This document shows positions 1-64,000 of a stretch of DNA of 64,000 bases, one piece after another (position 1 is the stretch's first letter; each line of letters begins with the position of its first letter). Made by a program: the position numbers and the translations under genes. The notes beneath the pieces were generated by a model. It made no database searches. It was given only the letters and a program-made list of their open reading frames with translations, and had not been told where the DNA came from. The stretch is from a virus (lineage: Duplodnaviria > Heunggongvirae > Uroviricota > Caudoviricetes). The stretch spans positions 59,159-123,158 of the IMG/VR virus record IMGVR_UViG_3300014024_000069. One strand, written 5' to 3'.

Positions 1-1048
1 ATAACCGACCAGGCACGCCCACCACACGGGCGGCACCGCAAAACAACCACCCCGAGCACCCAACACGAATGCGCTGAAATGGCATGGCACCCCCGCCGGA
101 ACCCATCACGTAAACAGGCCCCACCTGCAGGGCATGAACCCCGCAATCACCACACACGGCAATTCCTTCAAGACGCACCACCAGAGCATCCAGACGAAAC
201 ACAAAAAGAACCACCCCCGCCAGGGCGCGCCGGGACTGCAGAGACAATAGACGCGACACAGCGCCCCGGTATTGCGGTGAAAACGCATCCGCACCGATAA
301 ACAGGGTTGCCGCTCACCCCGCCACATGCTGGCGCCGCGTAAGAACCAGGCACAACAGAAGCGGCAAAGCTCCCCTGTGCCGCTCACACGCACCTTTACC
401 GGCATGCCCCTTTTTGCCAACTACCGCAGCAAAACCGACTATCCCGCACCTCCCCGCCATCCACAGCTACAGACACCATACCCGGCGCGCCACGGTTTGG
501 ACTTCCCGCAAGTACTGCCCCTCTTCACTCCACCACACGCAGAAAGCACACATGGTGGGCATTCATGGCGGCTTGCCTACCTTCTGCTTTTTACACGTGG
601 CCACGGTGGGGAAGGTTATCAACGTGCCGCCAACCACCCCAAAACAAACAGCATCCTACCGCCCCCGCCCTTCCTTCTTTCCGCCGTTGATTCATTCCAC
701 AAACCCCGATTTGCCAAACCAATAGACAAAGTGTATTATGGAAATATCACACTAGCTTTTATGTGATCAACAACCCCTCTGGTGAACAGCCCCACCAGGG
801 GGTCTTTTCGTGTAGCACCAACCAGAACCCGAAAGCATACTGTCAACCCCACGAAACCCTGCAGGGAAGCCTTTTCGACAACCCATTAGGACACGCGGCG
901 CAGGCATGCCCCCGTATCGCAGCATAAGAGCCTCAAGGTACCCCACCCCCACACCACACACGACACCCGCCGCTTCTTGTGCCCACGCACCACCCAATAA
1001 GGAACAAAGGAAGCGCACTATTCTTCTCCGCGACACGCAGACAAAAAA

Positions 1049-1070
1049 GGGGTGAGGGGGCGAAAGCCCC
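1049..1070 (+). repeat. GGGGTGAGGGGGCG-AAA-GCCCC hairpin motif, copy 1 of 5 (others at 2991..3013, 4616..4640, 5523..5544, 5627..5648)
   Basis: Each copy has GGGG(T/C)(G/A)(A/C)GGGGCG followed by a GNRA-like tetraloop (GAAA, GCTA, GACA, GCAA) and GCCCC. Three copies are preceded by CAAAA(A)G. Confidence 0.7.
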
Positions 1071-4000
1071 ATATGGTCGCACACACCAACACTTATCGAC
1101 GAACCCGACATGCCCCCCAGATCGCAGGTAAAACAAGAAGAACCCGCACTGAGGAAACAAAACGAACCCCGTCGCGCCCATCACGCCACCAGCCGCCGAT
1201 AACCGAACCATGCAGCGCCGGGCACCATACAGCCCACCGTCTCCCACGGTTACTGGGTCTTCCTTCCTTCACACGCCTGTCGTATGTGAAAAATGCCACA
1301 GCACGGACTGTGAGAAATGACGGGCACCGCCGACCACAGCAAAGCCACGACACCCCAACCTTTCCCAATACGTGAATACTGCAGCGACCCCCGACCCTCT
1401 TTTAGTTTTCCCGACGAAATCCCGTTAAGCGCAAGCGCCTGACTTCCCGACGACCCCGGCGCGCACGGACATCACCCGCACCAGCACACACCACACAGAT
1501 GAGACCATCGCCGTCAATGATTCAGGTAGGGCGACCAACCAGCAAAACACTATCGGCATGTGCGCCGCAGCCCCCCTATGCGCCTATGCGGGCACACCCC
1601 TGTGGGCTAGAGAATATTTTTGCAGAACCTGTGCACAAATTCTCTTTTTGCGAACAGACCCGAAAGCCGTCACCGCGCATTAACGCCGTAACCCCACCCC
1701 TACGAAACAGGGTGGAAAAAGCGGCGAGACACAGCCACCCATAACGTGACCATGCCCGCCGCCTCCCATACAGCCCAGATCCCTAATGTCCTCCCATTAT
1801 GGAACTCAATTAGTCAGGCCACACAAGTCTTACTTTTTCATGACCTTCTCACTAAGGAAACGAGCCTCATCCTCAGGGACAGTCAACACATCCCGCGCCG
1901 CGTCCCTATGTTTTTCATACTCACTCCACGTGAGCATTGAAGACACGCACAGGGATGCGGTACCCGCAAACCCTAGTACAACAATAGTAATCACCATTGC
2001 TGTTGCTGCACCGCCGTTAAGTAAGAAAAATAAGCCTGCCCCCGCAATAAGCGCACAAAGATTGCACTTAATCTCCGAGGAAATGTAAGAAAACTTCTTA
2101 TCCCGAGCAATCGCCTTATGCTTGTCGGCAAGCGCAAGGCGTGCGTCAATATCTTTGTGATTTTTAAATTCGTTCATGTTTATCCTACCTACATATCCTA
2201 ACTGGAACGCTCTCCACGCTAGGGGTGATTTATTTCCTTTTATTTAACAAAAACTCCACCGCGTACGGGAATGCCTTCCTCGCGGTACGCCCGCCATTTA
2301 CTGCGGGCCTGATTCCTACTTAAGCGACCACCACCGCCAAGCAACCGCTTCGTCGTCAATCCTGCTTGCCTCTTTATATGAGGAGGAAAGCAAAATCTCC
2401 TCAGACGCTTTGCTATGCATCCTTTTCGTGAGGTACTTCCCAGTAGCGAAAATGGTGAAGCAGCTACCAATCAGAACAGCAACGACACCCAAAGCCACCA
2501 CACTTAAATACTCGTCTTTCCATGCTCGGTAAGCAATGTTTTCACCAAACGAAATGATGAAAGCGCCTAACAAATACAGCATGACGGCACCTTTGCCGCG
2601 CAGACAAGCCAAACGCTCATGCTTTTCTGCGAGCCGCATAATTCTGCTTTCGTCCATTTCCTCCACAGTAGGAGATGAGTAGGAGTGCACAACGATGGGA
2701 AGATGAGATGTGGTGAATTGGTTGTAGTAGTTCATGCCTTAAATTATATATTTCCCCACAAGCCACCTCAACTAAATACCCCCACTGTTCACCCCTCTAT
2801 AGTGGAAGCGTCAACAAGGGATAGGCACACCGCCCACGCGCATTCTCCCCACCCCAACAAGCGACCACGCAAACCAACACTATTCACCAAACCAACCCCG
2901 CACTCACCATGAAAAACCATAAAGAAAAACAGGCAGACACCCCACAAGAAACCCCACCCCGTCACAAGACCACACAAACGCAAAAAAGAAGAGGGGCGAG
3001 GGGCGACATCCCCAGGAAGCAGGGAGCCAGGGGCAGAAGACAAAACACCGCCGTAAACCCCATGCCTCGCCGGGCCTGCAGTACACACCACATCCAGCGA
3101 ACAGATCCCCCCCCACCGCATCGTCACGAACCCCAGTATGCCGCCCGCCTTTGCGAAAACGCCGGTGTCGCACAAAGCAAGAAACCCAAACCACACCCAC
3201 AGGGGCACGCAGGTTCTCATGACAAAAATACCGACCCACTACCACACCGGCACCTGCCTGACGAGAAACAGTAACTGTACTCGCGCGGCCAACTATACGC
3301 GCCACCCGCATCAGTCTGCGAAATACGGCACCAACGAGAAGAAACACCAAAAACCCGTCTTGACTTCACGATATCGCCCTACCTCATCACAACCCGGCGC
3401 GCCAGGCCATGCATAGGAGCAATCGCCGTGGACAGGAAGCGACACACGGGCACATCACGCGCCAAAGGTACTTATCGACGCTCCCGCTAATCAGCGCCTG
3501 ATACTACTTCCCCGAAACCCCTCAACCGTGAATCATGCTGGAAACCCCATCAGGCATGTCTGCTTGTCCCCTACCCCGTTCACGTACCCCACAACGACAC
3601 GACCTCATCCATCCTGCGCGTGGTGTGCTGGTGACGTATGACGTAAATACGAGGGCATTCCCCTTTTTGCCGCAGGGTACCAGGAACCCCAGTCAGATAA
3701 AACCCTAAAGGAAACACCACATGGGGCACACGCCACCGCAGTATCATCAGAGGGGTGCCACTTAGGGGGCGCCTGTTCTCTCACGCGGTCAAGGTGCGAG
3801 AACCGCAAAAGAAAGTCGAATACACGTGGTTCCGCGCCAATAGTAGTGGATCTAATCTCCGCCCCCGCAGCTACTTGCCCCCTTCCGCTTGCCGCCGCGC
3901 CAGCAGATTCCACCCCCGCCTACGAACTAGCGCTTCCCTGGACAGGGCCTACATTCCTCCTTGCCCGCGTCTACCCATGCCTCACCGGCAAACGTGAACC

Positions 4001-7000
4001 ACAACAGCACCCCCCAACCCAGCGAACCCGCATAGCGACACCAACGCCGAGTGCAACACAATCACCCCACGCACCTCATCAAAAAGAAAAAGCCGCCGCA
4101 AGCCAGACACACCCCCGACGCGGCAGCCTCACACAAGCAACCTCTTCTAGATTTTCCCCACTAGCTCTCGCTCATCAATATAGTCAAGCCCATCCAGAAA
4201 CTCCCCCACGGTACGCGCAGCATCACCAGACGGTCCCCGCCACCGCTTATCGACGCTCCCGCGAAAAGGTGACCACACGCCGCAACCGCACACCTCCAAC
4301 AATGAAGCTCCAACACCACCGGCACACCCAGAGCATAATCCCGAGAACCCCACATTTCACATGTAGGACTAATCCGATTTCACGCCCTGCCTTCGTACCA
4401 GAAGAACCAGGAAACGACGAACACCACCACATACAAATGAAAAACAATGAGAAAAATCACACAACAACCCACACAGGAAAAGCGCTCCACCAAATTGTTA
4501 ACCCATCCCGCATCGCTCAGCTGTGTCGCCGCATGAACCACCACGGCAACCCAAAGAATACAAAGGAGACTTAAGAGAACACCAACACCACGGGGGCGGC
4601 GCCGTCACCATTTCAGGGGGGTGAGGGGCGCTAGCCCCCCAGCAAGAAACACCAGCGCCCCCAGTCCCGCCCCAACCACTAGCTGTCAACCAAGGAAAGC
4701 GCCCCACCTCCACAGCCCCTTGCCGCCGAGGGCAAAATCCACCCACGATGATTGCCGCAAGAACCCGCGCCGGGCACGTACGAAACCAGCGCAACCACAC
4801 TAGCGTGAGAGATTTTTGAGTGCACTGAACCCACGCCGACGTCAAAGCCACCCAAACACCCCGTCATATGACACACGGGCTTTCCTCAACACCAGCAACA
4901 AGGTTGCTGGCATAGCTGCGTTAGATAACCGCCGCGCATCACAGGGAGGCACCAGAGATCCCGCTAGACCCCAGATGTATGAACAGGGGCAAGGATTGAT
5001 GCGGAACACAGCCCCGTGACATCAGCGCCAACCCCGCCACCCATCATCCGAGAACAGTCTCCCACTTCACCACGCCAGTACCGTGTTGGCAGTGCCCTGA
5101 ACCACACGCACGCCAACGCCCCAACAAGACTCCCAATGGAGAAAAACACGATGCCCGTACAGCAACCCAGGGCACAACAACACCACCCGCCCACTACAAA
5201 TCCACACAAATCACCGCGCAGAAATGAAACCCAAAAAGAACACAACCGCAAGAAACCCCATATAGAACCCCAATCAACCACCGCTGGCACCCATGAGCGC
5301 CACAGAGACACAAAACACACGGGGGCGCGGCACAAACACCAGAACCAGGTAGGCGTTGGCGCGCAGGCAAAGACAAAAGGAAGAGAAACGATGCGGGCAA
5401 GGCGGGCGGGGCGCTCACTTGTTCCCGGCGCGACCCGTGCTGCTTATCGACGAGAACAGAAGAACCCCATGTGCCGCTGAACATCAACCGCCACTAGTGG
5501 GCACCCTTGGACTGCTTCAACTGGGGTGAGGGGCGACAGCCCCCTTATCTCCAACGCACACAAACCGGCATCCTCAGCACGGACCATACCCCCACGGGCG
5601 CGCCGCCGCCCGCCGACCAAAAGCAAGGGGGCACGGGGCGCAAGCCCCGCACAAGCACAACGCGACCAAACCAACCAAAACACAACACCCCCTTGGACGA
5701 ACACACCTAGCCCCACCCTCCCCAGCACACCCACTCCCCGCACATCACCACACAACCCCAAAAAACCACCCTCACAGCTCTTCTCCCTACACAACAACAC
5801 TCCCATAAGGAAAACCCCACGGGACACCCCAAAAGAACCGCCACAAGCCCCCAGGCCCAGGCATTCACCCGCCATGAGCCACCACAGCCCAAACCCACAG
5901 TGACACACAGACAAACCCGCCACAAAAGGGGGACAGTAACCCCCGCACAGAAACCCAAAGGAATCCCCAATAGTCACCCCACCTGCCGTACCCACACCCC
6001 CAGCCACAAACCACCCCGCACTAAAACTGTATGCAACCACCCCAAGCACCGCACCGAAACCCCCGCACAGCAACCACCACCCCACCCCTACTCGTGCTCA
6101 ACAACCGTAACCACCAGGAGGAAACCCTAATAGTGAAAACCAACAGTAACCCCCACAAAACCCAACCCCGCACAGAAACCCACAGACAATAGTAAACAAT
6201 CCCAACAACCCCCCCACTCAATGAGGACACACCCTCAAACCACCCCTATCAACACCAGCCACGGCACACCCTCACCCCAAACACCCAGTAACCAGCCCAC
6301 ATCCCTACACCACCCCCATAGCACCACAGAACAAGGCCCGGCGCGACAACACCAGCAATACCACCCACAGGCATAATCCCTGTTAGAAAAACCCAATTAG
6401 AACAACCTACGGACACCCCCTTTACCCTGCCCCTCACTCCCCTACATCAGGACACACCACAAGACCCTCAGCACAGGCACCCCTCAGTCACAGACAAAAC
6501 ACCACCAAGAAAAATCCCTACTAGGACATCTTCTAGAAAAACCAAAAGAAACCCCCTACACCCCTTCATCCCTCCCCACCAAAGAACAACCCAAAAAGAA
6601 ACACACAAAGAAAACACCCCCAGAAACAACAAAAAGACCAAAACCCCCAACAACCACACACACAAACCAACAAACAACTCGCAGGCACCCCACCCACCAA
6701 GCCCCACCATACACACAAGCCGAGGGGGAGAGCAGCAAAGCAAACTCCCCCACGAGGGTGACAAGACGAAGCCTACAAGCAAATTTGCACAGCAAAAAGC
6801 GAAGAAGACAAGACGCAGACACCTAGACAAAACACAGACAACGAACCAACAACACCCCAAAGGGCGTGGCAGTTGGGAGAGCATCTGAGTTTTGACTACT
6901 TGCGTGAATGGTGGGGCGCAACCACGTGACCACACCAGCGCCCCGACCCGAAAACAGAATATATGCACCATAATGCATGTATTGTGTTTGAGGGGAGGGG

Positions 7001-7120
7001 TTGTGGTTGTGTCCGATTTTTACTGTTTTTTGTTTGGAATCCCACATATGTCTAATCAGGGCACTGTTCTAAGATTGCACCCGGACTGCAAAAATATTAG
7101 GTGGAAACCCTTGAATTAAG

Positions 7121-7159
7121 GGTGTTTTCCCGTGTTTCTGGAGACTGGACTATCACTTA
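7121..7159. repeat. Left arm of a 38/39-bp inverted repeat (partner at 7443..7481) flanking a ~280-bp AC-rich segment
   Basis: ggtgttttcccgtgtttctggagactggactatcactta is the reverse complement of taagtgatagtccagtctccagaaacacggggaaacact (1 indel). Confidence 0.85.
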
Positions 7160-7442
7160 ACGGGAAAACCGTCGCAAAAACATCAAACAATTAACGATGC
7201 GTACACCCGTGAAACACACACCCCGCACACAAAAACCAACAACTCTGCGCAACAAAACCACACAAACAAAAACCAAAACACAAAAGTGAGCGCAGCAATG
7301 CGACAGATCAAGGCGATCACTCATACGACAGCGGCCGACACCCAAACAGGCAAAGACCTCTATTCGTTAGTGTCAGAAACGCAAAACCAGCGGCACAACA
7401 ACCCCAAGCCACACAGCAACAAAACCCCAGGTCGCAAAAAAT

Positions 7443-7481
7443 AAGTGATAGTCCAGTCTCCAGAAACACGGGGAAACACTT
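7443..7481. repeat. Right arm of the inverted repeat
   Basis: See the left arm. Confidence 0.85.
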
Positions 7482-8293
7482 CTCAACCACACCCCACGGC
7501 AGCACCACCAACAAGCGAGGGCATCATCACCAAAAGACCAACCCTTACGCAAGAACAAAACCCAAAGACACACAGCAACACGCCCCACATCTTGATAAGG
7601 CGACGGACGTCAGAAAACACATGCTCCGTATCCGATGGATACAACCGCACGCCTATTGCGACCCCCAAAAAGATAACCCCCTACAGTTATCCGAACACCC
7701 CTGACGAGCAGAACATAGTACGCGGACCTCGAACCAGAACCCCACGCAAAACCATCACGTGCCCAGCGCGCCGGGCACTCACAGGCAAGAGAACGACCGC
7801 ACGTCAACTATGCGAACTGTCCTTATACGCAACAGACCACACAACGACACCGAAACCACAAATGCAACATACCCCCATGAAAGGCCGATCACGCCACACC
7901 CACAATAGGCGTACCCGCTCGCCAGCACGTGCGTGCATAATGAAACCCCCACCTGCTCCACATAAAGTAAAACAAGCGGGGGTGATTCACTCCACTCAGA
8001 AAAAGATGGGTTCCTAAAACCCAAAACAAAGAATAACACACAGTAAGCAAGAAAGCGAAACGACACACAAGCACTAATCCAAACGCCCGTGCCACCCCAC
8101 TACAAGTCAAGACCCCAACAGGAGCTAATAGCCCACCCTCTTACTTGCTCCCACAAGGGATCATTGGAAATACACCCCTCAGAAACTCCGCCAGCATTTC
8201 ACCTAGATAACCCACCCCAACCACACACCACCCCGCCGCAAGTTTTCAAAGACGACACCCCATGTGGTACACTATGACCATGCACATGCGCAT

Positions 8294-8378
8294 GGAAGTG
8301 TGGCAGAGCGGACTATTGCACCTGTCTTGAAAACAGGAGTGTCGAGAGGCACCGTGGGTTCAAATCCCACCACTTCCG
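8294..8378 (+). tRNA. tRNA-Ser (anticodon TGA), type II with long variable arm; no encoded CCA
   Basis: Cloverleaf read directly: acceptor GGAAGTG/CACTTCC, D-stem GCA/TGC, anticodon stem CCTGT/ACAGG with loop CTTGAAA, long variable arm AGTGTCGAGAGGCACC, T-arm GTGGG-TTCAAAT-CCCAC, discriminator G. Confidence 0.8.
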
Positions 8379-8636
8379 CAAAACAACCACCATCACCCCT
8401 TGCAGGGAACACTGATGGTGGTTTTCCTTATGAACACACCCACAATGCAACCCTTGCGAGCATCCTTGCCTCCAACACTATTCCTAAACATGGGCTGGTT
8501 CAAGAAGACCAGCCACACCCCCACCCACACTCTGGTTGCCCTGGTTGTCTCCGCCACGAAACCCGCACAAGAAAACCCTGCGACACACCCCGCATGTGTT
8601 TTGACCAGCGCCCCGAAACGCAATAAAATACACTAC

Positions 8637-8900
8637 ATGGAAAAACAACTAGAACAACCCTCCGAACAACTGCGCGACGTGGCATCCAGCAACCACAACT
8701 ATGTTGTGTCGCTGCACCAACAGCTTGTCGAGCACCGCAAGCAACACGGCCCGTCGATGGAGGAAATGGAAGAGCGCACAGGATGGAGCGTCGAAAAGCT
8801 GGAAAACTTTGAACGCTACGACGCTAACCCCACCCTCAACGATATTGCGCGGTACGCCACCGCCCTAGAGGTGCGCATCCAAGACATACACAAACCGTAG
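8637..8900 (+). CDS. XRE-family (Cro/C1-type) helix-turn-helix transcriptional regulator, ~87 aa
   Basis: C-terminal part of the 8400..8900 ORF from the internal ATG: LVEHRKQHGPSMEEMEERTGWSVEKLENFERYDANPTLNDIARYATALEV is a canonical XRE HTH. The upstream part of that ORF is P/T-rich compositional read-through. Confidence 0.6.
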   Translation: MEKQLEQPSEQLRDVASSNHNYVVSLHQQLVEHRKQHGPSMEEMEERTGWSVEKLENFERYDANPTLNDIARYATALEVRIQDIHKP

Positions 8901-9079
8901 TCAACGCGGACAGCAATGAATCAATATTCCTCACACAACAACACGGCTAGTGCGCTTACTTAACCGCCAAACCCTTTTTCATGAAGCCCGCCCTGACAAC
9001 ACAGAGCACAAAAACTTAACACTCGCTTAGACACACGTAAACAGCTACAAGACAAAAACCGGCAAAGGAGAAACAAAAC

Positions 9080-12000
9080 ATGTCACATGAAACAATTGAA
9101 CAACTCATCAAGACCGACAAGATTCACCCACCAAAAAGAATCAAGCACCCCGATCATGTACATGACTTCCCCGCAATATGGGGGATGCTCACCAGGAACG
9201 TTGCCGACAACAGGAAAGAGTCAACAGTCAACCACCTAGTGGCACTCACTAGCTGGCTATCAGAAATTGAGGTGGCAAAAACAAAAGCCACCACACCAAA
9301 CACCATCACCAAAACAGAAACGAAAGCAGGCAAGCCCCACACCGCACAGGAGGCATGGGGCGCTGAAACCGAAATTAAGCTAAGCAACGAGGAAGCCCTA
9401 GACAAAGACACCTACCTTCTCACCACCAAAGGATGGGTGAAAATCACCGACATTACCCACAACAGTGAAATTGCCCAATACCACCCTGGCACCCAAACAA
9501 TCAGCTTCACCAAACCACAACAAGTAACCCAGTTTGAGGCTGAATACCGATACAAATTCACCAACACGCAAACCGGTGTGGTGCAAATCGTGTCACCCAA
9601 CCACCGCATGTACTTTGAACGCCTAAACCCCGACACCGGCATGTGGGAAGACCGAGTATGTCTTGCCCACGCATACGAGTCGGAGGTCAAGAAAGGCGAA
9701 ACACGTCTCCGTGTTGCCGCACCCACCCGCATCACCAGAAGGCGCATGACAGACGCGGAAAAACTCGCACTCGTCATGCAGCTACTCCCCATCCATTACA
9801 GTGATGGTGAATACACCATTGAATGCGGATTCGGAAACGTCGAAACCGTCCAAGAATACGCCCGCGCCGCCGGAGTGACCGTCAAATCCACCACCAACTA
9901 CAACGACGACCGCTACAGCGTCACCCTCGCACCCAGCCGTGAAATCAGCAAACAGCTACACCCCGTGTTCCGGGGATACCGGCAAGAAAACGGCAACCAC
10001 TACGCACACGACTACATGAACGTAGTACTATCCGTTTCCGACATCTCCTGCCTACCAGGGCACCACTACCGCATAAACGTGCCCCTCGCCAAAACCATCC
10101 AAGAGGCAGCGTTCGCCGCCGGGTACAAAACAACCCGCACCGGCAACACTATTGACATTTCCATCACAAGCGCCACCACGCCCGCCAGCACCGATCTTGT
10201 GGTAGAGAAACTAGACGGTGAAACAACCTACTGCGTCACCGTCCCCACAACATTCATCGTCACCAAACACCAGCAATCAACAACCCCCGTCATCACAGGC
10301 AACTGCCTTACCCGTGAACACGTCGCAGACAGTCTTGACGCATCCCACAACCCAGGGTGGGGCGACAGCGGCGAAATCATGAACGAACTAGCCCACGAAA
10401 TCAACTGCTGCCTACCCGACAACCTGGAAAACCAACTAGACGGCATCGTCAGCGGTGTTTTAAGCCACGTTATTTACGAACCACACATGGCGAACATCAC
10501 CTACGACCCCTCTGTTCATGACACGCAATCAATAAGGTCACTGCACTATGGGCGCATGGTGAATAAAACCAAACCAAACAGTAACCAGTGCATCTGGGGA
10601 AACACCCTCATCCTCACAAACAAAGGCTACATCCGCGCCAACGAAATCAACAACGATAACAGCATTGAAATAGCGTGCTACAACCCAAACACACAACAAA
10701 TCACCCACGACTCAGTGTTCAGCATCATTGGTGGCAGCACCCTGCCCGCAGGCATGGTCAACACCATCAAAACAAGCCCACAACAACTATTCCACGTAGC
10801 AACAACCCACGGACCCCGCAACCTCACCGCACTGGAAATCTCACAAGAAAAAACCACCTTCTGGAACCACGCACCCAGCATCCTGGAAAACAAACCCTTC
10901 AAAACCTCCAACGAAGGAACCAGCATGCCCCACTACGCAACCGGGCTTCTGGTGACACTACTCAACGAAGCCGGATTCCCCACCGAAGAGAAACCAGAAA
11001 AAGAAAACCACATCAAATACAACACCTTCCGCATGCCAGACGAACTCGCGGAAGAAATCATCAAAGGAAAATACTCAAAAACCCTCAAACAAGCACGCAT
11101 CAACGAATACCGATACCTCGTCATTGATGCCGAAAAACTCCCCACCATCAACATCCACGCAATCGCCGCAAACCTTAACGAAAAACAACTAGAAAAACTC
11201 TACGACTTTGCGGTAACAATCACCCAAAAAATCTACGGGGCAAACGCACTCACCCACTCCGAAACCCTGAAACAACTCAAACAAGCAGTAAAGGAAAAAA
11301 CACTCACACAACCAGAAACACAATACACAGAAGAAGACGCAAAAATACTTGCCGTATACAGTGAGGAATACGGTGAGAAATTCTGGCTGGAACAACCCGA
11401 ACACACCCGCAGCATGTGCAGCATCATGACACCAACCGGCTACTACATCGCCCGGTCACGAAACGAACAAAAATCAACCCCCGTCATCATGCGCTGCGAC
11501 AACGCCAACCAAGAATACGACGACACCATCAAACAACTACGACAAGCCCTCACCCCCGAACAGAAAAGCGACTTCATCAAAGCCGTGAACAACCTCGCCC
11601 AACACCACATCAACATCACCCCCTGCCTCTACCCCGGAAAAGGAAAGAATTTCATAAAACTAACCCAAACAACTATCATTGAACAAGTACACAGCCTCGC
11701 AACCTGCGTGGGCGCACCAATCCACACACTCCAAATACCAACACAAAAGAAAGGAGAAATCATGACAACCAAACAAGACAAAAACCTGCCCTACAGGGCA
11801 ATCAACCTGGGTGACGACAGACACTACCTCACATACAGCACCTCCCCGCAAACCACTGTGGAGCTACTGAGGGTCAACACGCCTGACAAGAAAACCAATA
11901 AGACAAAATACGCCAAACGCGCTGCCCTACTCGCAGCCCCTGCAGTTGGAACCTTCTCAGGACTAATCCTCCACTCCGCCGTAGGAATCCCACTCAGCGC

Positions 12001-12394
12001 GGTATCAATCCTTGCGATCATCGCAATGATCGCGTGCATGGTGCTGAAAAAAGACGACACCGTGGAAGTAGTGCAACAAGCACTCGGTGCCGCACCCGTC
12101 AGCCTGAACACCGTGAACACCCTGGCGCGGGTGAAGAACTCACGATCACAACGTGAAAAAGAAGTACTACAAAACCGCAGGGGCACCATCATTGATGCGT
12201 TCACCAACGACCGCATCATGGAGGAAGACATGACCCGTCTCCTTGATGAGATGATTCACCGCGTCAACAACGAACTGGAAAGCCTTAGCGATGAACGCAA
12301 AGCAGAATCCAAGACAATAGCCGACGCATACTTGGATGCAGACGCGGCTATCTACAGCGGATCCGAACCGATCATCCCAGAACTGGAACTGTAA
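9080..12394 (+). CDS. Large modular membrane protein, paralog 1 of 3 (1104 aa): conserved N-terminal domain, two Hint-like modules, TM helices, conserved C-terminal domain
   Basis: SD AAAGGAG upstream of the ATG. N-terminus LVALTSWLSEIEVAKTK is shared with the two downstream paralogs. Hint-block-A-like motifs are YLLTTKGWVKITDI and CIWGNTLILTNKGYIRANEI..IACYNP; a block-B-like motif is VATTHGP. Shared mid-motifs: TPTGYYIAR, ITPCLYPGKGKNFIK, CVGAPIHTLQIP. Hydrophobic helices lie around aa 950-1000. The C-terminus RRGTIIDAFTNDRIMEEDMTRLLDE...SKTIADAYLDAD is shared with the paralogs. Confidence 0.8.
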   Translation: MSHETIEQLIKTDKIHPPKRIKHPDHVHDFPAIWGMLTRNVADNRKESTVNHLVALTSWLSEIEVAKTKATTPNTITKTETKAGKPHTAQEAWGAETEIKLSNEEALDKDTYLLTTKGWVKITDITHNSEIAQYHPGTQTISFTKPQQVTQFEAEYRYKFTNTQTGVVQIVSPNHRMYFERLNPDTGMWEDRVCLAHAYESEVKKGETRLRVAAPTRITRRRMTDAEKLALVMQLLPIHYSDGEYTIECGFGNVETVQEYARAAGVTVKSTTNYNDDRYSVTLAPSREISKQLHPVFRGYRQENGNHYAHDYMNVVLSVSDISCLPGHHYRINVPLAKTIQEAAFAAGYKTTRTGNTIDISITSATTPASTDLVVEKLDGETTYCVTVPTTFIVTKHQQSTTPVITGNCLTREHVADSLDASHNPGWGDSGEIMNELAHEINCCLPDNLENQLDGIVSGVLSHVIYEPHMANITYDPSVHDTQSIRSLHYGRMVNKTKPNSNQCIWGNTLILTNKGYIRANEINNDNSIEIACYNPNTQQITHDSVFSIIGGSTLPAGMVNTIKTSPQQLFHVATTHGPRNLTALEISQEKTTFWNHAPSILENKPFKTSNEGTSMPHYATGLLVTLLNEAGFPTEEKPEKENHIKYNTFRMPDELAEEIIKGKYSKTLKQARINEYRYLVIDAEKLPTINIHAIAANLNEKQLEKLYDFAVTITQKIYGANALTHSETLKQLKQAVKEKTLTQPETQYTEEDAKILAVYSEEYGEKFWLEQPEHTRSMCSIMTPTGYYIARSRNEQKSTPVIMRCDNANQEYDDTIKQLRQALTPEQKSDFIKAVNNLAQHHINITPCLYPGKGKNFIKLTQTTIIEQVHSLATCVGAPIHTLQIPTQKKGEIMTTKQDKNLPYRAINLGDDRHYLTYSTSPQTTVELLRVNTPDKKTNKTKYAKRAALLAAPAVGTFSGLILHSAVGIPLSAVSILAIIAMIACMVLKKDDTVEVVQQALGAAPVSLNTVNTLARVKNSRSQREKEVLQNRRGTIIDAFTNDRIMEEDMTRLLDEMIHRVNNELESLSDERKAESKTIADAYLDADAAIYSGSEPIIPELEL

Positions 12395-12450
12395 AAACCG
12401 CCAATCCCGCACCCCCTCTATACCACCAACAACACGAAAGGAAGCACAAC

Positions 12451-14455
12451 ATGTCATATGAAACAATCAGGGAACTAGCAACCGTCAAAGAAACCACCGA
12501 AATACGCAAAATGCAACTAAGTCACTGGTGTAGGAGATTCTTTGACGGTGAGGAATACTACAAATTCTGGGAACTGCTCATCAAGCAACTAGGCAGCAAC
12601 AGCAGGAGCAATGAAACCGACCCAGATCTCGCAAACCTCGTGAACTTCCTATCGGATATTGAGCACGCTAAGCGTAAAACACACGAGCTAATCCCCGCCG
12701 CAAAAGAAAGGGATGCATCATACTTCCCGTCATGGATTACGACAAAAGAAAGAATCTCAATCATAAAGGAGATGATGAAAAATGAAGAATTTATCAATGC
12801 TCCACAAAAATCACTGAACAGAAAAGAAGAAGCAGCTCTAGATAATCCAGAGCTGCAAGAACTAGAACGCAATCCTCAATGGAGCGACATTAATGATCTC
12901 ATCACAGAACTTGCAGAAGAAACAAAGAAGCACCTTTTTGGAACATCGGATTACAAGCTTCATGATGTTGTAGGTGAAGTCTTGTCAAGACTCATCTACA
13001 CCCCACACGCACAAGCCCTCTCCCAAACAAACACTAAGTTGTCTGGAATCATCCAGAAAACCAACAGCACCCCTGGAGGAGGCATTGGCTACAACGCTGA
13101 ACTGCTCACCAACAAAGGCTACATCAGAATCACTGAGCTATATCGCAATCAAGATGCCGAAGTAGAAATTGCGTGCTACTGCCCAGAAACAAAAGAAACA
13201 CTCTACTATCCACAATCAGAAGTGATCATCAAAAAGTCATCTGGGGACACAGACGCATCGGTGAACGGCATTAAGGTAAATAGCAAACAACGAATACACA
13301 CAAAAACGAAAAAATGGAAACGCGATGTCAGCATAGAGCACGCTAAGAAACTCAACGTCTCAGAGGACACGAAAACAAGCACGTCGCCCTACTGGGGAGA
13401 AAGAGACATAATTTTCAAAATCCTCAGCCCAACAGGGTACTGCATCGCAAAGAAAGCTTCACTCGACGAAGAGGAATCCGTCACCCTGTGCTGCAAACCC
13501 GTGGAGGAGGAAACCGAAGAATTACTACTAAACGGCTTCAGGTACAGCAGAGAACGCGAAAAAGATGGGCGACATTGCCCTACGACTAGCACAAGCGCAC
13601 GTAGATGCCCTGCAGTCCATCTACGACGACCCTCACATCATCAGGGAAGTGGCGCAAAACATCAGAGAGCAACTAAGCTACATCAATACATGCTGGGAAG
13701 CGCCTCACCGCAAACTCAAACTACCCAAAAAACCCACCATCTACACCAAAACCCTAAAGAAAGGAAAGAAAAAAGAAATGGCTTCCTCAAAAGTAACCCG
13801 TGAGGGAGGAATCAAACTAGATGACACACACGCACTTGAATTTCAAGAAATCAAAGGAAACAAGTACTATGTCATGCTCCGCGAGTACGAAAAATGGGAA
13901 AGCGACGAAAAAGAAAACCGTGCAGTCAGTCTAATCGACCGGTCAATAAAAGCACTCAAAGGGACAATAGAATTGGCAGCCTCCATGCTCGTGATCCTTT
14001 GGATCTTCAACCTATTCTCCGTACCAGCATTGTTCATGCACCTAACACAGGCAATTATGCTCACCACGCTCCTCGTTGCTGTACCTGCCATCTTCATCAA
14101 AAGCTACTCCAAAGAAGAACAATGCATCAACTGGTCTACGATACTAGATGAAAATTTGGGGCGTGTAGCAGCTACCATCCCAGTAAACAAGGAAACCTTT
14201 GATTCGTTGTACGAAATCTACCAGTACGACAACAAGGAAAACCTGGGATACCTACAGGGCAAAAACAGCATTATCATTGATGTCTTCACAAACGAAAAGG
14301 TCACCGATAAAGACTGTACACGTTTCATTCAAGAAACCGCCAAACGGGCAAAGCAGGAAATGATAGCAGTGAAAACTGAACGCAATGAGGTATCAAAAAC
14401 CATTGTTGACGCATACCTTACGGAATCATACAGCGAATCCACGCTGAACGACTAG
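12451..14455 (+). pseudogene. Paralog 2 of the modular membrane-protein family, disrupted by a +1 frameshift near 13540-13565 (ORFs 12451..13803 and 13565..14455)
   Basis: ORF A carries the conserved N-terminus (LANLVNFLSDIEHAKRKTHE), the Hint-like module (ELLTNKGYIRITEL..EIACYCP) and SPTGYCIAKK, then degenerates into arbitrary sequence. ORF B in the +1 frame carries the family motifs INTCWEAPHRKLKLP (cf. CVGAPIHTLQIP and CLGAPLRDFKITP), the TM helices and the conserved C-terminus GKNSIIIDVFTNEKVTDKDCTRF...SKTIVDAYLTESYS. The first ATG-initiated ORF in the B frame begins at 13565; the frame itself is open from ~13527. Confidence 0.65.
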
Positions 14456-14580
14456 TAAAGCACAAAGCAAAGCGCCCATTCTTCACCCGCAAACATGGGC
14501 AAGATGGGCGCTTTGCTTAAACAACAACATCTCTCCCCAACTAACCTCACCTCCACTACTGCTGACTGCTAGGACACGCA

Positions 14581-17040
14581 ATGTACAAAACAATAAAACA
14601 ACTAGTAGCAAACAAAAGACCCAAAAGAAACCTCACCAAGTTTGAGGACGGACGAGAGTTCTACGCATTCTGGGAGAACCTTTCAGAAAACCTTAACGAG
14701 TCGAAAATATCAAAAGAAAAACAAAATGAACTCATCTCGCTTGTCAGCTGGATGTCTGAAATTGAAGTAGCAAAACGCGACACCCACGAGGTTGAAGACG
14801 CCAATGAACCCGTATTCGGTGAACGACTCATGTTTAACGCCCACACCGATGAAACCAGCCAAGACAGGTACGTAATTGACATAGTTCAACGGTCACCCCA
14901 CGTGGAGGGTCACCGTAAATGGAAAGCAGGAAGAGAGCACGTAAATAAACTCACCAGCGCACTTTCCGTCCATCGCGGCGTGTCAGAAAAATACATTCAT
15001 TCCATCACTGGTGAGATCATCAGCCGGGTCATATACAGCCCTCATACAGAGGCGAAAATAGGATACGACACCGCAGGGATATACCGTGTACGTCAACCCA
15101 TCAACAAAGAATACGGAGGAAGCGTCGGGAACAACACCAGCATTCTCACCAACGGTGGATACATCAATATTGAACAACTACGCAAAGCAAAACAATCAAA
15201 GGAATCATCCAGGTCCATCAAGGTTGCCTGCTATAACCCAGTGTCGAAAGACATAGAGTACGTTGAGCTGTCAAAAATAGACATCAAGGAAGACAACCAC
15301 AACGTTCCAATAGCGCGCGCCAACAATGTTGAATCCAGCGATACCCAACTAGTACACGTTGATACAAAGCAGGGTCCACTGAACTTAACCGTCAGTGAAA
15401 TCATGCACGTTGAGAAATTTGACCCCACCTGCTTCACGAACCCCGCCAATGAAGCGTTGACGAAGACTCTCAACGACATCAATCACAATGCCAGCAATGG
15501 GAATCTCGGAACATTCAATACATCAGTGCTTTTATCCATGCTCGAAGAAGCAGGAGTACCCAATCATAGTGGAAGGTTCAGAGTTTCCGACTATCCAAAC
15601 CTCACGGACAAAATCAAGAAGTTGGACAAACAGGGTTACCTAAATCATGTCAGCGTTTCTAGAAACGGAGAAGAGGTCATCCTTGACGAAGAAGGATTCC
15701 AGGAGAGCCTTAAAAGCGAAAACAGGATCTTGGACACGGATGAATTGCTTGACCTTTACGCATTCTCTGGCGATGTTCATGAAATCCTTAACGAGAAGAA
15801 TGATTTCATCTCACAAACGTACAACGAACTGGAACGAAAAGTTAAGGAACTCGCGCAGCAAAATAGTCTAACCACACCAGAAAGCAAAGTAATCTCAACC
15901 TGGCACATGGCAATCAGCAAATATCCAGCTGGGAAGGGGAAGAAGTTTCTTCAAAGTCAAAAAATGTTCCACATCAAAACGCCAACAGGGTATGTTGTGG
16001 CGAAAAGGAACCAGTCACCAGTAATCTTGTGTGGAAAGTCAATAAACCACGATACACAGTATATTCACACCATTGGGGATAGAGAGTTTCAAGCAAACAA
16101 CTGCATAGCTGACGCGGTAAACGAACTTGCCCTGTACCACATCAAAATACTGCCGACCATATACAAGCATGAAGACAAAAATTTCATCAAACAGATGGAA
16201 TACTCAATCGTCAAGCAGGCGCACCACATATGCTCATGTCTCGGTGCTCCTCTACGCGACTTCAAGATAACACCACTCGTACAAGAAGAGGGAAACAGCG
16301 TACATCAACAAGAAGTGCAAGACATGGCACCAGGCACACTGCCACCACCAACCAACAAGAAAGAAGAGGTAAAAACAATGAGTGACGACGACAAGAACTT
16401 GATAGACAAAATTAGAATGAGCACAATAGACATACTACTTGACGAAAAATATCGTCTCGACATCCGTCTTGGGCCTAACAGATCAATTTTTGTTGAAATA
16501 GACAGAAACTATGTCAAAGAAAATAAAGAACAAGATCGCAGACTTGAGCAAAAGTACTACTTCACGTTACCCCTAGTTGCCATTTTAATGGCTTCTTCTA
16601 TATTGGTTTATAGAATAGTAGGCAAGATTAGCTACATCAGTGAAGAAATCGCAGGACTACTGTCATCTATGTTGATATTCATCAGCTTAAGTCTAGTCTT
16701 ATCACTTCTCCACCAATGGGCGACAACTGTAAAAAGAGAAGTAGAGGAAATCGCCAAGGTGTCTGTTGATACTAACACCGCAAATATTCTAATAAAGTCT
16801 ATCGAGTCACGCTACACCGAAGACACAGATCTACTTAGAAAAAGAAGCGGCATCATCGTAGATGCGCTCACCAACAATGAACTCACCTCTGACGACAAAA
16901 CTAGGTTCATGAGTGAGCTTGCTCAACGAATTAGCAGCGAAATGGAAAGTGAGAATAAGGAGCGGGAAGAAAAATCAAAAGCTATACTATCGTCATACCT
17001 TGAATCAGACTCAATCGTCTACGGAACAGGCAAGGAATAG
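14581..17040 (+). CDS. Large modular membrane protein, paralog 3 of 3 (819 aa), Hint-like module with Ser at the block-A position-1 equivalent
   Basis: N-terminus LISLVSWMSEIEVAKRDTHE; Hint-like module SVGNNTSILTNGGYINIEQL...IKVACYNP; KTPTGYVVAKR; ILPTIYKHEDKNFIKQ; CLGAPLRDFKITP; three hydrophobic helices; C-terminus KRSGIIVDALTNNELTSDDKTRFMSE...SKAILSSYLESDS. Confidence 0.8.
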   Translation: MYKTIKQLVANKRPKRNLTKFEDGREFYAFWENLSENLNESKISKEKQNELISLVSWMSEIEVAKRDTHEVEDANEPVFGERLMFNAHTDETSQDRYVIDIVQRSPHVEGHRKWKAGREHVNKLTSALSVHRGVSEKYIHSITGEIISRVIYSPHTEAKIGYDTAGIYRVRQPINKEYGGSVGNNTSILTNGGYINIEQLRKAKQSKESSRSIKVACYNPVSKDIEYVELSKIDIKEDNHNVPIARANNVESSDTQLVHVDTKQGPLNLTVSEIMHVEKFDPTCFTNPANEALTKTLNDINHNASNGNLGTFNTSVLLSMLEEAGVPNHSGRFRVSDYPNLTDKIKKLDKQGYLNHVSVSRNGEEVILDEEGFQESLKSENRILDTDELLDLYAFSGDVHEILNEKNDFISQTYNELERKVKELAQQNSLTTPESKVISTWHMAISKYPAGKGKKFLQSQKMFHIKTPTGYVVAKRNQSPVILCGKSINHDTQYIHTIGDREFQANNCIADAVNELALYHIKILPTIYKHEDKNFIKQMEYSIVKQAHHICSCLGAPLRDFKITPLVQEEGNSVHQQEVQDMAPGTLPPPTNKKEEVKTMSDDDKNLIDKIRMSTIDILLDEKYRLDIRLGPNRSIFVEIDRNYVKENKEQDRRLEQKYYFTLPLVAILMASSILVYRIVGKISYISEEIAGLLSSMLIFISLSLVLSLLHQWATTVKREVEEIAKVSVDTNTANILIKSIESRYTEDTDLLRKRSGIIVDALTNNELTSDDKTRFMSELAQRISSEMESENKEREEKSKAILSSYLESDSIVYGTGKE

Positions 17041-17046
17041 ACAACA

Positions 17047-17718
17047 TTGACTGCGAAAAACAGCAAAGAAAAAACCGCCATAGACTTAGGCGACGGCAGG
17101 AGACTGGAACTATACAGAGACTATGGCAGAGATCCCAAACACCATCCCGTATCTGAAATCACGCTAGTAAAAGAACCACCAGAGAGCAAGGACACCAAAA
17201 AGATTGTCAATACAGCGCTTTTATCTGCACTGAGCGCGGTAATCGCACTGGTGTCACTCGTATTGTCTTTCGTCATGTATGGCAACATGTGGGGCTGGTT
17301 AGTGCTCATATTGGTTACCGTAGCATCTGCAGGGCTTGCCATTAGAAACCTCATCTCTACATTGCGGTTGATTCAGTTCAACTATCGAGAAAAGGAAGAG
17401 GGGAGGATTGACATTTACCATATGAACGAGCGGTACCTTGATGAAATTGAACGTCTCCAGGCAATCAACATCATCATGCCTGACCTTATAAAGATGCAGT
17501 CTAAACAGATCATTGAAAAGCTCGCAGACGGCAAACAGGACTACCAGTTGAAAAGACACCAACTACGGCGAATCATCGAGGATATGGAAAAAGATGCGGC
17601 TGAAACCTACAATCCCAATCCTGACAACAAAAAGAGCATTTTCATGCAAAAAAATGACACGGAAGAAACTGTCAATGTAGGTGATGTGTCGTCAAACGAA
17701 ACTCAAAACCAACAGTAG
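17047..17718 (+). CDS. Hypothetical membrane protein (223 aa, TTG start), two TM helices followed by a charged coiled-coil-like tail
   Basis: ORF directly follows paralog 3, with AGGAA 8 nt upstream of TTG. Hydrophobic stretch ALLSALSAVIALVSLVLSFVMYGNMWGWLVLILVTVASAGLAI. Confidence 0.5.
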   Translation: MTAKNSKEKTAIDLGDGRRLELYRDYGRDPKHHPVSEITLVKEPPESKDTKKIVNTALLSALSAVIALVSLVLSFVMYGNMWGWLVLILVTVASAGLAIRNLISTLRLIQFNYREKEEGRIDIYHMNERYLDEIERLQAINIIMPDLIKMQSKQIIEKLADGKQDYQLKRHQLRRIIEDMEKDAAETYNPNPDNKKSIFMQKNDTEETVNVGDVSSNETQNQQ

Positions 17719-17732
17719 ACCAGAATCAATAC

Positions 17733-17763
17733 CCCCAGAGTTTTTACCCTCTGGGGTTTTATT
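17733..17763 (+). terminator. Rho-independent terminator after the paralog operon
   Basis: CCCCAGAG-tttttacc-CTCTGGGG hairpin followed by TTTTATT. Confidence 0.65.
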
Positions 17764-17810
17764 CTCTTCTGAGATAATCAATGCTGTAAACGAGATCAGG
17801 AGGGGCTATA

Positions 17811-18323
17811 ATGTACGTTATGGATAACGACCAACACAGCAGGGCTGTTGTCAAGGAAATCAGCAAAAACTGGTATAGACTACTTCCACAATCAAGCGCA
17901 GGCGACTATCAATCATGGTTACTCAGGGAGGGCGATGATGCAGAAAAACACACCACACTGAATAAAAAAGTCACCCTTCTTGATGTCGAGAACCAGGAAG
18001 ACAAAAACCAGATAAGGTCACTGGAAAATGGGGGAACTTTCACAATAAAAGATGAGCTACTTGAATACTATTTGCGAAAACTGGGTGTGAAGAAAACACC
18101 CGAGTTAAAGAACGGTATCGTTAAGCTAACAGTATCCCCTGATGTTTCTCAACAGGGTAGACTTACTGGATCTACTGCCGTCTTGGTCCGTAAGCTAAGC
18201 TCTTCTCTTCACCTGCAGATTGCCCCGGAAACCGGCATTGATGGAAAGCTTGCGCGCGTTGTTCTGCACGCCCGCATGGTTGATGTAGACACTAAGAAAG
18301 CGGTTTTTGCTGTTCTGGAATAA
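17811..18323 (+). CDS. Hypothetical protein (170 aa)
   Basis: ORF with coding-strand A+C bias; no recognisable motif. Confidence 0.45.
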   Translation: MYVMDNDQHSRAVVKEISKNWYRLLPQSSAGDYQSWLLREGDDAEKHTTLNKKVTLLDVENQEDKNQIRSLENGGTFTIKDELLEYYLRKLGVKKTPELKNGIVKLTVSPDVSQQGRLTGSTAVLVRKLSSSLHLQIAPETGIDGKLARVVLHARMVDVDTKKAVFAVLE

Positions 18324-18541
18324 CCTCAGTGCAGGCAGCCACCCCATCCTAGCCTTTTGCCCTTGCCTATTACCGCGAGCGGGGCGCGGGTCTATTACGC
18401 AACAAGAACCCCCTTGTTGGTAGCCATCGTGGCGACTATCAGCAAGGGGGTTGAACCAATTCCCATCCTCTACATTACACTCAATGGCAAGGAATAAGCA
18501 AACCTTACGGGCGCGCGCCCAATCGCGGGACGCAGTGAGGG

Positions 18542-19222
18542 CTAATATTCCTCAAGCTCGCTTAGGTCAATGGAATTTCCACTTCTCAGCGTTTTAAGTG
18601 TGTCCCTGATCTCCATCTTGTTTTGGCGGCGCCGACTCCGGTTAACCGTCTTTGGTTCTGGTTGCTCACGGTAGAAATGCGCGACAGATCGCCAACCACC
18701 AGTGAGCATACGGAAAAGCATGAGACGGTGCGCGTCGTGCTTGAACACCATCGCGTCAAGTGGGGCAACCCTACGACGGGGCGGAAGCTCGAAAATATGA
18801 GCAATAAAATCCCTGTGGCTGCCCGTGATAGGTGAAATCCACATCAGGTAACGCTTATTGTCACGCCGATAAACTTTGGTGCGCGGTAACGCAATGCCTT
18901 GATGCATAAAGTCACGCAGAGCAGTATCTCTGCTATTGGCGCTGCTGGAATTTTGGCTAGACTGCTTGTTTAGGATGTACTCAGCTATGGATTGCTCCAA
19001 GTGGTCAAAATTATGTTCAAACCACTTCACATCCAGGCGCTCCGAACTGTCCTTTAGTGTACCCATGACAATTCCAGCTGAACTGTTCACCCATACAGCG
19101 TCAGTGTGAGCAAGGCCCAACGGTCTAGCGTCACGAGGAGGGGAATAGGCAGGCGGGTAACCTTCCCCCGTGATGAGCCTATATGCTACATATTTGGGGA
19201 TATTTTTGTATGTTCTAGACAA
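18542..19222 (-). CDS. Hypothetical protein (226 aa)
   Basis: Long ORF on the minus strand with composition typical of coding sequence here; no motif recognised. Confidence 0.5.
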   Translation of the reverse strand: MSRTYKNIPKYVAYRLITGEGYPPAYSPPRDARPLGLAHTDAVWVNSSAGIVMGTLKDSSERLDVKWFEHNFDHLEQSIAEYILNKQSSQNSSSANSRDTALRDFMHQGIALPRTKVYRRDNKRYLMWISPITGSHRDFIAHIFELPPRRRVAPLDAMVFKHDAHRLMLFRMLTGGWRSVAHFYREQPEPKTVNRSRRRQNKMEIRDTLKTLRSGNSIDLSELEEY

Positions 19223-19273
19223 CTTTCCTTCTTCCCTTTAGTGGTTATAACCATCTATCCTGATCGTATCAGA

Positions 19274-19549
19274 TCACAGATATGCGTTGATCATGTACAT
19301 CAGGAACGAGAAGGAAATGATCGCAATGATAACCTCGCTGGCAATCACAATTGCTGCCATGTAGACAATATCACTAAGCGAGAGAGGATGCGCCACCGGC
19401 GTTTCCTTAATGTCAGGGACTGATGGTTTCACCACTTTTGCCGTGATGTCTTTCACGTTCGCAGGGTGATGTTCCACTTTTGTTTTTACGATTTGTTCCA
19501 TTGCTTTATTGTCGCACTCAGGGTAGCTCTCGCGCAAACTAACGAGCAA
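19274..19549 (-). CDS. Small protein with a C-terminal TM helix (91 aa)
   Basis: ORF; C-terminal hydrophobic segment AAIVIASEVIIAIISFSFLMYMI. Confidence 0.35.
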   Translation of the reverse strand: MLVSLRESYPECDNKAMEQIVKTKVEHHPANVKDITAKVVKPSVPDIKETPVAHPLSLSDIVYMAAIVIASEVIIAIISFSFLMYMINAYL

Positions 19550-19655
19550 TGGCGTAAAGAAGCAGAACAGGGAAATGTCAATGCCGCACAGTAGTTAGGC
19601 ATTGAAAAACCGCACCTTCCCTAATGTTAAGGGTTGGGTGTGGTTTTTGTTTAAG

Positions 19656-19737
19656 TGCGCCTGGGGAGAGTCGAACTCCCATGCCCGTAGGCGCTGGAAC
19701 CTAAATCCAGTGCGTATACCAGTTCCGCCACAGGCGC
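19656..19737 (-). tRNA. tRNA-Leu (anticodon TAG), type II
   Basis: Reverse complement: GCGCCTG-TG-GCG-GAACTGGTATA-CGC-A-CTGGA-TTTAGGT-TCCAG-(13-nt variable arm)-GGGAG-TTCGACT-CTCCC-CAGGCGC-A. Confidence 0.8.
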
Positions 19738-19792
19738 ATTAGTGAGAGCAGGAAATGACGAACGTGTGCTAAAAGCACTTCCTGCCCTCAAG

Positions 19793-19865
19793 CTCCGCTG
19801 GGTGGACTCGAACCACCAGCCGCCCGGTTAACAGCCGAGTGCTCTGCCAATTGAGCTACAGCGGA
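19793..19865 (-). tRNA. tRNA-Asn (anticodon GTT)
   Basis: RC: TCCGCTG-TAGCTCAATTGGCAGAGCA-CTCGG-CTGTTAA-CCGGG-...GTGGTTCGAGTCCAC-CAGCGGA-G. Begins 1 nt after the CCA of tRNA-Trp. Confidence 0.8.
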
Positions 19866-19866
19866 A

Positions 19867-19942
19867 TGGAGCGAGCAACGGGATTTGAACCCGTACTTAC
19901 TGCTTGGAAGGCAGTTATGCTAGCCGTTAACATTATGCTCGC
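19867..19942 (-). tRNA. tRNA-Trp (anticodon CCA), CCA encoded
   Basis: RC: GCGAGCA-TA-ATGT-TAACGGCTAG-CATA-A-CTGCC-TTCCAAG-GCAGT-AAGT-ACGGG-TTCAAAT-CCCGT-TGCTCGC-T-CCA. Confidence 0.8.
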
Positions 19943-19966
19943 AAAAAGGGAATCTCTTCCCTTTAG

Positions 19967-20042
19967 TCGGGGTGACGGGATTTGAACCTGCGATCTCCTG
20001 TTCCCAAAACAGGCGCTTTAGCCCAAGCTAAGCTACACCCCG
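19967..20042 (-). tRNA. tRNA-Pro (anticodon TGG)
   Basis: RC: CGGGGTG-TA-GCTT..AAGC-G-CCTGT-TTTGGGA-ACAGG-AGATC-GCAGG-TTCAAAT-CCCGT-CACCCCG-A. One A:C mismatch in the T-stem. Confidence 0.65.
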
Positions 20043-20117
20043 CAAGGTGAACGCTACTCATGATGGACATTGAATGTTTTGCAGTTGGTTGTGTGGACCC
20101 CAGCACAAGTATCGTCG

Positions 20118-20189
20118 CTGACCTACTAGGACTCGAACCTAGAAAGCTGGCACCAAAAACCAGCGTGTTGCCAATTACACCATAGGTCA
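20118..20189 (-). tRNA. tRNA-Gln (anticodon TTG)
   Basis: RC: TGACCTA-TG-GTGT-AATTGGCA-ACAC-G-CTGGT-TTTTGGT-GCCAG-CTTT-CTAGG-TTCGAGT-CCTAG-TAGGTCA-G. Acceptor stem perfectly paired. Confidence 0.8.
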
Positions 20190-20389
20190 AAATAGTGGAA
20201 GGCGTGAACAAGTTGGCGAAAAAGGGGTGTGTTCCATTTCTTACCATAAAAAGAGATAACCCTTTTTCAGTCGGCTCACGCCTTCCTTGACTAGTACTAT
20301 AACACATGTGCCGTTTTTATACAAAACGGCAGGCAGATGTGTGTTTTTGTCACATTTTGGAATGCTTATTGTGATGATAATATGGAGTC

Positions 20390-20902
20390 ATGAAAGCTAT
20401 GGTTACCGGTCACCGCCCACAGGGACTCAATCAAGCACAGCGGATCTACATCAAGGCAGTTCTTCCTGCAATAGTGGAGGAGCTAGTGAAGGACTACAGA
20501 GTGGGCACCCTACTTTCCGGCATGGCGCAAGGAGTTGACTTGATTTGGGCTGGGATTGCTCGGCAGTCCAGTCTGCAACTAGAGGCTTATATCCCCTTCC
20601 CTGACCAAACCAAAGGCTGGGATACCGAATGGGTGAACTACCGGGAAGGGCTAATGGACTACGCCTCATTTATTCACCAGGCATCCAACAGCTATGCGAC
20701 GTGGGCGTTCCACAAACGCAACGATATGATGCTAGATGACTGCGATGTGGTTGTTGCTGTTTGGGATCCACGGCGACGCGGGGGCGGAACGGCAAGCGTT
20801 GTGGGGAAAGCACGTGAACGCGGCAAGCCACTGGTTGTCGTGGACCTTGAAAAGTGGAGCATTAGTGACAACTTTTCTACCCACCCTATTTTGGGTACAT
20901 AG
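20390..20902 (+). CDS. SLOG-superfamily protein (DUF1273/YoqJ-like, 170 aa)
   Basis: MKAMVTGHRPQGL..., SGMAQGVDLIWAG..., CDVVVAVWD: a Rossmann-like pattern typical of YoqJ/DUF1273. GGAG lies upstream of the ATG. Confidence 0.5.
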   Translation: MKAMVTGHRPQGLNQAQRIYIKAVLPAIVEELVKDYRVGTLLSGMAQGVDLIWAGIARQSSLQLEAYIPFPDQTKGWDTEWVNYREGLMDYASFIHQASNSYATWAFHKRNDMMLDDCDVVVAVWDPRRRGGGTASVVGKARERGKPLVVVDLEKWSISDNFSTHPILGT

Positions 20903-21011
20903 CTCACACATCAAATACCTGTTGCGCGCATGTGTCGCATGCATAGTAAAAGCCCCTAGTGCGCACTTCCTTAAAGGCATTCTACAGGGGCGCAACAGGA
21001 GCTATGTGGGG

Positions 21012-21590
21012 TTAGGTCTGTGCCGTGAAGTGTGTTTTCTCCAGCATCAACATGAAAACCAGAATCTCACGAATTGCGAACTCCGTCAGTCGCGGAGTCG
21101 CAACATGAAAAACTTCCTCCCCGCCAGGTGACCTGAGCGTAATCACTGCAGTTCCCGACATCAGACGCACCCTGCCCTTATAACCCCTGCTAGTAGTGAA
21201 GGTAACCCAATCTTTACCAGTCTCCTCATGGGCAACCAAATCCGCTACCCCAGCGATCCTTTCACCAGCAATAAGGTCACTGACATGGTGAACCTTCCGG
21301 TCAAAGCGTGGACTTAGCGGCATGAGCGCTAATGTGCCTTTCCTAAACATGCAGAGAAGTGACTCAATATCGCTGCCATTTAGTCCGTTGGCGATATATT
21401 CCACCATTGGTTGTGTTTGCTTGTCGCTAGAGGTCTCCAAAATGCGGAAAGTGTCTTCACCTGTGGCTTTGATGACTATAGAGCGGTCGCCTTTTTGGTT
21501 GTGTACGGTCAATGTTCCGTCTTTCATCTCAGTCTTTAAAGCGGACAGGTTGCAGATGAACTGGATCTCAGGCAGTCCGAAAAGTGCCAT
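21012..21590 (-). CDS. Hypothetical protein (192 aa)
   Basis: ORF with AAGGAG SD 7 nt upstream of the ATG (on the minus strand). Confidence 0.55.
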   Translation of the reverse strand: MALFGLPEIQFICNLSALKTEMKDGTLTVHNQKGDRSIVIKATGEDTFRILETSSDKQTQPMVEYIANGLNGSDIESLLCMFRKGTLALMPLSPRFDRKVHHVSDLIAGERIAGVADLVAHEETGKDWVTFTTSRGYKGRVRLMSGTAVITLRSPGGEEVFHVATPRLTEFAIREILVFMLMLEKTHFTAQT

Positions 21591-22092
21591 TAATATCTCC
21601 TTTTTGGTAGATGATCTTACGTTTTACCATATAAATCCTACTACCCGCGTGCTGTCATCTACAAAATGATCGCCCCTCCGCCCCCGTATGAGACGCACGC
21701 TTGACCGACGTTGAGAGTATCCCTGCCCGAAAACATTTATGCCTAGCGACATAATCTCACACACCCCTCACCCGGCGCGCCATCGCTTTGAATCCTGGCG
21801 GCTAGCCTTATGGCTATTCCAATGTGTTTAGCTTTTTGGTTCGTGCTGGTTGTGTGGGTGCGGGCGTGTTTTGCTCGTTCTGATACATGATGGTGGGGTG
21901 TTACGCTAGTGGCTACCCCTTTTTGTGGGTGGTGGGGGTTGTTGGGGGTGTTTTGGTGTTTTACGTGGGGTTTTATTGTCCCTTTTGTGTTTGTTTGTTC
22001 TGGTTTTTGTGAGTGAATGTTGTTTTATTGTTGACTGTTATGATTATATGGTGTCACAATAGGATTAAGTTAGTTAAATATTCGATAAGAAA

Positions 22093-22755
22093 GTGAGTAA
22101 AGCAATGGGCATGAAATGGTATGGAAAAGCGGGTGCCTCTATGGGGACTGCTTCTTTTCAGAGTAAATACGCTGATACTTCTCAGTCGGGTAGGGCTGGT
22201 GAGGTTCGCCTTGAATCTCTGCTGAAAAGGATTACTGATGGGGAAACTATCGGTTTCTCTTCTGTGCGTACTCCTAAGCAGGGTTACAACACAGACGTTG
22301 ACTTTGTTCTGGTTAAAGGTAACCGCGTGTTGCTGATTGACTCTAAGCTTTACAAGCAGGGTGGGTTTTGGTTTTCCTTTGGTGGGAAACTGTTTAGGAA
22401 CTTCATCCCAGCTCATCGTGACAAGGCGGGCAATCATAAAGCTATGTCGCGCAACATGAGCATGGCTCGTGATGCATTTAGGGAGAAACTGGGGAACGAT
22501 TTTGTTGTTGAAGCGATTACTGTTTTCGTCCGTAGTGACGACAACAAGCCGCACGCTAATACGTGGTTTACACGTTTCCCCGGTGGCATTAGAACCCTGA
22601 ATGAGGCTTCTCTTGGTGGCTTTGTTCATAGGTTCTTCCGTGGTGCCAGGAATGACCGAAGGACAGCTCAGGCTGAATCCTTTGTGGCTTCCATTACCCC
22701 CAGTGGGAATAGGAACTCTGAGTATCGGCGTAATCGCCGCCCCGCTGGCGTGTGA
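22093..22755 (+). CDS. NERD-domain (nuclease-related) protein (GTG start; alternative ATG at 22105)
   Basis: ...NTDVDFVLVKGNRVLLIDSKLYKQGG... resembles the NERD core (D/E-x-D...K). Confidence 0.45.
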   Translation: MSKAMGMKWYGKAGASMGTASFQSKYADTSQSGRAGEVRLESLLKRITDGETIGFSSVRTPKQGYNTDVDFVLVKGNRVLLIDSKLYKQGGFWFSFGGKLFRNFIPAHRDKAGNHKAMSRNMSMARDAFREKLGNDFVVEAITVFVRSDDNKPHANTWFTRFPGGIRTLNEASLGGFVHRFFRGARNDRRTAQAESFVASITPSGNRNSEYRRNRRPAGV

Positions 22756-22916
22756 GATGAGGTATGCCCCATGTAGGCGCACTCCTTTCCCGGCGCGCTG
22801 ATGTTTAGAGCAATAAAAGGAGACAGGTTTTATACTTGCCTCCCTTTTCCTTGTGTGTAGATGAGTTGACTCTAGATGCTTTTGCGTGGGTGCCGCTGCA
22901 CTATGGTGACAATGCC

Positions 22917-23357
22917 TTACTGCTGTCCTACCGGCTGGAGTATGAGCGTGAGCTGTTGCCCTTGATCGGGTGTGGTGGTGCTCGTGTTGTCGGGTTTAGG
23001 GTAGCTTCCTTCTTGGCGGTAGTCTTCTTCATCTAGTTCCCATTCTTCCCCGTTGCTGTCTAAGACGATGGTTTGTAGGCATGAGATGCATCTGGTGAGG
23101 GATAGTAGGACTATTTGTTTGTCTAATTGGTGTTTCTTTTTTGTGGTGATGTCTGTCAGTGTGGTGACGGCGTGTGTTTGACCGCAGATACTTAAGGGCC
23201 TGATGTTTGCTCCGCATTCGCATTCTATGCCTGTGTTTCGGTATAGTCCGCTGCCTATGTTTCCGCACATGAAGGGTGTCTTTTCCCATTCTCCCCACAC
23301 GATGGGCTGACCATCCCATTTTTGGGGTAGGCGGGTTAGTTTTTCCATGTACTTCAT
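22917..23357 (-). CDS. Cys-rich hypothetical protein (146 aa), possible zinc ribbon
   Basis: Cys clusters CGN..CEC and C..C; ATGA start/stop overlap with the upstream ImmA-like gene, suggesting an operon. Confidence 0.45.
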   Translation of the reverse strand: MKYMEKLTRLPQKWDGQPIVWGEWEKTPFMCGNIGSGLYRNTGIECECGANIRPLSICGQTHAVTTLTDITTKKKHQLDKQIVLLSLTRCISCLQTIVLDSNGEEWELDEEDYRQEGSYPKPDNTSTTTPDQGQQLTLILQPVGQQ

Positions 23358-23896
23358 TATTGTTCTTCCTCTTCTGTACGGTTCTTGTGCTTTTCGATGC
23401 GGGCTAGGCGTTTGCGAACGGTGAATATGGATGTATCAAACATGCATGCTGCCATGAGGTGTGAGTTAGTGTTGTTTATGACTTCCATGAGTGGTTTTTC
23501 TGGCATGAGTAGGGCACCAGCGAACTCGTCTGCGAAAAACTCGCAGAGGTCATAGTCGTTGTTTCGCTTCTCCAGGAAGGAGAATGAGTGTTTCTCTGCA
23601 ATGCTAATTCTCTCAATGAGATGCCCAATTGAGTGCGCGAGGAGGAATCTTTGCCGTGAGCGCGGTTCACGTGCGTTGATGTAGATTTCAGGTGGGGTGC
23701 AGGTGTCTTTATCCACCAGAGCAGATACGTCTGGACTCAGTTCGGGGGTGATGAGGATGGTTGCCTCGAATCTGTTCTCGGCAAGTTCAGCGAGTTTGCC
23801 TAGACCGTGGTCTTTGGCGGGGTTGAAGAACTGTCCTAGTTCTTCCGCGTGGTGGCGGGCGGCTTGCCATAGGAGCATCAGTGTGTCTTTCTGCAT
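23357..23896 (-). CDS. ImmA/IrrE-family (DUF955) metallopeptidase-like protein with a variant zinc motif HSIGH
   Basis: LLAHSIGHLIE sits at the HExxH position with Glu replaced by Ser; the downstream family signature is DEFAGALLMPEKPL. Confidence 0.55.
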   Translation of the reverse strand: MQKDTLMLLWQAARHHAEELGQFFNPAKDHGLGKLAELAENRFEATILITPELSPDVSALVDKDTCTPPEIYINAREPRSRQRFLLAHSIGHLIERISIAEKHSFSFLEKRNNDYDLCEFFADEFAGALLMPEKPLMEVINNTNSHLMAACMFDTSIFTVRKRLARIEKHKNRTEEEEQ

Positions 23897-24499
23897 GTTG
23901 TTCTTTTTGCTCCTGGATTGTAGGTTTTTTCCTGCTGATTTTCACCTTGGATTACACCCTGCGGTGGGATTGAGTCTTAAACATGGTGATTTCTTGTCCC
24001 CCAGATCATCTGCTATGTATTGAAAATAAAAGTAAACCTCCCCGGCGCGCCTGTGGGTAAGCAGCGACGATCCCACCGTTGGTGGGGCTGTGCGGCACCG
24101 TAAGCAATCCGACGCTACACTTGGGGATAGGGAGGTGCGGGGTGGAATGCGGGTGCGTGGAATGGGGGCATGTTGAGCAGAGGATGCTTATTGGAGTTCG
24201 GGTGACGCTCGCCCCGCACCTGTTCCGTAGAACTTTACCCTGCGTGCCGGGTGCTGGCGCACATACGCACATACCAAAGCCCCAGGCGCATTGGCTGTTG
24301 CTTGTGCAGTGGGGCCTAGAGGCGGGTCTGGGGCGTTCCTTGTGGATTATACCATATGCCTTTTCTTTCTGCGTTTGTGCTGGTGAGAGGTGTCGGGGAG
24401 GTTTTGTTTTGTTGTTGGGGGTAGTATTCTTATTTGGTGAGGAATATCTCACTGACTTTTAGTTTTTGAGTGAAACATTAAGGAGAGTTGGTTTAGTTT

Positions 24500-27400
24500 A
24501 TGGTTCAGCAAAATACCGGCACCCAGGCTGTTCGGAGACCAGATTTCACTGATGACGCAAACAAGTGTATTGCGGCTACGAAAACTTGGTGCAACCAAAA
24601 GAAATGCCTTGTCAGTAGTGCGGCTTTGCTGGCGGGTATTATTACTCACGGCAGGGACGCTCAGGAGTTTATTCGGCGCGTCGGGTGTAGTGAGCCGCAG
24701 GATCTGATTAGGGACGCGGAGACTATCGCTAGGGGGTCGCAGTACCAGAATAGGTCTGTTAGGGGTGATCAGCCGTACACAAATGAGCTGAAAACAGTGG
24801 TGCAGGCCATTATGCAGAGTGAACCTCCTATTGCTGTTATATCTAAGGAGCATTTGCTTCTTGCGATGACGATTCCTGCTGGTGACACGCAGCGGCTTTT
24901 ACACAATCATGGGGTGACAAGGGACAGCATTCTGGAACACATGGTGGCTTCCTCAAAGTCCCCTAAGTCCAATTCCCTGAACCCGTTTCCTCATCTTTCC
25001 CAGTTTGGGGAAGACCTCACTAAAAAAGCACATGATGGTGACATTGACCCCATCATAGGGCGCGACACGGAAACCCGGCGCGTCATGGAGCTTTTGACCC
25101 GCAGGACGAAAAACAACCCGATTATCATTGGTGAGCCTGGCACTGGTAAGGCGCAGCCGTTGTCGTGTTTGGTGCGTACTGTTGGTGGGTGGAAGCCTAT
25201 GGGGGATGTTGTGGTGGGTGATCGTGTGGTGACTCCGCGTGGTGTCACGGCGGGGGTTGTGGGTGTGTTTCCGCAGGGGGTTACTGATGTGTTTTCTGTG
25301 GTGTTGGAGGATGGGCGTTTGACGTTTGCCTCTGGGGACCATTTGTGGCGCGCCCGCATCGATGGTGGGGGGTGGGAAGTTGTCAGGACTTCCGACATGT
25401 TGGCGGCGCTGCGTGACGGCAAGCAAGTATGGTTGCCAAACATCACCGTATTCGGGGAGGAACCATCAGACAACCACCAGGGGGACTATGAGTTTTTTGA
25501 CGCGGTGAATAATCAACGCGGCATGGTGATGACGCTGCGTAGACTGCTGCGGCATGTGAAGTGGGAACCTGCGGTAAGCGGCGAGCATATTGGGGCGACT
25601 GCCGATGAGGAGGGCAGTGAACCCAGCGCGCCGGGGAATGTGGCTGGCGTCGAAGATTCTAGTGATGCGGGTGGTGGTTGCTACGGTGCCGCGCGCAATG
25701 ACATCGGCGGTGATTCTGATGTTGATGACATCTTTACAGGTGGTGGCGCGGGCACGCCAGCGGGCCTGAGCGACGACACCACGACAGCGACAGAGGCAGG
25801 TGCGGCAGAAGCTGAGATAGTGGGTTACCGCGTTGTGGGCGCGGGCAGTTGGGGTGATGTCGTTCCTAACCCTGATCAACTAGTCAGGAACCTCCGTTCT
25901 GTGGGCCTGTTGGTGCATGAGGATACGCGCATTAGTGGTTCGTGGGCAGCCTACATTGCCCGGCACAGTGACGTGTGTGAGAAGGGGGATGCGCGGCACG
26001 CGATCCGTGTCATTGGTGTAGACCAAACCCAGGATGAGGTCACGCAGTGCATCAAACTGGACGATGAGGAGGAACTGTACATCACAGATGACTGGATTGT
26101 AACCCACAACACATCTGTGGTGGAGGGTTTGGCGCGGCGCATCGACGCGGGAGACTGCCCAGAGCAACTGAAAGACAAACGCATCTTCACCCTTGATTTG
26201 GCGGCATTATCGGCGGGGGCGGTTCATGCTGGCGAGTATGAAGAGCGGGTGAAAAACGTTCTCAGCGACATTAAGCGCGCTGGTGGCCAAATCATCACCT
26301 TCATTGACGAAATCCACATGATTGCAGACAGCGGAAACGGTGCCATGAACCTTGCCAATATCATGAAACCCATGCTGTCGCGCGGTGAGATGAAACTAAT
26401 TGGGGCGACAACCAACGCGGAATACCGCACCTACATTGAAAAAGACCCCGCCCTGAACCGTCGTTTTCAGGCCGTTAAAGTATCAGAACCCACCGTGCAG
26501 GAAGCCATCGCCATTCTCCGGGGTGTGAAAGAAAAATACGAGGCCCACCACGGCATTAAATACCAAGACGCGGCCTTGGTTGCCTGCGTTGAACTATCTG
26601 ACCGGTACATTTCAGGCCGGTTCCTCCCCGATAAAGCCATTGACCTGATGGATGAATCAGCGGCGATGCTGCGCATGATGACAGACTCCAGGCCCGTGGA
26701 ACTCGGGGTGCTGGAGCAGGAAGTACTCGGACTGGAAATCGAAAAGCAGTCCCTGATGACCGAAACCAGCCGCCCAGGGTCGCAAAACCGGTTGAACACG
26801 GTGGAGAGGGAACTCGCGGAAAAGCAAGAAGCCCTGCGTGGGATGAAGGCAGCCTACGAAAATCAGCGGGAAGGCATTGAGCGTGGGCGTGGACTCAGGC
26901 AAGAAATCGCTAAGCTGCAGCAAGACTACGAACTCGCCTCAAAAGAAGGCCGCATCGGTGAAGCGTCCACTTTGATGTACACCACCATCCCCGCGAAACA
27001 AGCAGAGCTGGAACGCATTGAAAACGAATCCACCCGCAACGGCAGCAGCTCCGGCATCGTCGCAGGTGAAGTCACCCCCGACACCGTGGCCAAGGTTGTA
27101 AGCTCCTGGACTGGGATACCAGCGGCGAAAATGAACGAATCCGAAACAGAACGCATCCTCACAATGGGCGACAAACTCTCATCCCGTGTTGTAGGGCAAC
27201 CAGAAGCCGTGGAAGCCTTAGTGAACGCCATCAAGAAAAACCGCGCGGGATTCAGCAACGAAAACCGACCAGTAGGCTCCTTCCTCTTTGCAGGCCCATC
27301 AGGAACAGGGAAAGCCCAACCCCTAGACGCACTCATCAAAACCCCCTCCACAAAAAACAACCCCAGCGGATGGTGCCGAATGGGCGACATAAAAGTAGGC

Positions 27401-29305
27401 GACTGGGTAAGCACCCCCGACGGCGGCGCGGCAATAGTTGATGGAGTATTCCCGCAAGGAAAACGCCCCACCTACACCATCACCACCACCGACGGGCGGA
27501 AAACAGAAGCCTCCGACAACCACCTGTGGGCAGTCTATATGGAACACCCACAGAACATCACCATTAGCGGCACAGCCCGGCGCGGCACCACGGCACAGGC
27601 ACAAAGGCATGCCGCAGGCATAGAGTCCACAGATGGTGGAAACAGTGGACACAATGAAGCCGCTGGCGTTCCAGGTACCACTTCCATCGGCAATACGGGC
27701 GCGCCAGGTGCCACTCACGGCGGTGTCACTGTATGCAGAGAGGGCGTTGCAGGTGCGGGGCGCTGGCATGTCAGTGCCACCCCACGCCACATGGACACTC
27801 CCGCTGGTGGTGGCATGGCGAAACTCGCTACCACCACACAAATACAAGAATGGCTTGATAGTGGGTGCCGCGTATGGGTAGACAACATCACCCCAGTGCT
27901 TAGCCACGACGAGGAAACCATTCGGCGTATACCAGAAGAGTTCATTCACCGTGAGGTAACCAAGCTTGAACGTTTACGCAACGATCTCGCATGGTCGGGT
28001 ATCACATGGGTGCGCAGTGACACCGAGCCTGGGGTTTTCCGCGCCACCAACTGGGGGAAGAAAACTGAAAGGAATTTCCATCTAGGACATCTGACGGAAC
28101 GCCTACGCAGTGTTGGTATCCAACTGTTCCCCAACGGGGACATGAAAGGCGGATGGGTGGAGTTCGTCATTGGTAACTATGGCACCTTGACGTTTAACAC
28201 AGCGGACGGTGACGCGGCAGCACGGGTGGAAATCAGTGTGGTGAAACCAGTTGGGGTGAAGGAAGTGCAGTGTATCCACATTGCGCATCCACGACACCTA
28301 TACATCACCGATGACCATATTGTGACACATAACACTGAGATTTCTAAGGCGTTGGCGGAGTTTCTGTATGACTCTGATAACGCACTTATCTCCTACAGCA
28401 TGGAGGAATACTCAGACTCATCCTCGGTCAACAAGCTCATGGGCGCCCCCGCCGGGTATGTAGGCTACGACGATGAACCCGCGTTGGAGCGAGTGCGCCG
28501 CAACCCATCAGCGGTGGTGCTGTTTGACGAGATGGAAAAAGCCAACGATTCCGTAATCACTGCCCTGCTGTCGGTTCTGGAGGAAGGTCACGTCACTTTG
28601 CAGAACGGCAAGGAAGTTGACTTCACGAACGCTATCATCATCTTCACCTCAAACATCGGCGCCGGCGGGACACGTGAACAAATCATGGAAGCCCTTAAGC
28701 GGAGACTACGCGCAGAGTTCATCAACCGTATCGATGCGGTGATACCGTTCAACTACCTAGACCAGGACGCTTTGGAGACCATTACGGAAATCCAGCTGGC
28801 AAGACTGCAAAAAACCGTGGGGCGCAGAGACATCACCCTCAAAATCACCGACACGGCCAAAGAGTTCATCGCGCTTACCTGCTCACTAGAACGCGCCTAC
28901 GGCGCCCGCCCAGTACGACGCATGTTCGAGGGATACATCTCGGAAATCCTTGCCGACAAACTCCTTCACGGCGAGTTCACCGACGGCGACACCATTATCA
29001 TCGACACCAACGACGGCAGCACCGAACTCACCATCACTAAAGACACAGCTGCATACCCCGACATGTGGGGGTTAGGGAGTGCAGGTGACGCAAGCACCGG
29101 CGGCAGCGACGCTGACGGTGACGGGAACAGTGAAGAAGTTGATGGCAGTATCTTTGACGAACCAGAAGACAATGGGCAGGCTTTTAATCTGGAAGATATA
29201 AATATAAACGGAACGGGGCTTACTGGCACCGCATCCATAAACGCACTATTCGACGGCATGGACGCAGGGGAAGGCACTCCTGCAAACGAAAGCAGCCCCT
29301 TCTAA
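24500..29305 (+). CDS. ClpB-like Hsp100 AAA+ chaperone (Clp_N, D1, ~135-aa coiled-coil M-domain, D2) interrupted by two inteins; ~900-aa mature extein plus a low-complexity acidic tail
   Basis: SD AAGGAGA upstream. D1: GRDTETRRVMELLTRRTKNNPIIIGEPGTGK|intein|TSVVEGLARRI...ITFIDEIHMI (Walker B)...GATT. D2: FAGPSGTGK|intein|TEISKALAEFLY...VVLFDEMEKA. The spliced junctions restore canonical GxxGxGKT P-loops. Confidence 0.9.
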   Translation: MVQQNTGTQAVRRPDFTDDANKCIAATKTWCNQKKCLVSSAALLAGIITHGRDAQEFIRRVGCSEPQDLIRDAETIARGSQYQNRSVRGDQPYTNELKTVVQAIMQSEPPIAVISKEHLLLAMTIPAGDTQRLLHNHGVTRDSILEHMVASSKSPKSNSLNPFPHLSQFGEDLTKKAHDGDIDPIIGRDTETRRVMELLTRRTKNNPIIIGEPGTGKAQPLSCLVRTVGGWKPMGDVVVGDRVVTPRGVTAGVVGVFPQGVTDVFSVVLEDGRLTFASGDHLWRARIDGGGWEVVRTSDMLAALRDGKQVWLPNITVFGEEPSDNHQGDYEFFDAVNNQRGMVMTLRRLLRHVKWEPAVSGEHIGATADEEGSEPSAPGNVAGVEDSSDAGGGCYGAARNDIGGDSDVDDIFTGGGAGTPAGLSDDTTTATEAGAAEAEIVGYRVVGAGSWGDVVPNPDQLVRNLRSVGLLVHEDTRISGSWAAYIARHSDVCEKGDARHAIRVIGVDQTQDEVTQCIKLDDEEELYITDDWIVTHNTSVVEGLARRIDAGDCPEQLKDKRIFTLDLAALSAGAVHAGEYEERVKNVLSDIKRAGGQIITFIDEIHMIADSGNGAMNLANIMKPMLSRGEMKLIGATTNAEYRTYIEKDPALNRRFQAVKVSEPTVQEAIAILRGVKEKYEAHHGIKYQDAALVACVELSDRYISGRFLPDKAIDLMDESAAMLRMMTDSRPVELGVLEQEVLGLEIEKQSLMTETSRPGSQNRLNTVERELAEKQEALRGMKAAYENQREGIERGRGLRQEIAKLQQDYELASKEGRIGEASTLMYTTIPAKQAELERIENESTRNGSSSGIVAGEVTPDTVAKVVSSWTGIPAAKMNESETERILTMGDKLSSRVVGQPEAVEALVNAIKKNRAGFSNENRPVGSFLFAGPSGTGKAQPLDALIKTPSTKNNPSGWCRMGDIKVGDWVSTPDGGAAIVDGVFPQGKRPTYTITTTDGRKTEASDNHLWAVYMEHPQNITISGTARRGTTAQAQRHAAGIESTDGGNSGHNEAAGVPGTTSIGNTGAPGATHGGVTVCREGVAGAGRWHVSATPRHMDTPAGGGMAKLATTTQIQEWLDSGCRVWVDNITPVLSHDEETIRRIPEEFIHREVTKLERLRNDLAWSGITWVRSDTEPGVFRATNWGKKTERNFHLGHLTERLRSVGIQLFPNGDMKGGWVEFVIGNYGTLTFNTADGDAAARVEISVVKPVGVKEVQCIHIAHPRHLYITDDHIVTHNTEISKALAEFLYDSDNALISYSMEEYSDSSSVNKLMGAPAGYVGYDDEPALERVRRNPSAVVLFDEMEKANDSVITALLSVLEEGHVTLQNGKEVDFTNAIIIFTSNIGAGGTREQIMEALKRRLRAEFINRIDAVIPFNYLDQDALETITEIQLARLQKTVGRRDITLKITDTAKEFIALTCSLERAYGARPVRRMFEGYISEILADKLLHGEFTDGDTIIIDTNDGSTELTITKDTAAYPDMWGLGSAGDASTGGSDADGDGNSEEVDGSIFDEPEDNGQAFNLEDININGTGLTGTASINALFDGMDAGEGTPANESSPF
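25151..26110 (+). other. Intein 1 (320 aa) in ClpB-like D1 Walker A, class 3 (Trp-Cys-Thr) type
   Basis: Starts AQPLSCLVRTVGGW immediately after GEPGTGK. Block-B-like motif SGDHLW, block-F Cys in QCIKLDDEEELYITDDWIVTHN, terminal HN, and +1 Thr. No LAGLIDADG-type endonuclease motif; contains a low-complexity D/G-rich linker. Confidence 0.75.
27314..28333 (+). other. Intein 2 (340 aa) in ClpB-like D2 Walker A, class 3 type, paralogous to intein 1
   Basis: Starts AQPLDALIKTP after GPSGTGK. Motifs SDNHLW and QCIHIAHPRHLYITDDHIVTHN; +1 Thr. N- and C-terminal blocks resemble intein 1. Confidence 0.75.
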
Positions 29306-29457
29306 CCAAAAGGCGGGAGCGTTATCCGCGCCCCCGCGCACATCACCACCACTCTTCTCTTGCCGATCTGCATTCTCACCCCGGCCTACAGGCGGTACGA
29401 CGAAAAGATTTTACGGGTATCATTCAGTGCCGAAATCCACTATGGAAAAACGATGAA

Positions 29458-29736
29458 CTAAGCGAAAATAGCAATCGTTAGCAGTATTATCGCCAAGGCA
29501 GCAACAAGGAAGAAAAACGTACTACCGTCTAAAAGAGGAATATTGGGATTATACTCTAGGCGTGGACCCAACCATCTTCCATCGGGAGCGCTCCTGTCTT
29601 CCCTTGCCATCCCACATCTCTTAAGGTTGTCGTTTATTCTGTCGCTTGTTTCAAGCCCGCTCTCAATCAACCATAAAAGCTCATCAACGGTGGGGATTTT
29701 TTCTTTATTCTTTTTTGCTCTTGCGATTTTCCTCAT
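29458..29736 (-). CDS. Small protein with a C-terminal TM helix (92 aa)
   Basis: ORF; C-terminus FFFLVAALAIILLTIAIFA. Confidence 0.3.
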   Translation of the reverse strand: MRKIARAKKNKEKIPTVDELLWLIESGLETSDRINDNLKRCGMAREDRSAPDGRWLGPRLEYNPNIPLLDGSTFFFLVAALAIILLTIAIFA

Positions 29737-29822
29737 GCCCTGATATTACAACCACAGTAACCCTGACCACAAAAAGAAGATAGATGCATCCACACCCCCT
29801 GTGTTGGCGTGCACTAGATAAA

Positions 29823-29875
29823 GCAAAACCACCATAGCCTTGGATTTCTTTTACCCAAATCATGGTGGTTTTGTG
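29823..29875 (-). terminator. Hairpin terminator downstream of tRNA-Leu(CAA) on the minus strand
   Basis: AAAACCACCAT...ATGGTGGTTTT inverted repeat (12-bp stem) followed on the minus strand by a T-rich run (TTTTGCTTT). Confidence 0.5.
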
Positions 29876-29876
29876 G

Positions 29877-29960
29877 TACCCCTGGCGGGACTCGAACCCG
29901 CATTCCACGAAGGGAGCCTAATTTTGAGTTAGGAGCGTCTGCCGATTTCGCCACAGGGGC
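29877..29960 (-). tRNA. tRNA-Leu (anticodon CAA), type II
   Basis: RC: GCCCCTG-TG-GCG-AAATCGGCAGA-CGC-T-CCTAA-CTCAAAA-TTAGG-(15-nt variable arm)-GCGGG-TTCGAGT-CCCGC-CAGGGGT-A. Confidence 0.8.
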
Positions 29961-30070
29961 ATTGATCACCAACAAAAAGTGATGGACCTGTTGATAGCTA
30001 TCAACCATAGCACATGAAACATAAACAAGCAACACCCCCTTTTTTACCTGTGATCAGCAAAAGGCAGAGG

Positions 30071-30688
30071 CTATTGCAAAGCGTACTCTATCAAATCAAT
30101 ACTGGTGACCTCAACATCAAGAACATCCACTTTCTCATAATGCATTCTCTTTATATACTGAGCAAGTTCTTCTTTGCTTACTTCCTTTTCTTTATTAATT
30201 GTACCCTTTTCAATATCAAAATAGTACATTGCCGCAGGTATATCTAGCTCAAAGACTGATCTTTGAAAATCCTCCTCATCGCTAACAAAAAGAGTCTTTG
30301 AGGGAACACCCTTAAAGACTTGATCGCTGTATTTCCATTTGATTTTCGCATCAATTTCAGCGGCTCCTTTAATGAAGTCAACCTGAAAATCAGTGATTTC
30401 GCTAATTTTTGGGGATTTGGAAACTGTTTTATATTCAGCTTCCAATCTACCGGGAATTATATGAATGCCAGGCTCTAAGAACCCTCCGCCATTTTCTTTA
30501 CCAAACTCACGAAAAACTCCCACTTCACCAGACGGAACAAAAACCATTCTTATAGGAAGGGGTAAAACAAGAGACACCAGAGCAGTCATTGTTGCTACAA
30601 CAATCAAGACTGTTGCAGTGTAAAATAAAAACCACCACATCTTTCCATGTTCAGGGGGTCTCTTTTCTTCTATTACAGCGACAAGCAT
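30071..30688 (-). CDS. Membrane protein with a putative divergent SPFH-like domain (205 aa)
   Basis: N-terminal TM helix, then VPSGEVGVFREFGKENGGGFLEPGIHIIPGRLEAEY, which resembles the start of SPFH/Band-7 domains. Confidence 0.4.
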   Translation of the reverse strand: MLVAVIEEKRPPEHGKMWWFLFYTATVLIVVATMTALVSLVLPLPIRMVFVPSGEVGVFREFGKENGGGFLEPGIHIIPGRLEAEYKTVSKSPKISEITDFQVDFIKGAAEIDAKIKWKYSDQVFKGVPSKTLFVSDEEDFQRSVFELDIPAAMYYFDIEKGTINKEKEVSKEELAQYIKRMHYEKVDVLDVEVTSIDLIEYALQ

Positions 30689-30795
30689 GACTTAACTATA
30701 TCTTCTAAATCTAATAATTGTCAAGACAAATAGACGTAAAAACTGCCCGCCATGATTGGTGCAGCCCTGGTGGGCAGTTAAAACCAGTATCTTGA

Positions 30796-31401
30796 CTAGC
30801 AGTTCGGAGTGTCAGGATTGGGGTGCCCTCCATTCTTTGACTCCACGCTGATGATTTTAATCTCAATTACTTCTATAAACCCATCCTTGTTCAGGTCGCT
30901 CTTTATCTTTTGAGACAACTTGTCTTTGTCAACGGGATTATCTTCACCTGCCAGTTTTTCTTCCTTATCAAAAGAACAAAGGGAAGATTTTATTTTCTTT
31001 TTAAATTCACCTTTTTGTTTCTGTATCATTTCCCCAAATGGAACCAAATATTCAGATTTATTTAAATCTTTAAAACGCCATGTAATCTCTGCCTCAATAG
31101 TAACATTTCTTTGATTGTTATAATTCTCTTCAAGATCTACCCAAACCTTTACCGAGCTAGTCTGCGATGACATAGGGATTATGTCATAAAACTCTCTACT
31201 TTTGTCAAGAACATGAAAACCAGCTCCTGAAACTCTGTCTTCTCCACCAAGAACATATACGACAGCATTTGTATTAAATGGTACAAAAATAATCGTTTTG
31301 TCAAAAGCCGCGAGAAGTATAAGAAATATAACTGGTGTTAATAAAACGATAAAAATAGACGCAACAATGCGTCCTTCTTTGCACCTGTTGTTATTTCGCA
31401 T
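30796..31401 (-). CDS. Membrane protein (201 aa), N-terminal TM helix, possible SPFH-like domain
   Basis: IVASIFIVLLTPVIFLILLAAF TM helix, followed by VYVLGGEDRVSGAGFHVLD. Confidence 0.35.
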   Translation of the reverse strand: MRNNNRCKEGRIVASIFIVLLTPVIFLILLAAFDKTIIFVPFNTNAVVYVLGGEDRVSGAGFHVLDKSREFYDIIPMSSQTSSVKVWVDLEENYNNQRNVTIEAEITWRFKDLNKSEYLVPFGEMIQKQKGEFKKKIKSSLCSFDKEEKLAGEDNPVDKDKLSQKIKSDLNKDGFIEVIEIKIISVESKNGGHPNPDTPNC

Positions 31402-31543
31402 GATCTTAGCCTAGTGTACTGGAGTAACTTTCAGCAAACTAGGCTACCCCCTCCCACCCTGTCAAGCCTGCCCTCGACAAGAAAAATGCCGCCCAATCGA
31501 ACTAGAGTCCAACAGGGCGGGGTGCTTCTTGTGGAACTGTCAG

Positions 31544-32314
31544 TTACCGCTGCACGGTAGGCAGAGCACCTGTGCCAGGGAAGCAATCAAGCGGAGACTG
31601 ATTATTGCGGTCTGCAATGTCAAGACACTTGGACACCAACACCTCAGTAGTGATGCCTTCTGCAAGCTTACGGTTCGCCTCAGACTCAGCAGCAGCGGTC
31701 TTTTGGCGCTGCTCTGCGGTGCGGGTGCGGGCGATTTCTGCCTGCAGCTCGTCCAGTTTGTTCTGCGTAGCCTCATCAAAATCAACAATAGGGATGACAA
31801 CAGAATGAATCTCCACCTTGTCGCCAACCCGCTGACGCATCAGCTCTAGTGTTCTCTGCGCCAATTCTCCCAGATCGTTTCCTTCACGGTTGACGGAATC
31901 GGGTGAGAGTGGGTTGTATCCCGCCATGACCTCGTTGATGGCGCTGCGGAACTCGCGATCAACGAGGTTTTGTCGGATGCCGTCGAAATCCTTGTAATCA
32001 AGGAACAGCTGCTCGGCGCTGTCCAGCTTGATCTGCCAACGCACGCTGGCATCAGCTTTTGCTTTGCTGTTGTTTCCTAATCGGACCTCCACGGCGCGAT
32101 CACCCACGTAGCTATCATTCTGAATAGTTCCGTCCATATCAACAACAGACGCAAACGGTTTCGTTAGGTGCAAACCTGGGGAAAGCACACGACCGGTGCG
32201 CCCAAAATACACCTCCACCCCAACGTTGCGTGGTGGAACAATCGTGGTGCTGAAAATCAGCAGGATAAACAGGACAAAGATCACGATTCCTGATAGCACA
32301 GCGACTTTTCTCAT
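31544..32314 (-). CDS. SPFH/Band-7 (prohibitin/HflK-like) membrane protein (~256 aa from the internal ATG)
   Basis: SD AAGGAGA 9 nt upstream of the ATG at 32314. TM helix, then IVPPRNVGVEVYFGRTGRVLSPGLHLTKPFASVVDMD, followed by a coiled-coil LDELQAEIARTRTAEQRQKTAAAESEANRKLAEG typical of SPFH proteins. Confidence 0.65.
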   Translation of the reverse strand: MRKVAVLSGIVIFVLFILLIFSTTIVPPRNVGVEVYFGRTGRVLSPGLHLTKPFASVVDMDGTIQNDSYVGDRAVEVRLGNNSKAKADASVRWQIKLDSAEQLFLDYKDFDGIRQNLVDREFRSAINEVMAGYNPLSPDSVNREGNDLGELAQRTLELMRQRVGDKVEIHSVVIPIVDFDEATQNKLDELQAEIARTRTAEQRQKTAAAESEANRKLAEGITTEVLVSKCLDIADRNNQSPLDCFPGTGALPTVQR

Positions 32315-32448
32315 ATGTGTATTCTCCTTAATGGGTTTCTCACGGTTTCTCTTTTGGGGCGCGGGCACATGGTTGCAGGTGGGCGCTTGGAACAGAAGAC
32401 GGCACGTGTTCCCCTCACTTGCGGGGCCTACGCCCCCCACTGATGGGT

Positions 32449-32880
32449 TTATTGTTTACCCACTACAGGGCTTTGCCTGTAGTTCTCCTCAAAGAATTGG
32501 ATCAGCGTATGCCCTAGTTCTGTGTCATCGTATTTCCCTCTCACAATGATGTTTTCCGCGTCTTCTCGGATTTCCTTGAAGATACTAAGGGACTCAGGGT
32601 CACCTTCCCTCATTGCGGCGCTAGCGACCACAAACGGGAACTCCGTCTCGTCTTCTGGTGAATCCTGGCGTAGAAAAGACTCCACATCTTCCGCAACATG
32701 GCGGTACTGCTCACCTAGCGCCCTCACTGCCATGTCAACGATACGTCCGCGTAAGGCTTCTGCGCGCGCAGCATCCATCTTCTTTATGGGTACAGTAAAC
32801 ATACACTCATCATAATGGTGTTGCACCATACACCCCAAATCGGGTGTACCCCAATCCCGCTTAACTATGGGAATGCACAC
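32449..32880 (-). CDS. Hypothetical protein (143 aa)
   Basis: ORF only. Confidence 0.4.
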   Translation of the reverse strand: MCIPIVKRDWGTPDLGCMVQHHYDECMFTVPIKKMDAARAEALRGRIVDMAVRALGEQYRHVAEDVESFLRQDSPEDETEFPFVVASAAMREGDPESLSIFKEIREDAENIIVRGKYDDTELGHTLIQFFEENYRQSPVVGKQ

Positions 32881-33064
32881 TGTTCTTCTGGGGTAAGCCT
32901 GTATTCATTTGAGAATCGTGTGCTATATTTCATCTTGAATCCAGTTCGCATCTGGTTTCACTTGAAGGCGCTCTTCCCCTTCAAGACACTTAGGGCCACG
33001 CACCCCAGATGGGCAATCAAAACCATCTGGGGTGCGTGCGTGTTTACGGTGAAACGCTTTCCCA

Positions 33065-33346
33065 TTAGGAGAACATCTGGGCGGATATATCAGCGTTTTG
33101 TTCGTCGTATTTTTCTTGCTGCACTAACCAAAAATCAGCAGTCAACCCAGTGGTATACTCTAGGTTTTCCGCCAGTTCACTGGTGATTGGTTCATCACCA
33201 TTGATAACAGCATCAAGGTCACTTGACGGCATCCCCAATTGTTTCGCAAGGCTTTTCTTTGTGATTTTTGGGTTGTTTTCCAACCATTCACTGATGTAGT
33301 TACCCGGCGGAAGAATGTGCGGTGTTCTTGTGAGATGCGCTGTCAT
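33065..33346 (-). CDS. HigA-like XRE HTH protein (antitoxin-type DNA-binding protein, 93 aa)
   Basis: PGNYISEWLENNPKITKKSLAKQLGMPSSDLDAVINGDEPITSELAENLEYTTGLTADFWLVQQEKYD matches the HigA/VapI HTH pattern (..LA..lG.s....iinG...it...A..L....g....fWlnlQ..yd). Two strong hairpins downstream. Confidence 0.65.
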   Translation of the reverse strand: MTAHLTRTPHILPPGNYISEWLENNPKITKKSLAKQLGMPSSDLDAVINGDEPITSELAENLEYTTGLTADFWLVQQEKYDEQNADISAQMFS

Positions 33347-33542
33347 TGTTGCGTGCTTTCTGTGCTTACATTGTGTTTTATTTCATAAATGACATTTCAC
33401 CCCAGCGAGTCAGGCAAAGAGAGGACTCGCATCCATCCCAGCCCCGTGCTGGGTGCTCTATTGTTTTTGCCTTTTGAACTATGGGGTGAAACATCATGTG
33501 GTGATTTTAACACGCATCACGCCCACAAATACCCCCAATTGA

Positions 33543-33620
33543 TGGTGCCCTTGGCAGGATTTGAACCTGCAACCTTTTCCGTATCAGAGAAACGCTCTCA
33601 CCAGATTGAGCCACAAGGGC
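33543..33620 (-). tRNA. tRNA-Ile (anticodon GAT), CCA encoded
   Basis: RC: GCCCTTG-TG-GCTC-AATCTGGTGA-GAGC-G-TTTCT-CTGATAC-GGAAA-AGGTT-GCAGG-TTCAAAT-CCTGC-CAAGGGC-A-CCA. Confidence 0.8.
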
Positions 33621-33622
33621 TT

Positions 33623-33699
33623 TGGTACCGGAAGCGGGACTTGAACCCGCATCGCCAGTCTTATGAGGACTGTGCTCTACCGAATTAAGCTATTCCGGC
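33623..33699 (-). tRNA. tRNA-Met (anticodon CAT; elongator-type, or a tRNA-Ile2 candidate), CCA encoded
   Basis: RC: GCCGGAA-TA-GCTT-AATTCGGTA-GAGC-A-CAGTC-CTCATAA-GACTG-GCGAT-GCGGG-TTCAAGT-CCCGC-TTCCGGT-A-CCA. No initiator features (no three GC pairs in the anticodon stem; 1-72 is G:U). Confidence 0.7.
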
Positions 33700-33706
33700 A
33701 TGACCG

Positions 33707-33780
33707 TGCCCCAGGCGCGACTCGAACGCGCATCCTCCAATTACGGCTAACGGGGTAGAAGCCCGCACCGATACAAGGGC
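33707..33780 (-). tRNA. Atypical tRNA-like gene, 74 nt, with a good T-arm and acceptor but ambiguous D/anticodon arms (candidate anticodon TCT or CCG)
   Basis: RC: GCCCTTG...GCGCG-TTCGAGT-CGCGC-CTGGGGC-A; the acceptor pairs at 6 of 7 positions. The best internal anticodon-like hairpin is GCGGG-CTTCTAC-CCCGT (TCT), but it leaves no canonical D-arm. An alternative hairpin is CCGTT-AGCCGTA-ATTGG (CCG). Confidence 0.35.
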
Positions 33781-33833
33781 ATTAGTAGCCACTTACCCCA
33801 CGACAAGTAGAATGCCGCATGGGTTGTGTCTAG

Positions 33834-33905
33834 TGCCCCTACCAGGACTCGAACCTGGACCTCCACTTTAGGAGAGTGATGCTCTATCCATTGAGCTACA
33901 GAGGC
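33834..33905 (-). tRNA. tRNA-Arg (anticodon CCT)
   Basis: RC: GCCTCTG-TA-GCTC-AATGGATA-GAGC-A-TCACT-CTCCTAA-AGTGG-AGGTC-CAGG..-TTCGAGT-CCTGG-TAGGGGC-A. Confidence 0.75.
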
Positions 33906-33933
33906 AATATTTCATGGTGAATTTCACCACTAG

Positions 33934-34005
33934 CACTCCCAACGGGATTTGAACCCGTGCTATAACCTTGAAAGGGTTACGTGCTGACCATTACACTATG
34001 GGAGC
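33934..34005 (-). tRNA. tRNA-Glu (anticodon TTC)
   Basis: RC: GCTCCCA-TA-GTGT-AATGGTCA-GCAC-G-TAACC-CTTTCAA-GGTTA-TAGC-ACGGG-TTCAAAT-CCCGT-TGGGAGT-G. Confidence 0.75.
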
Positions 34006-34133
34006 TTAAGATTCCAGCAGAGTTTTCCTAGCTGGAATCCAGATTTATAAAACAAGTAGTACAAACGAGTATTTACTACTGGCTTGCAATTAGAGACTAT
34101 ACACACTTTTTTCCGTAACGGCAAAAGCAAAGC

Positions 34134-35039
34134 TTAACGCCGGTTTTGACGAGGACTAACAGGCATGCCTGCGCCTTTTGCGGCACCAATAATTTTCCTC
34201 TCCGTTGTCTTCATTCCCGTTTCGGTGATCTCCATCAAGCCGTGGACGCGCCAAGGGATAAGCTTTTTGCTGCGGAGCGCACTCCATGTACTACGCAGCA
34301 CCTCAGTATCAGATTGATGCTCAAGCGACCGTTTGCCTGGGCTTGCCGCCCGCGCCACACAGGACACAAGAAGAAACTCTTCCAGATTGCCTACCTTTGT
34401 TGTTGCGAACCCCGTGATGTTAAGACGTGTCCTGCCGTCGGATAGTTGCGCCACAGGGTCACCGTTTTTGTCCATGAACGGCACCTGGATTGACTCGGGG
34501 AAACACATCACGTCGTACTTTTTGAAAAACGCCTCTTCTTCCTCTGACGGTGACAGCATTTCAGGAGCGTACCGCGCGCACACGAAATCCTTCACCGACG
34601 GCGACATGAGAAAACCCGACTCCGCTGACTCCTGACTAAACGCGCGCAACGAATCCAACCACCCCAAATCTAAGGCTTCACCGCGCTCCGCAAAACGTGA
34701 ACTTGCGCTTTCCCAGAAACTTGCGTGTGACAAAAACGACACCTCATACAACAGGTAATCGCGCTGGGTGCGTAAGGAGTTCAGGCTGAAATACAGTTCC
34801 TCTAGGTGTTTATCGCACTTGATTTTAAGTTCAGTGTCCTTGTCCCCTATTTTGTTGATGCGTGCTTTTTGCTCTTTGATCCTGTTTGCGGTCGCGTTTA
34901 CCAGATTGTTGATGTCCTGGAACTCGAAGAACTTATCAAAACTCAGTCTTGTGCGCTCTTTTTCGCTGAGACTGTAAGCTTTGTCTTTAACTCCGAAAAT
35001 ATTTTTCGTGATGTTGATCTCATCTATGAGGTTGTTCAT
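34134..35039 (-). CDS. Hypothetical protein (301 aa)
   Basis: Long ORF; no motif recognised. Confidence 0.5.
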   Translation of the reverse strand: MNNLIDEINITKNIFGVKDKAYSLSEKERTRLSFDKFFEFQDINNLVNATANRIKEQKARINKIGDKDTELKIKCDKHLEELYFSLNSLRTQRDYLLYEVSFLSHASFWESASSRFAERGEALDLGWLDSLRAFSQESAESGFLMSPSVKDFVCARYAPEMLSPSEEEEAFFKKYDVMCFPESIQVPFMDKNGDPVAQLSDGRTRLNITGFATTKVGNLEEFLLVSCVARAASPGKRSLEHQSDTEVLRSTWSALRSKKLIPWRVHGLMEITETGMKTTERKIIGAAKGAGMPVSPRQNRR

Positions 35040-35314
35040 GCCTATTCTCTCTCCTTAGAAGACAATGTCCACCGATAAAACCCATGCAGGGACGGCGCTG
35101 GAAGTCTAATCATACGTCCAACCCTAAGAAAATATCCACACCACCCCACCGGCACAGCAGTGCCCTTGTGCATCAGGAGAGCTGGACCGAAGAAGCTCTG
35201 CTGATGTCTAGGACTAGGCTCCACCCGGCGCGCCGCGCAGGCACTGCTTGCAGTTCGTCAACATGGAGGGGCGACCACTCCCGCGCCATTGACTGCGGTG
35301 CGAGGGTGGGGGGG

Positions 35315-36004
35315 TTATCCCAATGGGCGTTCAGATTGCCCTGACACCCAATCAGTGACCTCTCTGAATACCTCATTGACGAACCCTTGTTGGATTTGCT
35401 TTTCACCTGAGTAGTTGCTTGTTCCTGTGGCGCCGTCGAACGTTTCAACACCCCAGCTTTTCACGTATTTTTCCCATCGATGGTAGGAGTCTTCCCCAAA
35501 ACCTTCTGTGGATTCTTCTGAGCGTCCGTATAGGTAGATGCGTAGTTGCTGGTCTGGTTTGTGTTTGCGGTACAGGATTGCGGTGTCGATGTAGTCGCCG
35601 TTGTATTTGGTGCTGTTGGGGGTTTCACCCATGTTTCGTTCGTAGCAGGCCCGAGGGTATGCGACGTCTATTCCGGGTAGGAAGTTGAATGATTCCCCAA
35701 AATCACGGGCGTTGAGCACGGTGAGGATGTTTTCTTCTGGGAATGACACACTGTCGCCCGCGACGTGTACGGGTTTGTTGTTGAGGATGTTTCTGCGTTC
35801 AGTAATTTTCGCCGTGAGCCACTGCAAGTACTCTTTATGTTGCTCTTCTGGTGTTTTCTGCGCGAATGTTTGCCTCACGCTAGGGGCGCGTAGAACACCA
35901 CTAGCGGATGCTGGGCTACGCCCCATAGCTCTTGTGTTGAGGCGACCGAAAATGTACCTTTGCCGCTCCGTTCCTGGCCCGCCCTGAGCCATGCCGTTGT
36001 TCAT
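35315..36004 (-). CDS. Hypothetical protein (229 aa) carrying an N-terminal leader MNNGMAQGGPGTERQRYIFGRLNT shared with the ArdC-like protein
   Basis: ORF; the first ~22 aa are near-identical in pattern to the N-terminus of the 57402..58661 protein. The rest is unrelated and not recognised. Confidence 0.55.
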   Translation of the reverse strand: MNNGMAQGGPGTERQRYIFGRLNTRAMGRSPASASGVLRAPSVRQTFAQKTPEEQHKEYLQWLTAKITERRNILNNKPVHVAGDSVSFPEENILTVLNARDFGESFNFLPGIDVAYPRACYERNMGETPNSTKYNGDYIDTAILYRKHKPDQQLRIYLYGRSEESTEGFGEDSYHRWEKYVKSWGVETFDGATGTSNYSGEKQIQQGFVNEVFREVTDWVSGQSERPLG

Positions 36005-36132
36005 ATTATTGTCCTACCGCCTGTTGTTTTCTTTGTCCTAGTTTTTGTTTAAAACACGCACTCCTCCCCGCCCGGCGCGCCCGCAGTTTTTATTGCGGGC
36101 GCGTTTTCTTGCTGGGTGGGTGGTGTTTGCTT

Positions 36133-36837
36133 TTACTGTATCCCGTTTGGTGTTCTGCAGCCTTTATCTTGCGGGATGGCTGAGGTTATTTTCCATCCGT
36201 TTTCGGTTTCTTGCGCGAGCACGATCCAGGATGATGAACCGTTCACAGTGTCGGCGGCAGCGTGATAGTCAACGTAACGGACTTGCTGTTCGTTTTGCTT
36301 CATGCACAGCACCATTGCCTCCTCGCGGGCGCCGGCGTCACGGTGCGAGGGGTAGGGGTATTTGTCTGCGTCGAAGACGGTGACGGAACTGAGAATGTCG
36401 GGTTTGCCCATGAAAATCCCAGTTGAGTTTCTTCCGGTTTTCAGCATGCCGCTGACTGCGGGGGTGTATATGTCGGATTTGCGGTCGTCTTTGATGAGTC
36501 GGGTGTCTCCTTGCACGTCCGCTAACCCACCGAGTTTGACGTTTTCCCAGGTTTGCCGGTAGAGGGCGGTGGCCGCGTCCACTGCGTCGTGGGCGTAGGT
36601 GGTGTCGCTTGTTTTGTCGTTGGTGATGTCAACGTTTGCCATTGGTGCGGTGTCTGGGGTGGTGTATGCGTCCACGGTAGGTGTGTTATGCCAGTAGAGC
36701 TGTGTGACAATGCCGAAGGCGGCGACCACGGCTACCGCGCCGCTGATGATGGTTGTGGTGCGGTATTTGCGTTTAGCGTTGTCGTTTTCCCAGGTGTGTG
36801 TGCTTGTGGCGGCGAGGGTGGTGTTATTTCCGGGCAT
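36133..36837 (-). CDS. Membrane-anchored (N-terminal TM) extracytoplasmic protein (234 aa)
   Basis: TTTIISGAVAVVAAFGIVTQLYW TM helix near the N-terminus; Thr/Asp-rich ectodomain. Confidence 0.5.
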   Translation of the reverse strand: MPGNNTTLAATSTHTWENDNAKRKYRTTTIISGAVAVVAAFGIVTQLYWHNTPTVDAYTTPDTAPMANVDITNDKTSDTTYAHDAVDAATALYRQTWENVKLGGLADVQGDTRLIKDDRKSDIYTPAVSGMLKTGRNSTGIFMGKPDILSSVTVFDADKYPYPSHRDAGAREEAMVLCMKQNEQQVRYVDYHAAADTVNGSSSWIVLAQETENGWKITSAIPQDKGCRTPNGIQ

Positions 36838-37450
36838 CGTCGATTTCCTTTGCCTTTTTCTTTGTCATGACGGTGTACATTTGGTGGACTCGCCATACTT
36901 TGTCGTCGCCGCGAACAAGGATAGTGATGACATCATCCTCAAAAGGTTCACTATCGGCGGTGGTTTTGAGGCGCATTTTCGCCATGACAAACCGCACAGG
37001 GCGGTTGTCGTCGCTTTTCATCCCCAGCATTTTACTGTTGTCGAAGTGAGTGCCAAGGATTGAGTCTTGCTCATCGTCAACATAGCCGTGATTGCCGTTT
37101 TTAGTGTATTCAAACAGTTCCTTACGTGAAAGAACCTCCACCGGCATGAAATCCTGCGTCGTACCCGTGGACGGCAGAACATTGGGGCGCGGCAGTCCCG
37201 TGTAATTCCCGTCAGCCTCCGCAGCGTATTTCAACACCGCCAGAGCGTTACCCTGCGCTATATCCTCCATGCGTTCCACATCAGAAGGTGGGGGCTGTTT
37301 ATCAACAATGCTGCGGGAATATGACACATACGTGTCAAGCACATCCCCTTTTCTACTTTCCTTCACCCATATGCCAATACACCCAATGGTGAGGCAGATA
37401 GCCAAAATAGCGGTCACTGCGGCGATGATTTTGTACTTCTTGTCCCCCAT
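36824..37450 (-). CDS. Membrane-anchored or lipoprotein-like protein (208 aa)
   Basis: MGDKKYKIIAAVTAILAICLTIGCIGIWV: signal-anchor with Cys. Confidence 0.5.
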   Translation of the reverse strand: MGDKKYKIIAAVTAILAICLTIGCIGIWVKESRKGDVLDTYVSYSRSIVDKQPPPSDVERMEDIAQGNALAVLKYAAEADGNYTGLPRPNVLPSTGTTQDFMPVEVLSRKELFEYTKNGNHGYVDDEQDSILGTHFDNSKMLGMKSDDNRPVRFVMAKMRLKTTADSEPFEDDVITILVRGDDKVWRVHQMYTVMTKKKAKEIDDARK

Positions 37451-37452
37451 GA

Positions 37453-38394
37453 TTACTGTGCCGCCTCTGGTGCGTTGGTGTACAAGTCACTAAGCTTCCA
37501 CCCGCCATTGGCTTTATGCCACGTGGTGAACACATCCAGCCTTGTTGGTTCAGCAATCACATTGCCTGCAGCATCAAAGAAACCAATCTCCATATGGTAG
37601 GAACGCCCTGTTTTATTCCCAGTGTCATTCCACCCAGTGGCAGTTCCCTGAATGCTTTCCTCCAACAGTGTGACCTTTGTGTAAGCGTCTTTTTCCATCA
37701 ACTGTTCCCATCCTGCCGTGGGGTTAGGGTCAGCTGCGCATACGCTCTTAAGGCGACGCGCCAACGGGGCTTCAATCCACTGTGACTGATACCCAGCAAT
37801 AGCACACGTCATGTGCGGGTAATCCTGCACCCTGAAAGTGTACATGTTACTAATCATGTCTTTAGCCCGCTGCGACAATGCCTTGTCAGTACGCTCATTA
37901 GCAAGCTTCTTCCAATCCTCAGCAGGCTTACCCCCCACGTAATTATTACGCTCAACAGGGTTTTTAAACACATCACCCCACAAGGTAAGCCCAGACTCAT
38001 CAGAATGATTCCCACGGTAACGTTGGTACACAGTCTCCCCATCAGGATTCACCAACTGAGCCTTATTCTCACCAGGAAGCGGCGCACGAGTCTTATCATT
38101 CTTCTTACTGGGCGCTGAACTAGTTGTCGGGGCGGAAGACACAGACCCCTCACCCGTGGTACCACCATCCCCATCAGAACGCCCCCCGCCACGATACTGC
38201 TCACCCAACACCGTGGAAGAACCACCACCTCCATCCTGCTTGCCACTATTACGGTTCATCAACACAAAAACCGCCCCCGCAACAGCAACCACAACAACCG
38301 CAATAATCACCGCAGCCTTAACAAGCGTCCTACGCTCCTCAGCCGTATACGAACGCCTCTTCTTTTTCTTATTCCGACCATCATCAACAGCCAA
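37453..38394 (-). CDS. Membrane-anchored extracytoplasmic protein (313 aa) with a Gly/Ser/Thr-rich linker
   Basis: Basic N-terminus, TM helix AAVIIAVVVVAVAGAVFVLM, then a G/S-rich low-complexity linker and a C-terminal globular domain. Confidence 0.5.
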   Translation of the reverse strand: MAVDDGRNKKKKRRSYTAEERRTLVKAAVIIAVVVVAVAGAVFVLMNRNSGKQDGGGGSSTVLGEQYRGGGRSDGDGGTTGEGSVSSAPTTSSAPSKKNDKTRAPLPGENKAQLVNPDGETVYQRYRGNHSDESGLTLWGDVFKNPVERNNYVGGKPAEDWKKLANERTDKALSQRAKDMISNMYTFRVQDYPHMTCAIAGYQSQWIEAPLARRLKSVCAADPNPTAGWEQLMEKDAYTKVTLLEESIQGTATGWNDTGNKTGRSYHMEIGFFDAAGNVIAEPTRLDVFTTWHKANGGWKLSDLYTNAPEAAQ

Positions 38395-38539
38395 AACAAA
38401 ACCCTTTCACAAAAACAATAGAACCAAAAAATTACTACCACCCATTATATGAGTCTTCACCAAACACAATCAACGAACAGCAACACCACCAAAACAACCC
38501 CTCAAGCAGAAGCAAAATAATCACCCACAAAAACACCCA

Positions 38540-38583
38540 AACCCGGCGCGCCTGCGTTTTTGTTTATGGTGGCGCGCCGGGTT
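38540..38583. terminator. GC-rich palindromic hairpin (AACCCGGCGCGCC...GGCGCGCCGGGTT) flanked by an A-run on one side and a T-run on the other; likely terminator for the upstream large gene
   Basis: 13-bp perfect stem with a T-rich loop; on the minus strand it is followed by TGGGTGTTTTTGTGGG. Confidence 0.6.
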
Positions 38584-38610
38584 GTTTCCCTGTTTTTTAT
38601 GGTGTTGGGG

Positions 38611-41600
38611 TTACCATTTGCGGTTGCCTTTCCACATTGCTTCTATTGTGGGGTCTAGGCGTTGTCCGCTGGGGATTGGGTTGCCGAGTTCTTGTGGGTG
38701 TTTTGCGTTGAGTGGGCGGAATAAGTAGGGGCCTACGTTGGGGCGTAGGACGCTGGTGTTTACGCTCACTTGGTCGGGTTGTGGGGCATCGTCGGTAGAT
38801 GATTCTGCTATCTTCCCGTTACCTACATACATCCATGTGTGATGTCCATCATAGGAGCCTAGATCTGCTTCATTGACAAATAGGTCTCCTGGTTTGAGGT
38901 CTTCTATTTTAATATTTGAGGATGTTTGCGGGGTTGCGAGGGTAATGTTTTGTTTTCCCTGCATATTAGTGACAAGCTGGCTTGTGACAAAGGGAGATGC
39001 GTTGACATCGCCAAACCAGATCCCAGCTCCGTTCCAATATGCCCATGACACGAAACTTGAACAGTCGGTGTAAGTAGGTCGTGGGTTAGTCAACGTGGTA
39101 CGCAAACTGCTCATACTGTAGTAGGTTTTAAGTCCCTGGAACTGGCCTGTTTCGTTGGCGTAGTCGGTGGCGATTTTCACGACACGCCCGCTGAGGGTGT
39201 TTTCGTTAACGTCCATTTGACCGCCCTCGCCCTTGCTGCTGAGTGAGGATGCGTCGCATTCCGCGCCGACCTCGGCAAAGATGGTGGGCGACGTGTCGGT
39301 GGACAGTGCGTCTGCTTTAAGGTCGCGGGATAGGCGCACCTCGATTTGGCGTGCCGCGTCCCAGTATTTGTCAACGAGTCCCATTTCCACGCCGGTGCTT
39401 GTTCCTGCTTGTCCTTCACCGAGCACGGATCCTTGGACGCGGGAGGCTGCTGTGTTCCATTCTCCTTGTGAGCTGGCGGGGGTGAGTCCTTGTGATTTTC
39501 CTTTGAGCCGGTCGAAGAAGAGCTGCGCCGCGAATCCGGGGTCCATTGCGCGTTCCCACACGGCCCATGTTTGCTGTTCGGCGCGGCTGCCGTCGGGGTT
39601 GAGCTGTACCTGCTGTTGATAAATACCAACGGAGTTCAGGTCGGAGTCGCTGTCGATTTCACGCCTCGGATCGTCCATTGATTTCGCCATGTATTCGGAT
39701 CCGCCGGGAATGATGGAACCGCTACCACCTAGCGGTGAGGCTACACCGTTGGTGGGTGATTTGCCGCGCCACGGCCTGCCGCCGTAGTTGCCGTAGTTAG
39801 TGAAACGGGTCTCATTGAAACTGATTTTCAGTGCGGACAGCACTGCTCGTTTGTCGAACCCCATTTTCTGCCCCACGGCAATGATGGTGCGGATATTGTT
39901 GATTTGGTTGGCAGTGAACATGCCGTCACCCTCGGTGACTTTATGCGGGTCAGAGACACTGTTCCCACCACCACCTGATTGTTGCTGGTGCTGGGCGGGT
40001 GCTTGCGCACGTCCCCCGCCAGCGTTGCCTCCACTGTTGCTTCTCCCCCCACCGTTGTTGTGACCACCATTTTGGCGCGCCGCTGCCGGTGCGCTGACAC
40101 CCCCGCCGCCTGCAGGTGCTGCGGCTGCGGCTTGCCCTGGGTTTAACTTGGTGGACTTATCCAAATAGGGTTGCGGGTTGGTGCTACTTGCGGCACCACC
40201 TTTCCAGCCCCCAGGGTGGATTTCAAAGTGCAGGTGCGGGCCTGATGATTGACCCTCGCTGCCTTGTTTAGCGATGACTTGACCTGCTTTAACCTTGTCG
40301 CCTGCCTTAACCCGGAAGGTACTGATGTGCATGTGCCCGTACACGTGGTCAATTACTTGCCCGTTGATGTTGGATTCAATGACAATCCAGTATCCGAAAC
40401 CGCTGGCGGCGCCGGCTTGTTTCACGGTGCCGTCTGCCCATGCGAGGATTTCATCACTTCCACCAGCTGCGGTGGCAATGTCCATGCCGTAGTGGTTTTC
40501 GCGCCCTGGTCCACGGTAAGGGCTGGTCACAACTGCCCCGTTGTACATGGGGTAGATGAGTTTACCCTCGAAGTTGCCGCCCGCGCCTGCGCGGCAACCG
40601 GATCCGTCATTATCGACGTTGGGCAGCCCGTCCGCCACGGCACTGCGGGCACCTTCCAGGTAGTTTTGGTATTTGCCTGAGCTGTAGCCCTTGAAGCCTG
40701 CCCACCCGTCACGGTCTTTGGCGACCTTGGCCACGCGCACATTGTTCCATGCGTTTTCTAGTTTCTCTGACCATTGGTCCGCCTCGCCACCGTATTTGGT
40801 GTCTTTATTAATACCGAACAAGCCCTTGTGCTTCCCGGAAGACCACCCAGGATCCCCGCCTGAGATTGACAGAGCGACAGCGGCCGAGTGAATGGAATCC
40901 TCGTCGTTGAAACCGGCTTTCCTGGCGATGGCAACCAGCTCACCAACGGTGTACTTTTTGCCTTCTTTTGGCGGTCCAATAGCATCACCACATGTGGTTC
41001 CTGATTCGCTATCAGCATAAGAGTCGCTGCCAGCCTCATTGTCGTAGCGTTGGCACAGGTCATTGTCGGAAGGGTCGTCGTTTTTCATGATGGACGTGCC
41101 GCTGATGCTGCCAATCCCCGCTGCCATTGCGATGAGAATCACAATAAGAAGAATGGAGCCTGCCGCCACCAAGGCTGTGCCCACGCCACCAACGTTGCCG
41201 AGTCCAGGGATGTTAGACATGCCCATTTGCGGGGGTTTGCGTGGCGGCATGCTGCCGCCCATCTTGTCGTCATCGTCTTTGTTGCGTTTCGGTTTGTCAC
41301 GCATCTGGTCGCCGGTGACATCATCTTCTAGGTTGGATTGTGGACCGGCACCCACTTCCCTGCCAGCGAGTCCGCCCCTGTTGGTTCTGGGCACACCGAA
41401 CAGGTCTTTAGGTGTGGCAGCATCCCCACCAACACCCTCTGCGTCTGGGGTGTTTTTCTTACCCGCAAGGTGCCCTTGTTTGTTGGCGGCGTTGGTGCTT
41501 AATGCCTCTGGATCCGCGTTTTTATCAGGATTACCGAACGGATTCTTCCCATTCGGCTTCCCTAGTGGAGTGCCAAAAGGATTGTTCTTACCATTGGTGT

Positions 41601-42501
41601 TGGCGGCACCGGTTGGTTGCGCTCCACCATTGCTGAACAGTCCACCATCCCCGAAACCGCCGAGCTTGTCTATGTCGCTGGGGTCGGTGGGCAATTCCTC
41701 CAGGATTGGTTCATCATTCCCGCCATCGCCACCGCTGGCGGATTTGCCTGCTGGGGTTCCCGCGCCGCCTGCCGCACCATCAGGGGTTCTTTCAGCACCC
41801 CCTGGCGGCTGTTCCCCCTGCCCAGTGCGGCGTGGTTCCCCGCTGTTGTCGCGGGGTGTGGCATTGTCTGTGGGGCTGCTGGTGTCTTTTTCTGTGCCGC
41901 TGAGGCTCGCGGCGTTCGCATCGGTGGGGCGGGACTCGTCGCGGGGTGTTGTAGTATCCCAGGGGTTGTTTCTATTCGTGTCCTTGCCTGGTGTTCCGAA
42001 TAGGTTGGCTGCGTTTTTCTCGCCGGCGCCGTTTCCGTCGTCGCGGTTGTTGCCTAGCCCGAAGGGATCCTGCGGGTCATCACTATTTCCCGATTCGTCG
42101 CTGTATCGATTATTGGGGTAGTCTTCTGCACTGTTGGCGGGTTCCCCATCGCGGGGTTTTTCGTTGATGTCGTTGAACTGTACGTCATCGCCGTCTGGGT
42201 TGCGGGTGATACGGGGTTGTGCGCTGCGGTCGCCTGATGCGCGATGAACGAATCTCGCTTCCTCCTCAGGCATATCCACAAGGTGGGAGTAGTCGTTGTA
42301 TACCCCATCGTTCATTGTGAGGGGTGAGGGGTTGTTTCCCGCTCCGATTCCATCGGCAAGGTTACTTGCCTCCTGGTCGGTGAGGTTTTGTCCTTCTAAT
42401 TGTTCCCCTAGTTCGCGGGCTGTGCGCTCGTTGTCGCGTTCCAGCGATGAGCGGATTTCCTCATTGATGTTGTCGTCATTTGGTGTGTTTTTTTGTGCCA
42501 T
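38611..42501 (-). CDS. 1296-aa membrane-anchored multi-domain peptidoglycan hydrolase: ~450-aa G/P/N/D-rich low-complexity N-terminal region, one TM helix, lysozyme/transglycosylase-like module, M23 (LytM) peptidase, and a C-terminal NlpC/P60 cysteine peptidase
   Basis: TM helix ALVAAGSILLIVILIAMAAGIG. The M23 signature is HYGMDIATAAG...DHVYGHMHIS...GPHLHFEIHPGG. The NlpC/P60 module is TYTDCSSFVSWAYWNGAGIW...GDLFVNEADLGSYDGHHTWMYVGNGKIAESS (Cys...His...His). The SLT-like segment is ...VALSISGGDPGWSSGKHKGLFGIN.... Confidence 0.8.
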   Translation of the reverse strand: MAQKNTPNDDNINEEIRSSLERDNERTARELGEQLEGQNLTDQEASNLADGIGAGNNPSPLTMNDGVYNDYSHLVDMPEEEARFVHRASGDRSAQPRITRNPDGDDVQFNDINEKPRDGEPANSAEDYPNNRYSDESGNSDDPQDPFGLGNNRDDGNGAGEKNAANLFGTPGKDTNRNNPWDTTTPRDESRPTDANAASLSGTEKDTSSPTDNATPRDNSGEPRRTGQGEQPPGGAERTPDGAAGGAGTPAGKSASGGDGGNDEPILEELPTDPSDIDKLGGFGDGGLFSNGGAQPTGAANTNGKNNPFGTPLGKPNGKNPFGNPDKNADPEALSTNAANKQGHLAGKKNTPDAEGVGGDAATPKDLFGVPRTNRGGLAGREVGAGPQSNLEDDVTGDQMRDKPKRNKDDDDKMGGSMPPRKPPQMGMSNIPGLGNVGGVGTALVAAGSILLIVILIAMAAGIGSISGTSIMKNDDPSDNDLCQRYDNEAGSDSYADSESGTTCGDAIGPPKEGKKYTVGELVAIARKAGFNDEDSIHSAAVALSISGGDPGWSSGKHKGLFGINKDTKYGGEADQWSEKLENAWNNVRVAKVAKDRDGWAGFKGYSSGKYQNYLEGARSAVADGLPNVDNDGSGCRAGAGGNFEGKLIYPMYNGAVVTSPYRGPGRENHYGMDIATAAGGSDEILAWADGTVKQAGAASGFGYWIVIESNINGQVIDHVYGHMHISTFRVKAGDKVKAGQVIAKQGSEGQSSGPHLHFEIHPGGWKGGAASSTNPQPYLDKSTKLNPGQAAAAAPAGGGGVSAPAAARQNGGHNNGGGRSNSGGNAGGGRAQAPAQHQQQSGGGGNSVSDPHKVTEGDGMFTANQINNIRTIIAVGQKMGFDKRAVLSALKISFNETRFTNYGNYGGRPWRGKSPTNGVASPLGGSGSIIPGGSEYMAKSMDDPRREIDSDSDLNSVGIYQQQVQLNPDGSRAEQQTWAVWERAMDPGFAAQLFFDRLKGKSQGLTPASSQGEWNTAASRVQGSVLGEGQAGTSTGVEMGLVDKYWDAARQIEVRLSRDLKADALSTDTSPTIFAEVGAECDASSLSSKGEGGQMDVNENTLSGRVVKIATDYANETGQFQGLKTYYSMSSLRTTLTNPRPTYTDCSSFVSWAYWNGAGIWFGDVNASPFVTSQLVTNMQGKQNITLATPQTSSNIKIEDLKPGDLFVNEADLGSYDGHHTWMYVGNGKIAESSTDDAPQPDQVSVNTSVLRPNVGPYLFRPLNAKHPQELGNPIPSGQRLDPTIEAMWKGNRKW

Positions 42502-42857
42502 ATTATTCGTGTCAACCCCGCTGTGGTTGTGGTTAAAGTTTTGCTACGCGATTTGTGAATTATACCGCACCAGTGGTTTCGGAAGTTTCGTTTTGGTGAC
42601 ACAGCAACGGAAACAGAGAATAAGGCAAGGGCAACCAAACAGGAAATCTCTATGTAGCACAGGATGAGCAGTAGGCAAGGGTCCAGTCACCGTGGCAATT
42701 GAACAGTTCTTATAGTGGTTTGTCGCCGCCATATTCCCGAACAAAGAGGACATGAGAAAACCCGCGCTGGACACAGTTACCAAACGCGGGTTACGCTCAT
42801 TGCCTATACACACCTTTACCCCCCTAGAATACAAGAGGGGGTAAGAAGAGGCATAGG

Positions 42858-43889
42858 CTACTTTTTCTTCTTCCTCCGCCTGCGGCGTGGCTTATTGCTC
42901 AGGTAAGCGTTACTAATGACCTTGAAACTTGGCCTACTCAGGAAGTAGGGCGCTTTTCCTTCCTTGTGGTGGAACACTACACCTTCTGCCAACATATCAG
43001 GTTTGACAATAGATTTCATGCCGTCTACCTGCGCAACCAGCTCAGAGGCAGTTTCCGGCAGGGCGAAATCCTCAATGACTGGGACACTGAGTTCATTCAT
43101 CCAGTTTTCCCATTGGTCGCGGGGAACGGGTCGCCCAGTATTGAACACGCCGAACAGGAAGAATCGCTTCTCGTCTAGTCCAAGCTTGTTGCTCTGAACT
43201 TTAGGTCCAGCAACTTCACCTTGGATAGACCACCCTTGTGGAAGGTGCTCCAGCAGGAAGTCAGCATCAAGCACATCATTAAAGTGTGATGTTTCGGGTT
43301 TAAGTTCGGCTTGCCTACCGTAGACACGGAGGGTGCCGCCGTCGTTGACTACGGTCATTGAGTCGCCGTCAACCTTTTCGGTGGCAATCCACGGTTCAGC
43401 TTTGATTTGGTCGTAGAACTTTGCTAGATTCTGCACGCGCTCAGCGTCTGAGCGGATGGCGAAACGGTCATTCCACTCACCCACAACATCGTTGGAGACG
43501 GGCGTTTCAGGCTCGTATTTGGTGATGCCTAGTGTCTCCGACACGTCAACATCGTTGGGCACCCCGTCTAGTTCGGGGAACAATGCCAACGGGAAAAGCA
43601 CACCCTGACTCAGGTTGCCGCGCAAGCGAATGGTCTTAATGACCAGTCGATTTACGCCATCACCAAAGTCTTTTGCCTCGTGCGTCGGTAACCCAAAGCG
43701 TTCATCATTAACGGGGATGGCAGCGTCAATTTCAGCAAACACCGCGCGGTCGCCCTTATGAAAAACGCCTTTGCGCGTGACTACTTCCCATGCGCCGACG
43801 ATGGAGATTTCCAGGGCATCGGCATTTTCCGCTGGTCGAACATCATCAACATTGACGATTCGGACTAGCTTGCGAATATCTTCACTCAT
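42858..43889 (-). CDS. ATP-dependent RNA ligase, Rnl5/DraRnl-type (N-terminal OB-like domain plus nucleotidyltransferase), ~343 aa from the ATG at 43889
   Basis: Strong SD AAGGAGGA 6 nt before the ATG. The N-terminus VRIVNVDDVRPAENADALEISIVGAWEVVTRKGVFHKGDRAVFAEIDAAIP matches the DraRnl/NgrRnl N-domain pattern (..hPnADrLel....g.qvVv.kG.f..GD.vvy...dsvlP). Motif I is ATEKVDGDS (KxDG). Confidence 0.65.
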   Translation of the reverse strand: MSEDIRKLVRIVNVDDVRPAENADALEISIVGAWEVVTRKGVFHKGDRAVFAEIDAAIPVNDERFGLPTHEAKDFGDGVNRLVIKTIRLRGNLSQGVLFPLALFPELDGVPNDVDVSETLGITKYEPETPVSNDVVGEWNDRFAIRSDAERVQNLAKFYDQIKAEPWIATEKVDGDSMTVVNDGGTLRVYGRQAELKPETSHFNDVLDADFLLEHLPQGWSIQGEVAGPKVQSNKLGLDEKRFFLFGVFNTGRPVPRDQWENWMNELSVPVIEDFALPETASELVAQVDGMKSIVKPDMLAEGVVFHHKEGKAPYFLSRPSFKVISNAYLSNKPRRRRRKKKK

Positions 43890-44075
43890 ACATCCTCCTT
43901 TATGTTTTCTTATAGCTTCATCAGTAATTATAGCGGTGTTGTGGACTGCCAGGCAACTTTGGGGGTATTGGGTTCTACCCACTTCCTTCACGATAATCAC
44001 CAGTTTGTGGGGAAGTTGGGGAATGAGGGGCGCAGGGCGTACCGCACTCTGCACCCACAATCCTTACTGGGTAAG

Positions 44076-45509
44076 TCACATCATTTCCAACAGGTGCTTG
44101 ATTCTTTCCCGAATGTATCCGTTCACAAAATCAGGAAGCAGGCTTTGACCTGCGCGCCAGTTGTCGGTTTCCTGCTGTTTTGCCGCAATGATGTAAGCTT
44201 GCGTCATGCAAATCATGGTCGTTTGCAGAAGGTTGTCGTTGGGGGCGGTACAACAGAAAGCAAACAACGAAAGATAGGCCGCATCGTCGAAAACGTCATT
44301 GTCGTACACAAGCCTGAGCAGCCCATCCGCCATGCTTTTTTCGCGGTCAGCGGTGAATGTCTTCCTGTCGTGGATGTGCAGTTCTGTTCCGAGGCGACTT
44401 TTCAGTGTCTCCTCGTTCCATTCCCAACCAACCCTGCGCTCGCGGACAATCTGCATGACCTGCCCTGGGTTCACTTCATCCTCCATCTCTGTTGCGATGC
44501 GCCTCACACTTTGCTCGTATGCTTGCCCCATAAGGGAAACCCCAGCCTTTGTGAGGTAATGAATACGCAGATCAGCGGGTGAGTTAGCGAAAGCTTCCCT
44601 GATGGTGGGGACCACCTTGAAAAAGTTGTCGGTGGAACGGGGGGTGCTTTGAAGCTGCTCCCACGGTATCAGGTCGTCTGGCGACCATTCCTGGGTGATG
44701 GACCTGAATAGGTTTTCCTCATTCTCGGTAACGAATTTTTCCGCAAACTGTCGGGTATAGTCATCTGGTTTTTTCAAAGGGTTGCCAAACCCTGTTTTAA
44801 ACGCTCCTAGCCATCTTTCTGGATCTGGGCACCACGACAAATGCCCACAACGGTTAATCAAAGCCTCCGACAACGGAATGGTGGTAGCAACCGTGTTCGG
44901 GGGGTTAGCGGCACAAACAACCGTTGTGTAATCCGAAATATCAACACCACCATAGTTCTGGTGGGTCATAAGACCAAGCAGCGCGTTCTGCTGCGCGGGC
45001 GAACATGTCGTCAACTCGTCCAAAAACAGGATAGTCAGCCCATCAAAGTTGTTGAAATACTGAATCACCTCATCAACCACGTTAGGGACAGCACGTTCAG
45101 TAATATATTTCTGTGTAGCGTGATCCTGAACAACCGTCACCAAACCGTGAAACGCCGTGGGATCCTCCGTTGACGGCTGAACCGTAATAACCCTATAAGG
45201 CACCCCCGCCTCATCAACCTCACGGTTCATGGCCTGAATTGTGCGGGTTTTAGCGGCACCCACTGGACCCCACGCAATGGGGATAATCCCAGACCCCATG
45301 TAAATCCGCATCATGTCTTGGGCAAGATCTAGGTCTTTTAAATCCGAAAGACTTTCCAAATGAGGGCCTATAAGCTTATCTACTTTCGACAATGGCTTAA
45401 ACGTGGTTTTGGGGATGAGGTCATCGCCGGTTTTAACACGATCATGAGGTTGTGTACCCCTTTTATCGTGCATCTCTTGAAGAGGTCTTTCAAGTTTTAG
45501 TTGCGCCAT
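44076..45509 (-). CDS. AAA+ ATPase, AAA_5/MoxR-like (477 aa)
   Basis: Walker A GPVGAAKT, Walker B ILFLDELT, sensor-1 region VVCAANP. Confidence 0.65.
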   Translation of the reverse strand: MAQLKLERPLQEMHDKRGTQPHDRVKTGDDLIPKTTFKPLSKVDKLIGPHLESLSDLKDLDLAQDMMRIYMGSGIIPIAWGPVGAAKTRTIQAMNREVDEAGVPYRVITVQPSTEDPTAFHGLVTVVQDHATQKYITERAVPNVVDEVIQYFNNFDGLTILFLDELTTCSPAQQNALLGLMTHQNYGGVDISDYTTVVCAANPPNTVATTIPLSEALINRCGHLSWCPDPERWLGAFKTGFGNPLKKPDDYTRQFAEKFVTENEENLFRSITQEWSPDDLIPWEQLQSTPRSTDNFFKVVPTIREAFANSPADLRIHYLTKAGVSLMGQAYEQSVRRIATEMEDEVNPGQVMQIVRERRVGWEWNEETLKSRLGTELHIHDRKTFTADREKSMADGLLRLVYDNDVFDDAAYLSLFAFCCTAPNDNLLQTTMICMTQAYIIAAKQQETDNWRAGQSLLPDFVNGYIRERIKHLLEMM

Positions 45510-45676
45510 TTTTCCCCTTTTTTGTCAAGTCAGTGAAACGAAAAGTCCACGACAAACATAGCAAAACACCCGCCAGTTTTAATCAAAACAGCAGGTGAAA
45601 GCCAAAAAGCAGAAACGCGACCACACGCAACTAAGCATCATGCGGAAGATAATGCGAGTGAGGTGACACTCGGGGT

Positions 45677-45922
45677 TTAAAACAGCATAGCTTTCTGAAC
45701 GAACGTCCCCTCATTGGGTTCATTCAGTAGGAAATTAATACGCTCAATCTCCCCCACAAGTTCAAGCTCAGCGGGGCCTAACCAGCCCCTCTCCTTCATG
45801 TCCCACACCGTAACGCTCATTGAATCAACCCCCACGGCTGAACGGATCTCCGCCTCTGACTGGGCGCGCCTGTCAAGCAGCATGGTTCGTGACGGACGGT
45901 TGATTTTAATCCCATTGACCAA
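45677..45922 (-). CDS. Small hypothetical protein (81 aa)
   Basis: ORF only. Confidence 0.3.
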   Translation of the reverse strand: MVNGIKINRPSRTMLLDRRAQSEAEIRSAVGVDSMSVTVWDMKERGWLGPAELELVGEIERINFLLNEPNEGTFVQKAMLF

Positions 45923-46085
45923 GTGAAACTACCCCTTTTTGCGATTGTTTGCTTTATTTTCCCAGTAAACAAGAACAACGATACCGAAAGCACTACCCAC
46001 CGGTCAACCCCCTAGACATAAGGAAACCCCAACCGGTCATCATAACCAGGCTGGGGCAGTGAGGTTCAACTTTTAGAGTGAAACC

Positions 46086-46700
46086 CTAAAGCATTCCCTC
46101 GAACATTTTACGCAACTTGGACAAGTCGCTACTTGCCTCCAGGCAGAGTTCCTTACCCAAGAGCGTTCCAAAAAGCATCTTTGCTTCAATAACCGCGAGT
46201 CGATCAACGACATCACGAATTGTCTCGTTGGAGATTACGCGACCATCAAAACCATCCTCATGAAGATCCTCATCATCCTCTAGTTCGTCTTCATCGTTTT
46301 GGTCATCGCCGCAGCACTTGCCGCTGTGGGTAAAGGGCTGCTTGCTGGTGTTTTCCTCAAAAAATCCGAAAGCCTTCTCATTTTCCTTGAGGTATTCCAT
46401 CAGCTCTTCCGGCATGGGCAGGTTGAGGTTCAGTCCAAAAATCACAGAATCCGCATCAGTTTCGTCTTCCTCTGGCTGTTCTGCAGTGTTTAGAGGCTCA
46501 TTTTCTTTTACTTTGAGACCAATGGGGCGGAGTCCATGCTTTTCTTTCAGATGATGGACAAGATCATCAAAGCTTTCATCCCCCTTGCCTTCATTGAAAC
46601 GCTTGGTGCGATCCTTTTTGTTTTCTTCCACTGCGTTTGATAGAGCCTTTGTCACAATGCTAAAAACTTCAAACAGATTGAACTCATTATTTTTGTTCAT
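46086..46700 (-). CDS. Acidic hypothetical protein (~204 aa from the ATG at 46700)
   Basis: ORF with AAGGG before the internal ATG; highly acidic (DDEDELEDDEDLHEDG). Confidence 0.45.
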   Translation of the reverse strand: MNKNNEFNLFEVFSIVTKALSNAVEENKKDRTKRFNEGKGDESFDDLVHHLKEKHGLRPIGLKVKENEPLNTAEQPEEDETDADSVIFGLNLNLPMPEELMEYLKENEKAFGFFEENTSKQPFTHSGKCCGDDQNDEDELEDDEDLHEDGFDGRVISNETIRDVVDRLAVIEAKMLFGTLLGKELCLEASSDLSKLRKMFEGML

Positions 46701-46704
46701 ATTC

Positions 46705-47499
46705 CTACCCTTTGTAGTCGTCAAGAATTTCCATTTTGGAAACCCTCACCTTTTCCTGCTCAACATCACCGATGCGTGAAATAACATCCTCTGGGGCAAA
46801 TGCGACTTTCACGATGCGCCCGTAAGGGTGAACGCTAGAGAAACGTTGAGCATAAAGAAGTGTACCAACATGCAGCCCAATAGAGCAAGCCGTTGAGCTG
46901 TGGTCTGTCACTTCAACTGGGAACTCAATAATGTTTCCTGGTTTGTTGCTGAGCTGAGAGTTCATGGGAATACCATTAACCACCCCATATCCAGAGTGCC
47001 AGCTAAGGTACTCTGGTCCAAAAACTGCACGATAACCGAGTATCCGACCATCATTGAGGATTCCCAGCTCAGGGTTGACGCTCACCCACCTGGACAAAGC
47101 CTTATGGGTATAGGGGCGAGGGTTTGCCATGACACGCTTGACAAACCTCATGACACGCGGCATATCTTTTTCACTGCGAATGCTTGACAATATGGATGCC
47201 GAGCCTGCTGGGAAAGTGAAGCCTTCCCGCGTGGAGACGCTGCCGTCTTTATTAAGGGTTAGCCCATACTTATCGCGGATGGACTGCATGCGCGCCTTCG
47301 CGTCTGACTTACTACGCCCCTTCTCATCAACTACGGACTTGATTGCATCAAAACTATTTGACGGGTTTCCCACAAGCTCCATTAGCTCAGGAATAATCTC
47401 GTCATCAGAGCAGCTTATAGAACGTCCCGTCATTACATCAGTGATAAACAACGTGTCTACACCTGTTGTTGTGTTTCGTGTTTTCCTATAGAAAATCAT
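46705..47499 (-). CDS. Hypothetical protein (264 aa)
   Basis: AAAGGAACATG start context; no motif recognised. Confidence 0.5.
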   Translation of the reverse strand: MIFYRKTRNTTTGVDTLFITDVMTGRSISCSDDEIIPELMELVGNPSNSFDAIKSVVDEKGRSKSDAKARMQSIRDKYGLTLNKDGSVSTREGFTFPAGSASILSSIRSEKDMPRVMRFVKRVMANPRPYTHKALSRWVSVNPELGILNDGRILGYRAVFGPEYLSWHSGYGVVNGIPMNSQLSNKPGNIIEFPVEVTDHSSTACSIGLHVGTLLYAQRFSSVHPYGRIVKVAFAPEDVISRIGDVEQEKVRVSKMEILDDYKG

Positions 47500-47532
47500 G
47501 TTCCTTTGGTCCTTACTGGTAGTTTAGTTTTC

Positions 47533-49908
47533 TTATGATGTCATTTCAACGATCATAAATGCTTTATCCAGAAGCTGCCTTACAGTCATGCCTTCATTTA
47601 CCTTCACTGCCATGATGGCATTTTTAAACCTTTTGACAACATCAAAATCATCAATTTCTCGCCACGGGTCAGGCACTGACTTTGCCACCATATAGCGAAT
47701 CTCAATGGGATTCATCTGGTCGGTCTCCATCTGCGCAAAGAATAGAGCCGACTCGACACTGGTAAGCTTGGAGTCCTCAATCTCGCTGAAATCCTCAACT
47801 GGTTTACTGATCTCCATCTCCTTGAGTCTTTGACCTATGCGCCTGATAATGCTTGCCGCAGATGAGTCAATATTGTTGAGGAGGAAGTCAGAAATGCTTA
47901 CCCCTTGCGAGTTTTTGAACTGTGAGAATCTATAATTCTTTGAATAAATCCTCTCTGGAACATCAATAAGGAAGTAGAACACTTCACTACTAATATTGAT
48001 TTTGTTGGAAAGCATCTCTTGCACGGTGACCATTTCCACGATTTCGTTGGTCATATCGTAATTAAATGAATCGGCATCTCGTGTCCAGAAACCGCTGGAG
48101 TTAACACCGATCTGCTTTAGCCTTGACTGGGTGTCTCGTGACATGCATTCATCATTTGTAACGAAAACAATCCCCATATCACGCATTAACCTCAGCAGTT
48201 TCGGGTCAAGCTTTTTTGCCTCTTCTTCTTTATTGTCATAGAAGCAAGATTCCTGCGCCAACGCAAATATTTTCTCGACTCCAGATTTCTTAAGCTCTGC
48301 AATAGCATCACGAGGGTTACCTTCCATCACTTGGTAAGTGGATTTGCCCTCATCGTCAACGGTGAAAATACCCAAAGGGACAATGTTCTTTTTGATTGCT
48401 CCACCGTTCTTCTCGTCAAGAATCTTCTTACCCATACGTGCAGCACGCCCACGGATAGTGCTAGCCCTGACCAGTTTTATCCCCAGTAGCTCTTTCAACG
48501 CCTGCTGTGGTGTTTCCATGCCGAAATCACTAGGGATAGAATCAAGAATATCGGCGCAACTAAGGTCAACATATCCACTGACACCCAATTCGGTTGCAGC
48601 CTCGTCTTTATTTCCCTTCCAGAACTCCCAAATCCGATCTGACTCAAAATAACCGTCAATAAGGATGGTGAAGAAGTCATTATTGTAGGATTTGAGAACG
48701 CCAGCTTTCGTAGGGCAAGAAAGTGTTGTGTTGAAAATATCCATTGATTTCATGCCCGGTTTCAGGACGATACCAAATGGCTTGTGAGGAATGAAGAAAC
48801 CTCGTGTGTCCTTATGCTTGTCAATGAAACGTAGAATGGACTTGAAGTTTTTCACCCACTCTTCCTTGTTTTGTGAATTGCGGGCCTTCCATTCAAGACA
48901 CTGCGCTTTCTTTATGTTTGAACCGTCAAAAGATTCAAAGATCAGTTTGTCAAGCTCCGTACTGACTTTCAACGATTCACGGTTTGGGTTAATAAATCTA
49001 CGATCTAGGTCAAGCCTAACTACAGGCTTCCCTTTTACGTGTTTGACAATATGTTCTGGTCCTTCATATCCAACATGGTTGAATACCTTATCCCAGAATT
49101 TCCCGCCAGTCACCCGATGGAAATAAGGCACGTTACCTCGACTTAAAACAACAACATCCGCGTTATCCATGTCGCTATCGTCTACGTCAATGCGCTGTGC
49201 AACCCCAGCAGGGATGCTACCCACATTATGAACACCGACCTGGTATTCTTCACCATTGACAACAAGCTTCACTTTTGATGGGTCTGCGTAGTCAAGGAAC
49301 ATCTTCCCGATGTTCGCCTTGATGTACCTCATGTTGTTTCCGTCAACATGGACGGTGACGGTGGTGCCAGAGGGCTTGCCGGTTTTTTCTGCGTGAACGT
49401 TCACGTCATACGACATGTCGTTTTCAGAGATGATCACAGTGGTGGTCATACCGTCTTTGGTGGTGGTCTCCCATGCCGCATTGGGAGAGATGGATAGCAG
49501 GGATTTGCTGCCGATGCCGAACCCGCCCACATGCTGGTCGTCCTGGTCTTTCGTGGAGAATCCAAGCCCAATGAACTTGGTGCGAACGAAATCCTCCGTC
49601 ATGCCGTTGCCGTGGTCAATAACTTTGATCAGTCCCCCATCCTCAACATGAGTGTCGTCGCTGATCTTGCCGAAAACCACATGCCCATCGGATATTTCCT
49701 TGTAGTCCAAGTGAATTTCTACAGGCTTGTCCACGCCCGCTTCCTCATGGGCTTCCATGCCGTTAATGGCGACCTCACGAATAGGCGTTGTGGGCATCTT
49801 GTACTGGTCCAACAGTAGAGACGCAACCTTGAAAGCGTCCTCCGCGCGGATGACTAGCTGCGAGTCAGCTGGGGTGCCGATGGATTCGTTGCCTTTTGAG
49901 AACTTCAC
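47533..49908 (-). CDS. GHKL-superfamily (Bergerat-fold, Hsp90/MORC-like) ATPase, 791 aa, GTG start
   Basis: N-terminal ...VIDHGNGMTEDFVRTKFIGLGFSTKDQDDQHVGGFGIGSKSLLSIS (DxGxG and GxFGxGxxS boxes). Strong SD AAGGAAAGGA upstream of the GTG. Confidence 0.65.
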   Translation of the reverse strand: MKFSKGNESIGTPADSQLVIRAEDAFKVASLLLDQYKMPTTPIREVAINGMEAHEEAGVDKPVEIHLDYKEISDGHVVFGKISDDTHVEDGGLIKVIDHGNGMTEDFVRTKFIGLGFSTKDQDDQHVGGFGIGSKSLLSISPNAAWETTTKDGMTTTVIISENDMSYDVNVHAEKTGKPSGTTVTVHVDGNNMRYIKANIGKMFLDYADPSKVKLVVNGEEYQVGVHNVGSIPAGVAQRIDVDDSDMDNADVVVLSRGNVPYFHRVTGGKFWDKVFNHVGYEGPEHIVKHVKGKPVVRLDLDRRFINPNRESLKVSTELDKLIFESFDGSNIKKAQCLEWKARNSQNKEEWVKNFKSILRFIDKHKDTRGFFIPHKPFGIVLKPGMKSMDIFNTTLSCPTKAGVLKSYNNDFFTILIDGYFESDRIWEFWKGNKDEAATELGVSGYVDLSCADILDSIPSDFGMETPQQALKELLGIKLVRASTIRGRAARMGKKILDEKNGGAIKKNIVPLGIFTVDDEGKSTYQVMEGNPRDAIAELKKSGVEKIFALAQESCFYDNKEEEAKKLDPKLLRLMRDMGIVFVTNDECMSRDTQSRLKQIGVNSSGFWTRDADSFNYDMTNEIVEMVTVQEMLSNKINISSEVFYFLIDVPERIYSKNYRFSQFKNSQGVSISDFLLNNIDSSAASIIRRIGQRLKEMEISKPVEDFSEIEDSKLTSVESALFFAQMETDQMNPIEIRYMVAKSVPDPWREIDDFDVVKRFKNAIMAVKVNEGMTVRQLLDKAFMIVEMTS

Positions 49909-50000
49909 TGAGTGTTTTCCTTTCCTTATGGTGGGTGTCTAGGGGGCGATAATGTAGGGAATCTTAGGGGGTGCTAAAACTGATCAGTATTGAGGTTTGC

Positions 50001-50501
50001 TTATTGTGTGAGGGCAGCGAGCTTCTTGTTCAGTCTCCGTTGCAGTGCTTCCCACTTACTGACCACAGGCTCAGGCTCGTACAGTAGCTTCATCCCAGCC
50101 TCAATGGGTGTCCTGTCGGCTTTTCTGCGGTTGCAGGCACCACAACACGTAATCAAGTTATCCCACGTGTTGCGCCCTCCCTTGGAGCGGGGAATGATGT
50201 GGTCCACGGTATCTCCGTGCTTCCCACAGTAGGCGCATGTGTAGAAGTCACGCTCGCGGATACGTTGAAACGAAACCGTGGCAGCATCACGGACATCATC
50301 AGAGTAGTGCGGAATATTGATGTACCCGCAGTCAGTGAGCATTAGCAGCTCATGAACATCAACCGTTGTTTTGGGCGCTTGCACCGTTTTCACGACATCA
50401 CCCAGCGGTACTGCCTTCTGGGCGACAATAAGGGAAGCTGCCCTTTGCCATGATATGTAACAAAGGGCCTGAAAGCTGCTGTTAAGCAGCAAAACTTTCA
50501 T
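50001..50501 (-). CDS. HNH endonuclease (166 aa)
   Basis: YTCAYCGKHGDTVDHIIPRSKGGRNTWDNLITCCGACNRRKADR: canonical HNH with a Cys4 zinc site. Confidence 0.85.
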   Translation of the reverse strand: MKVLLLNSSFQALCYISWQRAASLIVAQKAVPLGDVVKTVQAPKTTVDVHELLMLTDCGYINIPHYSDDVRDAATVSFQRIRERDFYTCAYCGKHGDTVDHIIPRSKGGRNTWDNLITCCGACNRRKADRTPIEAGMKLLYEPEPVVSKWEALQRRLNKKLAALTQ

Positions 50502-50550
50502 CCCGCGATCCTTCCTCTGATGAGCTGAATGGTACCCAGTTAGTAAACCG

Positions 50551-50605
50551 CAGGCACATCAAAAACCGCAACGTGCGGGGGTAACGATACCACCCCCGCA
50601 CGTTG
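50551..50605. terminator. Bidirectional rho-independent terminator between nrdE and the HNH gene
   Basis: AAAAACCGCAACGTGCGGGGG-taacgatacca-CCCCCGCACGTTGCGGTTTTT: 18-bp perfect stem with an A-run before and a T-run after. Confidence 0.8.
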
Positions 50606-50687
50606 CGGTTTTTAGCAATTACTCTCAGCCTGATAGTCCCTTAGTCAAGCTGCGAGACTTGACTAAACATGGACTAAACACTGCAGT

Positions 50688-52907
50688 CTAGATTTGGCAA
50701 CTAACACAGCCTTCAACCTCTGTACCCTCCAATGCTGACTGCCTGATGCGCATGTAGTACATGGACTTCACAAACCCTGACTTCCATGAAGTCTCAGGAT
50801 CAAATAGCGCCAGATTGCCTTTGTCATTCTTCTCACGCCCGCGTGACCATGCATAAATGTGAGCCTTGTTCACATCCCTAGTTGTACTGTCGCTAGGCAG
50901 GAACAGCGTCAAACTCATCCCCTGGTCCACGTGCTTGCCTGCCACGGCGTAGGTGTCAATCAGCGCCTTGTAACCCGTCTCATAGGCATCCCGATAGAAG
51001 CTCATATTGTCGTTCGTCATGCCCGGCGCGGGGTAGTAGACGCGGCCTACTTTGCCTTCTTTACGGATTTCGATGCGGGCGGGGATGGGGTGGAGGCTGC
51101 TGGTTGCTGAGTTGATGTAGCTGATGCTGCCGTTGGGGGCTACTGCCATGAGGTAGGCGTTGTAGAGTCCGTGTTGTTGGATTTTTTGGTCGAGTTGTTC
51201 CCAGTCTTGTTGGGTTGGGCACCATTGGTTGTGTTTGGTGAATAGTTCTCGGATGGTGGGGGTTTGTGGGGTGGTGCGCCAAATACCGTTGACGTAGTGT
51301 GTGAGGGCTTTGGATGCGCCGGTGTGGTCTTGTTGGGCGTAGTCGGATTTGTGGAAGTCGTGGAATGTTTGTCCTTGTTGTTGGGCGATGCGGCAGGGTT
51401 CGTTGAGTGCGTGGTAGCGCATGGTGGCGAAAAAGACGTTGGTGAAGTCTAGGGCTTCGTCGGATCCGTAGGGGATTTGTTGTTCTCCCAGGAATCCGTG
51501 GAGGTTCATTGCGCCGATGCCGATGCTGTGGGTTTTTTCGTTGCCGTTTTTGATGGTGGGGACGGCGGCGATGTCGGTGGTGTCGCTGACTGCGGTGAGT
51601 GCTTGGACGGCGCGTTCAACGGTGTTTTTGATGCTGCCGGTGGTCATGGTTTTGGCGATGTTGATGGATGCGAGGTTGCAGGAGATGTCTCGTCCGATGG
51701 TTTCGCGTTCGCCGGTGTGTTGGTTGTAGATGCTGGGGGTGTTGATTTGCATGATTTCTGAGCAGAGGTTGCTCATGCTGATGCGCCCGTCAATGGGGTT
51801 GTGTTCGTTGACGGTTTTCTCGAAAATGAGGTAGGGGTATCCTGACTCGAATTGGATTTCAGCGATGGTTTGGAATAGTACGCGGGCGTTGACTTTGTAC
51901 TTTTTGATTCGGTCGTCTTCCACCATGTTTTCGTATTCGTCGTCAATGGAAATATCCGACATGGGTTTGCCGTAGACACGCTGTACATCGTAGGGGGAGA
52001 AAAGGTACATGTCGCTGTTGCTGCGCGCCAATTCAAAGGCTTTATCTGTCACCATGATGCCCATTGACAGGGTTTTGATGCGTACTTTTTCGTCGGCGTT
52101 TTCGCGTTTTGTGTCCAGCATTTTCATGATGTCGGGGTGGTGGCAGGACAGGTACACCGCACCTGCGCCTTGGCGTGCCCCTAGCTGGTTGGCGTATGAG
52201 AAGGAATCCTCCAGGAGTTTCATGACGGGGATGATGCCTGATGATTGGTTTTCCACCCCTTTGATCGGGGCGCCGGCTTCCCGGAGGTTGGTGAGGCAGA
52301 TGCCGACACCCCCACCGATTTTCGACAGCTCTAGAGAAGACTTGATGGCATCCCCGATGGAGTGCATGCTGTCTTCTACCCGGATGAGGAAGCAGGATAC
52401 GTGTTCGCCGCGTCGGACTTTACCGGCGTTGAGGAATGTGGGTGTTGCGGGTTGCAGCCGGTTAGTCATCATTTCCTCAATGAACTGTTCGGCTTTGTTT
52501 TTGTCTCCGCGCGCTAGGTAGAGGGCGCACATGACTACGCGGTCTTCGTAGCGTTCCAGGTAGCGGTCGCCGCTGGCGTTCCTCAGTGCGTACTGTTGGT
52601 AGAACTTATAGGCCCCCATGAACGTGGGGAACCGGTATTTAAACGAGTAGGCATATTTGAACAGGTTTTTGATGTCTGCTTTGTCGTACTGTCCGAGAAT
52701 GTTTCCGTCGTAGTAGTTGTTGTCAACCAGGTAATCAAGTTTTTCCTCCAGTGTGTGGAAGAACACGGTGTTTTGGTTGACGTGTTGTAGAAAGTATTGG
52801 TTTGCGGCTTCCCGGTCTTTGTCGAACTGGATTTTCCCGTTTTCATCCAGCAGGTTCAGTTCGGCGTTGAGGGACAGGTAGTTCTCCTCAGATACTGTGT
52901 TTCCCAT
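50688..52907 (-). CDS. nrdE: Ribonucleotide reductase class Ib alpha subunit NrdE (~739 aa from the ATG at 52907)
   Basis: SD AGGAGA 9 nt upstream of [14 protein letters not shown]. Class I RNR signatures are NLCSEI and [10 protein letters not shown], with a C-terminal Tyr-containing tail; N-terminal region typical of NrdE. Confidence 0.9.
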
Positions 52908-53195
52908 GTGATATTCGTCTCCTAAGTTGCGTGGGATATAGAACAAGAAAAAATTGGCACCCCGGCGTGGGCGTGCACTTCCTTATTTGCCTTGTTGCGG
53001 ATTGCTCTGTGTTGTGCCCGCCGAGGTGAAAGGGGTTAAGTTGCAAGCGCTGCTTATGTAGGGGCGCTAGAGCTTAGCTTACAGGGTTGTGTACAGGCGC
53101 TGGGGTACTGCAGTGGTGTTGTGTGCCGCCCTCCCATTTTGGGGGTTGCTGAGGGCGGCACATGAATCCATTCTATGCGGTTTTCTGGCGGGTGC

Positions 53196-53441
53196 TTATA
53201 CCGATGCGGGGGTGAGGCTGTCTGCCAGCTCTTTGAGCTTATCGACGCGGAAACCGCACCACTTCTCCCCCGAGTCTGTCACAACAATGGGCATGGAGAT
53301 GAATCCTGTTGACAGGGCCTCTTGGCGGCGTTCCTCATCGTTCTCAATGTTGTATTCAACATACTGAATGCCATGTTTTTTTAGGGTCTTTTTGGTCATT
53401 TTGCAGGGCATGCAGCCGCTTGTTGTATACACAGTGGTCAT
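53196..53441 (-). CDS. nrdH: NrdH glutaredoxin-like redoxin (81 aa)
   Basis: CMPC active site and WCGFRVD (cf. the WSGFRPD motif of NrdH). Confidence 0.85.
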   Translation of the reverse strand: MTTVYTTSGCMPCKMTKKTLKKHGIQYVEYNIENDEERRQEALSTGFISMPIVVTDSGEKWCGFRVDKLKELADSLTPASV

Positions 53442-53590
53442 TGGTGTTTTCCTCTTTCAATTAGGTACCATTGGGTTTTACTTCACACGCCATGCGTGAG
53501 GGCGATAGCATCTAACCTAGCACGATGTGTGAGACCATAAGACAGTACCCACCCCATGAGGGTGAGCAATATTTGAACAGTAGGTAATCA

Positions 53591-55411
53591 TTGAAAAAAA
53601 CAGGGAAAATCGCAGGTAAACTCAAAAAAACGGTGACGATAATCACAATGCTGGGGCTGACCGCAGGCACCCTCGGAGCAGGGGGATTCACCTACCTCTA
53701 CGCCACCGCAGACATACCGCACCGCGCCGGGACGCATACGATGTCGGAAATTCATTTTGTCACTTCTGATGGTGTGAATGTTGCGACGGTGCAGCCACCA
53801 GATGGGGAGAAGCAAGGCACGTCGCCTGCCGCTATTTCGCAGTATATGAAGAACGCCATTGTTGCTTCTGAGGATGGTGGGTTTTGGGAGCATTCGGGGA
53901 TAAATCCTAAGCGTATTGCGGCGGCCACGGTTCAGCATGCTTTGGGTCGTAGTGGTGGTGGCGCATCTACGATTACTCAGCAGTTGGTGAAAAACACCAT
54001 TGTGGGTGATGAACATTCGCTTGATCGTAAGGTTCGTGAGGCTGCCTATGCGTTAAAGGTTACGAACACGAAAACTAAGGATGAGGTGCTGAGTGATTAT
54101 CTGTCCATTGTGTATTTCGGACGTGGCGCGTATGGAGTTGAGGATGCGGCACGGAAGTTCTTTGGGGTCAGCGCGCTTGATTTAAATCCCGCCCAGTCGG
54201 CGCTTTTAGCGGGTATGGTACAGTCCCCCTCGGCGTTGGACCCTGATGTCAATCCAGAGGGCGCTAGGGAGCGTTTTAACTACGTTGTGGACCGCATGAA
54301 GCACGATGGGTATATTCCGCAGGGCGCACAAGTGGAGTTCCCGGAGCTAGTGTCGCCGCCTCCGCCTAAAGTCACTGTTGGTGTGGACGGGGATTATGGG
54401 CATGCGGTAAGCATGGCGTTTGCCGAGTTGGAATCAATGGGCATTGATCGCACCACTTTGCACAATGTGGGTGCCACGGTGACGTTGACTGTCAACGATG
54501 CGAAACAGCGTGCCGTACAGAACATTGTGCGCAGTCACATTGGTGGGGATTTGCGGGCTGCTGTGGTGTCGATGGACTCTGCTAACGGTGGTGTCGTTGC
54601 CATGTATTCGGGTGAAGACGGTTTGGGATTCAACTACGCTACCGCAGGGCAGATGACTGGTTCCACGGCTAAGGTTTTTGCGCTTACTGCCGCTATGGAG
54701 CGCGGTATACCCGCGTCAAAGACGTACTCGTCTGCGCCCTACAATGAGGGCGGCGTGAGCGTCACAAATTCCTCTGTTGCGTCCTGCACGGCATGTAGTA
54801 TCACCCAATCCACGGTGGAGTCGTTGAACACCTCGTATTTGCGTATTCAGAATGATATTGGTGGTGCTACGGAAACCCAGAACATGGCGTGGCGTTTGGG
54901 TGTGCCTCGTGAAATAAACGGTGAGGCAAGCCTCGGCGGCGACCAGCCCTACGACGGAATTGTGCTAGGGCAGTACCTCACCGCACCCATTGACATGGCG
55001 AACGCTTACGGCACTATCGCCTCTGGTGGTAAACGTCACCAAGCCCACATCGTTGCGGGCGTGAACACCATGAAGAAAAGCACACTGTACGAGTTCCACG
55101 GCAAAGAAGACCCCGTAATCAGTGAACAAACCGCAGCGCAAGTTAGTAACGTGCTCTCTGGGGTTGCTGACTACAGTAATCATAATCAACTCGCCGGTGG
55201 CGGCGGGAAAATGAAAACAGGGACAGTCCAGCTAGGTTCAACAGGGGAAAACCGTGATGCGTGGACAGTGGGTTTCGTTGATGGTGGGCTATCCACAGCC
55301 GTGTGGGTTGGCAGCGACAATGGTGTGCCTTTGTACTACGGAGGTGGGAAAATGTGGGGTGCCACATTGCCCGCAACTATGTGGAGGCAAACCATGAATG
55401 CCATTCGCTGA
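53591..55411 (+). CDS. Bifunctional class A penicillin-binding protein (GT51 transglycosylase plus transpeptidase), 606 aa, TTG start
   Basis: N-terminal TM helix. GT51 motifs: EDGGFWEHSG, GGGASTITQQ, RKVREAA. Transpeptidase motifs: STAKVF (SxxK) and KMKTGT (KTG). Confidence 0.8.
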   Translation: MKKTGKIAGKLKKTVTIITMLGLTAGTLGAGGFTYLYATADIPHRAGTHTMSEIHFVTSDGVNVATVQPPDGEKQGTSPAAISQYMKNAIVASEDGGFWEHSGINPKRIAAATVQHALGRSGGGASTITQQLVKNTIVGDEHSLDRKVREAAYALKVTNTKTKDEVLSDYLSIVYFGRGAYGVEDAARKFFGVSALDLNPAQSALLAGMVQSPSALDPDVNPEGARERFNYVVDRMKHDGYIPQGAQVEFPELVSPPPPKVTVGVDGDYGHAVSMAFAELESMGIDRTTLHNVGATVTLTVNDAKQRAVQNIVRSHIGGDLRAAVVSMDSANGGVVAMYSGEDGLGFNYATAGQMTGSTAKVFALTAAMERGIPASKTYSSAPYNEGGVSVTNSSVASCTACSITQSTVESLNTSYLRIQNDIGGATETQNMAWRLGVPREINGEASLGGDQPYDGIVLGQYLTAPIDMANAYGTIASGGKRHQAHIVAGVNTMKKSTLYEFHGKEDPVISEQTAAQVSNVLSGVADYSNHNQLAGGGGKMKTGTVQLGSTGENRDAWTVGFVDGGLSTAVWVGSDNGVPLYYGGGKMWGATLPATMWRQTMNAIR

Positions 55412-55510
55412 CCAATCTCTGGCCGGGTAGATGTTGCGCTTTCTGGCTGGCGTATGTATTCTTTGTTTTGTCCAAAACAATCACAACCAGAAGAAAGACA
55501 AAAGAATACA

Positions 55511-55809
55511 TGGCTAAAACTTCATTTGACTCCTTGGTCGTAAAAGCCCCTGTGGTCGTAAAAAAGAAGGGGTCTGAGTCGGAAATTTGGTTCGACGAAC
55601 TCAACCGAGAAACACGCGATGTCGTGGCGCAAGCACTCATGGACAGGTCGAAAAGCGGTTCATGGATTTTTGAGCGTTTGAAAAACCCACAAACAAGCGA
55701 ATCACGCGCCTACCCGCTACGCTTCTCCGCTTTTAAAGAGTTCAGGAAGCGGTTCCAAGAGAAGTACAAAACACTGCAGAGCTTCCGCAAAGCAGAGAAG
55801 GGTGCATAG
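55511..55809 (+). CDS. Small basic hypothetical protein (~99 aa from the ATG at 55511)
   Basis: The part of ORF 55303..55809 that follows the PBP stop: MAKTSFDSLVVKAPVVVKKKG.... Confidence 0.4.
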
Positions 55810-55811
55810 AA

Positions 55812-57050
55812 ATGGCAACATCCTTCGACCATCTCCTGGAACTCAACGACAAAGTTACCCCAAAGGGTTATCACCCAGGGCGCTTTGTGGAAAGCAAAGA
55901 CGGAGCAACCGGTTCATGGTGCCCCGACAAACCACTTCCCAAACAGCCCAGCGACGATGACATCCGACGTGCTGTGGAGGTATCCGGCTTTGATCCCAAT
56001 GAGTGGACTATTGCGAATGACCGTATGTCGATCTCAACCTGCGCGGCAATTGGAGCTGATGGAACACCAGACCCCACCCTGCGATGGTACAAGATCAACC
56101 TTGTACGCAAAACAAAAGACTTCATTGAAGAAGCCGATGAACTTCTACTGGAACTGATTAAAAACAGGTCAGGCAAGAAGAAAAAAGACAAGTCCAAGCA
56201 GAAAAAAGTGAAAGTCCCCTATCGCTTGCTGTTCATCACAGACCAGCATTTAGGCAAATCCGAGCGGGACGGCGGGGGAAGCAAGATTCTCACCCAGCGC
56301 TGGATTGACGGCGTAGAAGAAGCCCTTTCCGATGGACCCTTCAAGGAAGTACACATCGCAATGGGCGGGGATACCATTGAAGGGTATGTGTCGCAAAACG
56401 GCAAGAACATTGCCACCACAGACATGACCCTACAGGAATCCATGCGCCTGGCACAGGGACTCCTGTTGGACACCATCATGAAAGCACATGCGGTGTGCGA
56501 GAAAGTATCAGTATCAGTGGTTCCCGGAAACCACGGGGAAACCACCCGTGTTCAAGGCCGCCCCATGCGCGACAGCTACGATATTATGATCGTCGCCAAC
56601 GTTCAAGACACCATTGATTTCCACAACAAGAACAACCCTGATGACCGCATCAATGTGGAGTTCTACTACCCGAAAGAAAACCGTGTTGACGTGTCGTTTA
56701 CCTTTGGTAAATCCAACATCACTCTTGTTCACGGTCACACATTCGGCAGCGGCGGGCAAGAAAAAGGTGCCTATGATTGGTGGACCAAGCAAATCGTGGG
56801 TGGTCAGCCTTCATCAGCGTCACATATTCTGCTTGCTGGGCATTTCCATAACTGGCGGACATTCAACATGTCAACAGATCGTCAAGTTGTGTTCGGTGCC
56901 GCCCTTGAAACCTACTCTGCGTGGTTTGAGCATAAAGGTAACCCGCGAACACAAAGCGGAATCATGAAGCTTGATATTGGCTACCAGCGTTTCTACGGGA
57001 TTGGGTTGTGCCCATCCCCACCAGAGGAAAAAGAGCTTCTAGGTCTATAA
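55812..57050 (+). CDS. Calcineurin-like metallophosphoesterase (412 aa)
   Basis: Motifs ITDQHLG (DxH), GGDTIEG (GDxxD), GNHGE (GNH[DE]) and GHFHNW (GHxH). Confidence 0.65.
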   Translation: MATSFDHLLELNDKVTPKGYHPGRFVESKDGATGSWCPDKPLPKQPSDDDIRRAVEVSGFDPNEWTIANDRMSISTCAAIGADGTPDPTLRWYKINLVRKTKDFIEEADELLLELIKNRSGKKKKDKSKQKKVKVPYRLLFITDQHLGKSERDGGGSKILTQRWIDGVEEALSDGPFKEVHIAMGGDTIEGYVSQNGKNIATTDMTLQESMRLAQGLLLDTIMKAHAVCEKVSVSVVPGNHGETTRVQGRPMRDSYDIMIVANVQDTIDFHNKNNPDDRINVEFYYPKENRVDVSFTFGKSNITLVHGHTFGSGGQEKGAYDWWTKQIVGGQPSSASHILLAGHFHNWRTFNMSTDRQVVFGAALETYSAWFEHKGNPRTQSGIMKLDIGYQRFYGIGLCPSPPEEKELLGL

Positions 57051-57072
57051 CCCCTCATTAAGGAAAAGGTCT

Positions 57073-57291
57073 GTGAATACTGGTGATGATAATATAATGC
57101 CCAGTATTTACAGGCCATCTTTTACAAGGACAACAAAAATGATGAGCGAATCAGAAAAACTCGTTGATGACATTGACATCAACGACGTAAGACACTTTGC
57201 TGAACTTCCCGACGACACCATTATCACCGTTGAGGAAAACGGCGAATGGGTAGAAACCACCGTCGGGGAACTAAGAGCAGAGGAGCAGTAA
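57073..57291 (+). CDS. Small hypothetical protein (72 aa)
   Basis: ORF only. Confidence 0.3.
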   Translation: MNTGDDNIMPSIYRPSFTRTTKMMSESEKLVDDIDINDVRHFAELPDDTIITVEENGEWVETTVGELRAEEQ

Positions 57292-57401
57292 AGCACCATC
57301 CGCCCCGCGACCGTCGGTAGACGGTGGGGCGGTAACGAAAGCACCCCTTTTTTACGTCAGTGAAAAACTGCGTGTGGGGGTGCTTTTCTTTAGGTTAATC
57401 C

Positions 57402-58661
57402 CTATTCAGCTTTCTTTCTCCTGGTTGTGCGTTTTGTTGCCTTCTTTGTCGTGCGTTTGCGGGGTTTCCGCTTAGTTGTGGTTTTACCTGCGGCTTTCTT
57501 TTCTGCGTAAGCTTTACTGGACCGCTCTGACACGGCTTTCGCCTGGTCTATCTGATTCTCACCATTGACAATATCCTCCAGCGTTGAAAAGTACTTCTGC
57601 ATACCTTTCTGAACGCCACCCATAGCGTCTTTGATTTTCTGCTCATCGCCCCCAGTCCAACTAGCAAGGTAAGCCTGCGATGACTTTGAGGTATTCCCCT
57701 CACCATAGGCCCTCAAAATGCCGTAAGCAACCGTCTCCGCCTCCGCTTCTGCCTGTTCTCGTGTGAACTTTCGGTCTGGGTTTCGGGCGATGTGTCCACA
57801 CATGATGTGCCCCATTTCATGCGCAAGCGTCTCAGCTGTCTGCATTCCCTCCAATTCTTCACGTAGAACAATATAAGGCTTGCCGTCTTCCCCTAGTGTT
57901 GCGTATCCTTGTGGCGATCCGATTTCGCTTTGCGGCAATCGCTTAATCTCAATATCCATTTTCTTGGCGACAGCTTCCAAATCCTGAATCATGGAGTCAT
58001 TTGTTTTAGCCTTTGCCATGATTTCTTGTTGCTTTTGGAAATAGTTGTTCAGGGGACTTTGGGGTAGGCTTTTCACCGATTCGTCTAGGTCTTCATTTGA
58101 GAAAACACTATATTCCTTGAACGCTGTGTAATGGGTTTCTTTTTTATCCTTATCTTCCTGTTTGTCATCACTGCCGTTTTCGCTTCCGTTGTTATCGTCT
58201 TCTTTCTTCTTTTTCTTGACAAGGATTGGGCGCAGAATCTTTGCCGCCTTAGCGCCTTTACGCACCTGATAGCCGTCTTCTGCCCATTGCTTATAGGTTC
58301 GGAATGTATGCCCAGTCGGTTTCTGCAACATGAGCAAAATAGTGTTGTTGAACGAATAACTATAGCGACTACGCAGGAAATCCAGGTACTCATCCAATCC
58401 TTCCTGACTTTCCATGATGTTCCGCATGCCGTCACTTAGCTCAGACAGCATCGCTTCCGTAACATCCTTGCCATGCAAACCGGCAAACGACACGCGACCC
58501 TCACTGGTGGTGGCAGCGGAAAGAGTCGCCCCGATAGAGGGAGCTAGGCTCGCCGCCCCCGCTGCGGCGGCCGCTGGGGGTTCGTAGTTCGTGTTTTCCC
58601 TTCCGAAAATCATTCTCTGATGCTCTGAACCTGGTCCGCCATGAGCCATTCCTTTAACCAT
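57402..58661 (-). CDS. ArdC-like protein (ssDNA-binding ArdC-N domain plus C-terminal HExxH metalloprotease) with a 60-aa N-terminal extension carrying the shared leader
   Basis: Strong SD GAGGAA 6 nt before ATG MVKGMAHGGPGSEHQRMIFGRENT. The ArdC-N pattern is SFNNTILLMLQKPTGHTFRTYKQWAEDGYQVRKGAKAAKIL. The metalloprotease motif is LAHEMGHIMCGH. An internal poly-Lys/acidic linker is present. Confidence 0.7.
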   Translation of the reverse strand: MVKGMAHGGPGSEHQRMIFGRENTNYEPPAAAAAGAASLAPSIGATLSAATTSEGRVSFAGLHGKDVTEAMLSELSDGMRNIMESQEGLDEYLDFLRSRYSYSFNNTILLMLQKPTGHTFRTYKQWAEDGYQVRKGAKAAKILRPILVKKKKKEDDNNGSENGSDDKQEDKDKKETHYTAFKEYSVFSNEDLDESVKSLPQSPLNNYFQKQQEIMAKAKTNDSMIQDLEAVAKKMDIEIKRLPQSEIGSPQGYATLGEDGKPYIVLREELEGMQTAETLAHEMGHIMCGHIARNPDRKFTREQAEAEAETVAYGILRAYGEGNTSKSSQAYLASWTGGDEQKIKDAMGGVQKGMQKYFSTLEDIVNGENQIDQAKAVSERSSKAYAEKKAAGKTTTKRKPRKRTTKKATKRTTRRKKAE

Positions 58662-59013
58662 GATTATTCCTCAAATATCCATTCGGTATCTAATGTGAGT
58701 TCTTGCCATTCATTAAGATACCCCACGGGATGGAATACACAATCAACCCCAGCTCAACCAACGCACCAAAAGCATTAACACCCCCATACCCGGCGCGGCG
58801 ATTTTGTTTGTGGAGCGCAGCGCGGTTGAGAAGATTTTCTTGTCCCTCTTTTCCTCCCTCTACCCCTCCATCGGTAGGTCACTAATGGATACATGTTCAG
58901 GGTTGTTGTGCTTTGTGAACACATATAGGAAAACCCCGCATGGTTTTCTTCATGCAGGGTTAATGCGCAGGCTATGAGCGGCGGAGTTGGCTCCTTGCCG
59001 CCCTTGACGGTGC

Positions 59014-59742
59014 TTATTCGGATTTCACTTGTTCGGAGGTGAATTGCTCGAAGTAGTACTTTCCGTCTTGCCCTTTGGCGATGGTGTAGCGCTGGTCGTA
59101 GACCACGGGGCTTGTTCCAGGCAGTTGTAGGTAGAGCCGCACCTCGTAGTCTTTCCCGATGACCACGGGGGTGATTTCCAAGTTGTAGCGGGTGCCTTCT
59201 GGTACCTCGTCGATGTGCTTTTGGATGTAGTCTTTGTCGTACTCTAGGTTGTTCGGGTTGTAGTACTTGATGGCTTTTTCGCCGCTGCGTTCGACGTAGT
59301 ATGCGTAGTTGAATCCGAGAATGACGCTGGTGCCGTTGTCGCGGTTGCCTTTTTGGGAGCCTGAGTGTTTGACACCAACTGACTCTGCGACGGTTACGCC
59401 GTCGGTGTCGGGGTCTTGGTTGTTGTTGCCTCCGTAGTCGAAGTTTTCGCTTGTGGTGGGTTGTTCGGCGGTGGTGTTTTGGTTGTTGTCGCCTCCTCTA
59501 AAGAAGGCGTACCAGATTCCGCCTGCGGCGGCGAGGGCAACAATGACCATGACCGCGATGGGGGCGGCGAGGCTGCGTTTACCATCGTCATCATCTTCTT
59601 CATCGTCGTAGTCGTCGGTGAGGGTGAGGTTGTCTAGGTCGTCGTCATCGTCGCCGTAGTCAAAGTCGTCTTCATCATCGTAGCCGCTGTAGCTGCCTGT
59701 GATGTTTTCGTCCTCGTCGTTGTTTTTGCCGAACAGCGCCAT
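59014..59742 (-). CDS. Membrane protein (~242 aa from the ATG at 59742): acidic N-terminus, one TM helix, extracytoplasmic beta-rich domain
   Basis: SD AAGGAGGA 9 nt upstream of the internal ATG. Poly-D/E stretch; TM helix APIAVMVIVALAAAGGIWYAFF. Confidence 0.5.
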   Translation of the reverse strand: MALFGKNNDEDENITGSYSGYDDEDDFDYGDDDDDLDNLTLTDDYDDEEDDDDGKRSLAAPIAVMVIVALAAAGGIWYAFFRGGDNNQNTTAEQPTTSENFDYGGNNNQDPDTDGVTVAESVGVKHSGSQKGNRDNGTSVILGFNYAYYVERSGEKAIKYYNPNNLEYDKDYIQKHIDEVPEGTRYNLEITPVVIGKDYEVRLYLQLPGTSPVVYDQRYTIAKGQDGKYYFEQFTSEQVKSE

Positions 59743-59814
59743 TCGTGCTGTCCTCCTTTGTTGGTTTGTTGGGTTTGTATATTGTGTTTGTTTTACCACA
59801 TGTGGGGTGTGGTT

Positions 59815-61425
59815 TTATTTGTCGTTGAAGGTGTATCCACCGCCACCTGGAGTGTATGCGCCTTTGACTTTTTCCAGTTGTTTAACGATTTCCTCGACGA
59901 CAAGCTGTGTCTTTTTGTTTTTGTTTGCTTTGTCGTCGGGATGAATGTTCAGTCGGGAGAGGATGCTATTAAGGCGTGTCTCCTGGTCTTTGCCGTTTGC
60001 CGATGCCAGCACATCTACGATGAGGCTCAGTGCGTCTTTTTCGTGGGGTGTGGCGTAGTCAAAGTTACTGTTGTCGGTGGTTTTCTTGTCTTTGAGTGCA
60101 TCGCGGACAAGTTTGCGGACCTCGGAGGTTTTCACGCCACCGTCTTTGTCTTTCTCTAGCCCTTTGAATGCGTCGAAAAGTCGTTGACTGTAGTCGCGCA
60201 TGGCATCAATTTTGTTCATGTTTCCGGTGCCGTCGAAGCGTTGCGGTTTCAGCGATGGGGTGCCGTCGAAGCGTTGCGTGTCGCCGTCGTCTTTGGTGGC
60301 GTGGTGCCCGTTGTTGGCGATGACTCGTGACGCTGTTTCACCCTTGTTGTCCACCAATGTATTGATGTAGTCAAGTTTGGTTTTCTCATCGTAGGGCTGT
60401 TTCATGACTATGCGGATTTCGTCTAGCAAGTCAATGGTTGACGATGGGTGTTTTTCCACAATGGTTTTCATTGTGTTTTCCACGTCGCTGATGCCGGTGT
60501 CCTTATTTTTGAGGGTGTCGGCAAGCGCTTTACGGGCCTCGTTGTCGATGTCCTCGACGGACTGTTTCGGACTGTCGGTGCTGGCGGGTTTGTCCTGTTC
60601 CACGATGGTAACTGTTGGTTCCTCTGGTTTTGGTTGCTGGACCACAGTAACAGGGGTGGATGGTTTCTCAGTGACCGTGATGGTTTGCTGAGGTTGTTCC
60701 ACTGGTTTCGCTTCTACTGTTTGTTGTGGTTGCTCAGCTGGTTTGGGTGCTGGTTGTGCCTCCACTTTTGGTTGCTCTTGCTGCGGCACAGGAACGGGCG
60801 CTGCCGGGGCAGAAGCAGGGGCAGCTTGCGGCTGAATCGGTGGTTCAGGATTCGGGGCCGGTGTCGGTGCGGGAGAAGGGGCAGGCGCGGCAGCAGGAGC
60901 AGCGCCCGGTACCGGCGCCGGTGGTTGCGGTTGCACAGGGGCGGGCGCGGGGGCGGCTTGCGGCTGAATCGGTGCTTGTCCCTGTGCCTGTGGAGCGTCG
61001 CCGCCTTCCCTGTCTTCACATGCCAAACCATCCCCATCAGGATCTAGTGTGATTCGGTAACCAGGCTGATCTTTACCCAATGGCGCTTTGCCTTGGTTTT
61101 TCACTTCCGCGCAGTTGGCAAAGTACACGTCTTGAGGCGGCAGGTCTTGGAGCAGCGTCGGGGCATGCGGCGATAGGGCGCTATCACGTTTGGCATCACC
61201 TGGTAGCGGCTCCCCTTTTTTCAGCAGGTCTAGTTCTTCTTTGGTGGGCAGTGGGTTAATCGGCGGTGGGGTGCGGTTCTTGCCTTTTGTTAATTCACGC
61301 ACCTGCTCCACCGTCGGCAGCGGGTTCACCGGTGGTGGGGTAGCTGCCACTGCGGTTGATTGCCCTATGACGGTACCGGCGGCAAGTGCCGCCAACACTA
61401 CGGTTTTCTTACTGATAATCCTCAC
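59815..61425 (-). CDS. Secreted Pro-rich protein with an Excalibur-type calcium-binding motif (536 aa, GTG start)
   Basis: Signal peptide MRIISKKTVVLAALAAGTVIGQSTAVAA; repeated PPPxNPLPT motifs; DPDGDGLACE (Excalibur DxDxDGxxCE); long PAPAP/QPQ low-complexity linker. Confidence 0.6.
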   Translation of the reverse strand: MRIISKKTVVLAALAAGTVIGQSTAVAATPPPVNPLPTVEQVRELTKGKNRTPPPINPLPTKEELDLLKKGEPLPGDAKRDSALSPHAPTLLQDLPPQDVYFANCAEVKNQGKAPLGKDQPGYRITLDPDGDGLACEDREGGDAPQAQGQAPIQPQAAPAPAPVQPQPPAPVPGAAPAAAPAPSPAPTPAPNPEPPIQPQAAPASAPAAPVPVPQQEQPKVEAQPAPKPAEQPQQTVEAKPVEQPQQTITVTEKPSTPVTVVQQPKPEEPTVTIVEQDKPASTDSPKQSVEDIDNEARKALADTLKNKDTGISDVENTMKTIVEKHPSSTIDLLDEIRIVMKQPYDEKTKLDYINTLVDNKGETASRVIANNGHHATKDDGDTQRFDGTPSLKPQRFDGTGNMNKIDAMRDYSQRLFDAFKGLEKDKDGGVKTSEVRKLVRDALKDKKTTDNSNFDYATPHEKDALSLIVDVLASANGKDQETRLNSILSRLNIHPDDKANKNKKTQLVVEEIVKQLEKVKGAYTPGGGGYTFNDK

Positions 61426-61522
61426 TGGTTTTCCTTATTTTTTGTTAAGCATGTTAGCTTACCCATTTTACCACGGTCACCAGTGAGGAAACTCCCCCGA
61501 AACCCCCGAACCAGCGCAACCC

Positions 61523-62200
61523 CTACTTCCCGCACTGGACTTTAGGCGAGTTCCCCTCAGACGTTTCCTGCGTCTCCACACGCCCATCACGATAGATAGT
61601 GCAGGTAATCTTACCTGTTCCCGATGCCGCCACACCAACAATGGGTTTCACGTCAGCTTTCATGCCAACTTCCTTCTTCCAGGGAAACTTGATGTCTTCC
61701 TGGGAAAGCGGCTTGCCTTCACCATCAAGCCACGACGCGGACGCAGCCTTAATGTCACCCTCTTTGGTGATTTCATATCCGACGACGGACCCGCCATCTG
61801 GCACGGCAACTTGTTTCACCTCTGGTGGTTCAGCAATGGTGTCTCCCTGCGTTGCCGACGAGATGACTTGCTCACCAGCCTGTACTTTTTCGCTGGTTGT
61901 TCCGCTCGGGATGCTTTCATGGTTTACCCCACCCAGATAGTATCCACCCATGAATACGGACACAATTCCCACAACACCTGCAGCGAATTTCCAGGCGAAA
62001 CCCACGATGCCTTTTGTTGTGGGGTCTAGTTTGTTGGGGTCAGGTTTCGGCAACTCTACAGGATCGTCGATAAGGTCAATCGACGGAGGGTATTCCCCCA
62101 TTCCGCCACCGGCGTTCCGGTTGTAGGCTTTCTGCCGAGCAATACGATCAGCAGTGTCATCGTATTCCTCGTACCCTTCCCCGTTTTGGTATCGAGCCAT
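61523..62200 (-). CDS. Membrane protein (225 aa) with a single TM helix and a small extracytoplasmic C-terminal domain (MmpS-like?)
   Basis: SD GGAGG upstream of the ATG. TM helix IVGFAWKFAAGVVGIVSVFMGGYYLGG. C-terminus ...GKITCTIYRDGRVETQ...VQCGK with paired Cys. Confidence 0.5.
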   Translation of the reverse strand: MARYQNGEGYEEYDDTADRIARQKAYNRNAGGGMGEYPPSIDLIDDPVELPKPDPNKLDPTTKGIVGFAWKFAAGVVGIVSVFMGGYYLGGVNHESIPSGTTSEKVQAGEQVISSATQGDTIAEPPEVKQVAVPDGGSVVGYEITKEGDIKAASASWLDGEGKPLSQEDIKFPWKKEVGMKADVKPIVGVAASGTGKITCTIYRDGRVETQETSEGNSPKVQCGK

Positions 62201-62435
62201 CTACAACCTCCCCTCAGAATCCACCAAAAGCTGCGCACATTGCTGCTGTCAAAGCAGCGGATTGTGAGGCTTGAACAGCGGATTGTTCTTCTCGCCGTTG
62301 TCGCCTTCTGCGGCGTTCGTCTTCATCACGCCACTCTGCGGCACGCCGACGATCTGCATCATGATTAGCGCATTTCCTGCCACTTTTCCTACACATTCTT
62401 CTACTCCTTTTAGGTGGTTTTGATCTTTTTAGTGT

Positions 62436-63836
62436 TTAGACCCTCATTGACAGAGTTGCCTGTATTGAGTATAGCAGCTGCTCTTCTGGTTGTGAAGCAG
62501 AACGCCCTGATGCCACAACGTTCAATGGGGTTATCATATCCATCACTAAGCGATCCACGGCGGCGATATTGTTGTGGATGTGGTCAAGGCATTTGCGGGC
62601 AATATTCGCGGCGAACGCCACTACACAATGATTCATCTTCTCATTGGCGGGCGACATTTTCTGCGACTGCGACAACAGATCACGGTGCTGTGACCGCAGT
62701 CCAAAAATCGTCGCCTCAACAAGGTTCAACTCTTCCGAATCGGTGACCCCACCCCAGTAAGTAAACCACTCCGACCCCAGTGTTCCAAATAACGCCATGC
62801 GCTGTGATGAATCCAGGGACCATGCGCACTGCACAATACTGTGCACCTGGTCGCTGTAGGGCGTGTCGTTGGTCGTAGAGTCGTTTTTTTTACCGAGCTT
62901 TAACCCTTTGTTTGACATTCGAGACTCTAGCACGGGGACAGACATGCCTGTATTGTTCGCTGCAGCTGTCAACAATGATGTGCGAGCGTCGATAAGCGTC
63001 AAAGACTGGTACGACATGGTAAGCCACGTCATAAACTGGTTTTCTGGCATGGATTGGTACGCCAATGCCACCAAACCTGCGATCAAATCACCTGCGGATC
63101 CAACAATACGACGAAACCCCTCTGTGTCGCTTTTGGCGGCATCCCACGGGTCCAGCCCACCGCCCATAACGCATAGTCTTGTTCTGGGAACATAGTTGGC
63201 AACCCACGCTGCCTTCAACGCGGCATCCCGCCCCGCGCTGTCGCCGTCGAACAGCACTGTTAGCTCCTCTACACCGCGAACCAGAAACTCATGGTCCCGA
63301 CCAAACGCAGTGCCACACACAGCAACCCCCACCGTGTCAGGCCCCAGCGCTGACGACACGGCAATGGCATCTAGGTTACCTTCACACACCACCACCTGGC
63401 GCGCTCCTTTGAGTTGATGTGCACCGTAAAGGCTGGTTGATTTGTCGAATATGGTGGTTGCGCGGGTGTTGATGTATTTGCTGTCGGGGTTGGTGCAGTT
63501 GATGTTTGGGATTGCGCGGGCGGAGAAGGATTGTACTTGTTTGTTGTGGTTGATGATGGGGAAGAGGATTCTTCCGCGCATGGGGACGTAGAGTTCGTTG
63601 TTGTTTTTGGATTTGTTGGCCATGCCTGTGGCGATGGCGATGGTGGGGTTGTTATCGCAGGCTTGCATGACTATTTCGAGCGCTTGTTTGGGGTTGGGTG
63701 GCATGAGTCCTAGTCCCCATGTGCGCATTTCTTGGTAGGTCATGCCGCGTTGCCATAAGTAGTCGAGTGCTGCTGCTGAGTGGGGGTCTTGCTCCGACAT
63801 GAGGTAGGTGTGGCAGGGTTTTGCGATTGCGCGCAT
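62436..63836 (-). CDS. DnaG-type DNA primase (TOPRIM catalytic core), 466 aa; the gene may extend beyond the window end (N-terminal zinc-binding domain not seen)
   Basis: RNA-polymerase-like core ...ELYVPMRGRILFPI... followed by the TOPRIM signature VVVCEGNLDAIAVS...VLFDGDSAGRDAALKAA (E...DxD). Confidence 0.7.
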   Translation of the reverse strand: MRAIAKPCHTYLMSEQDPHSAAALDYLWQRGMTYQEMRTWGLGLMPPNPKQALEIVMQACDNNPTIAIATGMANKSKNNNELYVPMRGRILFPIINHNKQVQSFSARAIPNINCTNPDSKYINTRATTIFDKSTSLYGAHQLKGARQVVVCEGNLDAIAVSSALGPDTVGVAVCGTAFGRDHEFLVRGVEELTVLFDGDSAGRDAALKAAWVANYVPRTRLCVMGGGLDPWDAAKSDTEGFRRIVGSAGDLIAGLVALAYQSMPENQFMTWLTMSYQSLTLIDARTSLLTAAANNTGMSVPVLESRMSNKGLKLGKKNDSTTNDTPYSDQVHSIVQCAWSLDSSQRMALFGTLGSEWFTYWGGVTDSEELNLVEATIFGLRSQHRDLLSQSQKMSPANEKMNHCVVAFAANIARKCLDHIHNNIAAVDRLVMDMITPLNVVASGRSASQPEEQLLYSIQATLSMRV

Positions 63837-64000
63837 TGCCTGGTAGAGGGTTTGTTTTTTGATGCCGTTGTTTTGCGCCAGTAGCTCATCGGGGATGGTG
63901 ATGTTGTGGGCGTGTGCTAGGTCTTCTGCTGCATCAAGGGGGTTGTCTATTTGGTTGAGGATTTGGTGCAGGGTGATGATGTCGCCGTGCTCTTGCCCGT

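Follow-up and report, generated by a model that had tools for sequence, protein, structure and literature searches.

Three consecutive genes for orphan membrane proteins, each carrying stretches that resemble inteins, raise the question of whether these stretches splice, cleave or have settled as permanent parts of their host proteins. We examined this in a 64,000-nucleotide stretch of DNA (the window). The triplet is carried by a very large, jumbo-phage-like element from human oral samples, and the 234-kb HMP contig is listed as a viral genome in IMG/VR. Eleven tRNAs lie in the window. Gene affinities are actinobacterial, the RNA ligase, M23 protein and NrdE having their best matches in actinobacteria and their phages and plasmids.

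A tandem triplet on one host-protein plan

The genes P1, P2 and P3 and their surroundings are laid out as follows.

8601..8629, plus strand: promoter-like site (TTGACC-17-TAAAAT) just 5' of the HTH gene; pattern match only, from a consensus scan (10/12 matches)
8637..8900, plus strand: small Xre-type helix-turn-helix (HTH) regulator, first gene of the putative operon (Pfam HTH_31/HTH_3)
9080..12394, plus strand: paralog P1 (1104 aa), host protein with two Hint modules (open reading frame)
11900..12055, plus strand: P1 hydrophobic hairpin, approximately aa 941-992 (Kyte-Doolittle scan)
12451..14455, plus strand: paralog P2 (~667 aa when repaired), in two frames in the window (open reading frames 12451-13803 and 13565-14455)
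13559..13563, plus strand: A5 run that shifts the P2 frame; A4 in all four other strains
14581..17040, plus strand: paralog P3 (819 aa; open reading frame)
17047..17718, plus strand: 223-aa protein with two transmembrane (TM) segments, after a 6-nt gap from P3 (open reading frame, TM scan, alignment)
17733..17756, plus strand: terminator-like hairpin with a T-run behind it, closing the putative operon; pattern match only

A first-pass annotation had described three related plus-strand genes in tandem, and both the open reading frames and tblastn within the window confirm that the relationship is real. Pairwise E-values run from 1e-8 to 1e-30: the C-part of P1 matches P3 at 6e-30, P1 module 2 matches P3 at 1e-21, the N-part of P3 matches P2 at 3e-15 and the N-part of P1 matches P3 at 5e-8, so that the paralogy is far above chance. 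The family motifs quoted earlier are present in the paralog alignments (LVSWLSEIEVAK, ILTN(K/G)GY, (I/V)ACYxP, TPTGYxxA(K/R), NFIK, C(V/L)GAP and IIDAFTN), as are the two modules of P1. The length given for the proteins, 800-1100 aa, holds for P1 and P3 but not for repaired P2. The paralogs differ in size because a 303-aa intein occurs only in P1 and a module-internal insert of ~165-175 aa is missing from P2; this accounts for the supposedly swapped middles, and no hypervariable region was found there.

Spliced in silico, the three host proteins come to 499, 531 and 515 aa, and they can be aligned over their full length. Each starts with a helical part predicted to be cytoplasmic, continues with a small helical domain and a membrane hairpin of two helices, and ends in a conserved tail. 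Instead of the two or three TM helices proposed before, each protein has one hydrophobic stretch of ~45-60 aa, which we read as a hairpin; as it comprises two helices, both protein ends are predicted to be cytoplasmic. In agreement with the first-pass annotation, searches including Pfam, PHROG and PADLOC matched the host protein to no known family, and its only occurrences detected were in this lineage. A full-length model of P3 (pLDDT 52) gave no informative structural match.

One of the three copies is damaged, as had been noted. P2 is broken by one surplus A (A5 in place of A4) relative to intact orthologs of 665-669 aa in L003, L004, L005 and P0015, and removing one A restores the open frame.

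The HTH gene, P1, P2, P3 and the gene for the 223-aa protein would form a putative operon. The HTH gene also matches PHROG transcriptional regulators and PADLOC HTH_VI, and the regulator is conserved in other strains, a gene of 87-102 aa occupying the same position 5' of P1 in L002-L005. The 223-aa protein resembles the C-terminal module in layout only, with BLASTP not significant, and its synteny is conserved.

An intein of rare type in P1

Four modules are distributed over the triplet. Their first residues are those reported earlier: Ala in P1 module 1, Cys in P1 module 2, Gly in P2 and Ser in P3.

9395..10303, plus strand: P1 module 1 (aa 106-408), predicted class 3 intein of the AceL-NrdHF-like 'MCT' subgroup (BLASTP, profile, alignment)
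10589..11494, plus strand: P1 module 2 (aa 504-805), intein-derived Hint domain with a ~175-aa insert (hhalign)
13081..13494, plus strand: P2 module 2 (aa 211-348), mini version of 138 aa without the insert, Gly at position 1 (alignments, AlphaFold)
15121..16032, plus strand: P3 module 2 (aa 181-484), Hint-derived domain with the insert, Ser at position 1

By its sequence, P1 module 1 is assigned to the AceL-NrdHF-like subgroup of class 3 as a true intein, of a rare type. BLASTP matches it to two inteins in the RNR small subunit P0013 (2e-12 and 1e-10) and to P0014 (2e-10), and its profile matches the AceL NrdHF class 3 intein (PDB 6zgq; Hoffmann et al. 2020, PMC7891396) at 9.6e-20. Matches by tblastn lie under an annotated RNR gene in Corynebacterium phage Darwin and under an RtcB-like ligase gene in phage Lederberg. 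The family of module 1 has 35 members, most of them in genes for RNR beta, PolA, PhoH and helicases, and its alignment shows NHRM, (Y/R)C(V/L) and TGN with C or T after it in Ala1 and Cys1 members alike.

The alanine that opens module 1 had been taken for a sign of degeneration; it is instead a hallmark of AceL-NrdHF-like class 3 inteins, together with Met at B:12, Cys at F:4, Thr at G:5 and the lack of a penultimate His (PMC7891396). The published features of AceL NrdHF (Ala1, the MCT triplet, both His missing; PMC7891396) match module 1. The key residues are A106, S172/H175/M177 in block B, C385 (F:4), T406/N408 in block G and C409 (+1). The two inteins thus share Ala1, a block B of the form S-x-x-H-x-M in which Met replaces the class 3 Trp, Cys F:4, Thr G:5, a terminal Asn without penultimate His, and a +1 nucleophile. 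All residues needed for the class 3 pathway are present, and the splice residues are invariant in 5 strains. Among the modules, module 1 has the best prospect of being active, as an apparently working intein. We infer that Cys385 would attack the peptide bond before Ala106, the N-extein would pass to Cys409 and Asn408 would cyclise, yielding a mature P1 of ~800 aa and a free intein of 303 aa.

Module 1 differs from its model in several ways. AceL NrdHF is split, whereas module 1 is contiguous and carries a middle region of ~170 aa, the size of a homing endonuclease. Pfam gave no match for this middle, and in two strains Asn replaces its putative LAGLIDADG Asp. The AceL NrdHF family, whose metagenomic relatives lie in RNR beta, PolA and PhoH genes, occupies conserved sites of replication and nucleotide-metabolism enzymes, whereas the linker that holds module 1 is poorly conserved and belongs to an orphan membrane protein that looks non-essential, an atypical site for an intein. 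Two ClpB inteins in the same window, of the class 3 'WCT' P-loop kind, show no tblastn similarity to the P-gene modules within the window and represent a different subfamily (AQPL start, Trp at B:12, THN then T at the end); mechanistically they fall into one class with module 1, sharing a first residue that is no nucleophile and Cys at F:4.

A shared Hint-derived domain

The TNKGYI modules had been proposed to be of Hint or intein type, and both profile comparison and modelling support this. Aligned by hhalign, module 2 matches the intein family of module 1 with 95.3-95.8% probability (E 2e-8 to 3e-9, 132-134 columns spanning the entire mini-domain; 87.5% and 92.8% in other comparisons), with high confidence confined to the first ~50 columns and low per-column confidence in blocks B, F and G. 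An AlphaFold model of P2 module 2 (13048-13530; 12-row alignment) reached pLDDT 72 and pTM 0.74, and its top 27 Foldseek matches in the PDB, 6zgq among them, are without exception inteins or BIL domains, at modest scores (E 4e-4, TM about 0.5). The other four models reached pLDDT of only 41-56. Together these results point to homology of module 2 with AceL-NrdHF-like inteins and to a Hint fold. The insert of module 2 gave 0.1% hhalign probability against the endonuclease region of the intein family, and no module-free relatives were found among 1.84 billion representative proteins.

P1 module 2 retains C504, a TTHGP motif and the block-F Cys (C780). However, the C-terminal Asn is missing from module 2 in all three paralogs, under either alignment; therefore neither cleavage at the C-terminal junction nor splicing is expected. 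P3 module 2 also lacks the block-F Cys and has a His/Gln polymorphism at the block-B-like site. Values of dN/dS are 0.06-0.15 for module 2 of P1, which is invariant across strains save for a few scattered substitutions, and 0.16 for that of P3. We read module 2 as a fixed, probably non-splicing, intein-derived domain under purifying selection.

Our joint reading, to which we give a probability of about 0.75, is that of a lineage-restricted, triplicated host protein with module 2 fixed in it and an intein added later to P1. P1, P2 and P3 would descend from a host protein of about 500 aa in which an AceL-NrdHF-like intein became fixed ~180-210 residues from the start, before triplication. Having lost its C-terminal Asn, it would have persisted as a Hint-fold domain of the mature protein, with purifying selection acting on it. 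Decay would then have been graded: P1 keeps Cys1, the TTH block-B-like motif and the block-F Cys, P3 has only Ser1 left, and P2 has Gly1 and no insert. A second member of this intein family would later have entered P1 alone, at residues 106-408; alignments show that it is absent from P2 and P3.

Among known systems, module 2 recalls BIL domains, above all those of type B (Amitai et al. 2003, in the summary of PMC4031507), in being a permanent Hint-fold part of its protein with no usable block G, which would make splicing impossible. The BIL structures 2lwy and 6y75 are among the best matches of its model, and the module fits the view, expressed in that summary, that BILs arose from mutated inteins. 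Unlike BILs, its nearest sequence relatives are AceL-NrdHF-like inteins, it carries in P1 and P3 a large insert as endonuclease-bearing inteins do, the N-terminal nucleophile context is also lost in two of three copies, it is predicted to be cytoplasmic, and it is conserved and lies outside hypervariable regions. The intein Arsp-FB24 Arth_1007, called a pseudogene in the relevant passage of Tori and Perler 2011 (PMC3196547), is likewise the relic of an intein, in a gene of actinobacterial or phage origin with flanks that differ from the expected conserved host protein. As that passage has it, the Arth_1007 exteins total only 66 aa, whereas the host protein here is ~500 aa, triplicated and under purifying selection together with its Hint domain.

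Strain variation and competing explanations

Synteny of the triplet region is kept across contigs from different samples. Orthologs of P1 are 94-97% identical (dN/dS 0.07-0.14) and the 11 orthologs of P3 are 77-99% identical (dN/dS 0.19-0.33); both genes are intact in all strains sampled, at dS of 0.17-0.54. Whether the middles are hypervariable in related genomes had been put forward as a check. The Hint modules are conserved across strains, and it is the membrane hairpin of P3 that varies.

16381..16740, plus strand: P3 juxtamembrane/transmembrane hairpin cassette, approximately aa 601-720 (strain comparison)

Against L002 this cassette has 30-50% nucleotide identity between flanks of 89-99%, and the TM segment is 13% identical in protein. 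The allelic replacement is sharp: it takes in ~110 aa, juxtamembrane strands and both TM helices included, and at least two allelic types exist among 9 orthologs. The hairpins of P1 and P2 do not vary between strains.

A doubtful but possible alternative is that P1 module 2 still cleaves itself, as Hedgehog domains or BILs of type B do. A thioester would arise at the N-terminal junction through Cys504 or Cys780, and the soluble N-part of P1 would be freed from the membrane-anchored remainder or transferred to another nucleophile, P2 and P3 being catalytically dead partners. Only in P1 are Cys1, a block-B-like TTH motif and the Cys of block F all kept, and some cleavage chemistry may therefore persist; these residues are invariant in 5 strains, the dN/dS of P1 module 2 is the lowest of all segments (N-part 0.00-0.07), and type B BILs are described in PMC4031507 as cleaving without an intein-like block G. 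Against this, its His is off the B:10 register in the hhalign alignment, and it lacks the G:5 Thr that supports the block B His in AceL NrdHF (PMC7891396). P2 and P3 retain the domain without these residues, and conservation therefore needs no catalysis. That the genes are functionless, intein-ridden pseudogenes is very unlikely. P2 has been frameshifted independently in the window, L002 and P0016, its dN/dS is higher (0.35) and the host proteins are orphans, but P2 has intact orthologs, and for P1 and P3 the intact frames, low dN/dS and conserved synteny contradict decay.

We give still less credence to a polymorphic-toxin or diversifying surface-protein cassette, suggested earlier, in which Hint domains would release variable effector ends. 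Tandem paralogy, Hint domains, one decayed copy and the exchanged P3 segment are in its favor. It is largely refuted by the C-termini, which are the best conserved parts, by the lack of toxin or immunity genes (no Pfam PT-HINT or toxin domain, no PADLOC or PHROG match, no small immunity-like gene after each copy) and by variability that falls in a TM hairpin, not a terminal domain. Moreover, no signal peptide was found, the hairpin topology would place both ends in the cytoplasm, and the Hint catalytic residues are gone in two of three copies. Membrane specificity determinants, acting for instance to exclude superinfection or entry or to recognise a membrane protein as partner, are rather improbable. 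The P3 cassette would set exclusion or compatibility types, with the Hint domains as passengers; its replacement between flanks of 89-99% identity, the location of the genes in a mobile element behind an Xre-type regulator, and the recurrent loss of P2, which suggests an accessory role, are consistent with this. The argument is purely circumstantial, PADLOC and PHROG gave no similarity to known exclusion or defence proteins, and the P1 and P2 hairpins are constant. Module 2 is under purifying selection and is therefore more than a mere passenger. Within our joint reading, the exchange of the P3 hairpin is the only functional clue to the host protein, and it might, tentatively, reflect a membrane contact that sets specificity, for example in exclusion or in recognising a partner.

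A tandem triplet of orphan membrane proteins

Three co-directional genes, P1, P2 and P3, encode large membrane proteins which, on sequence comparison, are clearly paralogs. When segments of P1 and P3 were searched against the window by tblastn, the C-terminal parts of the paralogs matched at 6e-30, the shared middle module at 1e-21 and the N-terminal parts at 3e-15 and 5e-8. These matches (5e-8 to 6e-30) bear out the tandem triplet proposed in the first-pass annotation, and the family motifs quoted there were all found in the paralog alignments. The surrounding features are:

8601-8629, + strand, promoter-like site ahead of the HTH gene (pattern match)
8637-8900, + strand, small HTH gene of Xre type (domain match)
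9080-12394, + strand, P1, ORF of 1104 aa
12451-13803 and 13565-14455, + strand, P2, ORFs in overlapping frames
14581-17040, + strand, P3, ORF of 819 aa
17047-17718, + strand, ORF for a 223-aa protein with two TM helices
17733-17756, + strand, terminator-like hairpin after the 223-aa protein gene (pattern match)

This layout suggests that the HTH gene, P1, P2, P3 and the 223-aa protein gene form one operon, its promoter and terminator being pattern matches only. The 223-aa protein was considered as a fourth paralog; its layout is alike, but BLASTP similarity was not significant. Upstream of the operon lies a 38-bp inverted repeat (7122-7159 and 7442-7479, 37/38 complementary, with ~280 bp between its arms), which is kept in the same orientation in four other strains and may mark the end of a mobile element or a segment able to invert.

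The break in P2 is due to one extra A at 13559-13563, a run that counts five As in the window and four in each of four related contigs; with one A taken out, a frame of 667 aa is open again. Independent frameshifts, each at another place, break P2 in the window, in the related locus L002 (7850-9869; +1 nt at gene position 942) and in the database protein P0016. It is intact in the related loci L003, L004 and L005 and in the database protein P0015. P2 looks dispensable; its breaks may mean that it was inactivated repeatedly, or that short A-runs were misassembled.

With their Hint modules removed in silico, the host proteins measure 499, 531 and 515 residues and align end to end. A conserved N-domain of ~75 aa is followed by a helical linker ending in (I/V)(I/L)S(R/H)(V/L)IYxPH, the module 2 site, a helical domain with NFIK and CxGAP, and a charged linker; short strands, a hydrophobic hairpin of 45-60 aa and a conserved C-tail with IIDAFTN and a long helix complete the protein. 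In the model of full-length P3 the C-terminal module is the sole well-modelled part (pLDDT 70-87). Neither the whole proteins nor the in-silico spliced host proteins gave anything above noise in Pfam, NCBIfam, PHROGs, PADLOC or PDB sequences, in agreement with the earlier view that they belong to no described family. Structure searches with the host protein returned generic helical matches only, P3 orthologs scanned against GTDB genomes turned up no relative, and the locus had no megablast match among phage records.

Two proposals did not hold. A polymorphic-toxin cassette, in which a PT-HINT domain sits just ahead of a variable C-terminal toxin and its immunity gene, alongside a secretion or trafficking domain, fits poorly with proteins in which we found no PF07591 (PT-HINT) or any other toxin domain, no PADLOC or PHROG match and no signal peptide, and whose C-termini are conserved. 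Likewise, hypervariable middles, for which a check in related genomes had been suggested, were not seen: the Hint modules are conserved between strains, and the variable part is instead a segment of P3.

16381-16740, + strand, variable segment of P3 (aa ~601-720), covering the juxtamembrane strands and both TM helices

Against L002, nucleotide identity in this segment is 30-50%, close to random, whereas its flanks are 89-99% identical; protein identity of the TM part is 13%. The nine orthologs compared fall into at least two allelic types. Gene conversion of the hairpin from a paralog was also considered, and no donor was found in the window, the paralogs or the related loci. The segment looks like a cassette replacement of a membrane-embedded specificity element, which is a weak pointer to function and the only one.

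Module 1 and the class 3 inteins of the window

Module 1 (aa 106-408) occurs only in P1. Its 303 residues are missing in P2 and P3, where the flanking sequence aligns across the gap, and it is thus an insertion relative to the host-protein homologs that do not have it. No intein-free allele of P1 was seen: 5/5 strains and the 84-member cluster P0012 all carry the module. The insertion site, a poorly conserved linker of the host protein, is unusual for an intein.

Apart from its own orthologs, a database search with P1 returned two RNR small-subunit proteins (1020 and 649 aa) and nothing else, and in both of these the similarity lies within their inteins, at both intein ends (BLASTP 2e-12, 1e-10 and 1e-5). 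A profile of four family inteins (A5) matched PDB 6zgq, the split class 3 intein AceL NrdHF, at 9.6e-20 (single sequence, 1.1e-4). AceL NrdHF is an unusual class 3 member, with Ala at position 1 and a Met-Cys-Thr triplet replacing Trp-Cys-Thr; both of the His residues that usually lie close to the C-terminus are missing (PMC7891396). Following the definition of the subgroup in that paper, no first-residue nucleophile is required (Ala1), Met stands for Trp at B:12 and the +1 residue is Cys, Ser or Thr. Module 1 shows exactly the same residue pattern: A106; S172-P-N-H175-R-M177; Y-C385-VTVP; and V-I-T406-G-N408, then C409. By sequence it holds the catalytic set of the subgroup, namely block B (S/T)xxH, F:4 Cys, G:5 Thr, terminal Asn and a +1 nucleophile, and A106, S172, H175, M177, C385, T406, N408 and C409 are identical in 5/5 strains. 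The first reading took Ala/Leu at position 1 as a sign of degeneration; as Ala1 belongs to the AceL NrdHF pattern and all splice residues are present, that reading is reversed. In AceL NrdHF, changing this Ala to Gly abolishes splicing. Module 1 agrees with the AceL-NrdHF-like class 3 'MCT' subgroup in every sequence-level test, and it is the module most likely to splice.

A wider search found 35 relatives of module 1, mostly in genes for RNR beta, DNA polymerase A, PhoH and helicases. In the family alignment Ala1 and Cys1 members both carry NHRM, (Y/R)C(V/L) and TGN followed by C or T. Both intein ends were found in only 10 intein copies, in 9 proteins. Among the relatives are RNR beta subunits of ~340-360 aa (database proteins P0033-P0049), and many relatives in short RNR beta proteins match the N-terminal quarter of module 1 only; these may be inteins split in nature, as AceL NrdHF is, or may come from contigs that were cut short.

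The middle region of module 1 is of homing-endonuclease size and has no Pfam match. Sub-threshold LAGLIDADG_3 matches were obtained for the related RNR inteins (E 0.005 and 0.012) and none for the P1 region. LAGLIDADG endonucleases are recognised by two motifs of that name with catalytic acidic residues, or by a Pfam match. The putative LAGLIDADG Asp, in an aligned 'YSDG', is Asn ('YSNG') in two strains, L004 and L005, suggesting that the endonuclease is probably degenerate.

The window holds two further inteins, both in ClpB:

24500-29305, ClpB, 1601 aa
25151-26110, class 3 'WCT' intein, aa 218-537 of ClpB
27314-28333, class 3 'WCT' intein, aa 939-1278 of ClpB

Both are inserted right after the Walker-A GK, one per ATPase domain, and both have an AQPL start, an SxxHLW block B, a block-F Cys and an IVTHN end followed by T. 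ClpB varies between strains from 1451 to 1609 aa. Pfam detected neither ClpB intein and is likewise blind to the module 1 family, so that automated annotation misses them.

Ala1/MCT class 3 inteins are of practical interest as protein-ligation tools. To our knowledge the subgroup is little studied, its characterisation so far coming from a single split intein. Module 1 extends it with an intein that, in contrast to the split AceL NrdHF, is contiguous and sits in an unusual host protein.

Module 2, a Hint-type domain shared by the paralogs

Module 2, the TNKGYI module common to the three paralogs, had no match of its own in Pfam or PDB sequences, and a PDB profile search found no intein. Its homology to inteins is visible solely by profile-profile comparison with the intein family. 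The hhalign match rose as the profiles improved, from 87.5% with the first profiles to 92.8% (E 4e-7) with endonuclease-free constructs and 95.3-95.8% (E 2e-8 to 3e-9, over 132-134 columns) against an 11-member intein family profile, with high per-column confidence in the first ~50 columns only (block A and the first hairpin). An independent AlphaFold model of the P2 mini module (window 13048-13530; pLDDT 72, pTM 0.74) gave, as its first 27 Foldseek PDB matches, inteins or bacterial intein-like (BIL) domains throughout, including 6zgq. Profile (95%) and model thus agree on a predicted Hint fold and on homology to inteins, as the first-pass annotation had supposed for the TNKGYI modules. Module 2 probably works like, and descends from, an intein of the AceL-NrdHF-like family. 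That its insert is a degenerate homing endonuclease seems unlikely: it compares with the endonuclease region of the intein family at an hhalign probability of 0.1%, and has no Pfam match.

Module 2 in the three paralogs
P1: aa 504-805; position 1 Cys; block-B-like TTHGP; block-F position Cys; insert present; end PVIMRC-DN
P3: aa 181-484; position 1 Ser; block-B-like TK(H/Q)GP, polymorphic; block-F position Phe; insert present; end PVILCG-KS
P2: aa 211-348; position 1 Gly; block-B-like motif without His; block-F position Phe; insert absent; end VTLCC-KP

The leftover catalytic residues are graded across P1, P3 and P2. Asn at G:7 is absent in all three paralogs, in by-eye and in hhalign alignments. 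Since the terminal Asn is replaced in every paralog, Asn cyclisation would not be possible, and neither would splicing of module 2 or C-terminal cleavage by this route. Furthermore, no relative free of module 2 was found; every family member found carries it, and when 1.84 billion representative proteins were searched in full with a HMMER profile, nothing outside the family came up. Module 2 therefore departs from inteins in two defining respects, the terminal Asn (or Gln/Asp) with a Cys, Ser or Thr nucleophile at +1 and a sporadic distribution. It is older than the triplication of the gene, the copies of which are now about 30% identical.

We compared strains by Nei-Gojobori estimates of dN/dS. 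Overall values were 0.07-0.14 for P1, 0.19-0.33 for P3 and about 0.35 for P2; those of module 2 were 0.06-0.15 in P1 and 0.16 in P3, no higher than in the parts of the host protein on either side. In the N-terminal Hint half of P1 module 2, the most distant pair differs by 0 amino-acid against 8 synonymous changes. These substitution patterns argue that module 2 is maintained by selection.

Type B BIL domains are Hint domains with an N-terminal Cys or Ser, with neither a +1 nucleophile nor an intein-like block G, and with auto-cleavage that is uncoupled from splicing; comparison with them gives a partial likeness. The Hint fold and the missing block G fit, and the N-terminal Cys/Ser of that type is present in P1 (Cys1) and P3 (Ser1), whereas P2 has Gly; the link to BIL domains consists of structural matches to 2lwy and 6y75 only. 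The most fitting description of module 2 is that of a BIL-like Hint domain that stems from an intein and has become fixed. A more detailed reading, that the locus keeps successive stages on the way from intein to resident domain, we consider unlikely, with a probability of roughly 0.15. Module 1 would be the live stage, P1 module 2 might still be able to form a thioester, with cleavage or transfer of the N-terminal domain as the outcome, and the copies in P3 and in P2, the latter without the insert, would be catalytically dead. If P1 module 2 is active, it would make P1 a phage-encoded Hedgehog- or BIL-like autoprocessing membrane protein that works with dead paralogs, and its derivation from a class 3 intein would be recent and traceable.

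An intein that does not splice normally ruins the protein in which it sits, and inteins are therefore expected either to splice or to disappear. Contrary to this expectation, the intein-derived domain described here has been kept for long, evolves under purifying selection and is predicted not to splice. It would be a natural case of a domesticated intein, plausibly midway along the route that has been proposed to lead from inteins to Hint domains of the BIL or Hedgehog type, with the three paralogs serving as ready-made 'mutants' for testing the importance of single residues. The main interest is for intein and Hint specialists, to whom the locus offers a traceable domestication series and an intein family missed by standard annotation.

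The element carrying the locus

The exact P3 protein is present on metagenomic contigs, and the whole gene order is kept on contigs of other samples. One of these contigs, 234 kb long and from HMP sample SRS053917, is listed in IMG/VR as a viral genome. The window encodes a class Ib RNR large subunit, a phage-type RNA ligase, an HNH endonuclease, a 1296-aa M23 plus NlpC/P60 hydrolase, ArdC, a primase, a PBP1-type enzyme and the 1601-aa ClpB. NrdE is 60% identical to that of Corynebacterium phoceense and the RNA ligase 39% identical to those of ~190-kb Arthrobacter phages; plasmids of Corynebacterium and Rhodococcus carry matches to the M23 region, and intein matches fall in Corynebacterium phages. 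As the best outside matches are actinobacterial, we treat the element as jumbo-phage-like and infer an oral actinobacterium as its host.

Eleven tRNA genes lie within the 64 kb, in three clusters and as singles (8294-8379, 19655-20189, 29874-29960 and 33543-34005), near the RNR, RNA ligase, HNH endonuclease and PBP1-type genes and two SPFH/Band-7 genes, which together make an unusual combination for a phage-like element.

Over window positions 1-12000 the + strand is extremely rich in A and C (T 8-15%, G 11-22%), with an AT skew of up to 0.5 and a GC skew down to -0.35, strongest at 5500-8250 and gone by ~18000. Several kb of this region are nearly ORF-free, and the bias continues through the P1 gene, declining gradually. 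Between strains the region is ~84% identical, roughly the neutral level. The complementary strand, rich in G+T, looks as if shaped by long exposure in single-stranded form, in the manner of the mitochondrial H-strand.

Follow-up and report, generated by a model that had tools for sequence, protein, structure and literature searches.

Background

The capsid targeting sequence of bacteriophage T4 is a short N-terminal peptide common to the internal proteins IPI-III, Alt, gp67 and gp68 and is cut by the prohead protease after the Glu of its closing [LI]-x-E motif; IPI is an anti-restriction protein. In phage P1 the Dar anti-restriction proteins (DarB and its partners) are packaged in the capsid and injected, and an N-terminal region is needed for packaging. 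To our knowledge no short tag is common to the Dar cargoes. Encapsulin cargo-loading peptides and microcompartment encapsulation peptides consist of a terminal conserved peptide of 10-20 residues joined by a variable flexible linker to unrelated cargo enzymes of a single organism, and encapsulin shells share the HK97 fold. The consensus for binding to the bacterial clamp is QL[SD]LF or Q-x-x-[LIM]-F, placed within disordered segments, terminal or internal.

In the giant phage SPN3US the head proteins gp45 and gp225 have N-terminal propeptides of 20 and 24 residues that are removed after A-x-E (PMC10052503). For phage proteins combining ArdC-N with a metallopeptidase, packaging and injection have been predicted (PMC5512222), and ArdC genes were found in 101 huge-phage genomes (bioRxiv 10.1101/2025.02.27.640493). 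The ArdC protein of plasmid R388 is effective when expressed in the recipient, export not being needed (PMC7213743).

Results

The window analyzed here is a stretch of 64,000 nucleotides from the IMG/VR record IMGVR_UViG_3300014024_000069. The replicon is a huge phage of ~321 kb with an rIIA/rIIB pair, 11 tRNAs, RNR and a replication module. The rIIA/rIIB pair and the tRNAs, together with IMG/VR contigs of 148-234 kb and metagenome contigs of ~321 kb, bear out the assumption of a phage made in an earlier sequence-only reading of the window. Similarity of NrdE hints at a Corynebacterium-like host.

That reading had also proposed that two otherwise unrelated proteins share an N-terminal leader, and the leader is real. 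The 229-aa protein (35315..36004) begins with MNNGMAQGGPGTERQRYIFGRLNT and the ArdC-like protein (57402..58661) with MVKGMAHGGPGSEHQRMIFGRENT; 17 of the 24 N-terminal residues are identical without a gap, and the BLASTP E-value for the pair (3e-8) stays significant given the ~2,700 protein pairs possible in the window. The coordinates given earlier were right, but both genes lie on the minus strand, where they are clean ORFs of 229 and 419 aa, while the plus-strand translations of the same coordinates are riddled with stops. Both genes have an in-frame stop 3-4 codons 5' of the first ATG and a Shine-Dalgarno sequence (AGGA and GAGGA) 6-7 nt before it, indicating that the leader is the true N-terminus of both proteins. 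Codons 1-24 occupy 35933..36004 (minus strand) in the first gene, where the peptide is invariant across five DNA variants in spite of synonymous changes at G4 and R14, and 58590..58661 (minus strand) in the second, where relatives show H7N, Q15K and R16K.

The two sequences had been said to diverge completely after the leader. This does not hold, since a faint in-register likeness continues to about residues 47-54, with A40-P41-S42-[VI]43..T46-[FL]47 at the same positions in both proteins (permutation test for the likeness beyond residue 24, p=0.017); BLASTP run without composition correction gave 46% identity over 54 aa (E=4e-9) for the two N-termini. Past the leader and this echo the proteins are unrelated. 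In both, the leader is followed by an Ala/Ser/Pro-rich low-complexity linker of 30-40 residues and then by a domain. The linker of the 229-aa protein (residues 25-55; 35840..35932, minus strand) is rich in Ala, Ser, Pro and Arg, shows a 5-residue indel (AINTK) in relatives and holds the APSV..TF echo at residues 40-47. That of the ArdC-like protein (residues 25-64; 58470..58589, minus strand) is 70% Ala/Gly/Ser/Pro/Thr and is missing from other ArdC proteins.

The 419-aa protein matched PHROG 7245, anti-restriction protein (E=2.8e-20), and two Pfam families: ArdcN (PF08401; ssDNA-binding) at residues 65-187 (58101..58469, minus strand; E=7.7e-15, above the cut-off) and Peptidase_M78 (PF06114; an M78/IrrE-like zincin metalloprotease domain) at residues 234-313 (57723..57962, minus strand; E=5.6e-5, 23.4 bits against a cut-off of 22), with HEMGH at residues 281-285 (57807-57821). 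By these matches it is assigned to the ArdC family, in which ArdC-N is followed by an HExxH zincin. With ArdcN beginning at residue 65, and with alignments that start at residues 62-83 for phage homologues and at residue 67 for a typical ArdC, the leader is an add-on to the ArdC core, as proposed from the sequence; the extra segment described there as a 60-aa extension exists, but it measures 40 residues after the leader and 64 in total. At the other end a very basic tail (KRKPRKRTTKKATKRTTRRKK; 57405..57509, minus strand; pI 11.7) has no counterpart in typical ArdC. The zincin domain was the sole part modelled confidently by AF2 (pLDDT 74-85); the linker scored about 25-32 and the whole model of the 229-aa protein was unusable (pLDDT 35), so that for neither protein was AF2 informative on the leader.

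The ArdC-like gene is flanked by genes for an SbcD-like exonuclease and a primase, in a replication/recombination module that also includes a clamp-like factor, SSB, an SbcC-like protein and a helicase. These four lie ~8-15 kb from the ArdC-like gene, just beyond the right end of the window; the clamp-like factor is a 389-aa 'DNA polymerase processivity factor' by a single PHROG match (E=5e-10) without Pfam support. Just upstream of the ArdC-like gene (59014-62200) are genes for Excalibur, MmpS-like and DUF8176 proteins. The last of these, an adjacent membrane protein (59014..59742, minus strand; true start ATG at 59742, behind AAAGGAGGA), begins with MALFGKNN, which faintly recalls the leader core IFGRxN, though the link is unproven. 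Over the six frames the window has just three matches to the pattern [ILVM]FG[RK].N, and because the pattern was picked after the match was seen the echo alone is not significant.

The 229-aa protein is an ORFan. It had no Pfam, PHROG or PDB match, and just two homologues, 92-96% identical, were found among 5.8 billion proteins searched. Upstream of its gene, 36133-42501 encodes three TM proteins and a TM + SLT + M23 + NlpC/P60 hydrolase, and a 14-bp GC-rich hairpin (36074..36105) separates the 229-aa gene from the membrane-protein gene before it, which suggests that the 229-aa gene is transcribed apart from the upstream operon.

The leader was not found outside these two gene families in an exhaustive HMMER search of 1.84 billion proteins, nor elsewhere in DNA-pattern scans of viral, metagenome and genome collections. 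All copies came from one phage lineage, at least 89% identical, with two per full-length (~321-kb) genome, and six-frame scans and a local HMM detected no third copy in the window or in ~25 kb of extra flanks taken from relatives. In the collections searched the leader is thus unique to one huge-phage lineage, and in every relative it is borne by these two proteins only, which is half of what the sequence-only reading had named as speaking against its proposal. With all known copies at least 89% identical, comparative depth is lacking.

The likeness of the two leaders could have come from a recent segmental duplication of DNA. This, which would have spoken against the earlier reading, was rejected: nucleotide identity over the leader is 48/72, eight of the 17 identical residues are encoded by different codons, and the 100 nt upstream of the two genes are unrelated. 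Synonymous sites are near saturation (15 of the identical positions allow more than one codon, and at eight of these the codons differ) and 71% of the residues are kept, whereas residues 25-54 have decayed almost to noise, indicating selection on residues 1-24. The peptide has been preserved through different codons, with no relation between the upstream regions or between the protein parts that follow, so that the peptide and not the DNA is what selection acts on. Judged by its codons, the leader is an old peptide module kept by purifying selection.

Discussion

The most likely role of the leader, as far as sequence can tell, is that of an N-terminal address tag directing the two proteins to a common partner. 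Binding to some partner is quite probable; a more tentative proposal is that the leader serves for docking or cargo loading, most likely at the procapsid. Under capsid loading, the portable 24-residue tag and the flexible linker of 30-40 residues would deliver two unrelated domains to the same binding site in the interior of the assembling capsid (scaffold, core or portal), and the ArdC-like ssDNA-binding metalloprotease and the 229-aa ORFan would be packaged and reach the next host along with the DNA. A prohead protease may trim the tag at G-[ST]-E13.

Capsid loading is supported by the selection on the peptide, the tag-linker-domain layout, the huge-phage context, the T4 and SPN3US precedents, the predicted injection of ArdC-N proteins and the basic tail, which would suit storage of the ArdC-like protein with packed DNA. 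It is also supported by G-T-E/G-S-E at residues 11-13, the sole [SAG]-x-E site shared within at least the first 60 residues, though [SAG]-x-E is frequent by chance. Several points are against it. There are only two bearers per ~321-kb genome, compared with six or more in T4; the ArdC-like gene lies in a replication/recombination module, outside structural genes; conservation runs 11 residues past the sole candidate Glu cleavage site, to residue 24, unlike in T4; and no match to capsid, portal or prohead-protease genes was obtained in the ~90 kb covered of ~321 kb. The near-identity of all known copies and the uninformative AF2 models of the leader limit the case further. The rationale for injecting an ArdC-like protein, put forward in the sequence-only reading as a coherent function, loses some of its force, since R388 ArdC acts in the recipient without transfer (PMC7213743).

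A bolder claim, and a doubtful one, is that this is a new lineage-specific cargo-loading tag of a huge phage with a Corynebacterium-like host. The 24 residues and a linker would then suffice for arbitrary proteins, in this case the ArdC-like DNA-binding protease and the ORFan, taken as an effector, to be loaded into the capsid and co-injected. In a stranger variant the destination would be a different compartment built by the phage, for example a cage formed by three SPFH proteins whose genes lie 3-5 kb away. An encapsulin cargo-loading peptide was rejected, as there is no GSL-type consensus and no encapsulin/HK97-fold match among the window proteins scanned.

Of the other explanations, the one that survives best, and which we consider unlikely, is that the leader is a replisome docking motif tethering both proteins through its Q-x-x-I-F core to a hub on the DNA, in the first place the clamp-like phage factor or the host beta clamp. 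QRYIF and QRMIF conform to Q-x-x-[LIM]-F, the pentapeptide by which proteins bind the bacterial clamp, the motif is at the terminus on a flexible linker, as is usual for clamp-binding motifs, and the ArdC-like gene is inside the replication module. Such docking would parallel the PIP-box recruitment of Spartan to PCNA. Spartan and IrrE are the structural relatives closest to the ArdC C-domain (PMC7213743). On the other hand, Q, the most conserved position of clamp motifs, is replaced by K at residue 15 in relatives P0005 and P0006 (KKMIF and KRMIF), and 17 invariant positions over 24 residues, GMAxGGPGxE included, go beyond what a pentapeptide needs. Nor was the motif seen at the terminus of other replication proteins in the ~21 kb of the module read; the 229-aa gene lies outside that module, and the clamp assignment is the single PHROG hit noted above.

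It is quite improbable that the leader serves for recognition or processing by a protease. The ArdC-like zincin or a second M78 peptidase would then cut it, in cis where the ArdC-like protein is concerned and in trans for the 229-aa protein, and both proteins would thereby be released or activated. The HEMGH of the ArdC-like protein is intact, the second M78 peptidase is encoded at 23357-23896 of the window, autoproteolytic release of neighbour domains has been proposed for metallopeptidases in ArdC-N polyvalent proteins (PMC5512222), and IrrE/ImmA relatives cut specific partner proteins (PMC7213743). Nothing indicates cleavage, however; the extreme N-terminus is not required for it, loss of 13-24 disordered residues would have no obvious effect, and the protease activity of R388 ArdC is dispensable for anti-restriction (PMC7213743).

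A role as an N-terminal degron or other regulatory tag is very improbable; an AAA+ machine of host or phage would then turn over the two proteins on a common schedule, or the nascent peptide would tune translation. The leader is extremely N-terminal and probably unstructured, the phage encodes a 1601-aa ClpB-like AAA+ protein, and the peptide is kept despite synonymous drift, as it would be for any peptide-level function. However, the leader is much longer and better conserved than known N-terminal degrons, ClpB-type proteins are not degradative, the leader contains none of the known arrest motifs, and nothing points specifically to this role.

Secretion had been offered in the sequence-only reading as an alternative. 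A classical Sec, Tat or lipoprotein signal was rejected: the leaders have GRAVY values of -1.0 and -0.8, no RR and no Cys, and in place of the hydrophobic h-region of 10 or more residues that such signals have, the maximum 15-residue Kyte-Doolittle mean in the first 75 residues is 0.24 for the 229-aa protein and 1.25 for the ArdC-like protein, the latter in its Ala-rich linker. Export by a dedicated non-Sec route is most improbable, even though both genes directly follow ones that encode bitopic membrane or secreted proteins (36133-42501 and 59014-62200): the leader has no hydrophobic core, twin arginine or lipobox, the WXG and YxxxD/E signals of type VII (ESX) secretion are absent from both protein sequences, the window showed neither a secretion ATPase nor a secretion channel, and an extracellular role for an ssDNA-binding protease is not obvious. 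Equally remote is the idea that the shared segment has no present function and is left over from module shuffling or from gene conversion between the pair. Huge-phage genomes are mosaic, and the faint likeness to residues 47-54 reveals that more of the N-terminus than the leader goes back to a common ancestor, but a recent DNA-level copy is excluded and the contrast between the kept residues 1-24 and the decayed residues 25-54 at near-saturated synonymous sites argues for selection.

If the leader directs packaging, no capsid-loading peptide would have been defined by sequence before it beyond the T4 group, and delivery of ArdC-type proteins along with the DNA of huge phages, about 100 of which are known to have ArdC genes, would have its first evidence; the portable 24-residue tag could also be used to load phage heads with cargo. 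If it docks to the replisome, a lineage-specific clamp- or hub-binding peptide would be defined and an ArdC/Spartan-like protease tied to replication rather than to anti-restriction. On either reading the leader is a concrete handle on two opaque proteins of an uncultivated phage.

Comparison with known systems

Like the T4 capsid targeting sequence, the leader is a short N-terminal peptide on otherwise unrelated phage proteins, and one T4 cargo, IPI, likewise belongs with anti-restriction. The T4 sequence has ~10 residues conserved up to the cut and six or more bearers, whereas here there are 24 residues with the candidate Glu in mid-block (E13), a long linker and two bearers; the two peptides have no sequence similarity. 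P1 Dar resembles the capsid reading in its packaged and injected anti-restriction cargo but depends on an ordered set of helper proteins, in contrast to a short tag common to two proteins. Encapsulin and microcompartment peptides show the same layout of tag, disordered linker and domain; however, their consensus is another one (GSL-type motifs or amphipathic helices, for example), and the encapsulin peptides are mostly C-terminal. With the Spartan PIP box and clamp motifs the leader has in common a terminal short motif on the flexible tail of a DNA-dependent metalloprotease, QRxIF being close to Q-x-x-[LIM]-F, but its conserved block is much longer and the Q is not invariant, and clamp binding would be a prediction from the motif.

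The propeptides of the giant phages SPN3US, phiKZ and 201phi2-1 are similar in their hosting by giant phages, their length of 20-24 residues and their [A/S/G]-x-E sites, and many of those head proteins are ejected into the host (PMC10052503). No sequence sharing has been reported among them, whereas the present leader is defined by sharing. The ArdC proteins of IncW plasmids (R388, pSa) and of huge phages combine ArdC-N with an HExxH metalloprotease, as here. What sets the present protein apart, at just 26-28% identity to a typical ArdC, is its leader and linker of 24 and 40 residues, an acidic/basic insert and 75 further residues at the C-terminus that include the basic tail.

Two unrelated proteins with a common N-terminus

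The coordinates that the sequence-only reading gave for the two leader-bearing proteins were confirmed, but both genes lie on the minus strand: the 229-aa ORF (35315..36004) and the 419-aa ORF of the ArdC-like protein (57402..58661) give clean translations there, whereas on the plus strand the same intervals are broken by stops and hold no ORFs. The N-terminus is MNNGMAQGGPGTERQRYIFGRLNT in the 229-aa protein and MVKGMAHGGPGSEHQRMIFGRENT in the ArdC-like protein, with 17 of 24 residues identical in an ungapped alignment (BLASTP E=3e-8). An in-frame stop is found 3-4 codons 5' of each leader ATG and a Shine-Dalgarno sequence 6-7 nt ahead of it in both genes, indicating that the leader is the true N-terminus of both proteins. 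Translation from Met-5 was ruled out, since in both genes the Shine-Dalgarno sequence is properly spaced for Met-1.

Pattern scans in six frames and a local HMM, covering the window and about 25 kb of the relatives' flanks, detected no copy besides these two. A third copy in the DUF8176 membrane protein gene next to the ArdC-like gene (59014-59742, minus) was discarded because its MVKQ... extension is untranslated, the real start being the ATG at 59742 behind a strong Shine-Dalgarno sequence. This protein starts MALFGKNN, after which comes an acidic tail of low complexity. Across all six frames only three matches to the pattern [ILVM]FG[RK].N exist, the two leaders and the DUF8176 protein; it was chosen post hoc, and the MALFGKNN match is not significant alone.

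In the ArdC-like protein the leader (residues 1-24) is followed by a low-complexity linker (residues 25-64, 70% Ala/Gly/Ser/Pro/Thr), an ArdC-N domain with an acidic/basic insert (residues 65-187), a zincin protease domain (HEMGH at 281-285) and a 75-residue C-terminal extension that ends in a tail of pI 11.7. Phage homologues and one typical ArdC protein align only from residues 62-83, indicating that leader and linker are an addition to the ArdC core. With both defining domains present above threshold, the 419-aa protein is by domain content a member of the ArdC family, whose genes are already known in huge phages (102 genes in 101 genomes; bioRxiv 10.1101/2025.02.27.640493). In the 229-aa protein the leader, again residues 1-24, precedes a linker rich in Ala, Ser, Pro and Arg, in which strains differ by a 5-residue indel, and an ORFan domain that matches nothing in Pfam, PHROG or PDB. 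The two leaders reached a pLDDT of 24-32 in AF2, which gave no usable model of the whole 229-aa protein.

No promoter motif common to both leader genes was found, and Rfam reported tRNAs only, with an RNA element at neither leader site. The enriched word TAAACAA was rejected as a promoter, since it sits in hairpin loops. The word TAAACAAAAAC occurs on the minus strand at 36051, 38566 and also 19653, in or beside GC-rich intergenic hairpins (for example GGCGCGCC...GGCGCGCC), which probably serve the phage as terminators or processing sites.

Selection on the peptide

A recent local duplication at the DNA level, which the sequence-only reading had named as an explanation of the likeness that would refute it, was not seen. 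Nucleotide identity between the two leaders is 48/72, 8 of the 17 identical residues use different codons (a choice of codon exists for 15 of them) and the 100 nt upstream of the two genes are unrelated; the pair failed the test for recent duplication. In relatives, further synonymous changes occur at G4, R14 and, beside H7N, at G8/G9, and the variants of the ArdC-like leader within the lineage are H7N, Q15K and R16K.

Local alignment of the rest of the two proteins scored 33, against 35 +/- 6 for shuffles. Faint in-register similarity reaches residue ~47-54, with A40-P41-S42-[VI]43, T46 and [FL]47 at identical positions (permutation p=0.017; register 0 best of 17 offsets), and BLASTP without composition correction gave 46% identity across 54 aa of the two N-terminal regions. 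We read this as a segment of ~50 residues that would have been duplicated long ago, of which residues 1-24 appear to be held by purifying selection and the remainder to have decayed into the low-complexity linker. The leader is a real, selected, lineage-restricted peptide module.

Distribution in public data

Among 5.8 billion proteins the 229-aa protein has just two homologues, at 92-96% identity. For the ArdC-like protein there are three at 89-95% identity, followed only by ordinary ArdC proteins at 26%. An exhaustive HMMER search with the leader profile against 1.84 billion cluster representatives gave four matches, all in the two bearer gene families, and a word-indexed search with the profile retrieved nothing but a single fragment of the same gene. 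The back-translated pattern had no match in a scan of one genome for each species of bacteria and archaea. In viral and metagenome contigs the same or a similar pattern was confined to this phage lineage, and every contig long enough for both genes held exactly two leader matches; the whole-replicon search for more bearers proposed earlier thus ended with two and no more. A looser DNA pattern (GGPGxE..FG[RK]) gave 11 extra matches in viral contigs, all of them internal or out-of-frame chance occurrences. PDB sequences yielded nothing for either the leader or the 229-aa protein; a PDB look-alike of the leader, GPGSEFQRY, begins at chain residue 1 and may be a cloning-tag remnant. A search for distant phage relatives through the adjacent exonuclease recovered only the same three IMG/VR contigs. 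The searches would probably have picked up a third copy diverged like the known pair, but would have missed shorter or weaker ones. This uncultivated phage is represented in public data by an almost clonal lineage, which limits both comparative evidence and quick experiments.

The phage and its gene neighbourhood

Identical or nearly identical genes were found on viral contigs in IMG/VR (148-234 kb) and on contigs from metagenomes (320,831, 321,201 and 321,202 bp), indicating that the element is a huge phage of ~321 kb; the window corresponds to ~164-228 kb of Ga0099623_1000002. Complete genomes of ~321 kb are ODMN01000005.1, ODKC01000005.1 and Ga0099623_1000002, and an HMP sample is among those in which the phage occurs. 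The GenBank phage and plasmid collections hold no near-identical DNA. The window carries an rIIA/rIIB-like pair, a class Ib ribonucleotide reductase, an HNH endonuclease, an RNA ligase, a primase, an SbcD-like exonuclease and 11 tRNA genes in four groups that include runs of five and four (8294-8379, 19655-20189, 29874-29960 and 33543-34005). An actinobacterial, Corynebacterium-like host is hinted at by NrdE (60% identity to that of Corynebacterium phoceense), the MmpS-like and Excalibur proteins and a Gordonia-phage homologue of the ArdC-like protein.

The ArdC-like gene is located within a replication and recombination module: genes for an SbcD-like exonuclease, a primase, a processivity factor, an SbcC-like protein, an SSB and a helicase lie within ~15 kb, mostly a short way beyond the right end of the window. 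In L036, the sequence beyond that end, a 389-aa protein matching the PHROG 'DNA polymerase processivity factor' (6892-8061; E=5e-10, no Pfam match) is a candidate phage sliding clamp; its gene adjoins the SSB, SbcC-like and helicase genes. Structural genes were sought on both sides of the window. More of the replication module was found to the right, and to the left no functional annotation, only two weak matches to PHROGs of unknown function; the ~90 kb readable holds no capsid, portal or protease gene.

The 229-aa gene is outside this module, behind an envelope-hydrolase operon. There, a 1296-aa wall hydrolase (38611-42501, minus) with a long disordered N-terminus, TM, SLT, M23 and NlpC/P60 recalls in its architecture the wall hydrolases of Gram-positive conjugation systems, and is followed by three small bitopic membrane proteins (36133-38394, minus) and then by the leader gene. 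Three tandem SPFH/Band 7 genes (30071-32440, minus; one clear and two weak matches) encode proteins that could form a membrane cage.

Elsewhere, positions 1-12000 of the window have a GC skew of -0.23 to -0.36 and an AT skew of +0.2 to +0.5, so that C and A are abundant on the plus strand, an extreme strand asymmetry. The first 9 kb hold few credible ORFs, and in relatives gene callers place none but small genes there. Three large plus-strand paralogues of 1104, 450 and 819 aa (9080-12394, 12451-13803 and 14581-17040) are ~27% identical over hundreds of residues and have similar N-termini (MSxETIxxL), with no Pfam match above cutoff and no meaningful PHROG match; the 819-aa member has no tblastn match in phages. 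A ClpB-like AAA+ protein of 1601 aa (24500-29305, plus), about twice the normal length, matches Pfam in pieces (185-225, 562-758 and 1278-1501), implying two large insertions; no intein domain was reported. A class A penicillin-binding-protein-like gene (transglycosylase and transpeptidase; 53591-55411, plus) adjoins a glutaredoxin gene and the class Ib ribonucleotide reductase genes.

Possible function of the leader

A conserved terminal peptide, a flexible linker and unrelated domains make up the layout of an address tag, which suggests that both proteins are brought to one site; that the leader takes its bearers to a single binding site is likely. In the best explanation the leader would be an address tag by which the ArdC-like and the 229-aa protein are both delivered to the assembling capsid, a target already proposed in the sequence-only reading. 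The capsid is ranked first, tentatively, because the element is a giant phage and because T4 loads its internal proteins and Alt by this device, a shared N-terminal peptide. The ranking also draws on SPN3US, whose head proteins lose N-terminal propeptides of 20 and 24 residues by cleavage after A-x-E (PMC10052503), and on the packaging and injection predicted for phage proteins that combine ArdC-N with a metallopeptidase (PMC5512222). Within the bearers, G-[TS]-E13, the only [SAG]-x-E site common to both N-terminal regions, and the added basic tail of the ArdC-like protein, which would suit storage with DNA, point the same way. Against the capsid, there are only two bearers, conservation extends 11 residues beyond E13, [SAG]-x-E commonly arises by chance, and the DNA read lacks capsid, portal and protease genes. 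In addition, R388 ArdC is active when produced in the recipient (PMC7213743), so the family's known activity needs no delivery with the DNA.

The main rival, which we consider unlikely, is that the leader docks its bearers on the replisome or clamp through its core, QRYIF or QRMIF. This core fits the clamp-binding pentapeptide of bacteria, and the ArdC-like gene lies near clamp-like, SSB and helicase genes. The Spartan protease is recruited to PCNA through a PIP box. As the ArdC protease domain is structurally closest to Spartan (PMC7213743), this recruitment also favours docking. However, Q15 is K in relatives, the conserved block far exceeds the length of such motifs, the motif is absent from the other proteins read in the module, and the 229-aa gene lies elsewhere, behind the hydrolase operon.

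It is improbable that the leader is a processing site for the ArdC-like protease or for the second, stand-alone M78/IrrE-like peptidase (23357-23896, minus; E=3e-12), and slightly more so that it is a degron or regulatory tag. The secretion signal suggested earlier did not hold up, as the leader fails Sec and Tat tests and neither bearer has a hydrophobic segment; the leader proteins also failed the type VII signal test, and a non-Sec export signal is very improbable. Just as improbable is a functionless relic, which the selection signature contradicts.

In the collections searched the leader sequence has no relative. As an address tag, the leader would work like the capsid targeting sequence of T4, the propeptides of giant phages or the cargo-loading peptide of encapsulins, but it cannot be filed under any of the three. 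A shared terminal address tag is a known kind of device; the leader sequence, its ArdC-like bearer and the phage that hosts them are new.

Follow-up and report, generated by a model that had tools for sequence, protein, structure and literature searches.

The 64,000-nt window that we analysed, taken from a viral record in IMG/VR, encodes a protein in which several peptidoglycan hydrolase modules follow one another behind a membrane anchor (Table 1), and the question it raises is what use a phage would have for an enzyme built like a conjugation protein. An earlier note, made from the sequence alone, had read the protein, together with an ArdC-like gene elsewhere in the window, as part of a machine for DNA translocation or envelope crossing. 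Our preferred reading, to which we give a probability of roughly one half, is that it is a PrgK-like, membrane-tethered, multi-activity hydrolase that a jumbo actinophage has in common with actinobacterial conjugative elements, its probable source; its physiological role we infer from sequence and from analogy.

The 1296-aa reading frame did not arise by chance, since a 91%-identical orthologue (P0001, 1297 aa) is encoded on syntenic metagenomic contigs of up to 321 kb. Identity between the two is 94-100% in the catalytic domains and 87% in the disordered N-terminus, and the linker at aa 780-858 is only 54% identical, compared with 100% for the domains adjoining it. The low complexity previously described for the first ~450 residues is evident over aa 1-433, which consist of 14% G, 11% D, 11% N and 10% P, with just 13.6% hydrophobic residues. 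This region, for which Pfam and PHROG searches returned no match, contains six FG dipeptides, five of them of the form [ND][PL]FG; Gly follows Phe at six of nine Phe residues, which was matched by 2 of 5000 shuffles, and the FG positions are kept in P0001. The anchor is, as the earlier note had it, one hydrophobic helix, and it is 100% conserved in P0001. Because its upstream flank is K/R-rich and its downstream flank acidic, the topology is predicted to be N-in/C-out, with the hydrolase array facing outward. A clear hydrophobic export or anchor segment, N-terminal or internal, was also found in four of six relatives checked; P0003 has only a signal-like N-terminus under the hydropathy threshold used, and P0124 has no such segment by hydropathy.

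Table 1. Features of the hydrolase gene and of the genes downstream of it (aa, residues of the encoded protein)
Feature	Residues	Coordinates	Strand	Basis
Bitopic multi-domain peptidoglycan hydrolase, whole gene	1296 aa	38611..42501	(-)	ORF and translation, ATG start
Disordered acidic G/D/N/P-rich N-terminus, predicted cytoplasmic	aa 1-433	41203..42501	(-)	composition and hydropathy
Single transmembrane (TM) helix	aa 434-472	41086..41202	(-)	Kyte-Doolittle peak 2.79
Unassigned ecto-domain; aa 524-600 weakly similar to lysozyme-like SLT_3	aa ~505-640	40582..40989	(-)	sub-threshold Pfam match
Peptidase_M23 (LytM-type metallo-endopeptidase)	aa 669-765	40207..40497	(-)	Pfam 79.5 bits, cut-off 28.7
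Flexible G/A/S/N/Q-rich linker	aa 780-858	39928..40164	(-)	composition, G 25%, A 18%
GH184-family muramidase, catalytic Glu897	aa 859-1045	39367..39927	(-)	family profile, model, Foldseek
NlpC/P60 cysteine peptidase, Cys1147, His1220/1221	aa 1142-1238	38788..39078	(-)	Pfam 26.8-28.8 bits, cut-off 23
Conserved C-terminal tail 'RPLNA...MWKxNxKW'	aa 1255-1296	38614..38739	(-)	relatives' alignment
Intergenic region, hairpin and promoter-like site		38395..38610	(-)	consensus matches only
Extracytoplasmic protein, N-terminal anchor, 313 aa	TM aa 20-50	37453..38394	(-)	hydropathy
N-terminally anchored protein, 208 aa	TM aa 5-32	36824..37450	(-)	hydropathy
N-terminally anchored protein, 234 aa, last of tight trio	TM aa 26-49	36133..36837	(-)	hydropathy

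Three wall hydrolase activities had been proposed. Those of the M23 and NlpC/P60 modules were borne out, both domains scoring above their Pfam cut-offs, whereas the transglycosylase-like call held only in part. The segment concerned, aa 524-600, has a weak resemblance to SLT_3, but the match falls below the cut-off (18.6 bits versus 27), and searches of the PDB and PHROGs with aa ~505-640 gave no support for a transglycosylase-like domain. In our reading, 'LSISGGDP' occupies the position of 'ESGG' in SLT-type domains, so that the segment seems to lack the catalytic Glu and is probably non-catalytic. An alignment of the phig1e tape-measure protein over the same part proved spurious, being an extension of its M23 match. 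The M23 domain itself retains all its motifs (H670xxxD674, H723, H756xH758) and matched 9gy1 in the PDB at E 1.7e-20, as well as LytM and lysostaphin.

The actual glycosidase, which the earlier note overlooked, is by sequence and model a GH184 muramidase at aa 859-1045. A profile of the family alignment matched PDB entries 8b2h (1.3e-40) and 8b2e (4.5e-35), and the same two entries headed the Foldseek results, at probability 1.0, for an AlphaFold2 model of the domain (pLDDT 79.4, pTM 0.83). Glu897, invariant in the family alignment, lines up with Glu41 of KsGH184, which is experimentally essential (PMC10394673). With the muramidases of Kionochaeta and Thermothielavioides the domain thus has in common its sequence family and fold, and both keep the catalytic Glu and a D...S-G-x-F/Y-Q-Q block. 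However, the characterised enzymes are small, secreted and fungal, often with an SH3-like wall-binding domain, whereas this copy carries a G/S/P-rich insertion of ~45 aa and is one module within a bitopic protein of a bacterial virus; bacterial members of GH184 are mentioned, but not discussed, in the paper that describes the family (PMC10394673). Further along the chain, the NlpC/P60 domain has its Cys and His in place and was joined by hhalign to the NlpC/P60 domain of a Mycobacteriales family. In the C-terminal tail the R, P and L and the last W...K-W are invariant across six divergent relatives.

The element that carries this gene looks like a jumbo actinophage of ~321 kb. It is present on IMG/VR contigs, with independent contigs of 321,201 and 321,202 bp, and encodes rIIA/rIIB, RNA ligase, primase, exonuclease, SbcC, clamp, SSB, helicase, RusA and WhiB, its replication genes being T4-like, along with 11 tRNAs. 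Two 10-kb stretches to the right of the window yielded replication-type genes only in PHROG scans, which brought the sequence examined to ~84 kb of the ~321 kb. Since these ~84 kb revealed neither capsid nor terminase nor tail genes, the label "phage" rests on non-structural hallmarks and on membership of IMG/VR. The host is probably Corynebacterium or a close relative, because the best M23 matches are from Corynebacterium, Dietzia, Nocardia and Gordonia, four of five plasmid matches are from Corynebacterium, NrdE shares 60% identity with its C. phoceense counterpart, and there is a WhiB-like regulator.

Judged by sequence, the closest full-length homologues of the hydrolase are cell-membrane proteins encoded within conjugation loci. 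Among phage records, none gave an alignment covering >=80% of the query. Residues 658-1227 are colinear with WP_015453153 of Corynebacterium callunae plasmid pCC2 (27.7% identity, 575 columns, E 7e-32), which has an N-terminal membrane anchor followed by M23, a GH184-like middle and NlpC/P60, and which sits inside a MOBF/MPF_T conjugation locus with a coupling protein; Curtobacterium plasmid pC1c has the same hydrolase module. Relatives in Mycobacteriales show the orders Rpf-like/M23/SLT/P60 and M23/SLT/P60, and Nocardia P0008, with its leading transglycosylase-like domain, has the same four-module order as the phage protein. Unlike the latter, the pCC2 and Mycobacteriales proteins are 520-660 aa long, carry their anchor right at the N-terminus and lack a long cytoplasmic part, and proteins of the Rhodococcus P0029 type have Pfam SLT in place of GH184 and were matched by hhalign in the P60 part only. 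The likeness to Gram-positive conjugation hydrolases that the earlier note had pointed out is therefore real, and it extends by description to PrgK of Enterococcus pCF10, a DELTA-class T4SS protein with a cytoplasmic N-terminus, a TM helix, LytM/M23, a muramidase and a CHAP/NlpC-type peptidase, which interacts with bitopic PrgL (PMC11323569). The phage gene likewise precedes genes for bitopic proteins. The two differ in that the PrgK muramidase is SLT-type and its LytM degenerate, whereas the phage protein has a GH184-type muramidase, retains the catalytic residues of M23 and P60, adds a lysozyme-like module ahead of M23 and a 433-aa disordered cytoplasmic part with FG motifs, and is encoded by a phage without a T4SS. 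CwlT of ICEBs1 is a conjugation hydrolase with two activities, muramidase and NlpC/P60, and an N-terminal anchor or signal. By description it differs in having another muramidase family, no M23 module and an association with a T4SS; its two-module logic recurs in many GH184-like plus NlpC/P60 proteins of 360-430 aa that we found.

Does the hydrolase then belong to a conjugation-like DNA-translocation system of a plasmid-like or phage-plasmid element, with its ATPases outside the window, as first suggested? True homology, an architecture identical to that of T4SS hydrolases and the ArdC-like gene speak for this, and the portion examined is only ~84 kb of ~321 kb. Yet when all 30 transfer-locus proteins of pCC2 and pC1c were compared with the window by tblastn, the hydrolase alone was matched, and the others had no detectable homologue in five further phage loci either (L002, L006, L007, L008, L015). 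As the earlier note had stated, the window has no VirB4/VirD4-like ATPase, whether by Pfam, PHROG and NCBIfam scans of large ORFs or by tblastn, and the flanks examined, to which that note had looked for a decision, contain neither a full T4SS nor canonical tail genes. The contigs of divergent relatives have no transfer genes nearby, and the element has the phage-type genes, tRNAs, WhiB and IMG/VR membership described above. Nor does ArdC decide the matter, since proteins that combine ArdC-N with a metallopeptidase are typical of the co-transferred "polyvalent" class found both in phages and in plasmids (PMC5512222). We consider a translocation machine very improbable. Because no other conjugation machinery was found in the ~84 kb, the phage most likely borrowed the hydrolase for its own passage of the wall.

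Such passage could be inward. A virion-associated enzyme, carried in the capsid or tail and ejected as infection begins, would drill the recipient wall from outside, with the TM helix and disordered N-terminus helping to form or thread a membrane channel, as may be compared with tape-measure and tail lysins, phi29 gp13 and T7 gp16. Hydrolase-type catalytic domains are indeed common in tape-measure, minor tail and virion structural proteins, and those of our protein matched PHROGs annotated as tape-measure protein, minor head protein and, for NlpC/P60, 'tail protein with lysin activity' (phrog_1015, E 1.7e-10). The PDB matches of M23 include phage internal/ejection proteins (9k2v, 9m7n), GH184-like domains occur in actinophage LysA, in tape-measure proteins and in one Gordonia virion structural protein, and the tail-knob protein gp13 of phi29 joins a GH184-like lysozyme fold to an M23-like domain (PMC10394673). 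LysA, tape-measure and minor tail lysins and gp13 thus have the same kinds of module (M23, GH184-like/lysozyme-like, NlpC/P60) and cut several wall bonds, but none has a 433-aa disordered N-terminus and a mid-chain TM helix. LysA is cytoplasmic, without a TM helix, and lies in lysis cassettes; tape measures belong to tail modules and form long helical rulers, and the disordered N-terminus of our protein speaks against such a role. Although jumbo phage genes are often scattered, in three divergent lineages the hydrolase gene is surrounded by genes for replication and nucleotide metabolism and by rII genes, has primase and SbcC-type genes beside it and shows no recognisable tail or head neighbours, which does not support the tape-measure or tail-lysin alternative raised earlier. 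The charges on either side of the TM helix follow the positive-inside rule, which co-translational insertion would lead one to expect, and the nearest full-length homologues are, as noted, membrane proteins from conjugation loci. Finally, the hydrolase lacks a 43-aa N-terminal motif common to the ArdC-like protein and a 229-aa protein; this motif is what had been called a leader in the latter, which has no hydrophobic secretion leader. An entry enzyme is, in our view, unlikely.

We instead favour a borrowed hydrolase that is made in the infected cell, as indicated by its place among replication genes, by the bitopic membrane protein (at least one) encoded after it in the same three lineages, and by the export or anchor segments of four of six relatives. 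Its helix would insert N-in/C-out, a step that is well supported, leaving the FG-motif tail on the cytoplasmic side and a flexible chain outside, comprising the probably non-catalytic lysozyme-like module, M23, the GH184 muramidase and the NlpC/P60 cysteine endopeptidase. Tethered in this way it could cleave glycan strands as well as peptide stems or cross-links in the wall nearest the membrane and, acting without a conjugation channel, may weaken or open the thick wall of its actinobacterial host from the inside, so that the phage itself can cross the envelope. In its likeliest form it would be exported, stay tethered and either lyse the cell or prime it for lysis, probably for egress, a function comparable to that of multi-domain actinophage LysA. 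Against egress, relatives L002 and L015 encode a GH25 enzyme besides the hydrolase, which might be the true endolysin. We identified no holin or inhibitor that would restrain an exported hydrolase before lysis, and we know of no role in lysis for a 433-aa cytoplasmic tail.

A class A PBP that is complete, every glycosyltransferase and transpeptidase motif being present, is also encoded in the window, as are three SPFH/Band_7 membrane proteins. The tethered hydrolase might therefore work with this PBP to grow or reshape the wall during a long infection, for cell enlargement, a block to septation, or altered surface receptors that exclude other phages. A tether would confine hydrolysis to the growth zone beside the membrane, and the known interplay of mycobacterial RipA (NlpC/P60), RpfB and PonA1 is a precedent for pairing synthase with hydrolase. 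Jumbo phages have been proposed to modify the wall so as to block rival phages (PMC7824862). However, the PBP gene lies at a distance of 11 kb and on the other strand, which gives no evidence of linkage, and one chain with three intact lytic activities looks destructive more than morphogenetic; we consider remodelling, like entry, unlikely.

The borrowed hydrolase may not work alone. As claimed previously, it is followed on the same strand by three proteins with one N-terminal TM helix each. That it heads their operon is doubtful, since between it and the 313-aa gene there is a GGCGCGCC...GGCGCGCC hairpin that a T-run follows, with a promoter-like site (TTGATT-18-TATAAT) after it; these suggest that the genes downstream are transcribed as a separate unit. 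Family searches with the 313-aa and 208-aa proteins gave no match, and none of the anchored neighbours has detectable similarity to VirB8/PrgL-type or other families. In the distant contig L002, however, the gene directly 3' of the hydrolase homologue encodes a 28%-identical homologue of the 313-aa protein, and from this conserved adjacency, by analogy with PrgK and PrgL, we infer that the 313-aa protein is a conserved and probable working partner. The 208-aa gene is packed tightly between its neighbours, with a gap of 2 nt on one side and an overlap of 14 nt on the other, and a GC-rich 14-bp hairpin follows the 234-aa gene at 36074-36105.

The 1296-codon open reading frame of the hydrolase encodes a protein whose first 433 residues are rich in glycine (14%), aspartate (11%), asparagine (11%), and proline (10%), contain 13.6% hydrophobic residues, and are acidic (76 D+E vs. 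45 K+R). One strongly hydrophobic segment follows at residues 434-472 (Kyte-Doolittle peak 2.79), with a K/R-rich flank on its N-terminal side (…RKPPQ…) and an acidic flank on its C-terminal side. Because of these flanking charges and the positive-inside rule, the N-terminus is predicted to be cytoplasmic and the remainder to lie outside. The reading frame is not a chance one, since a 91% identical orthologue of 1297 aa is found on metagenomic contigs with the gene order kept. Identity between the two proteins is 94-100% in the catalytic domains, 87% in the disordered N-terminus, and 54% in the inter-domain linker, as would be expected of a working enzyme. The cytoplasmic region also contains six FG dipeptides, five of which take the form [N/D][P/L]FG, at positions kept in the orthologue; glycine follows six of the nine phenylalanines in this region, a number reached in only 2 of 5000 shuffles. 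At the C-terminus, the tail RPLNA…MWKxNxKW has its R, P, and L and the final W…K-W invariant across six divergent relatives.

Both peptidase modules proposed in the earlier note, M23 and NlpC/P60, scored above their Pfam cut-offs, with catalytic residues present. Peptidase_M23 (PF01551) covers residues 669-765 (79.5 bits; cut-off, 28.7), has the HxxxD and HxH motifs (H670-YGM-D674 and H756-L-H758, plus H723), and matches PDB chains down to E 1.7e-20, including LytM, lysostaphin, and zoocin. NLPC_P60 (PF00877) covers residues 1142-1238 (26.8 bits, or 28.8 bits for the C-terminal module alone; cut-off, 23), contains D-C1147-SSF and H1220/H1221 as catalytic residues, and aligns with actinobacterial P60 domains in hhalign. 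The proposed transglycosylase module held only in part: a glycan-cutting module is indeed predicted, at residues 859-1060, but residues 524-600 gave no more than an SLT_3 “lysozyme like” match of 18.6 bits, under the cut-off of 27. Residues 480-645 had no match in the PDB or PHROGs, and in the LSISGGDP sequence of this first ectodomain an isoleucine appears to occupy the position of the SLT-type catalytic glutamate. Residues 505-640 are probably a non-catalytic wall-binding remnant. An alignment of the first ectodomain with the tape-measure protein of the Lactobacillus phage phig1e was rejected as spurious, being an extension of the match to M23.

The middle domain (residues 859-1060) was at first recognised by no library. 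The idea that it is an SLT domain was dropped, because hhalign of the C-terminal module against a Mycobacteriales M23/SLT/P60 family aligned NlpC/P60 alone. A profile made from the middle domain and a 37%-identical relative (P0003), searched against 1.84 billion representative proteins, gave only 179 matches, and distant relatives align with the domain in two blocks, skipping a G/S/P-rich insertion of ~45 aa. A 26-sequence alignment that includes the middle domain has an invariant glutamate, E897 of the hydrolase, and an invariant S-x-G-x-x-Q-Q block, and its profile found only 8b2h (E 1.3e-40) and 8b2e (E 4.5e-35) in the PDB. These are the founding structures of GH184, a muramidase family in which Glu41 of KsGH184 was proven essential by mutation (PMC10394673). 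E897 aligns with E41 of 8b2e, and D954/S957 of the hydrolase align, by residue count, with Asp66/Ser69 of KsGH184. AlphaFold2 gave a confident model of the middle domain only with the 26-sequence family alignment (pLDDT 79.4, pTM 0.83; pLDDT 35 with three sequences). The best two Foldseek matches of this model were again 8b2h and 8b2e (probability 1.0, TM(target) 0.63-0.65), with goose lysozyme, MltF, and phi29 gp13 far behind. As judged by alignment and model, the middle domain is a member of the GH184 muramidase family and a predicted glycan-cutting module. The characterised GH184 muramidases are fungal, and the bacterial and phage GH184-like domains described here are missed by Pfam; the family now has relatives among the hydrolases of actinobacterial plasmids and among the tape-measure, lysin, and tail proteins of actinophages.

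At the level of the protein, the result is solid. There is strong support for a predicted bitopic enzyme with M23, GH184, and NlpC/P60 modules on flexible linkers at the outer face of the producer cell's membrane. Each domain, and the overall plan, is of a known kind; what is new is the GH184 module with its insertion, the long FG-bearing cytoplasmic region, and the conserved C-terminal tail.

Used as a query, the full-length hydrolase was swamped by low-complexity words and retrieved nothing beyond the orthologue and one M23 protein, whereas the ectodomain worked. By tblastn, the GH184+P60 module had no match in 50,697 phage records and matched five actinobacterial plasmids, four of them from Corynebacterium; megablast with 30-50 kb of sequence against phage and plasmid collections gave no match. 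The protein of the Corynebacterium callunae plasmid pCC2 is colinear with residues 658-1227 (27.7% identity, 575 columns, E 7e-32) and is encoded inside a conjugation locus typed MOBF/MPF_T, together with a coupling-type protein and a MobF relaxase. The homologue on the Curtobacterium plasmid pC1c is flanked by an 854-aa ATP-binding protein and an FtsK/SpoIIIE protein, and further ectodomain matches were to Mycobacteriales proteins with the orders M23/SLT/P60 or Rpf-like/M23/SLT/P60. PrgK of the pCF10 conjugation system consists of an intracellular N-terminal part, a TM helix, LytM, muramidase, and CHAP domains, and has a bitopic partner, PrgL (PMC11323569); compared by description, its module order from the cytoplasmic N-terminus to the CHAP/NlpC-type peptidase is the same as that of the hydrolase. 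The likeness to Gram-positive conjugation hydrolases, at first noticed as a resemblance, thus reflects true homology at the level of the family, given the colinear pCC2 alignment, the plasmid and Mycobacteriales matches, and the PrgK architecture.

The phage-type subfamily comprised six proteins at E ≤1e-10 in the whole library. The plan of the hydrolase recurs in one relative, P0125 (1122 aa), which has a low-complexity N-terminus of ~295 aa containing one NPFG and then a TM helix at residues 296-331. Two others of ~890 aa (P0127 and P0128) have a signal peptide, with a GDSL esterase domain also in P0127; in P0003 the N-terminus is signal-like and the M23-like barrel degenerate, and a hydropathy scan of the relative P0124 found no hydrophobic segment. 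P0125 and P0127 were not found in IMG/VR.

No T4SS locus, with VirB4 ATPase, coupling protein, or relaxase, was recognised around the phage hydrolase in the ~84 kb covered of a genome of ~321 kb. None of these T4SS domains was found on the large window ORFs scanned, and tblastn with all pCC2 and pC1c transfer-locus proteins against the window and five further phage loci found the hydrolase alone. Both searches bear out the earlier note's reading that the window lacks a VirB4/VirD4-like ATPase, and the DNA-translocation machine it had envisaged is not supported. A true conjugation role for the hydrolase, despite its family, is highly improbable.

The window matches the 234-kb viral contig IMGVR_UViG_7000000510_000049, the match being 100% across the hydrolase module and 96% across the primase. 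Near-identical contigs of 321,201 and 321,202 bp occur in independent assemblies, and the ~321-kb contigs include ODMN01000005.1 and ODKC01000005.1. Genes of the window encode rIIA-like and rIIB-like proteins, RNA ligase, NrdE, primase, an Mre11/SbcD-type exonuclease, an ArdC-N plus M78 protein, and a ClpB-like protein; the ORF beside NrdE has an orthologue with HNH endonuclease domains in L001, a locus with close orthologues. The nearest rIIA relatives are actinophages. To the right, the next 20 kb encode SbcC-like, clamp-like, SSB, helicase, RusA, and WhiB-like proteins. Only replication genes were recognised in these 20 kb, and neither tail genes nor ATPase transfer genes. That the element is a phage is very probable, an assignment resting on non-structural hallmarks because the window and the 20 kb beyond its right end showed no capsid, terminase, or tail gene. 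WhiB-like proteins are associated with Actinobacteria and their phages. Corynebacterium or a close relative is the probable host, as indicated by the plasmid and M23 affinities, the WhiB-like protein, and an NrdE with 60% identity to that of C. phoceense. In the literature we found indirect mentions only of a Corynebacterium jumbo phage.

The 313-, 208-, and 234-aa proteins encoded downstream on the hydrolase strand each have one N-terminal hydrophobic helix, as the first reading had it; the 229-aa protein that follows has none, and the leader ascribed to it is withdrawn. The genes of the trio lie close together, with a gap of 2 nt and an overlap of 14 nt between them, and a 14-bp GC hairpin is at the end. 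Two hairpins, the second with a T-run, lie past the RNA ligase gene, and a TATAAT box is located ~60 nt ahead of the hydrolase start. Past the hydrolase stop there is a GGCGCGCC…GGCGCGCC hairpin with a T-rich tail, and then TTGATT-18-TATAAT before the 313-aa gene. Going by these hairpins and promoter-like sites, all of them consensus matches alone, we would argue that the hydrolase and the trio are adjacent units and not one operon. The conserved adjacency of the anchored proteins stands; the hydrolase as head of their operon is doubtful.

In the phage locus L002, the genes after that of a hydrolase homologue encode a protein with 28% identity to the 313-aa protein and a second anchored protein; in L015, one anchored protein follows the hydrolase homologue. 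Primase, SbcC, and methyltransferase genes are neighbours in both. Each of the two loci also encodes, a few genes from the hydrolase homologue, a GH25 muramidase whose N-terminus is weakly hydrophobic, and no homologue of this candidate endolysin was found in the window. A search with the 313-aa protein returned near-identical copies only. Comparison of the anchored neighbours with each other and with the pCC2 and pC1c bitopic proteins gave nothing significant except the match between the 313-aa protein and its L002 homologues, and similarity to any searched family was not detected. The idea that they may be NTF2/VirB8-like comes from a common C-terminal G-W-K-(I/L/V) pattern only.

No conjugation channel was recognised in the ~84 kb covered, so the phage's own envelope crossing would be the most economical purpose of the hydrolase. 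Conjugation hydrolases are thought to cut the innermost wall locally; because the phage enzyme is tethered, its cutting of the innermost wall would likewise be local. We favour, with a probability of about 45%, an exported, tethered lysis or lysis-priming enzyme. The hydrolase would combine the bond specificities of actinophage LysA, and the same kind of GH184-like domain is found in some LysA proteins. As regards classical LysA or SAR endolysins, no holin or esterase was recognised near the hydrolase, and its TM helix is not at the extreme N-terminus as in SAR endolysins. A virion-borne entry enzyme is unlikely: domains of the M23, GH184, and NlpC/P60 types are frequent in tape-measure and tail proteins, but the disordered, G/D/N/P-rich N-terminus is not the long helical ruler of a tape measure, and the gene lies among those for RNA ligase, an AAA ATPase, rIIA/B, and tRNAs, as its relatives lie beside primase and SbcC. 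The intact class A penicillin-binding protein (PBP) encoded 11 kb off would suit a wall-remodelling factor, perhaps acting with that PBP, which we regard as doubtful.

Compared with the favoured lysis or lysis-priming enzyme, a bolder proposal is decidedly improbable, namely that a jumbo phage of a mycolic-acid-walled host domesticated a conjugation wall-breaching unit (the hydrolase and its anchored partners), perhaps with its own PBP, as an autonomous envelope-engineering module in which the FG tail would link wall cutting to a phage structure or a signal inside the cell. If true, the phage would open the wall under its own control by a route other than that of the holin-endolysin paradigm. 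Whatever its role, the setting is new: a jumbo actinophage encodes a tethered hydrolase of the conjugation type, with no T4SS and at a distance from structural genes. Very large phages are thus further carriers of the specialised enzyme that punches holes for Gram-positive and actinobacterial conjugation, here uncoupled from any secretion channel. This links two envelope-crossing problems, conjugation and phage, that are usually studied apart. The hydrolase is a concrete candidate for giant-phage passage through thick, mycolate-type walls and, with three intact and chemically different wall-cutting modules in one chain, a possible enzybiotic scaffold against Corynebacterium-type walls.

Locations of the hydrolase gene and of other features in the window, unless another locus is named
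Feature	Location	Strand	Detail
Region without convincing ORF	1..8300		~8 kb
tRNA-Ser	8294..8379
Eleven tRNA genes	8294..34005		clusters 19655..20189 and 33543..34005, plus singles
Five-paralogue family	9080..17718	+	
Class A PBP	53591..55411	+	complete
ClpB-like AAA+ protein	24500..29305	+	1601 aa
Three consecutive N-terminally anchored proteins	30071..32440	-	298, 201, and 205 aa
GGCGCGCC palindrome	e.g., 35227, 36074, 38545, 38571, 45863
43-aa motif, two copies	35870..36004 and 58533..58661	-	51% identity, E 2e-9
Hydrolase	38611..42501	-	1296 codons
WhiB-like regulator	right flank (L026), 2642..3187		~18 kb past right end of window
GH25 muramidase, L002	7754..8566
GH25 muramidase, L015	18071..18850

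The GGCGCGCC palindrome occurs at 14 sites in the window vs. 0.94 expected, a count reached in none of 100 shuffles, and at least four of the sites are in intergenic hairpins close to the hydrolase gene. The 229-aa protein and the ArdC-N plus M78 protein have in common a 43-aa N-terminal motif, M..GMA.GGPG[TS]E.QR.IFGR.NT. The motif is not a secretion signal, since it is without a hydrophobic core, and may be a packaging or targeting tag. The class A PBP, encoded here in a phage-like genome, has all of its transglycosylase and transpeptidase motifs intact (EDGGFWEHSG, GASTITQQ, STAK, SLN, and KTG).

At the left end of the window, the stretch without a convincing ORF, whose translations resemble junk, shows extreme strand asymmetry (GC skew of -0.23 to -0.36, AT skew of +0.2 to +0.5), and the tRNA-Ser is its sole recognisable feature. 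The five paralogues that follow, of 1104, 450, 296, 819, and 223 aa, contain varying subsets of an N-terminal motif, a Hint/intein-like block, and C-terminal TM helices with a conserved IIDAFTN…TRF block. The Hint/intein-like block is degenerate (LTNKGYIR…IACYNP; intein_Nterm 17 bits, sub-threshold), and the family had no match in Pfam or PHROGs. The usual ClpB is about half the size of the ClpB-like protein, whose AAA domains are split far apart (residues 562-758 and 1278-1501), suggesting a large insertion. Just past the tRNA cluster from the hydrolase region is the second group of three anchored proteins, and the L001 orthologues of its 298- and 201-aa members have Band_7/SPFH matches.
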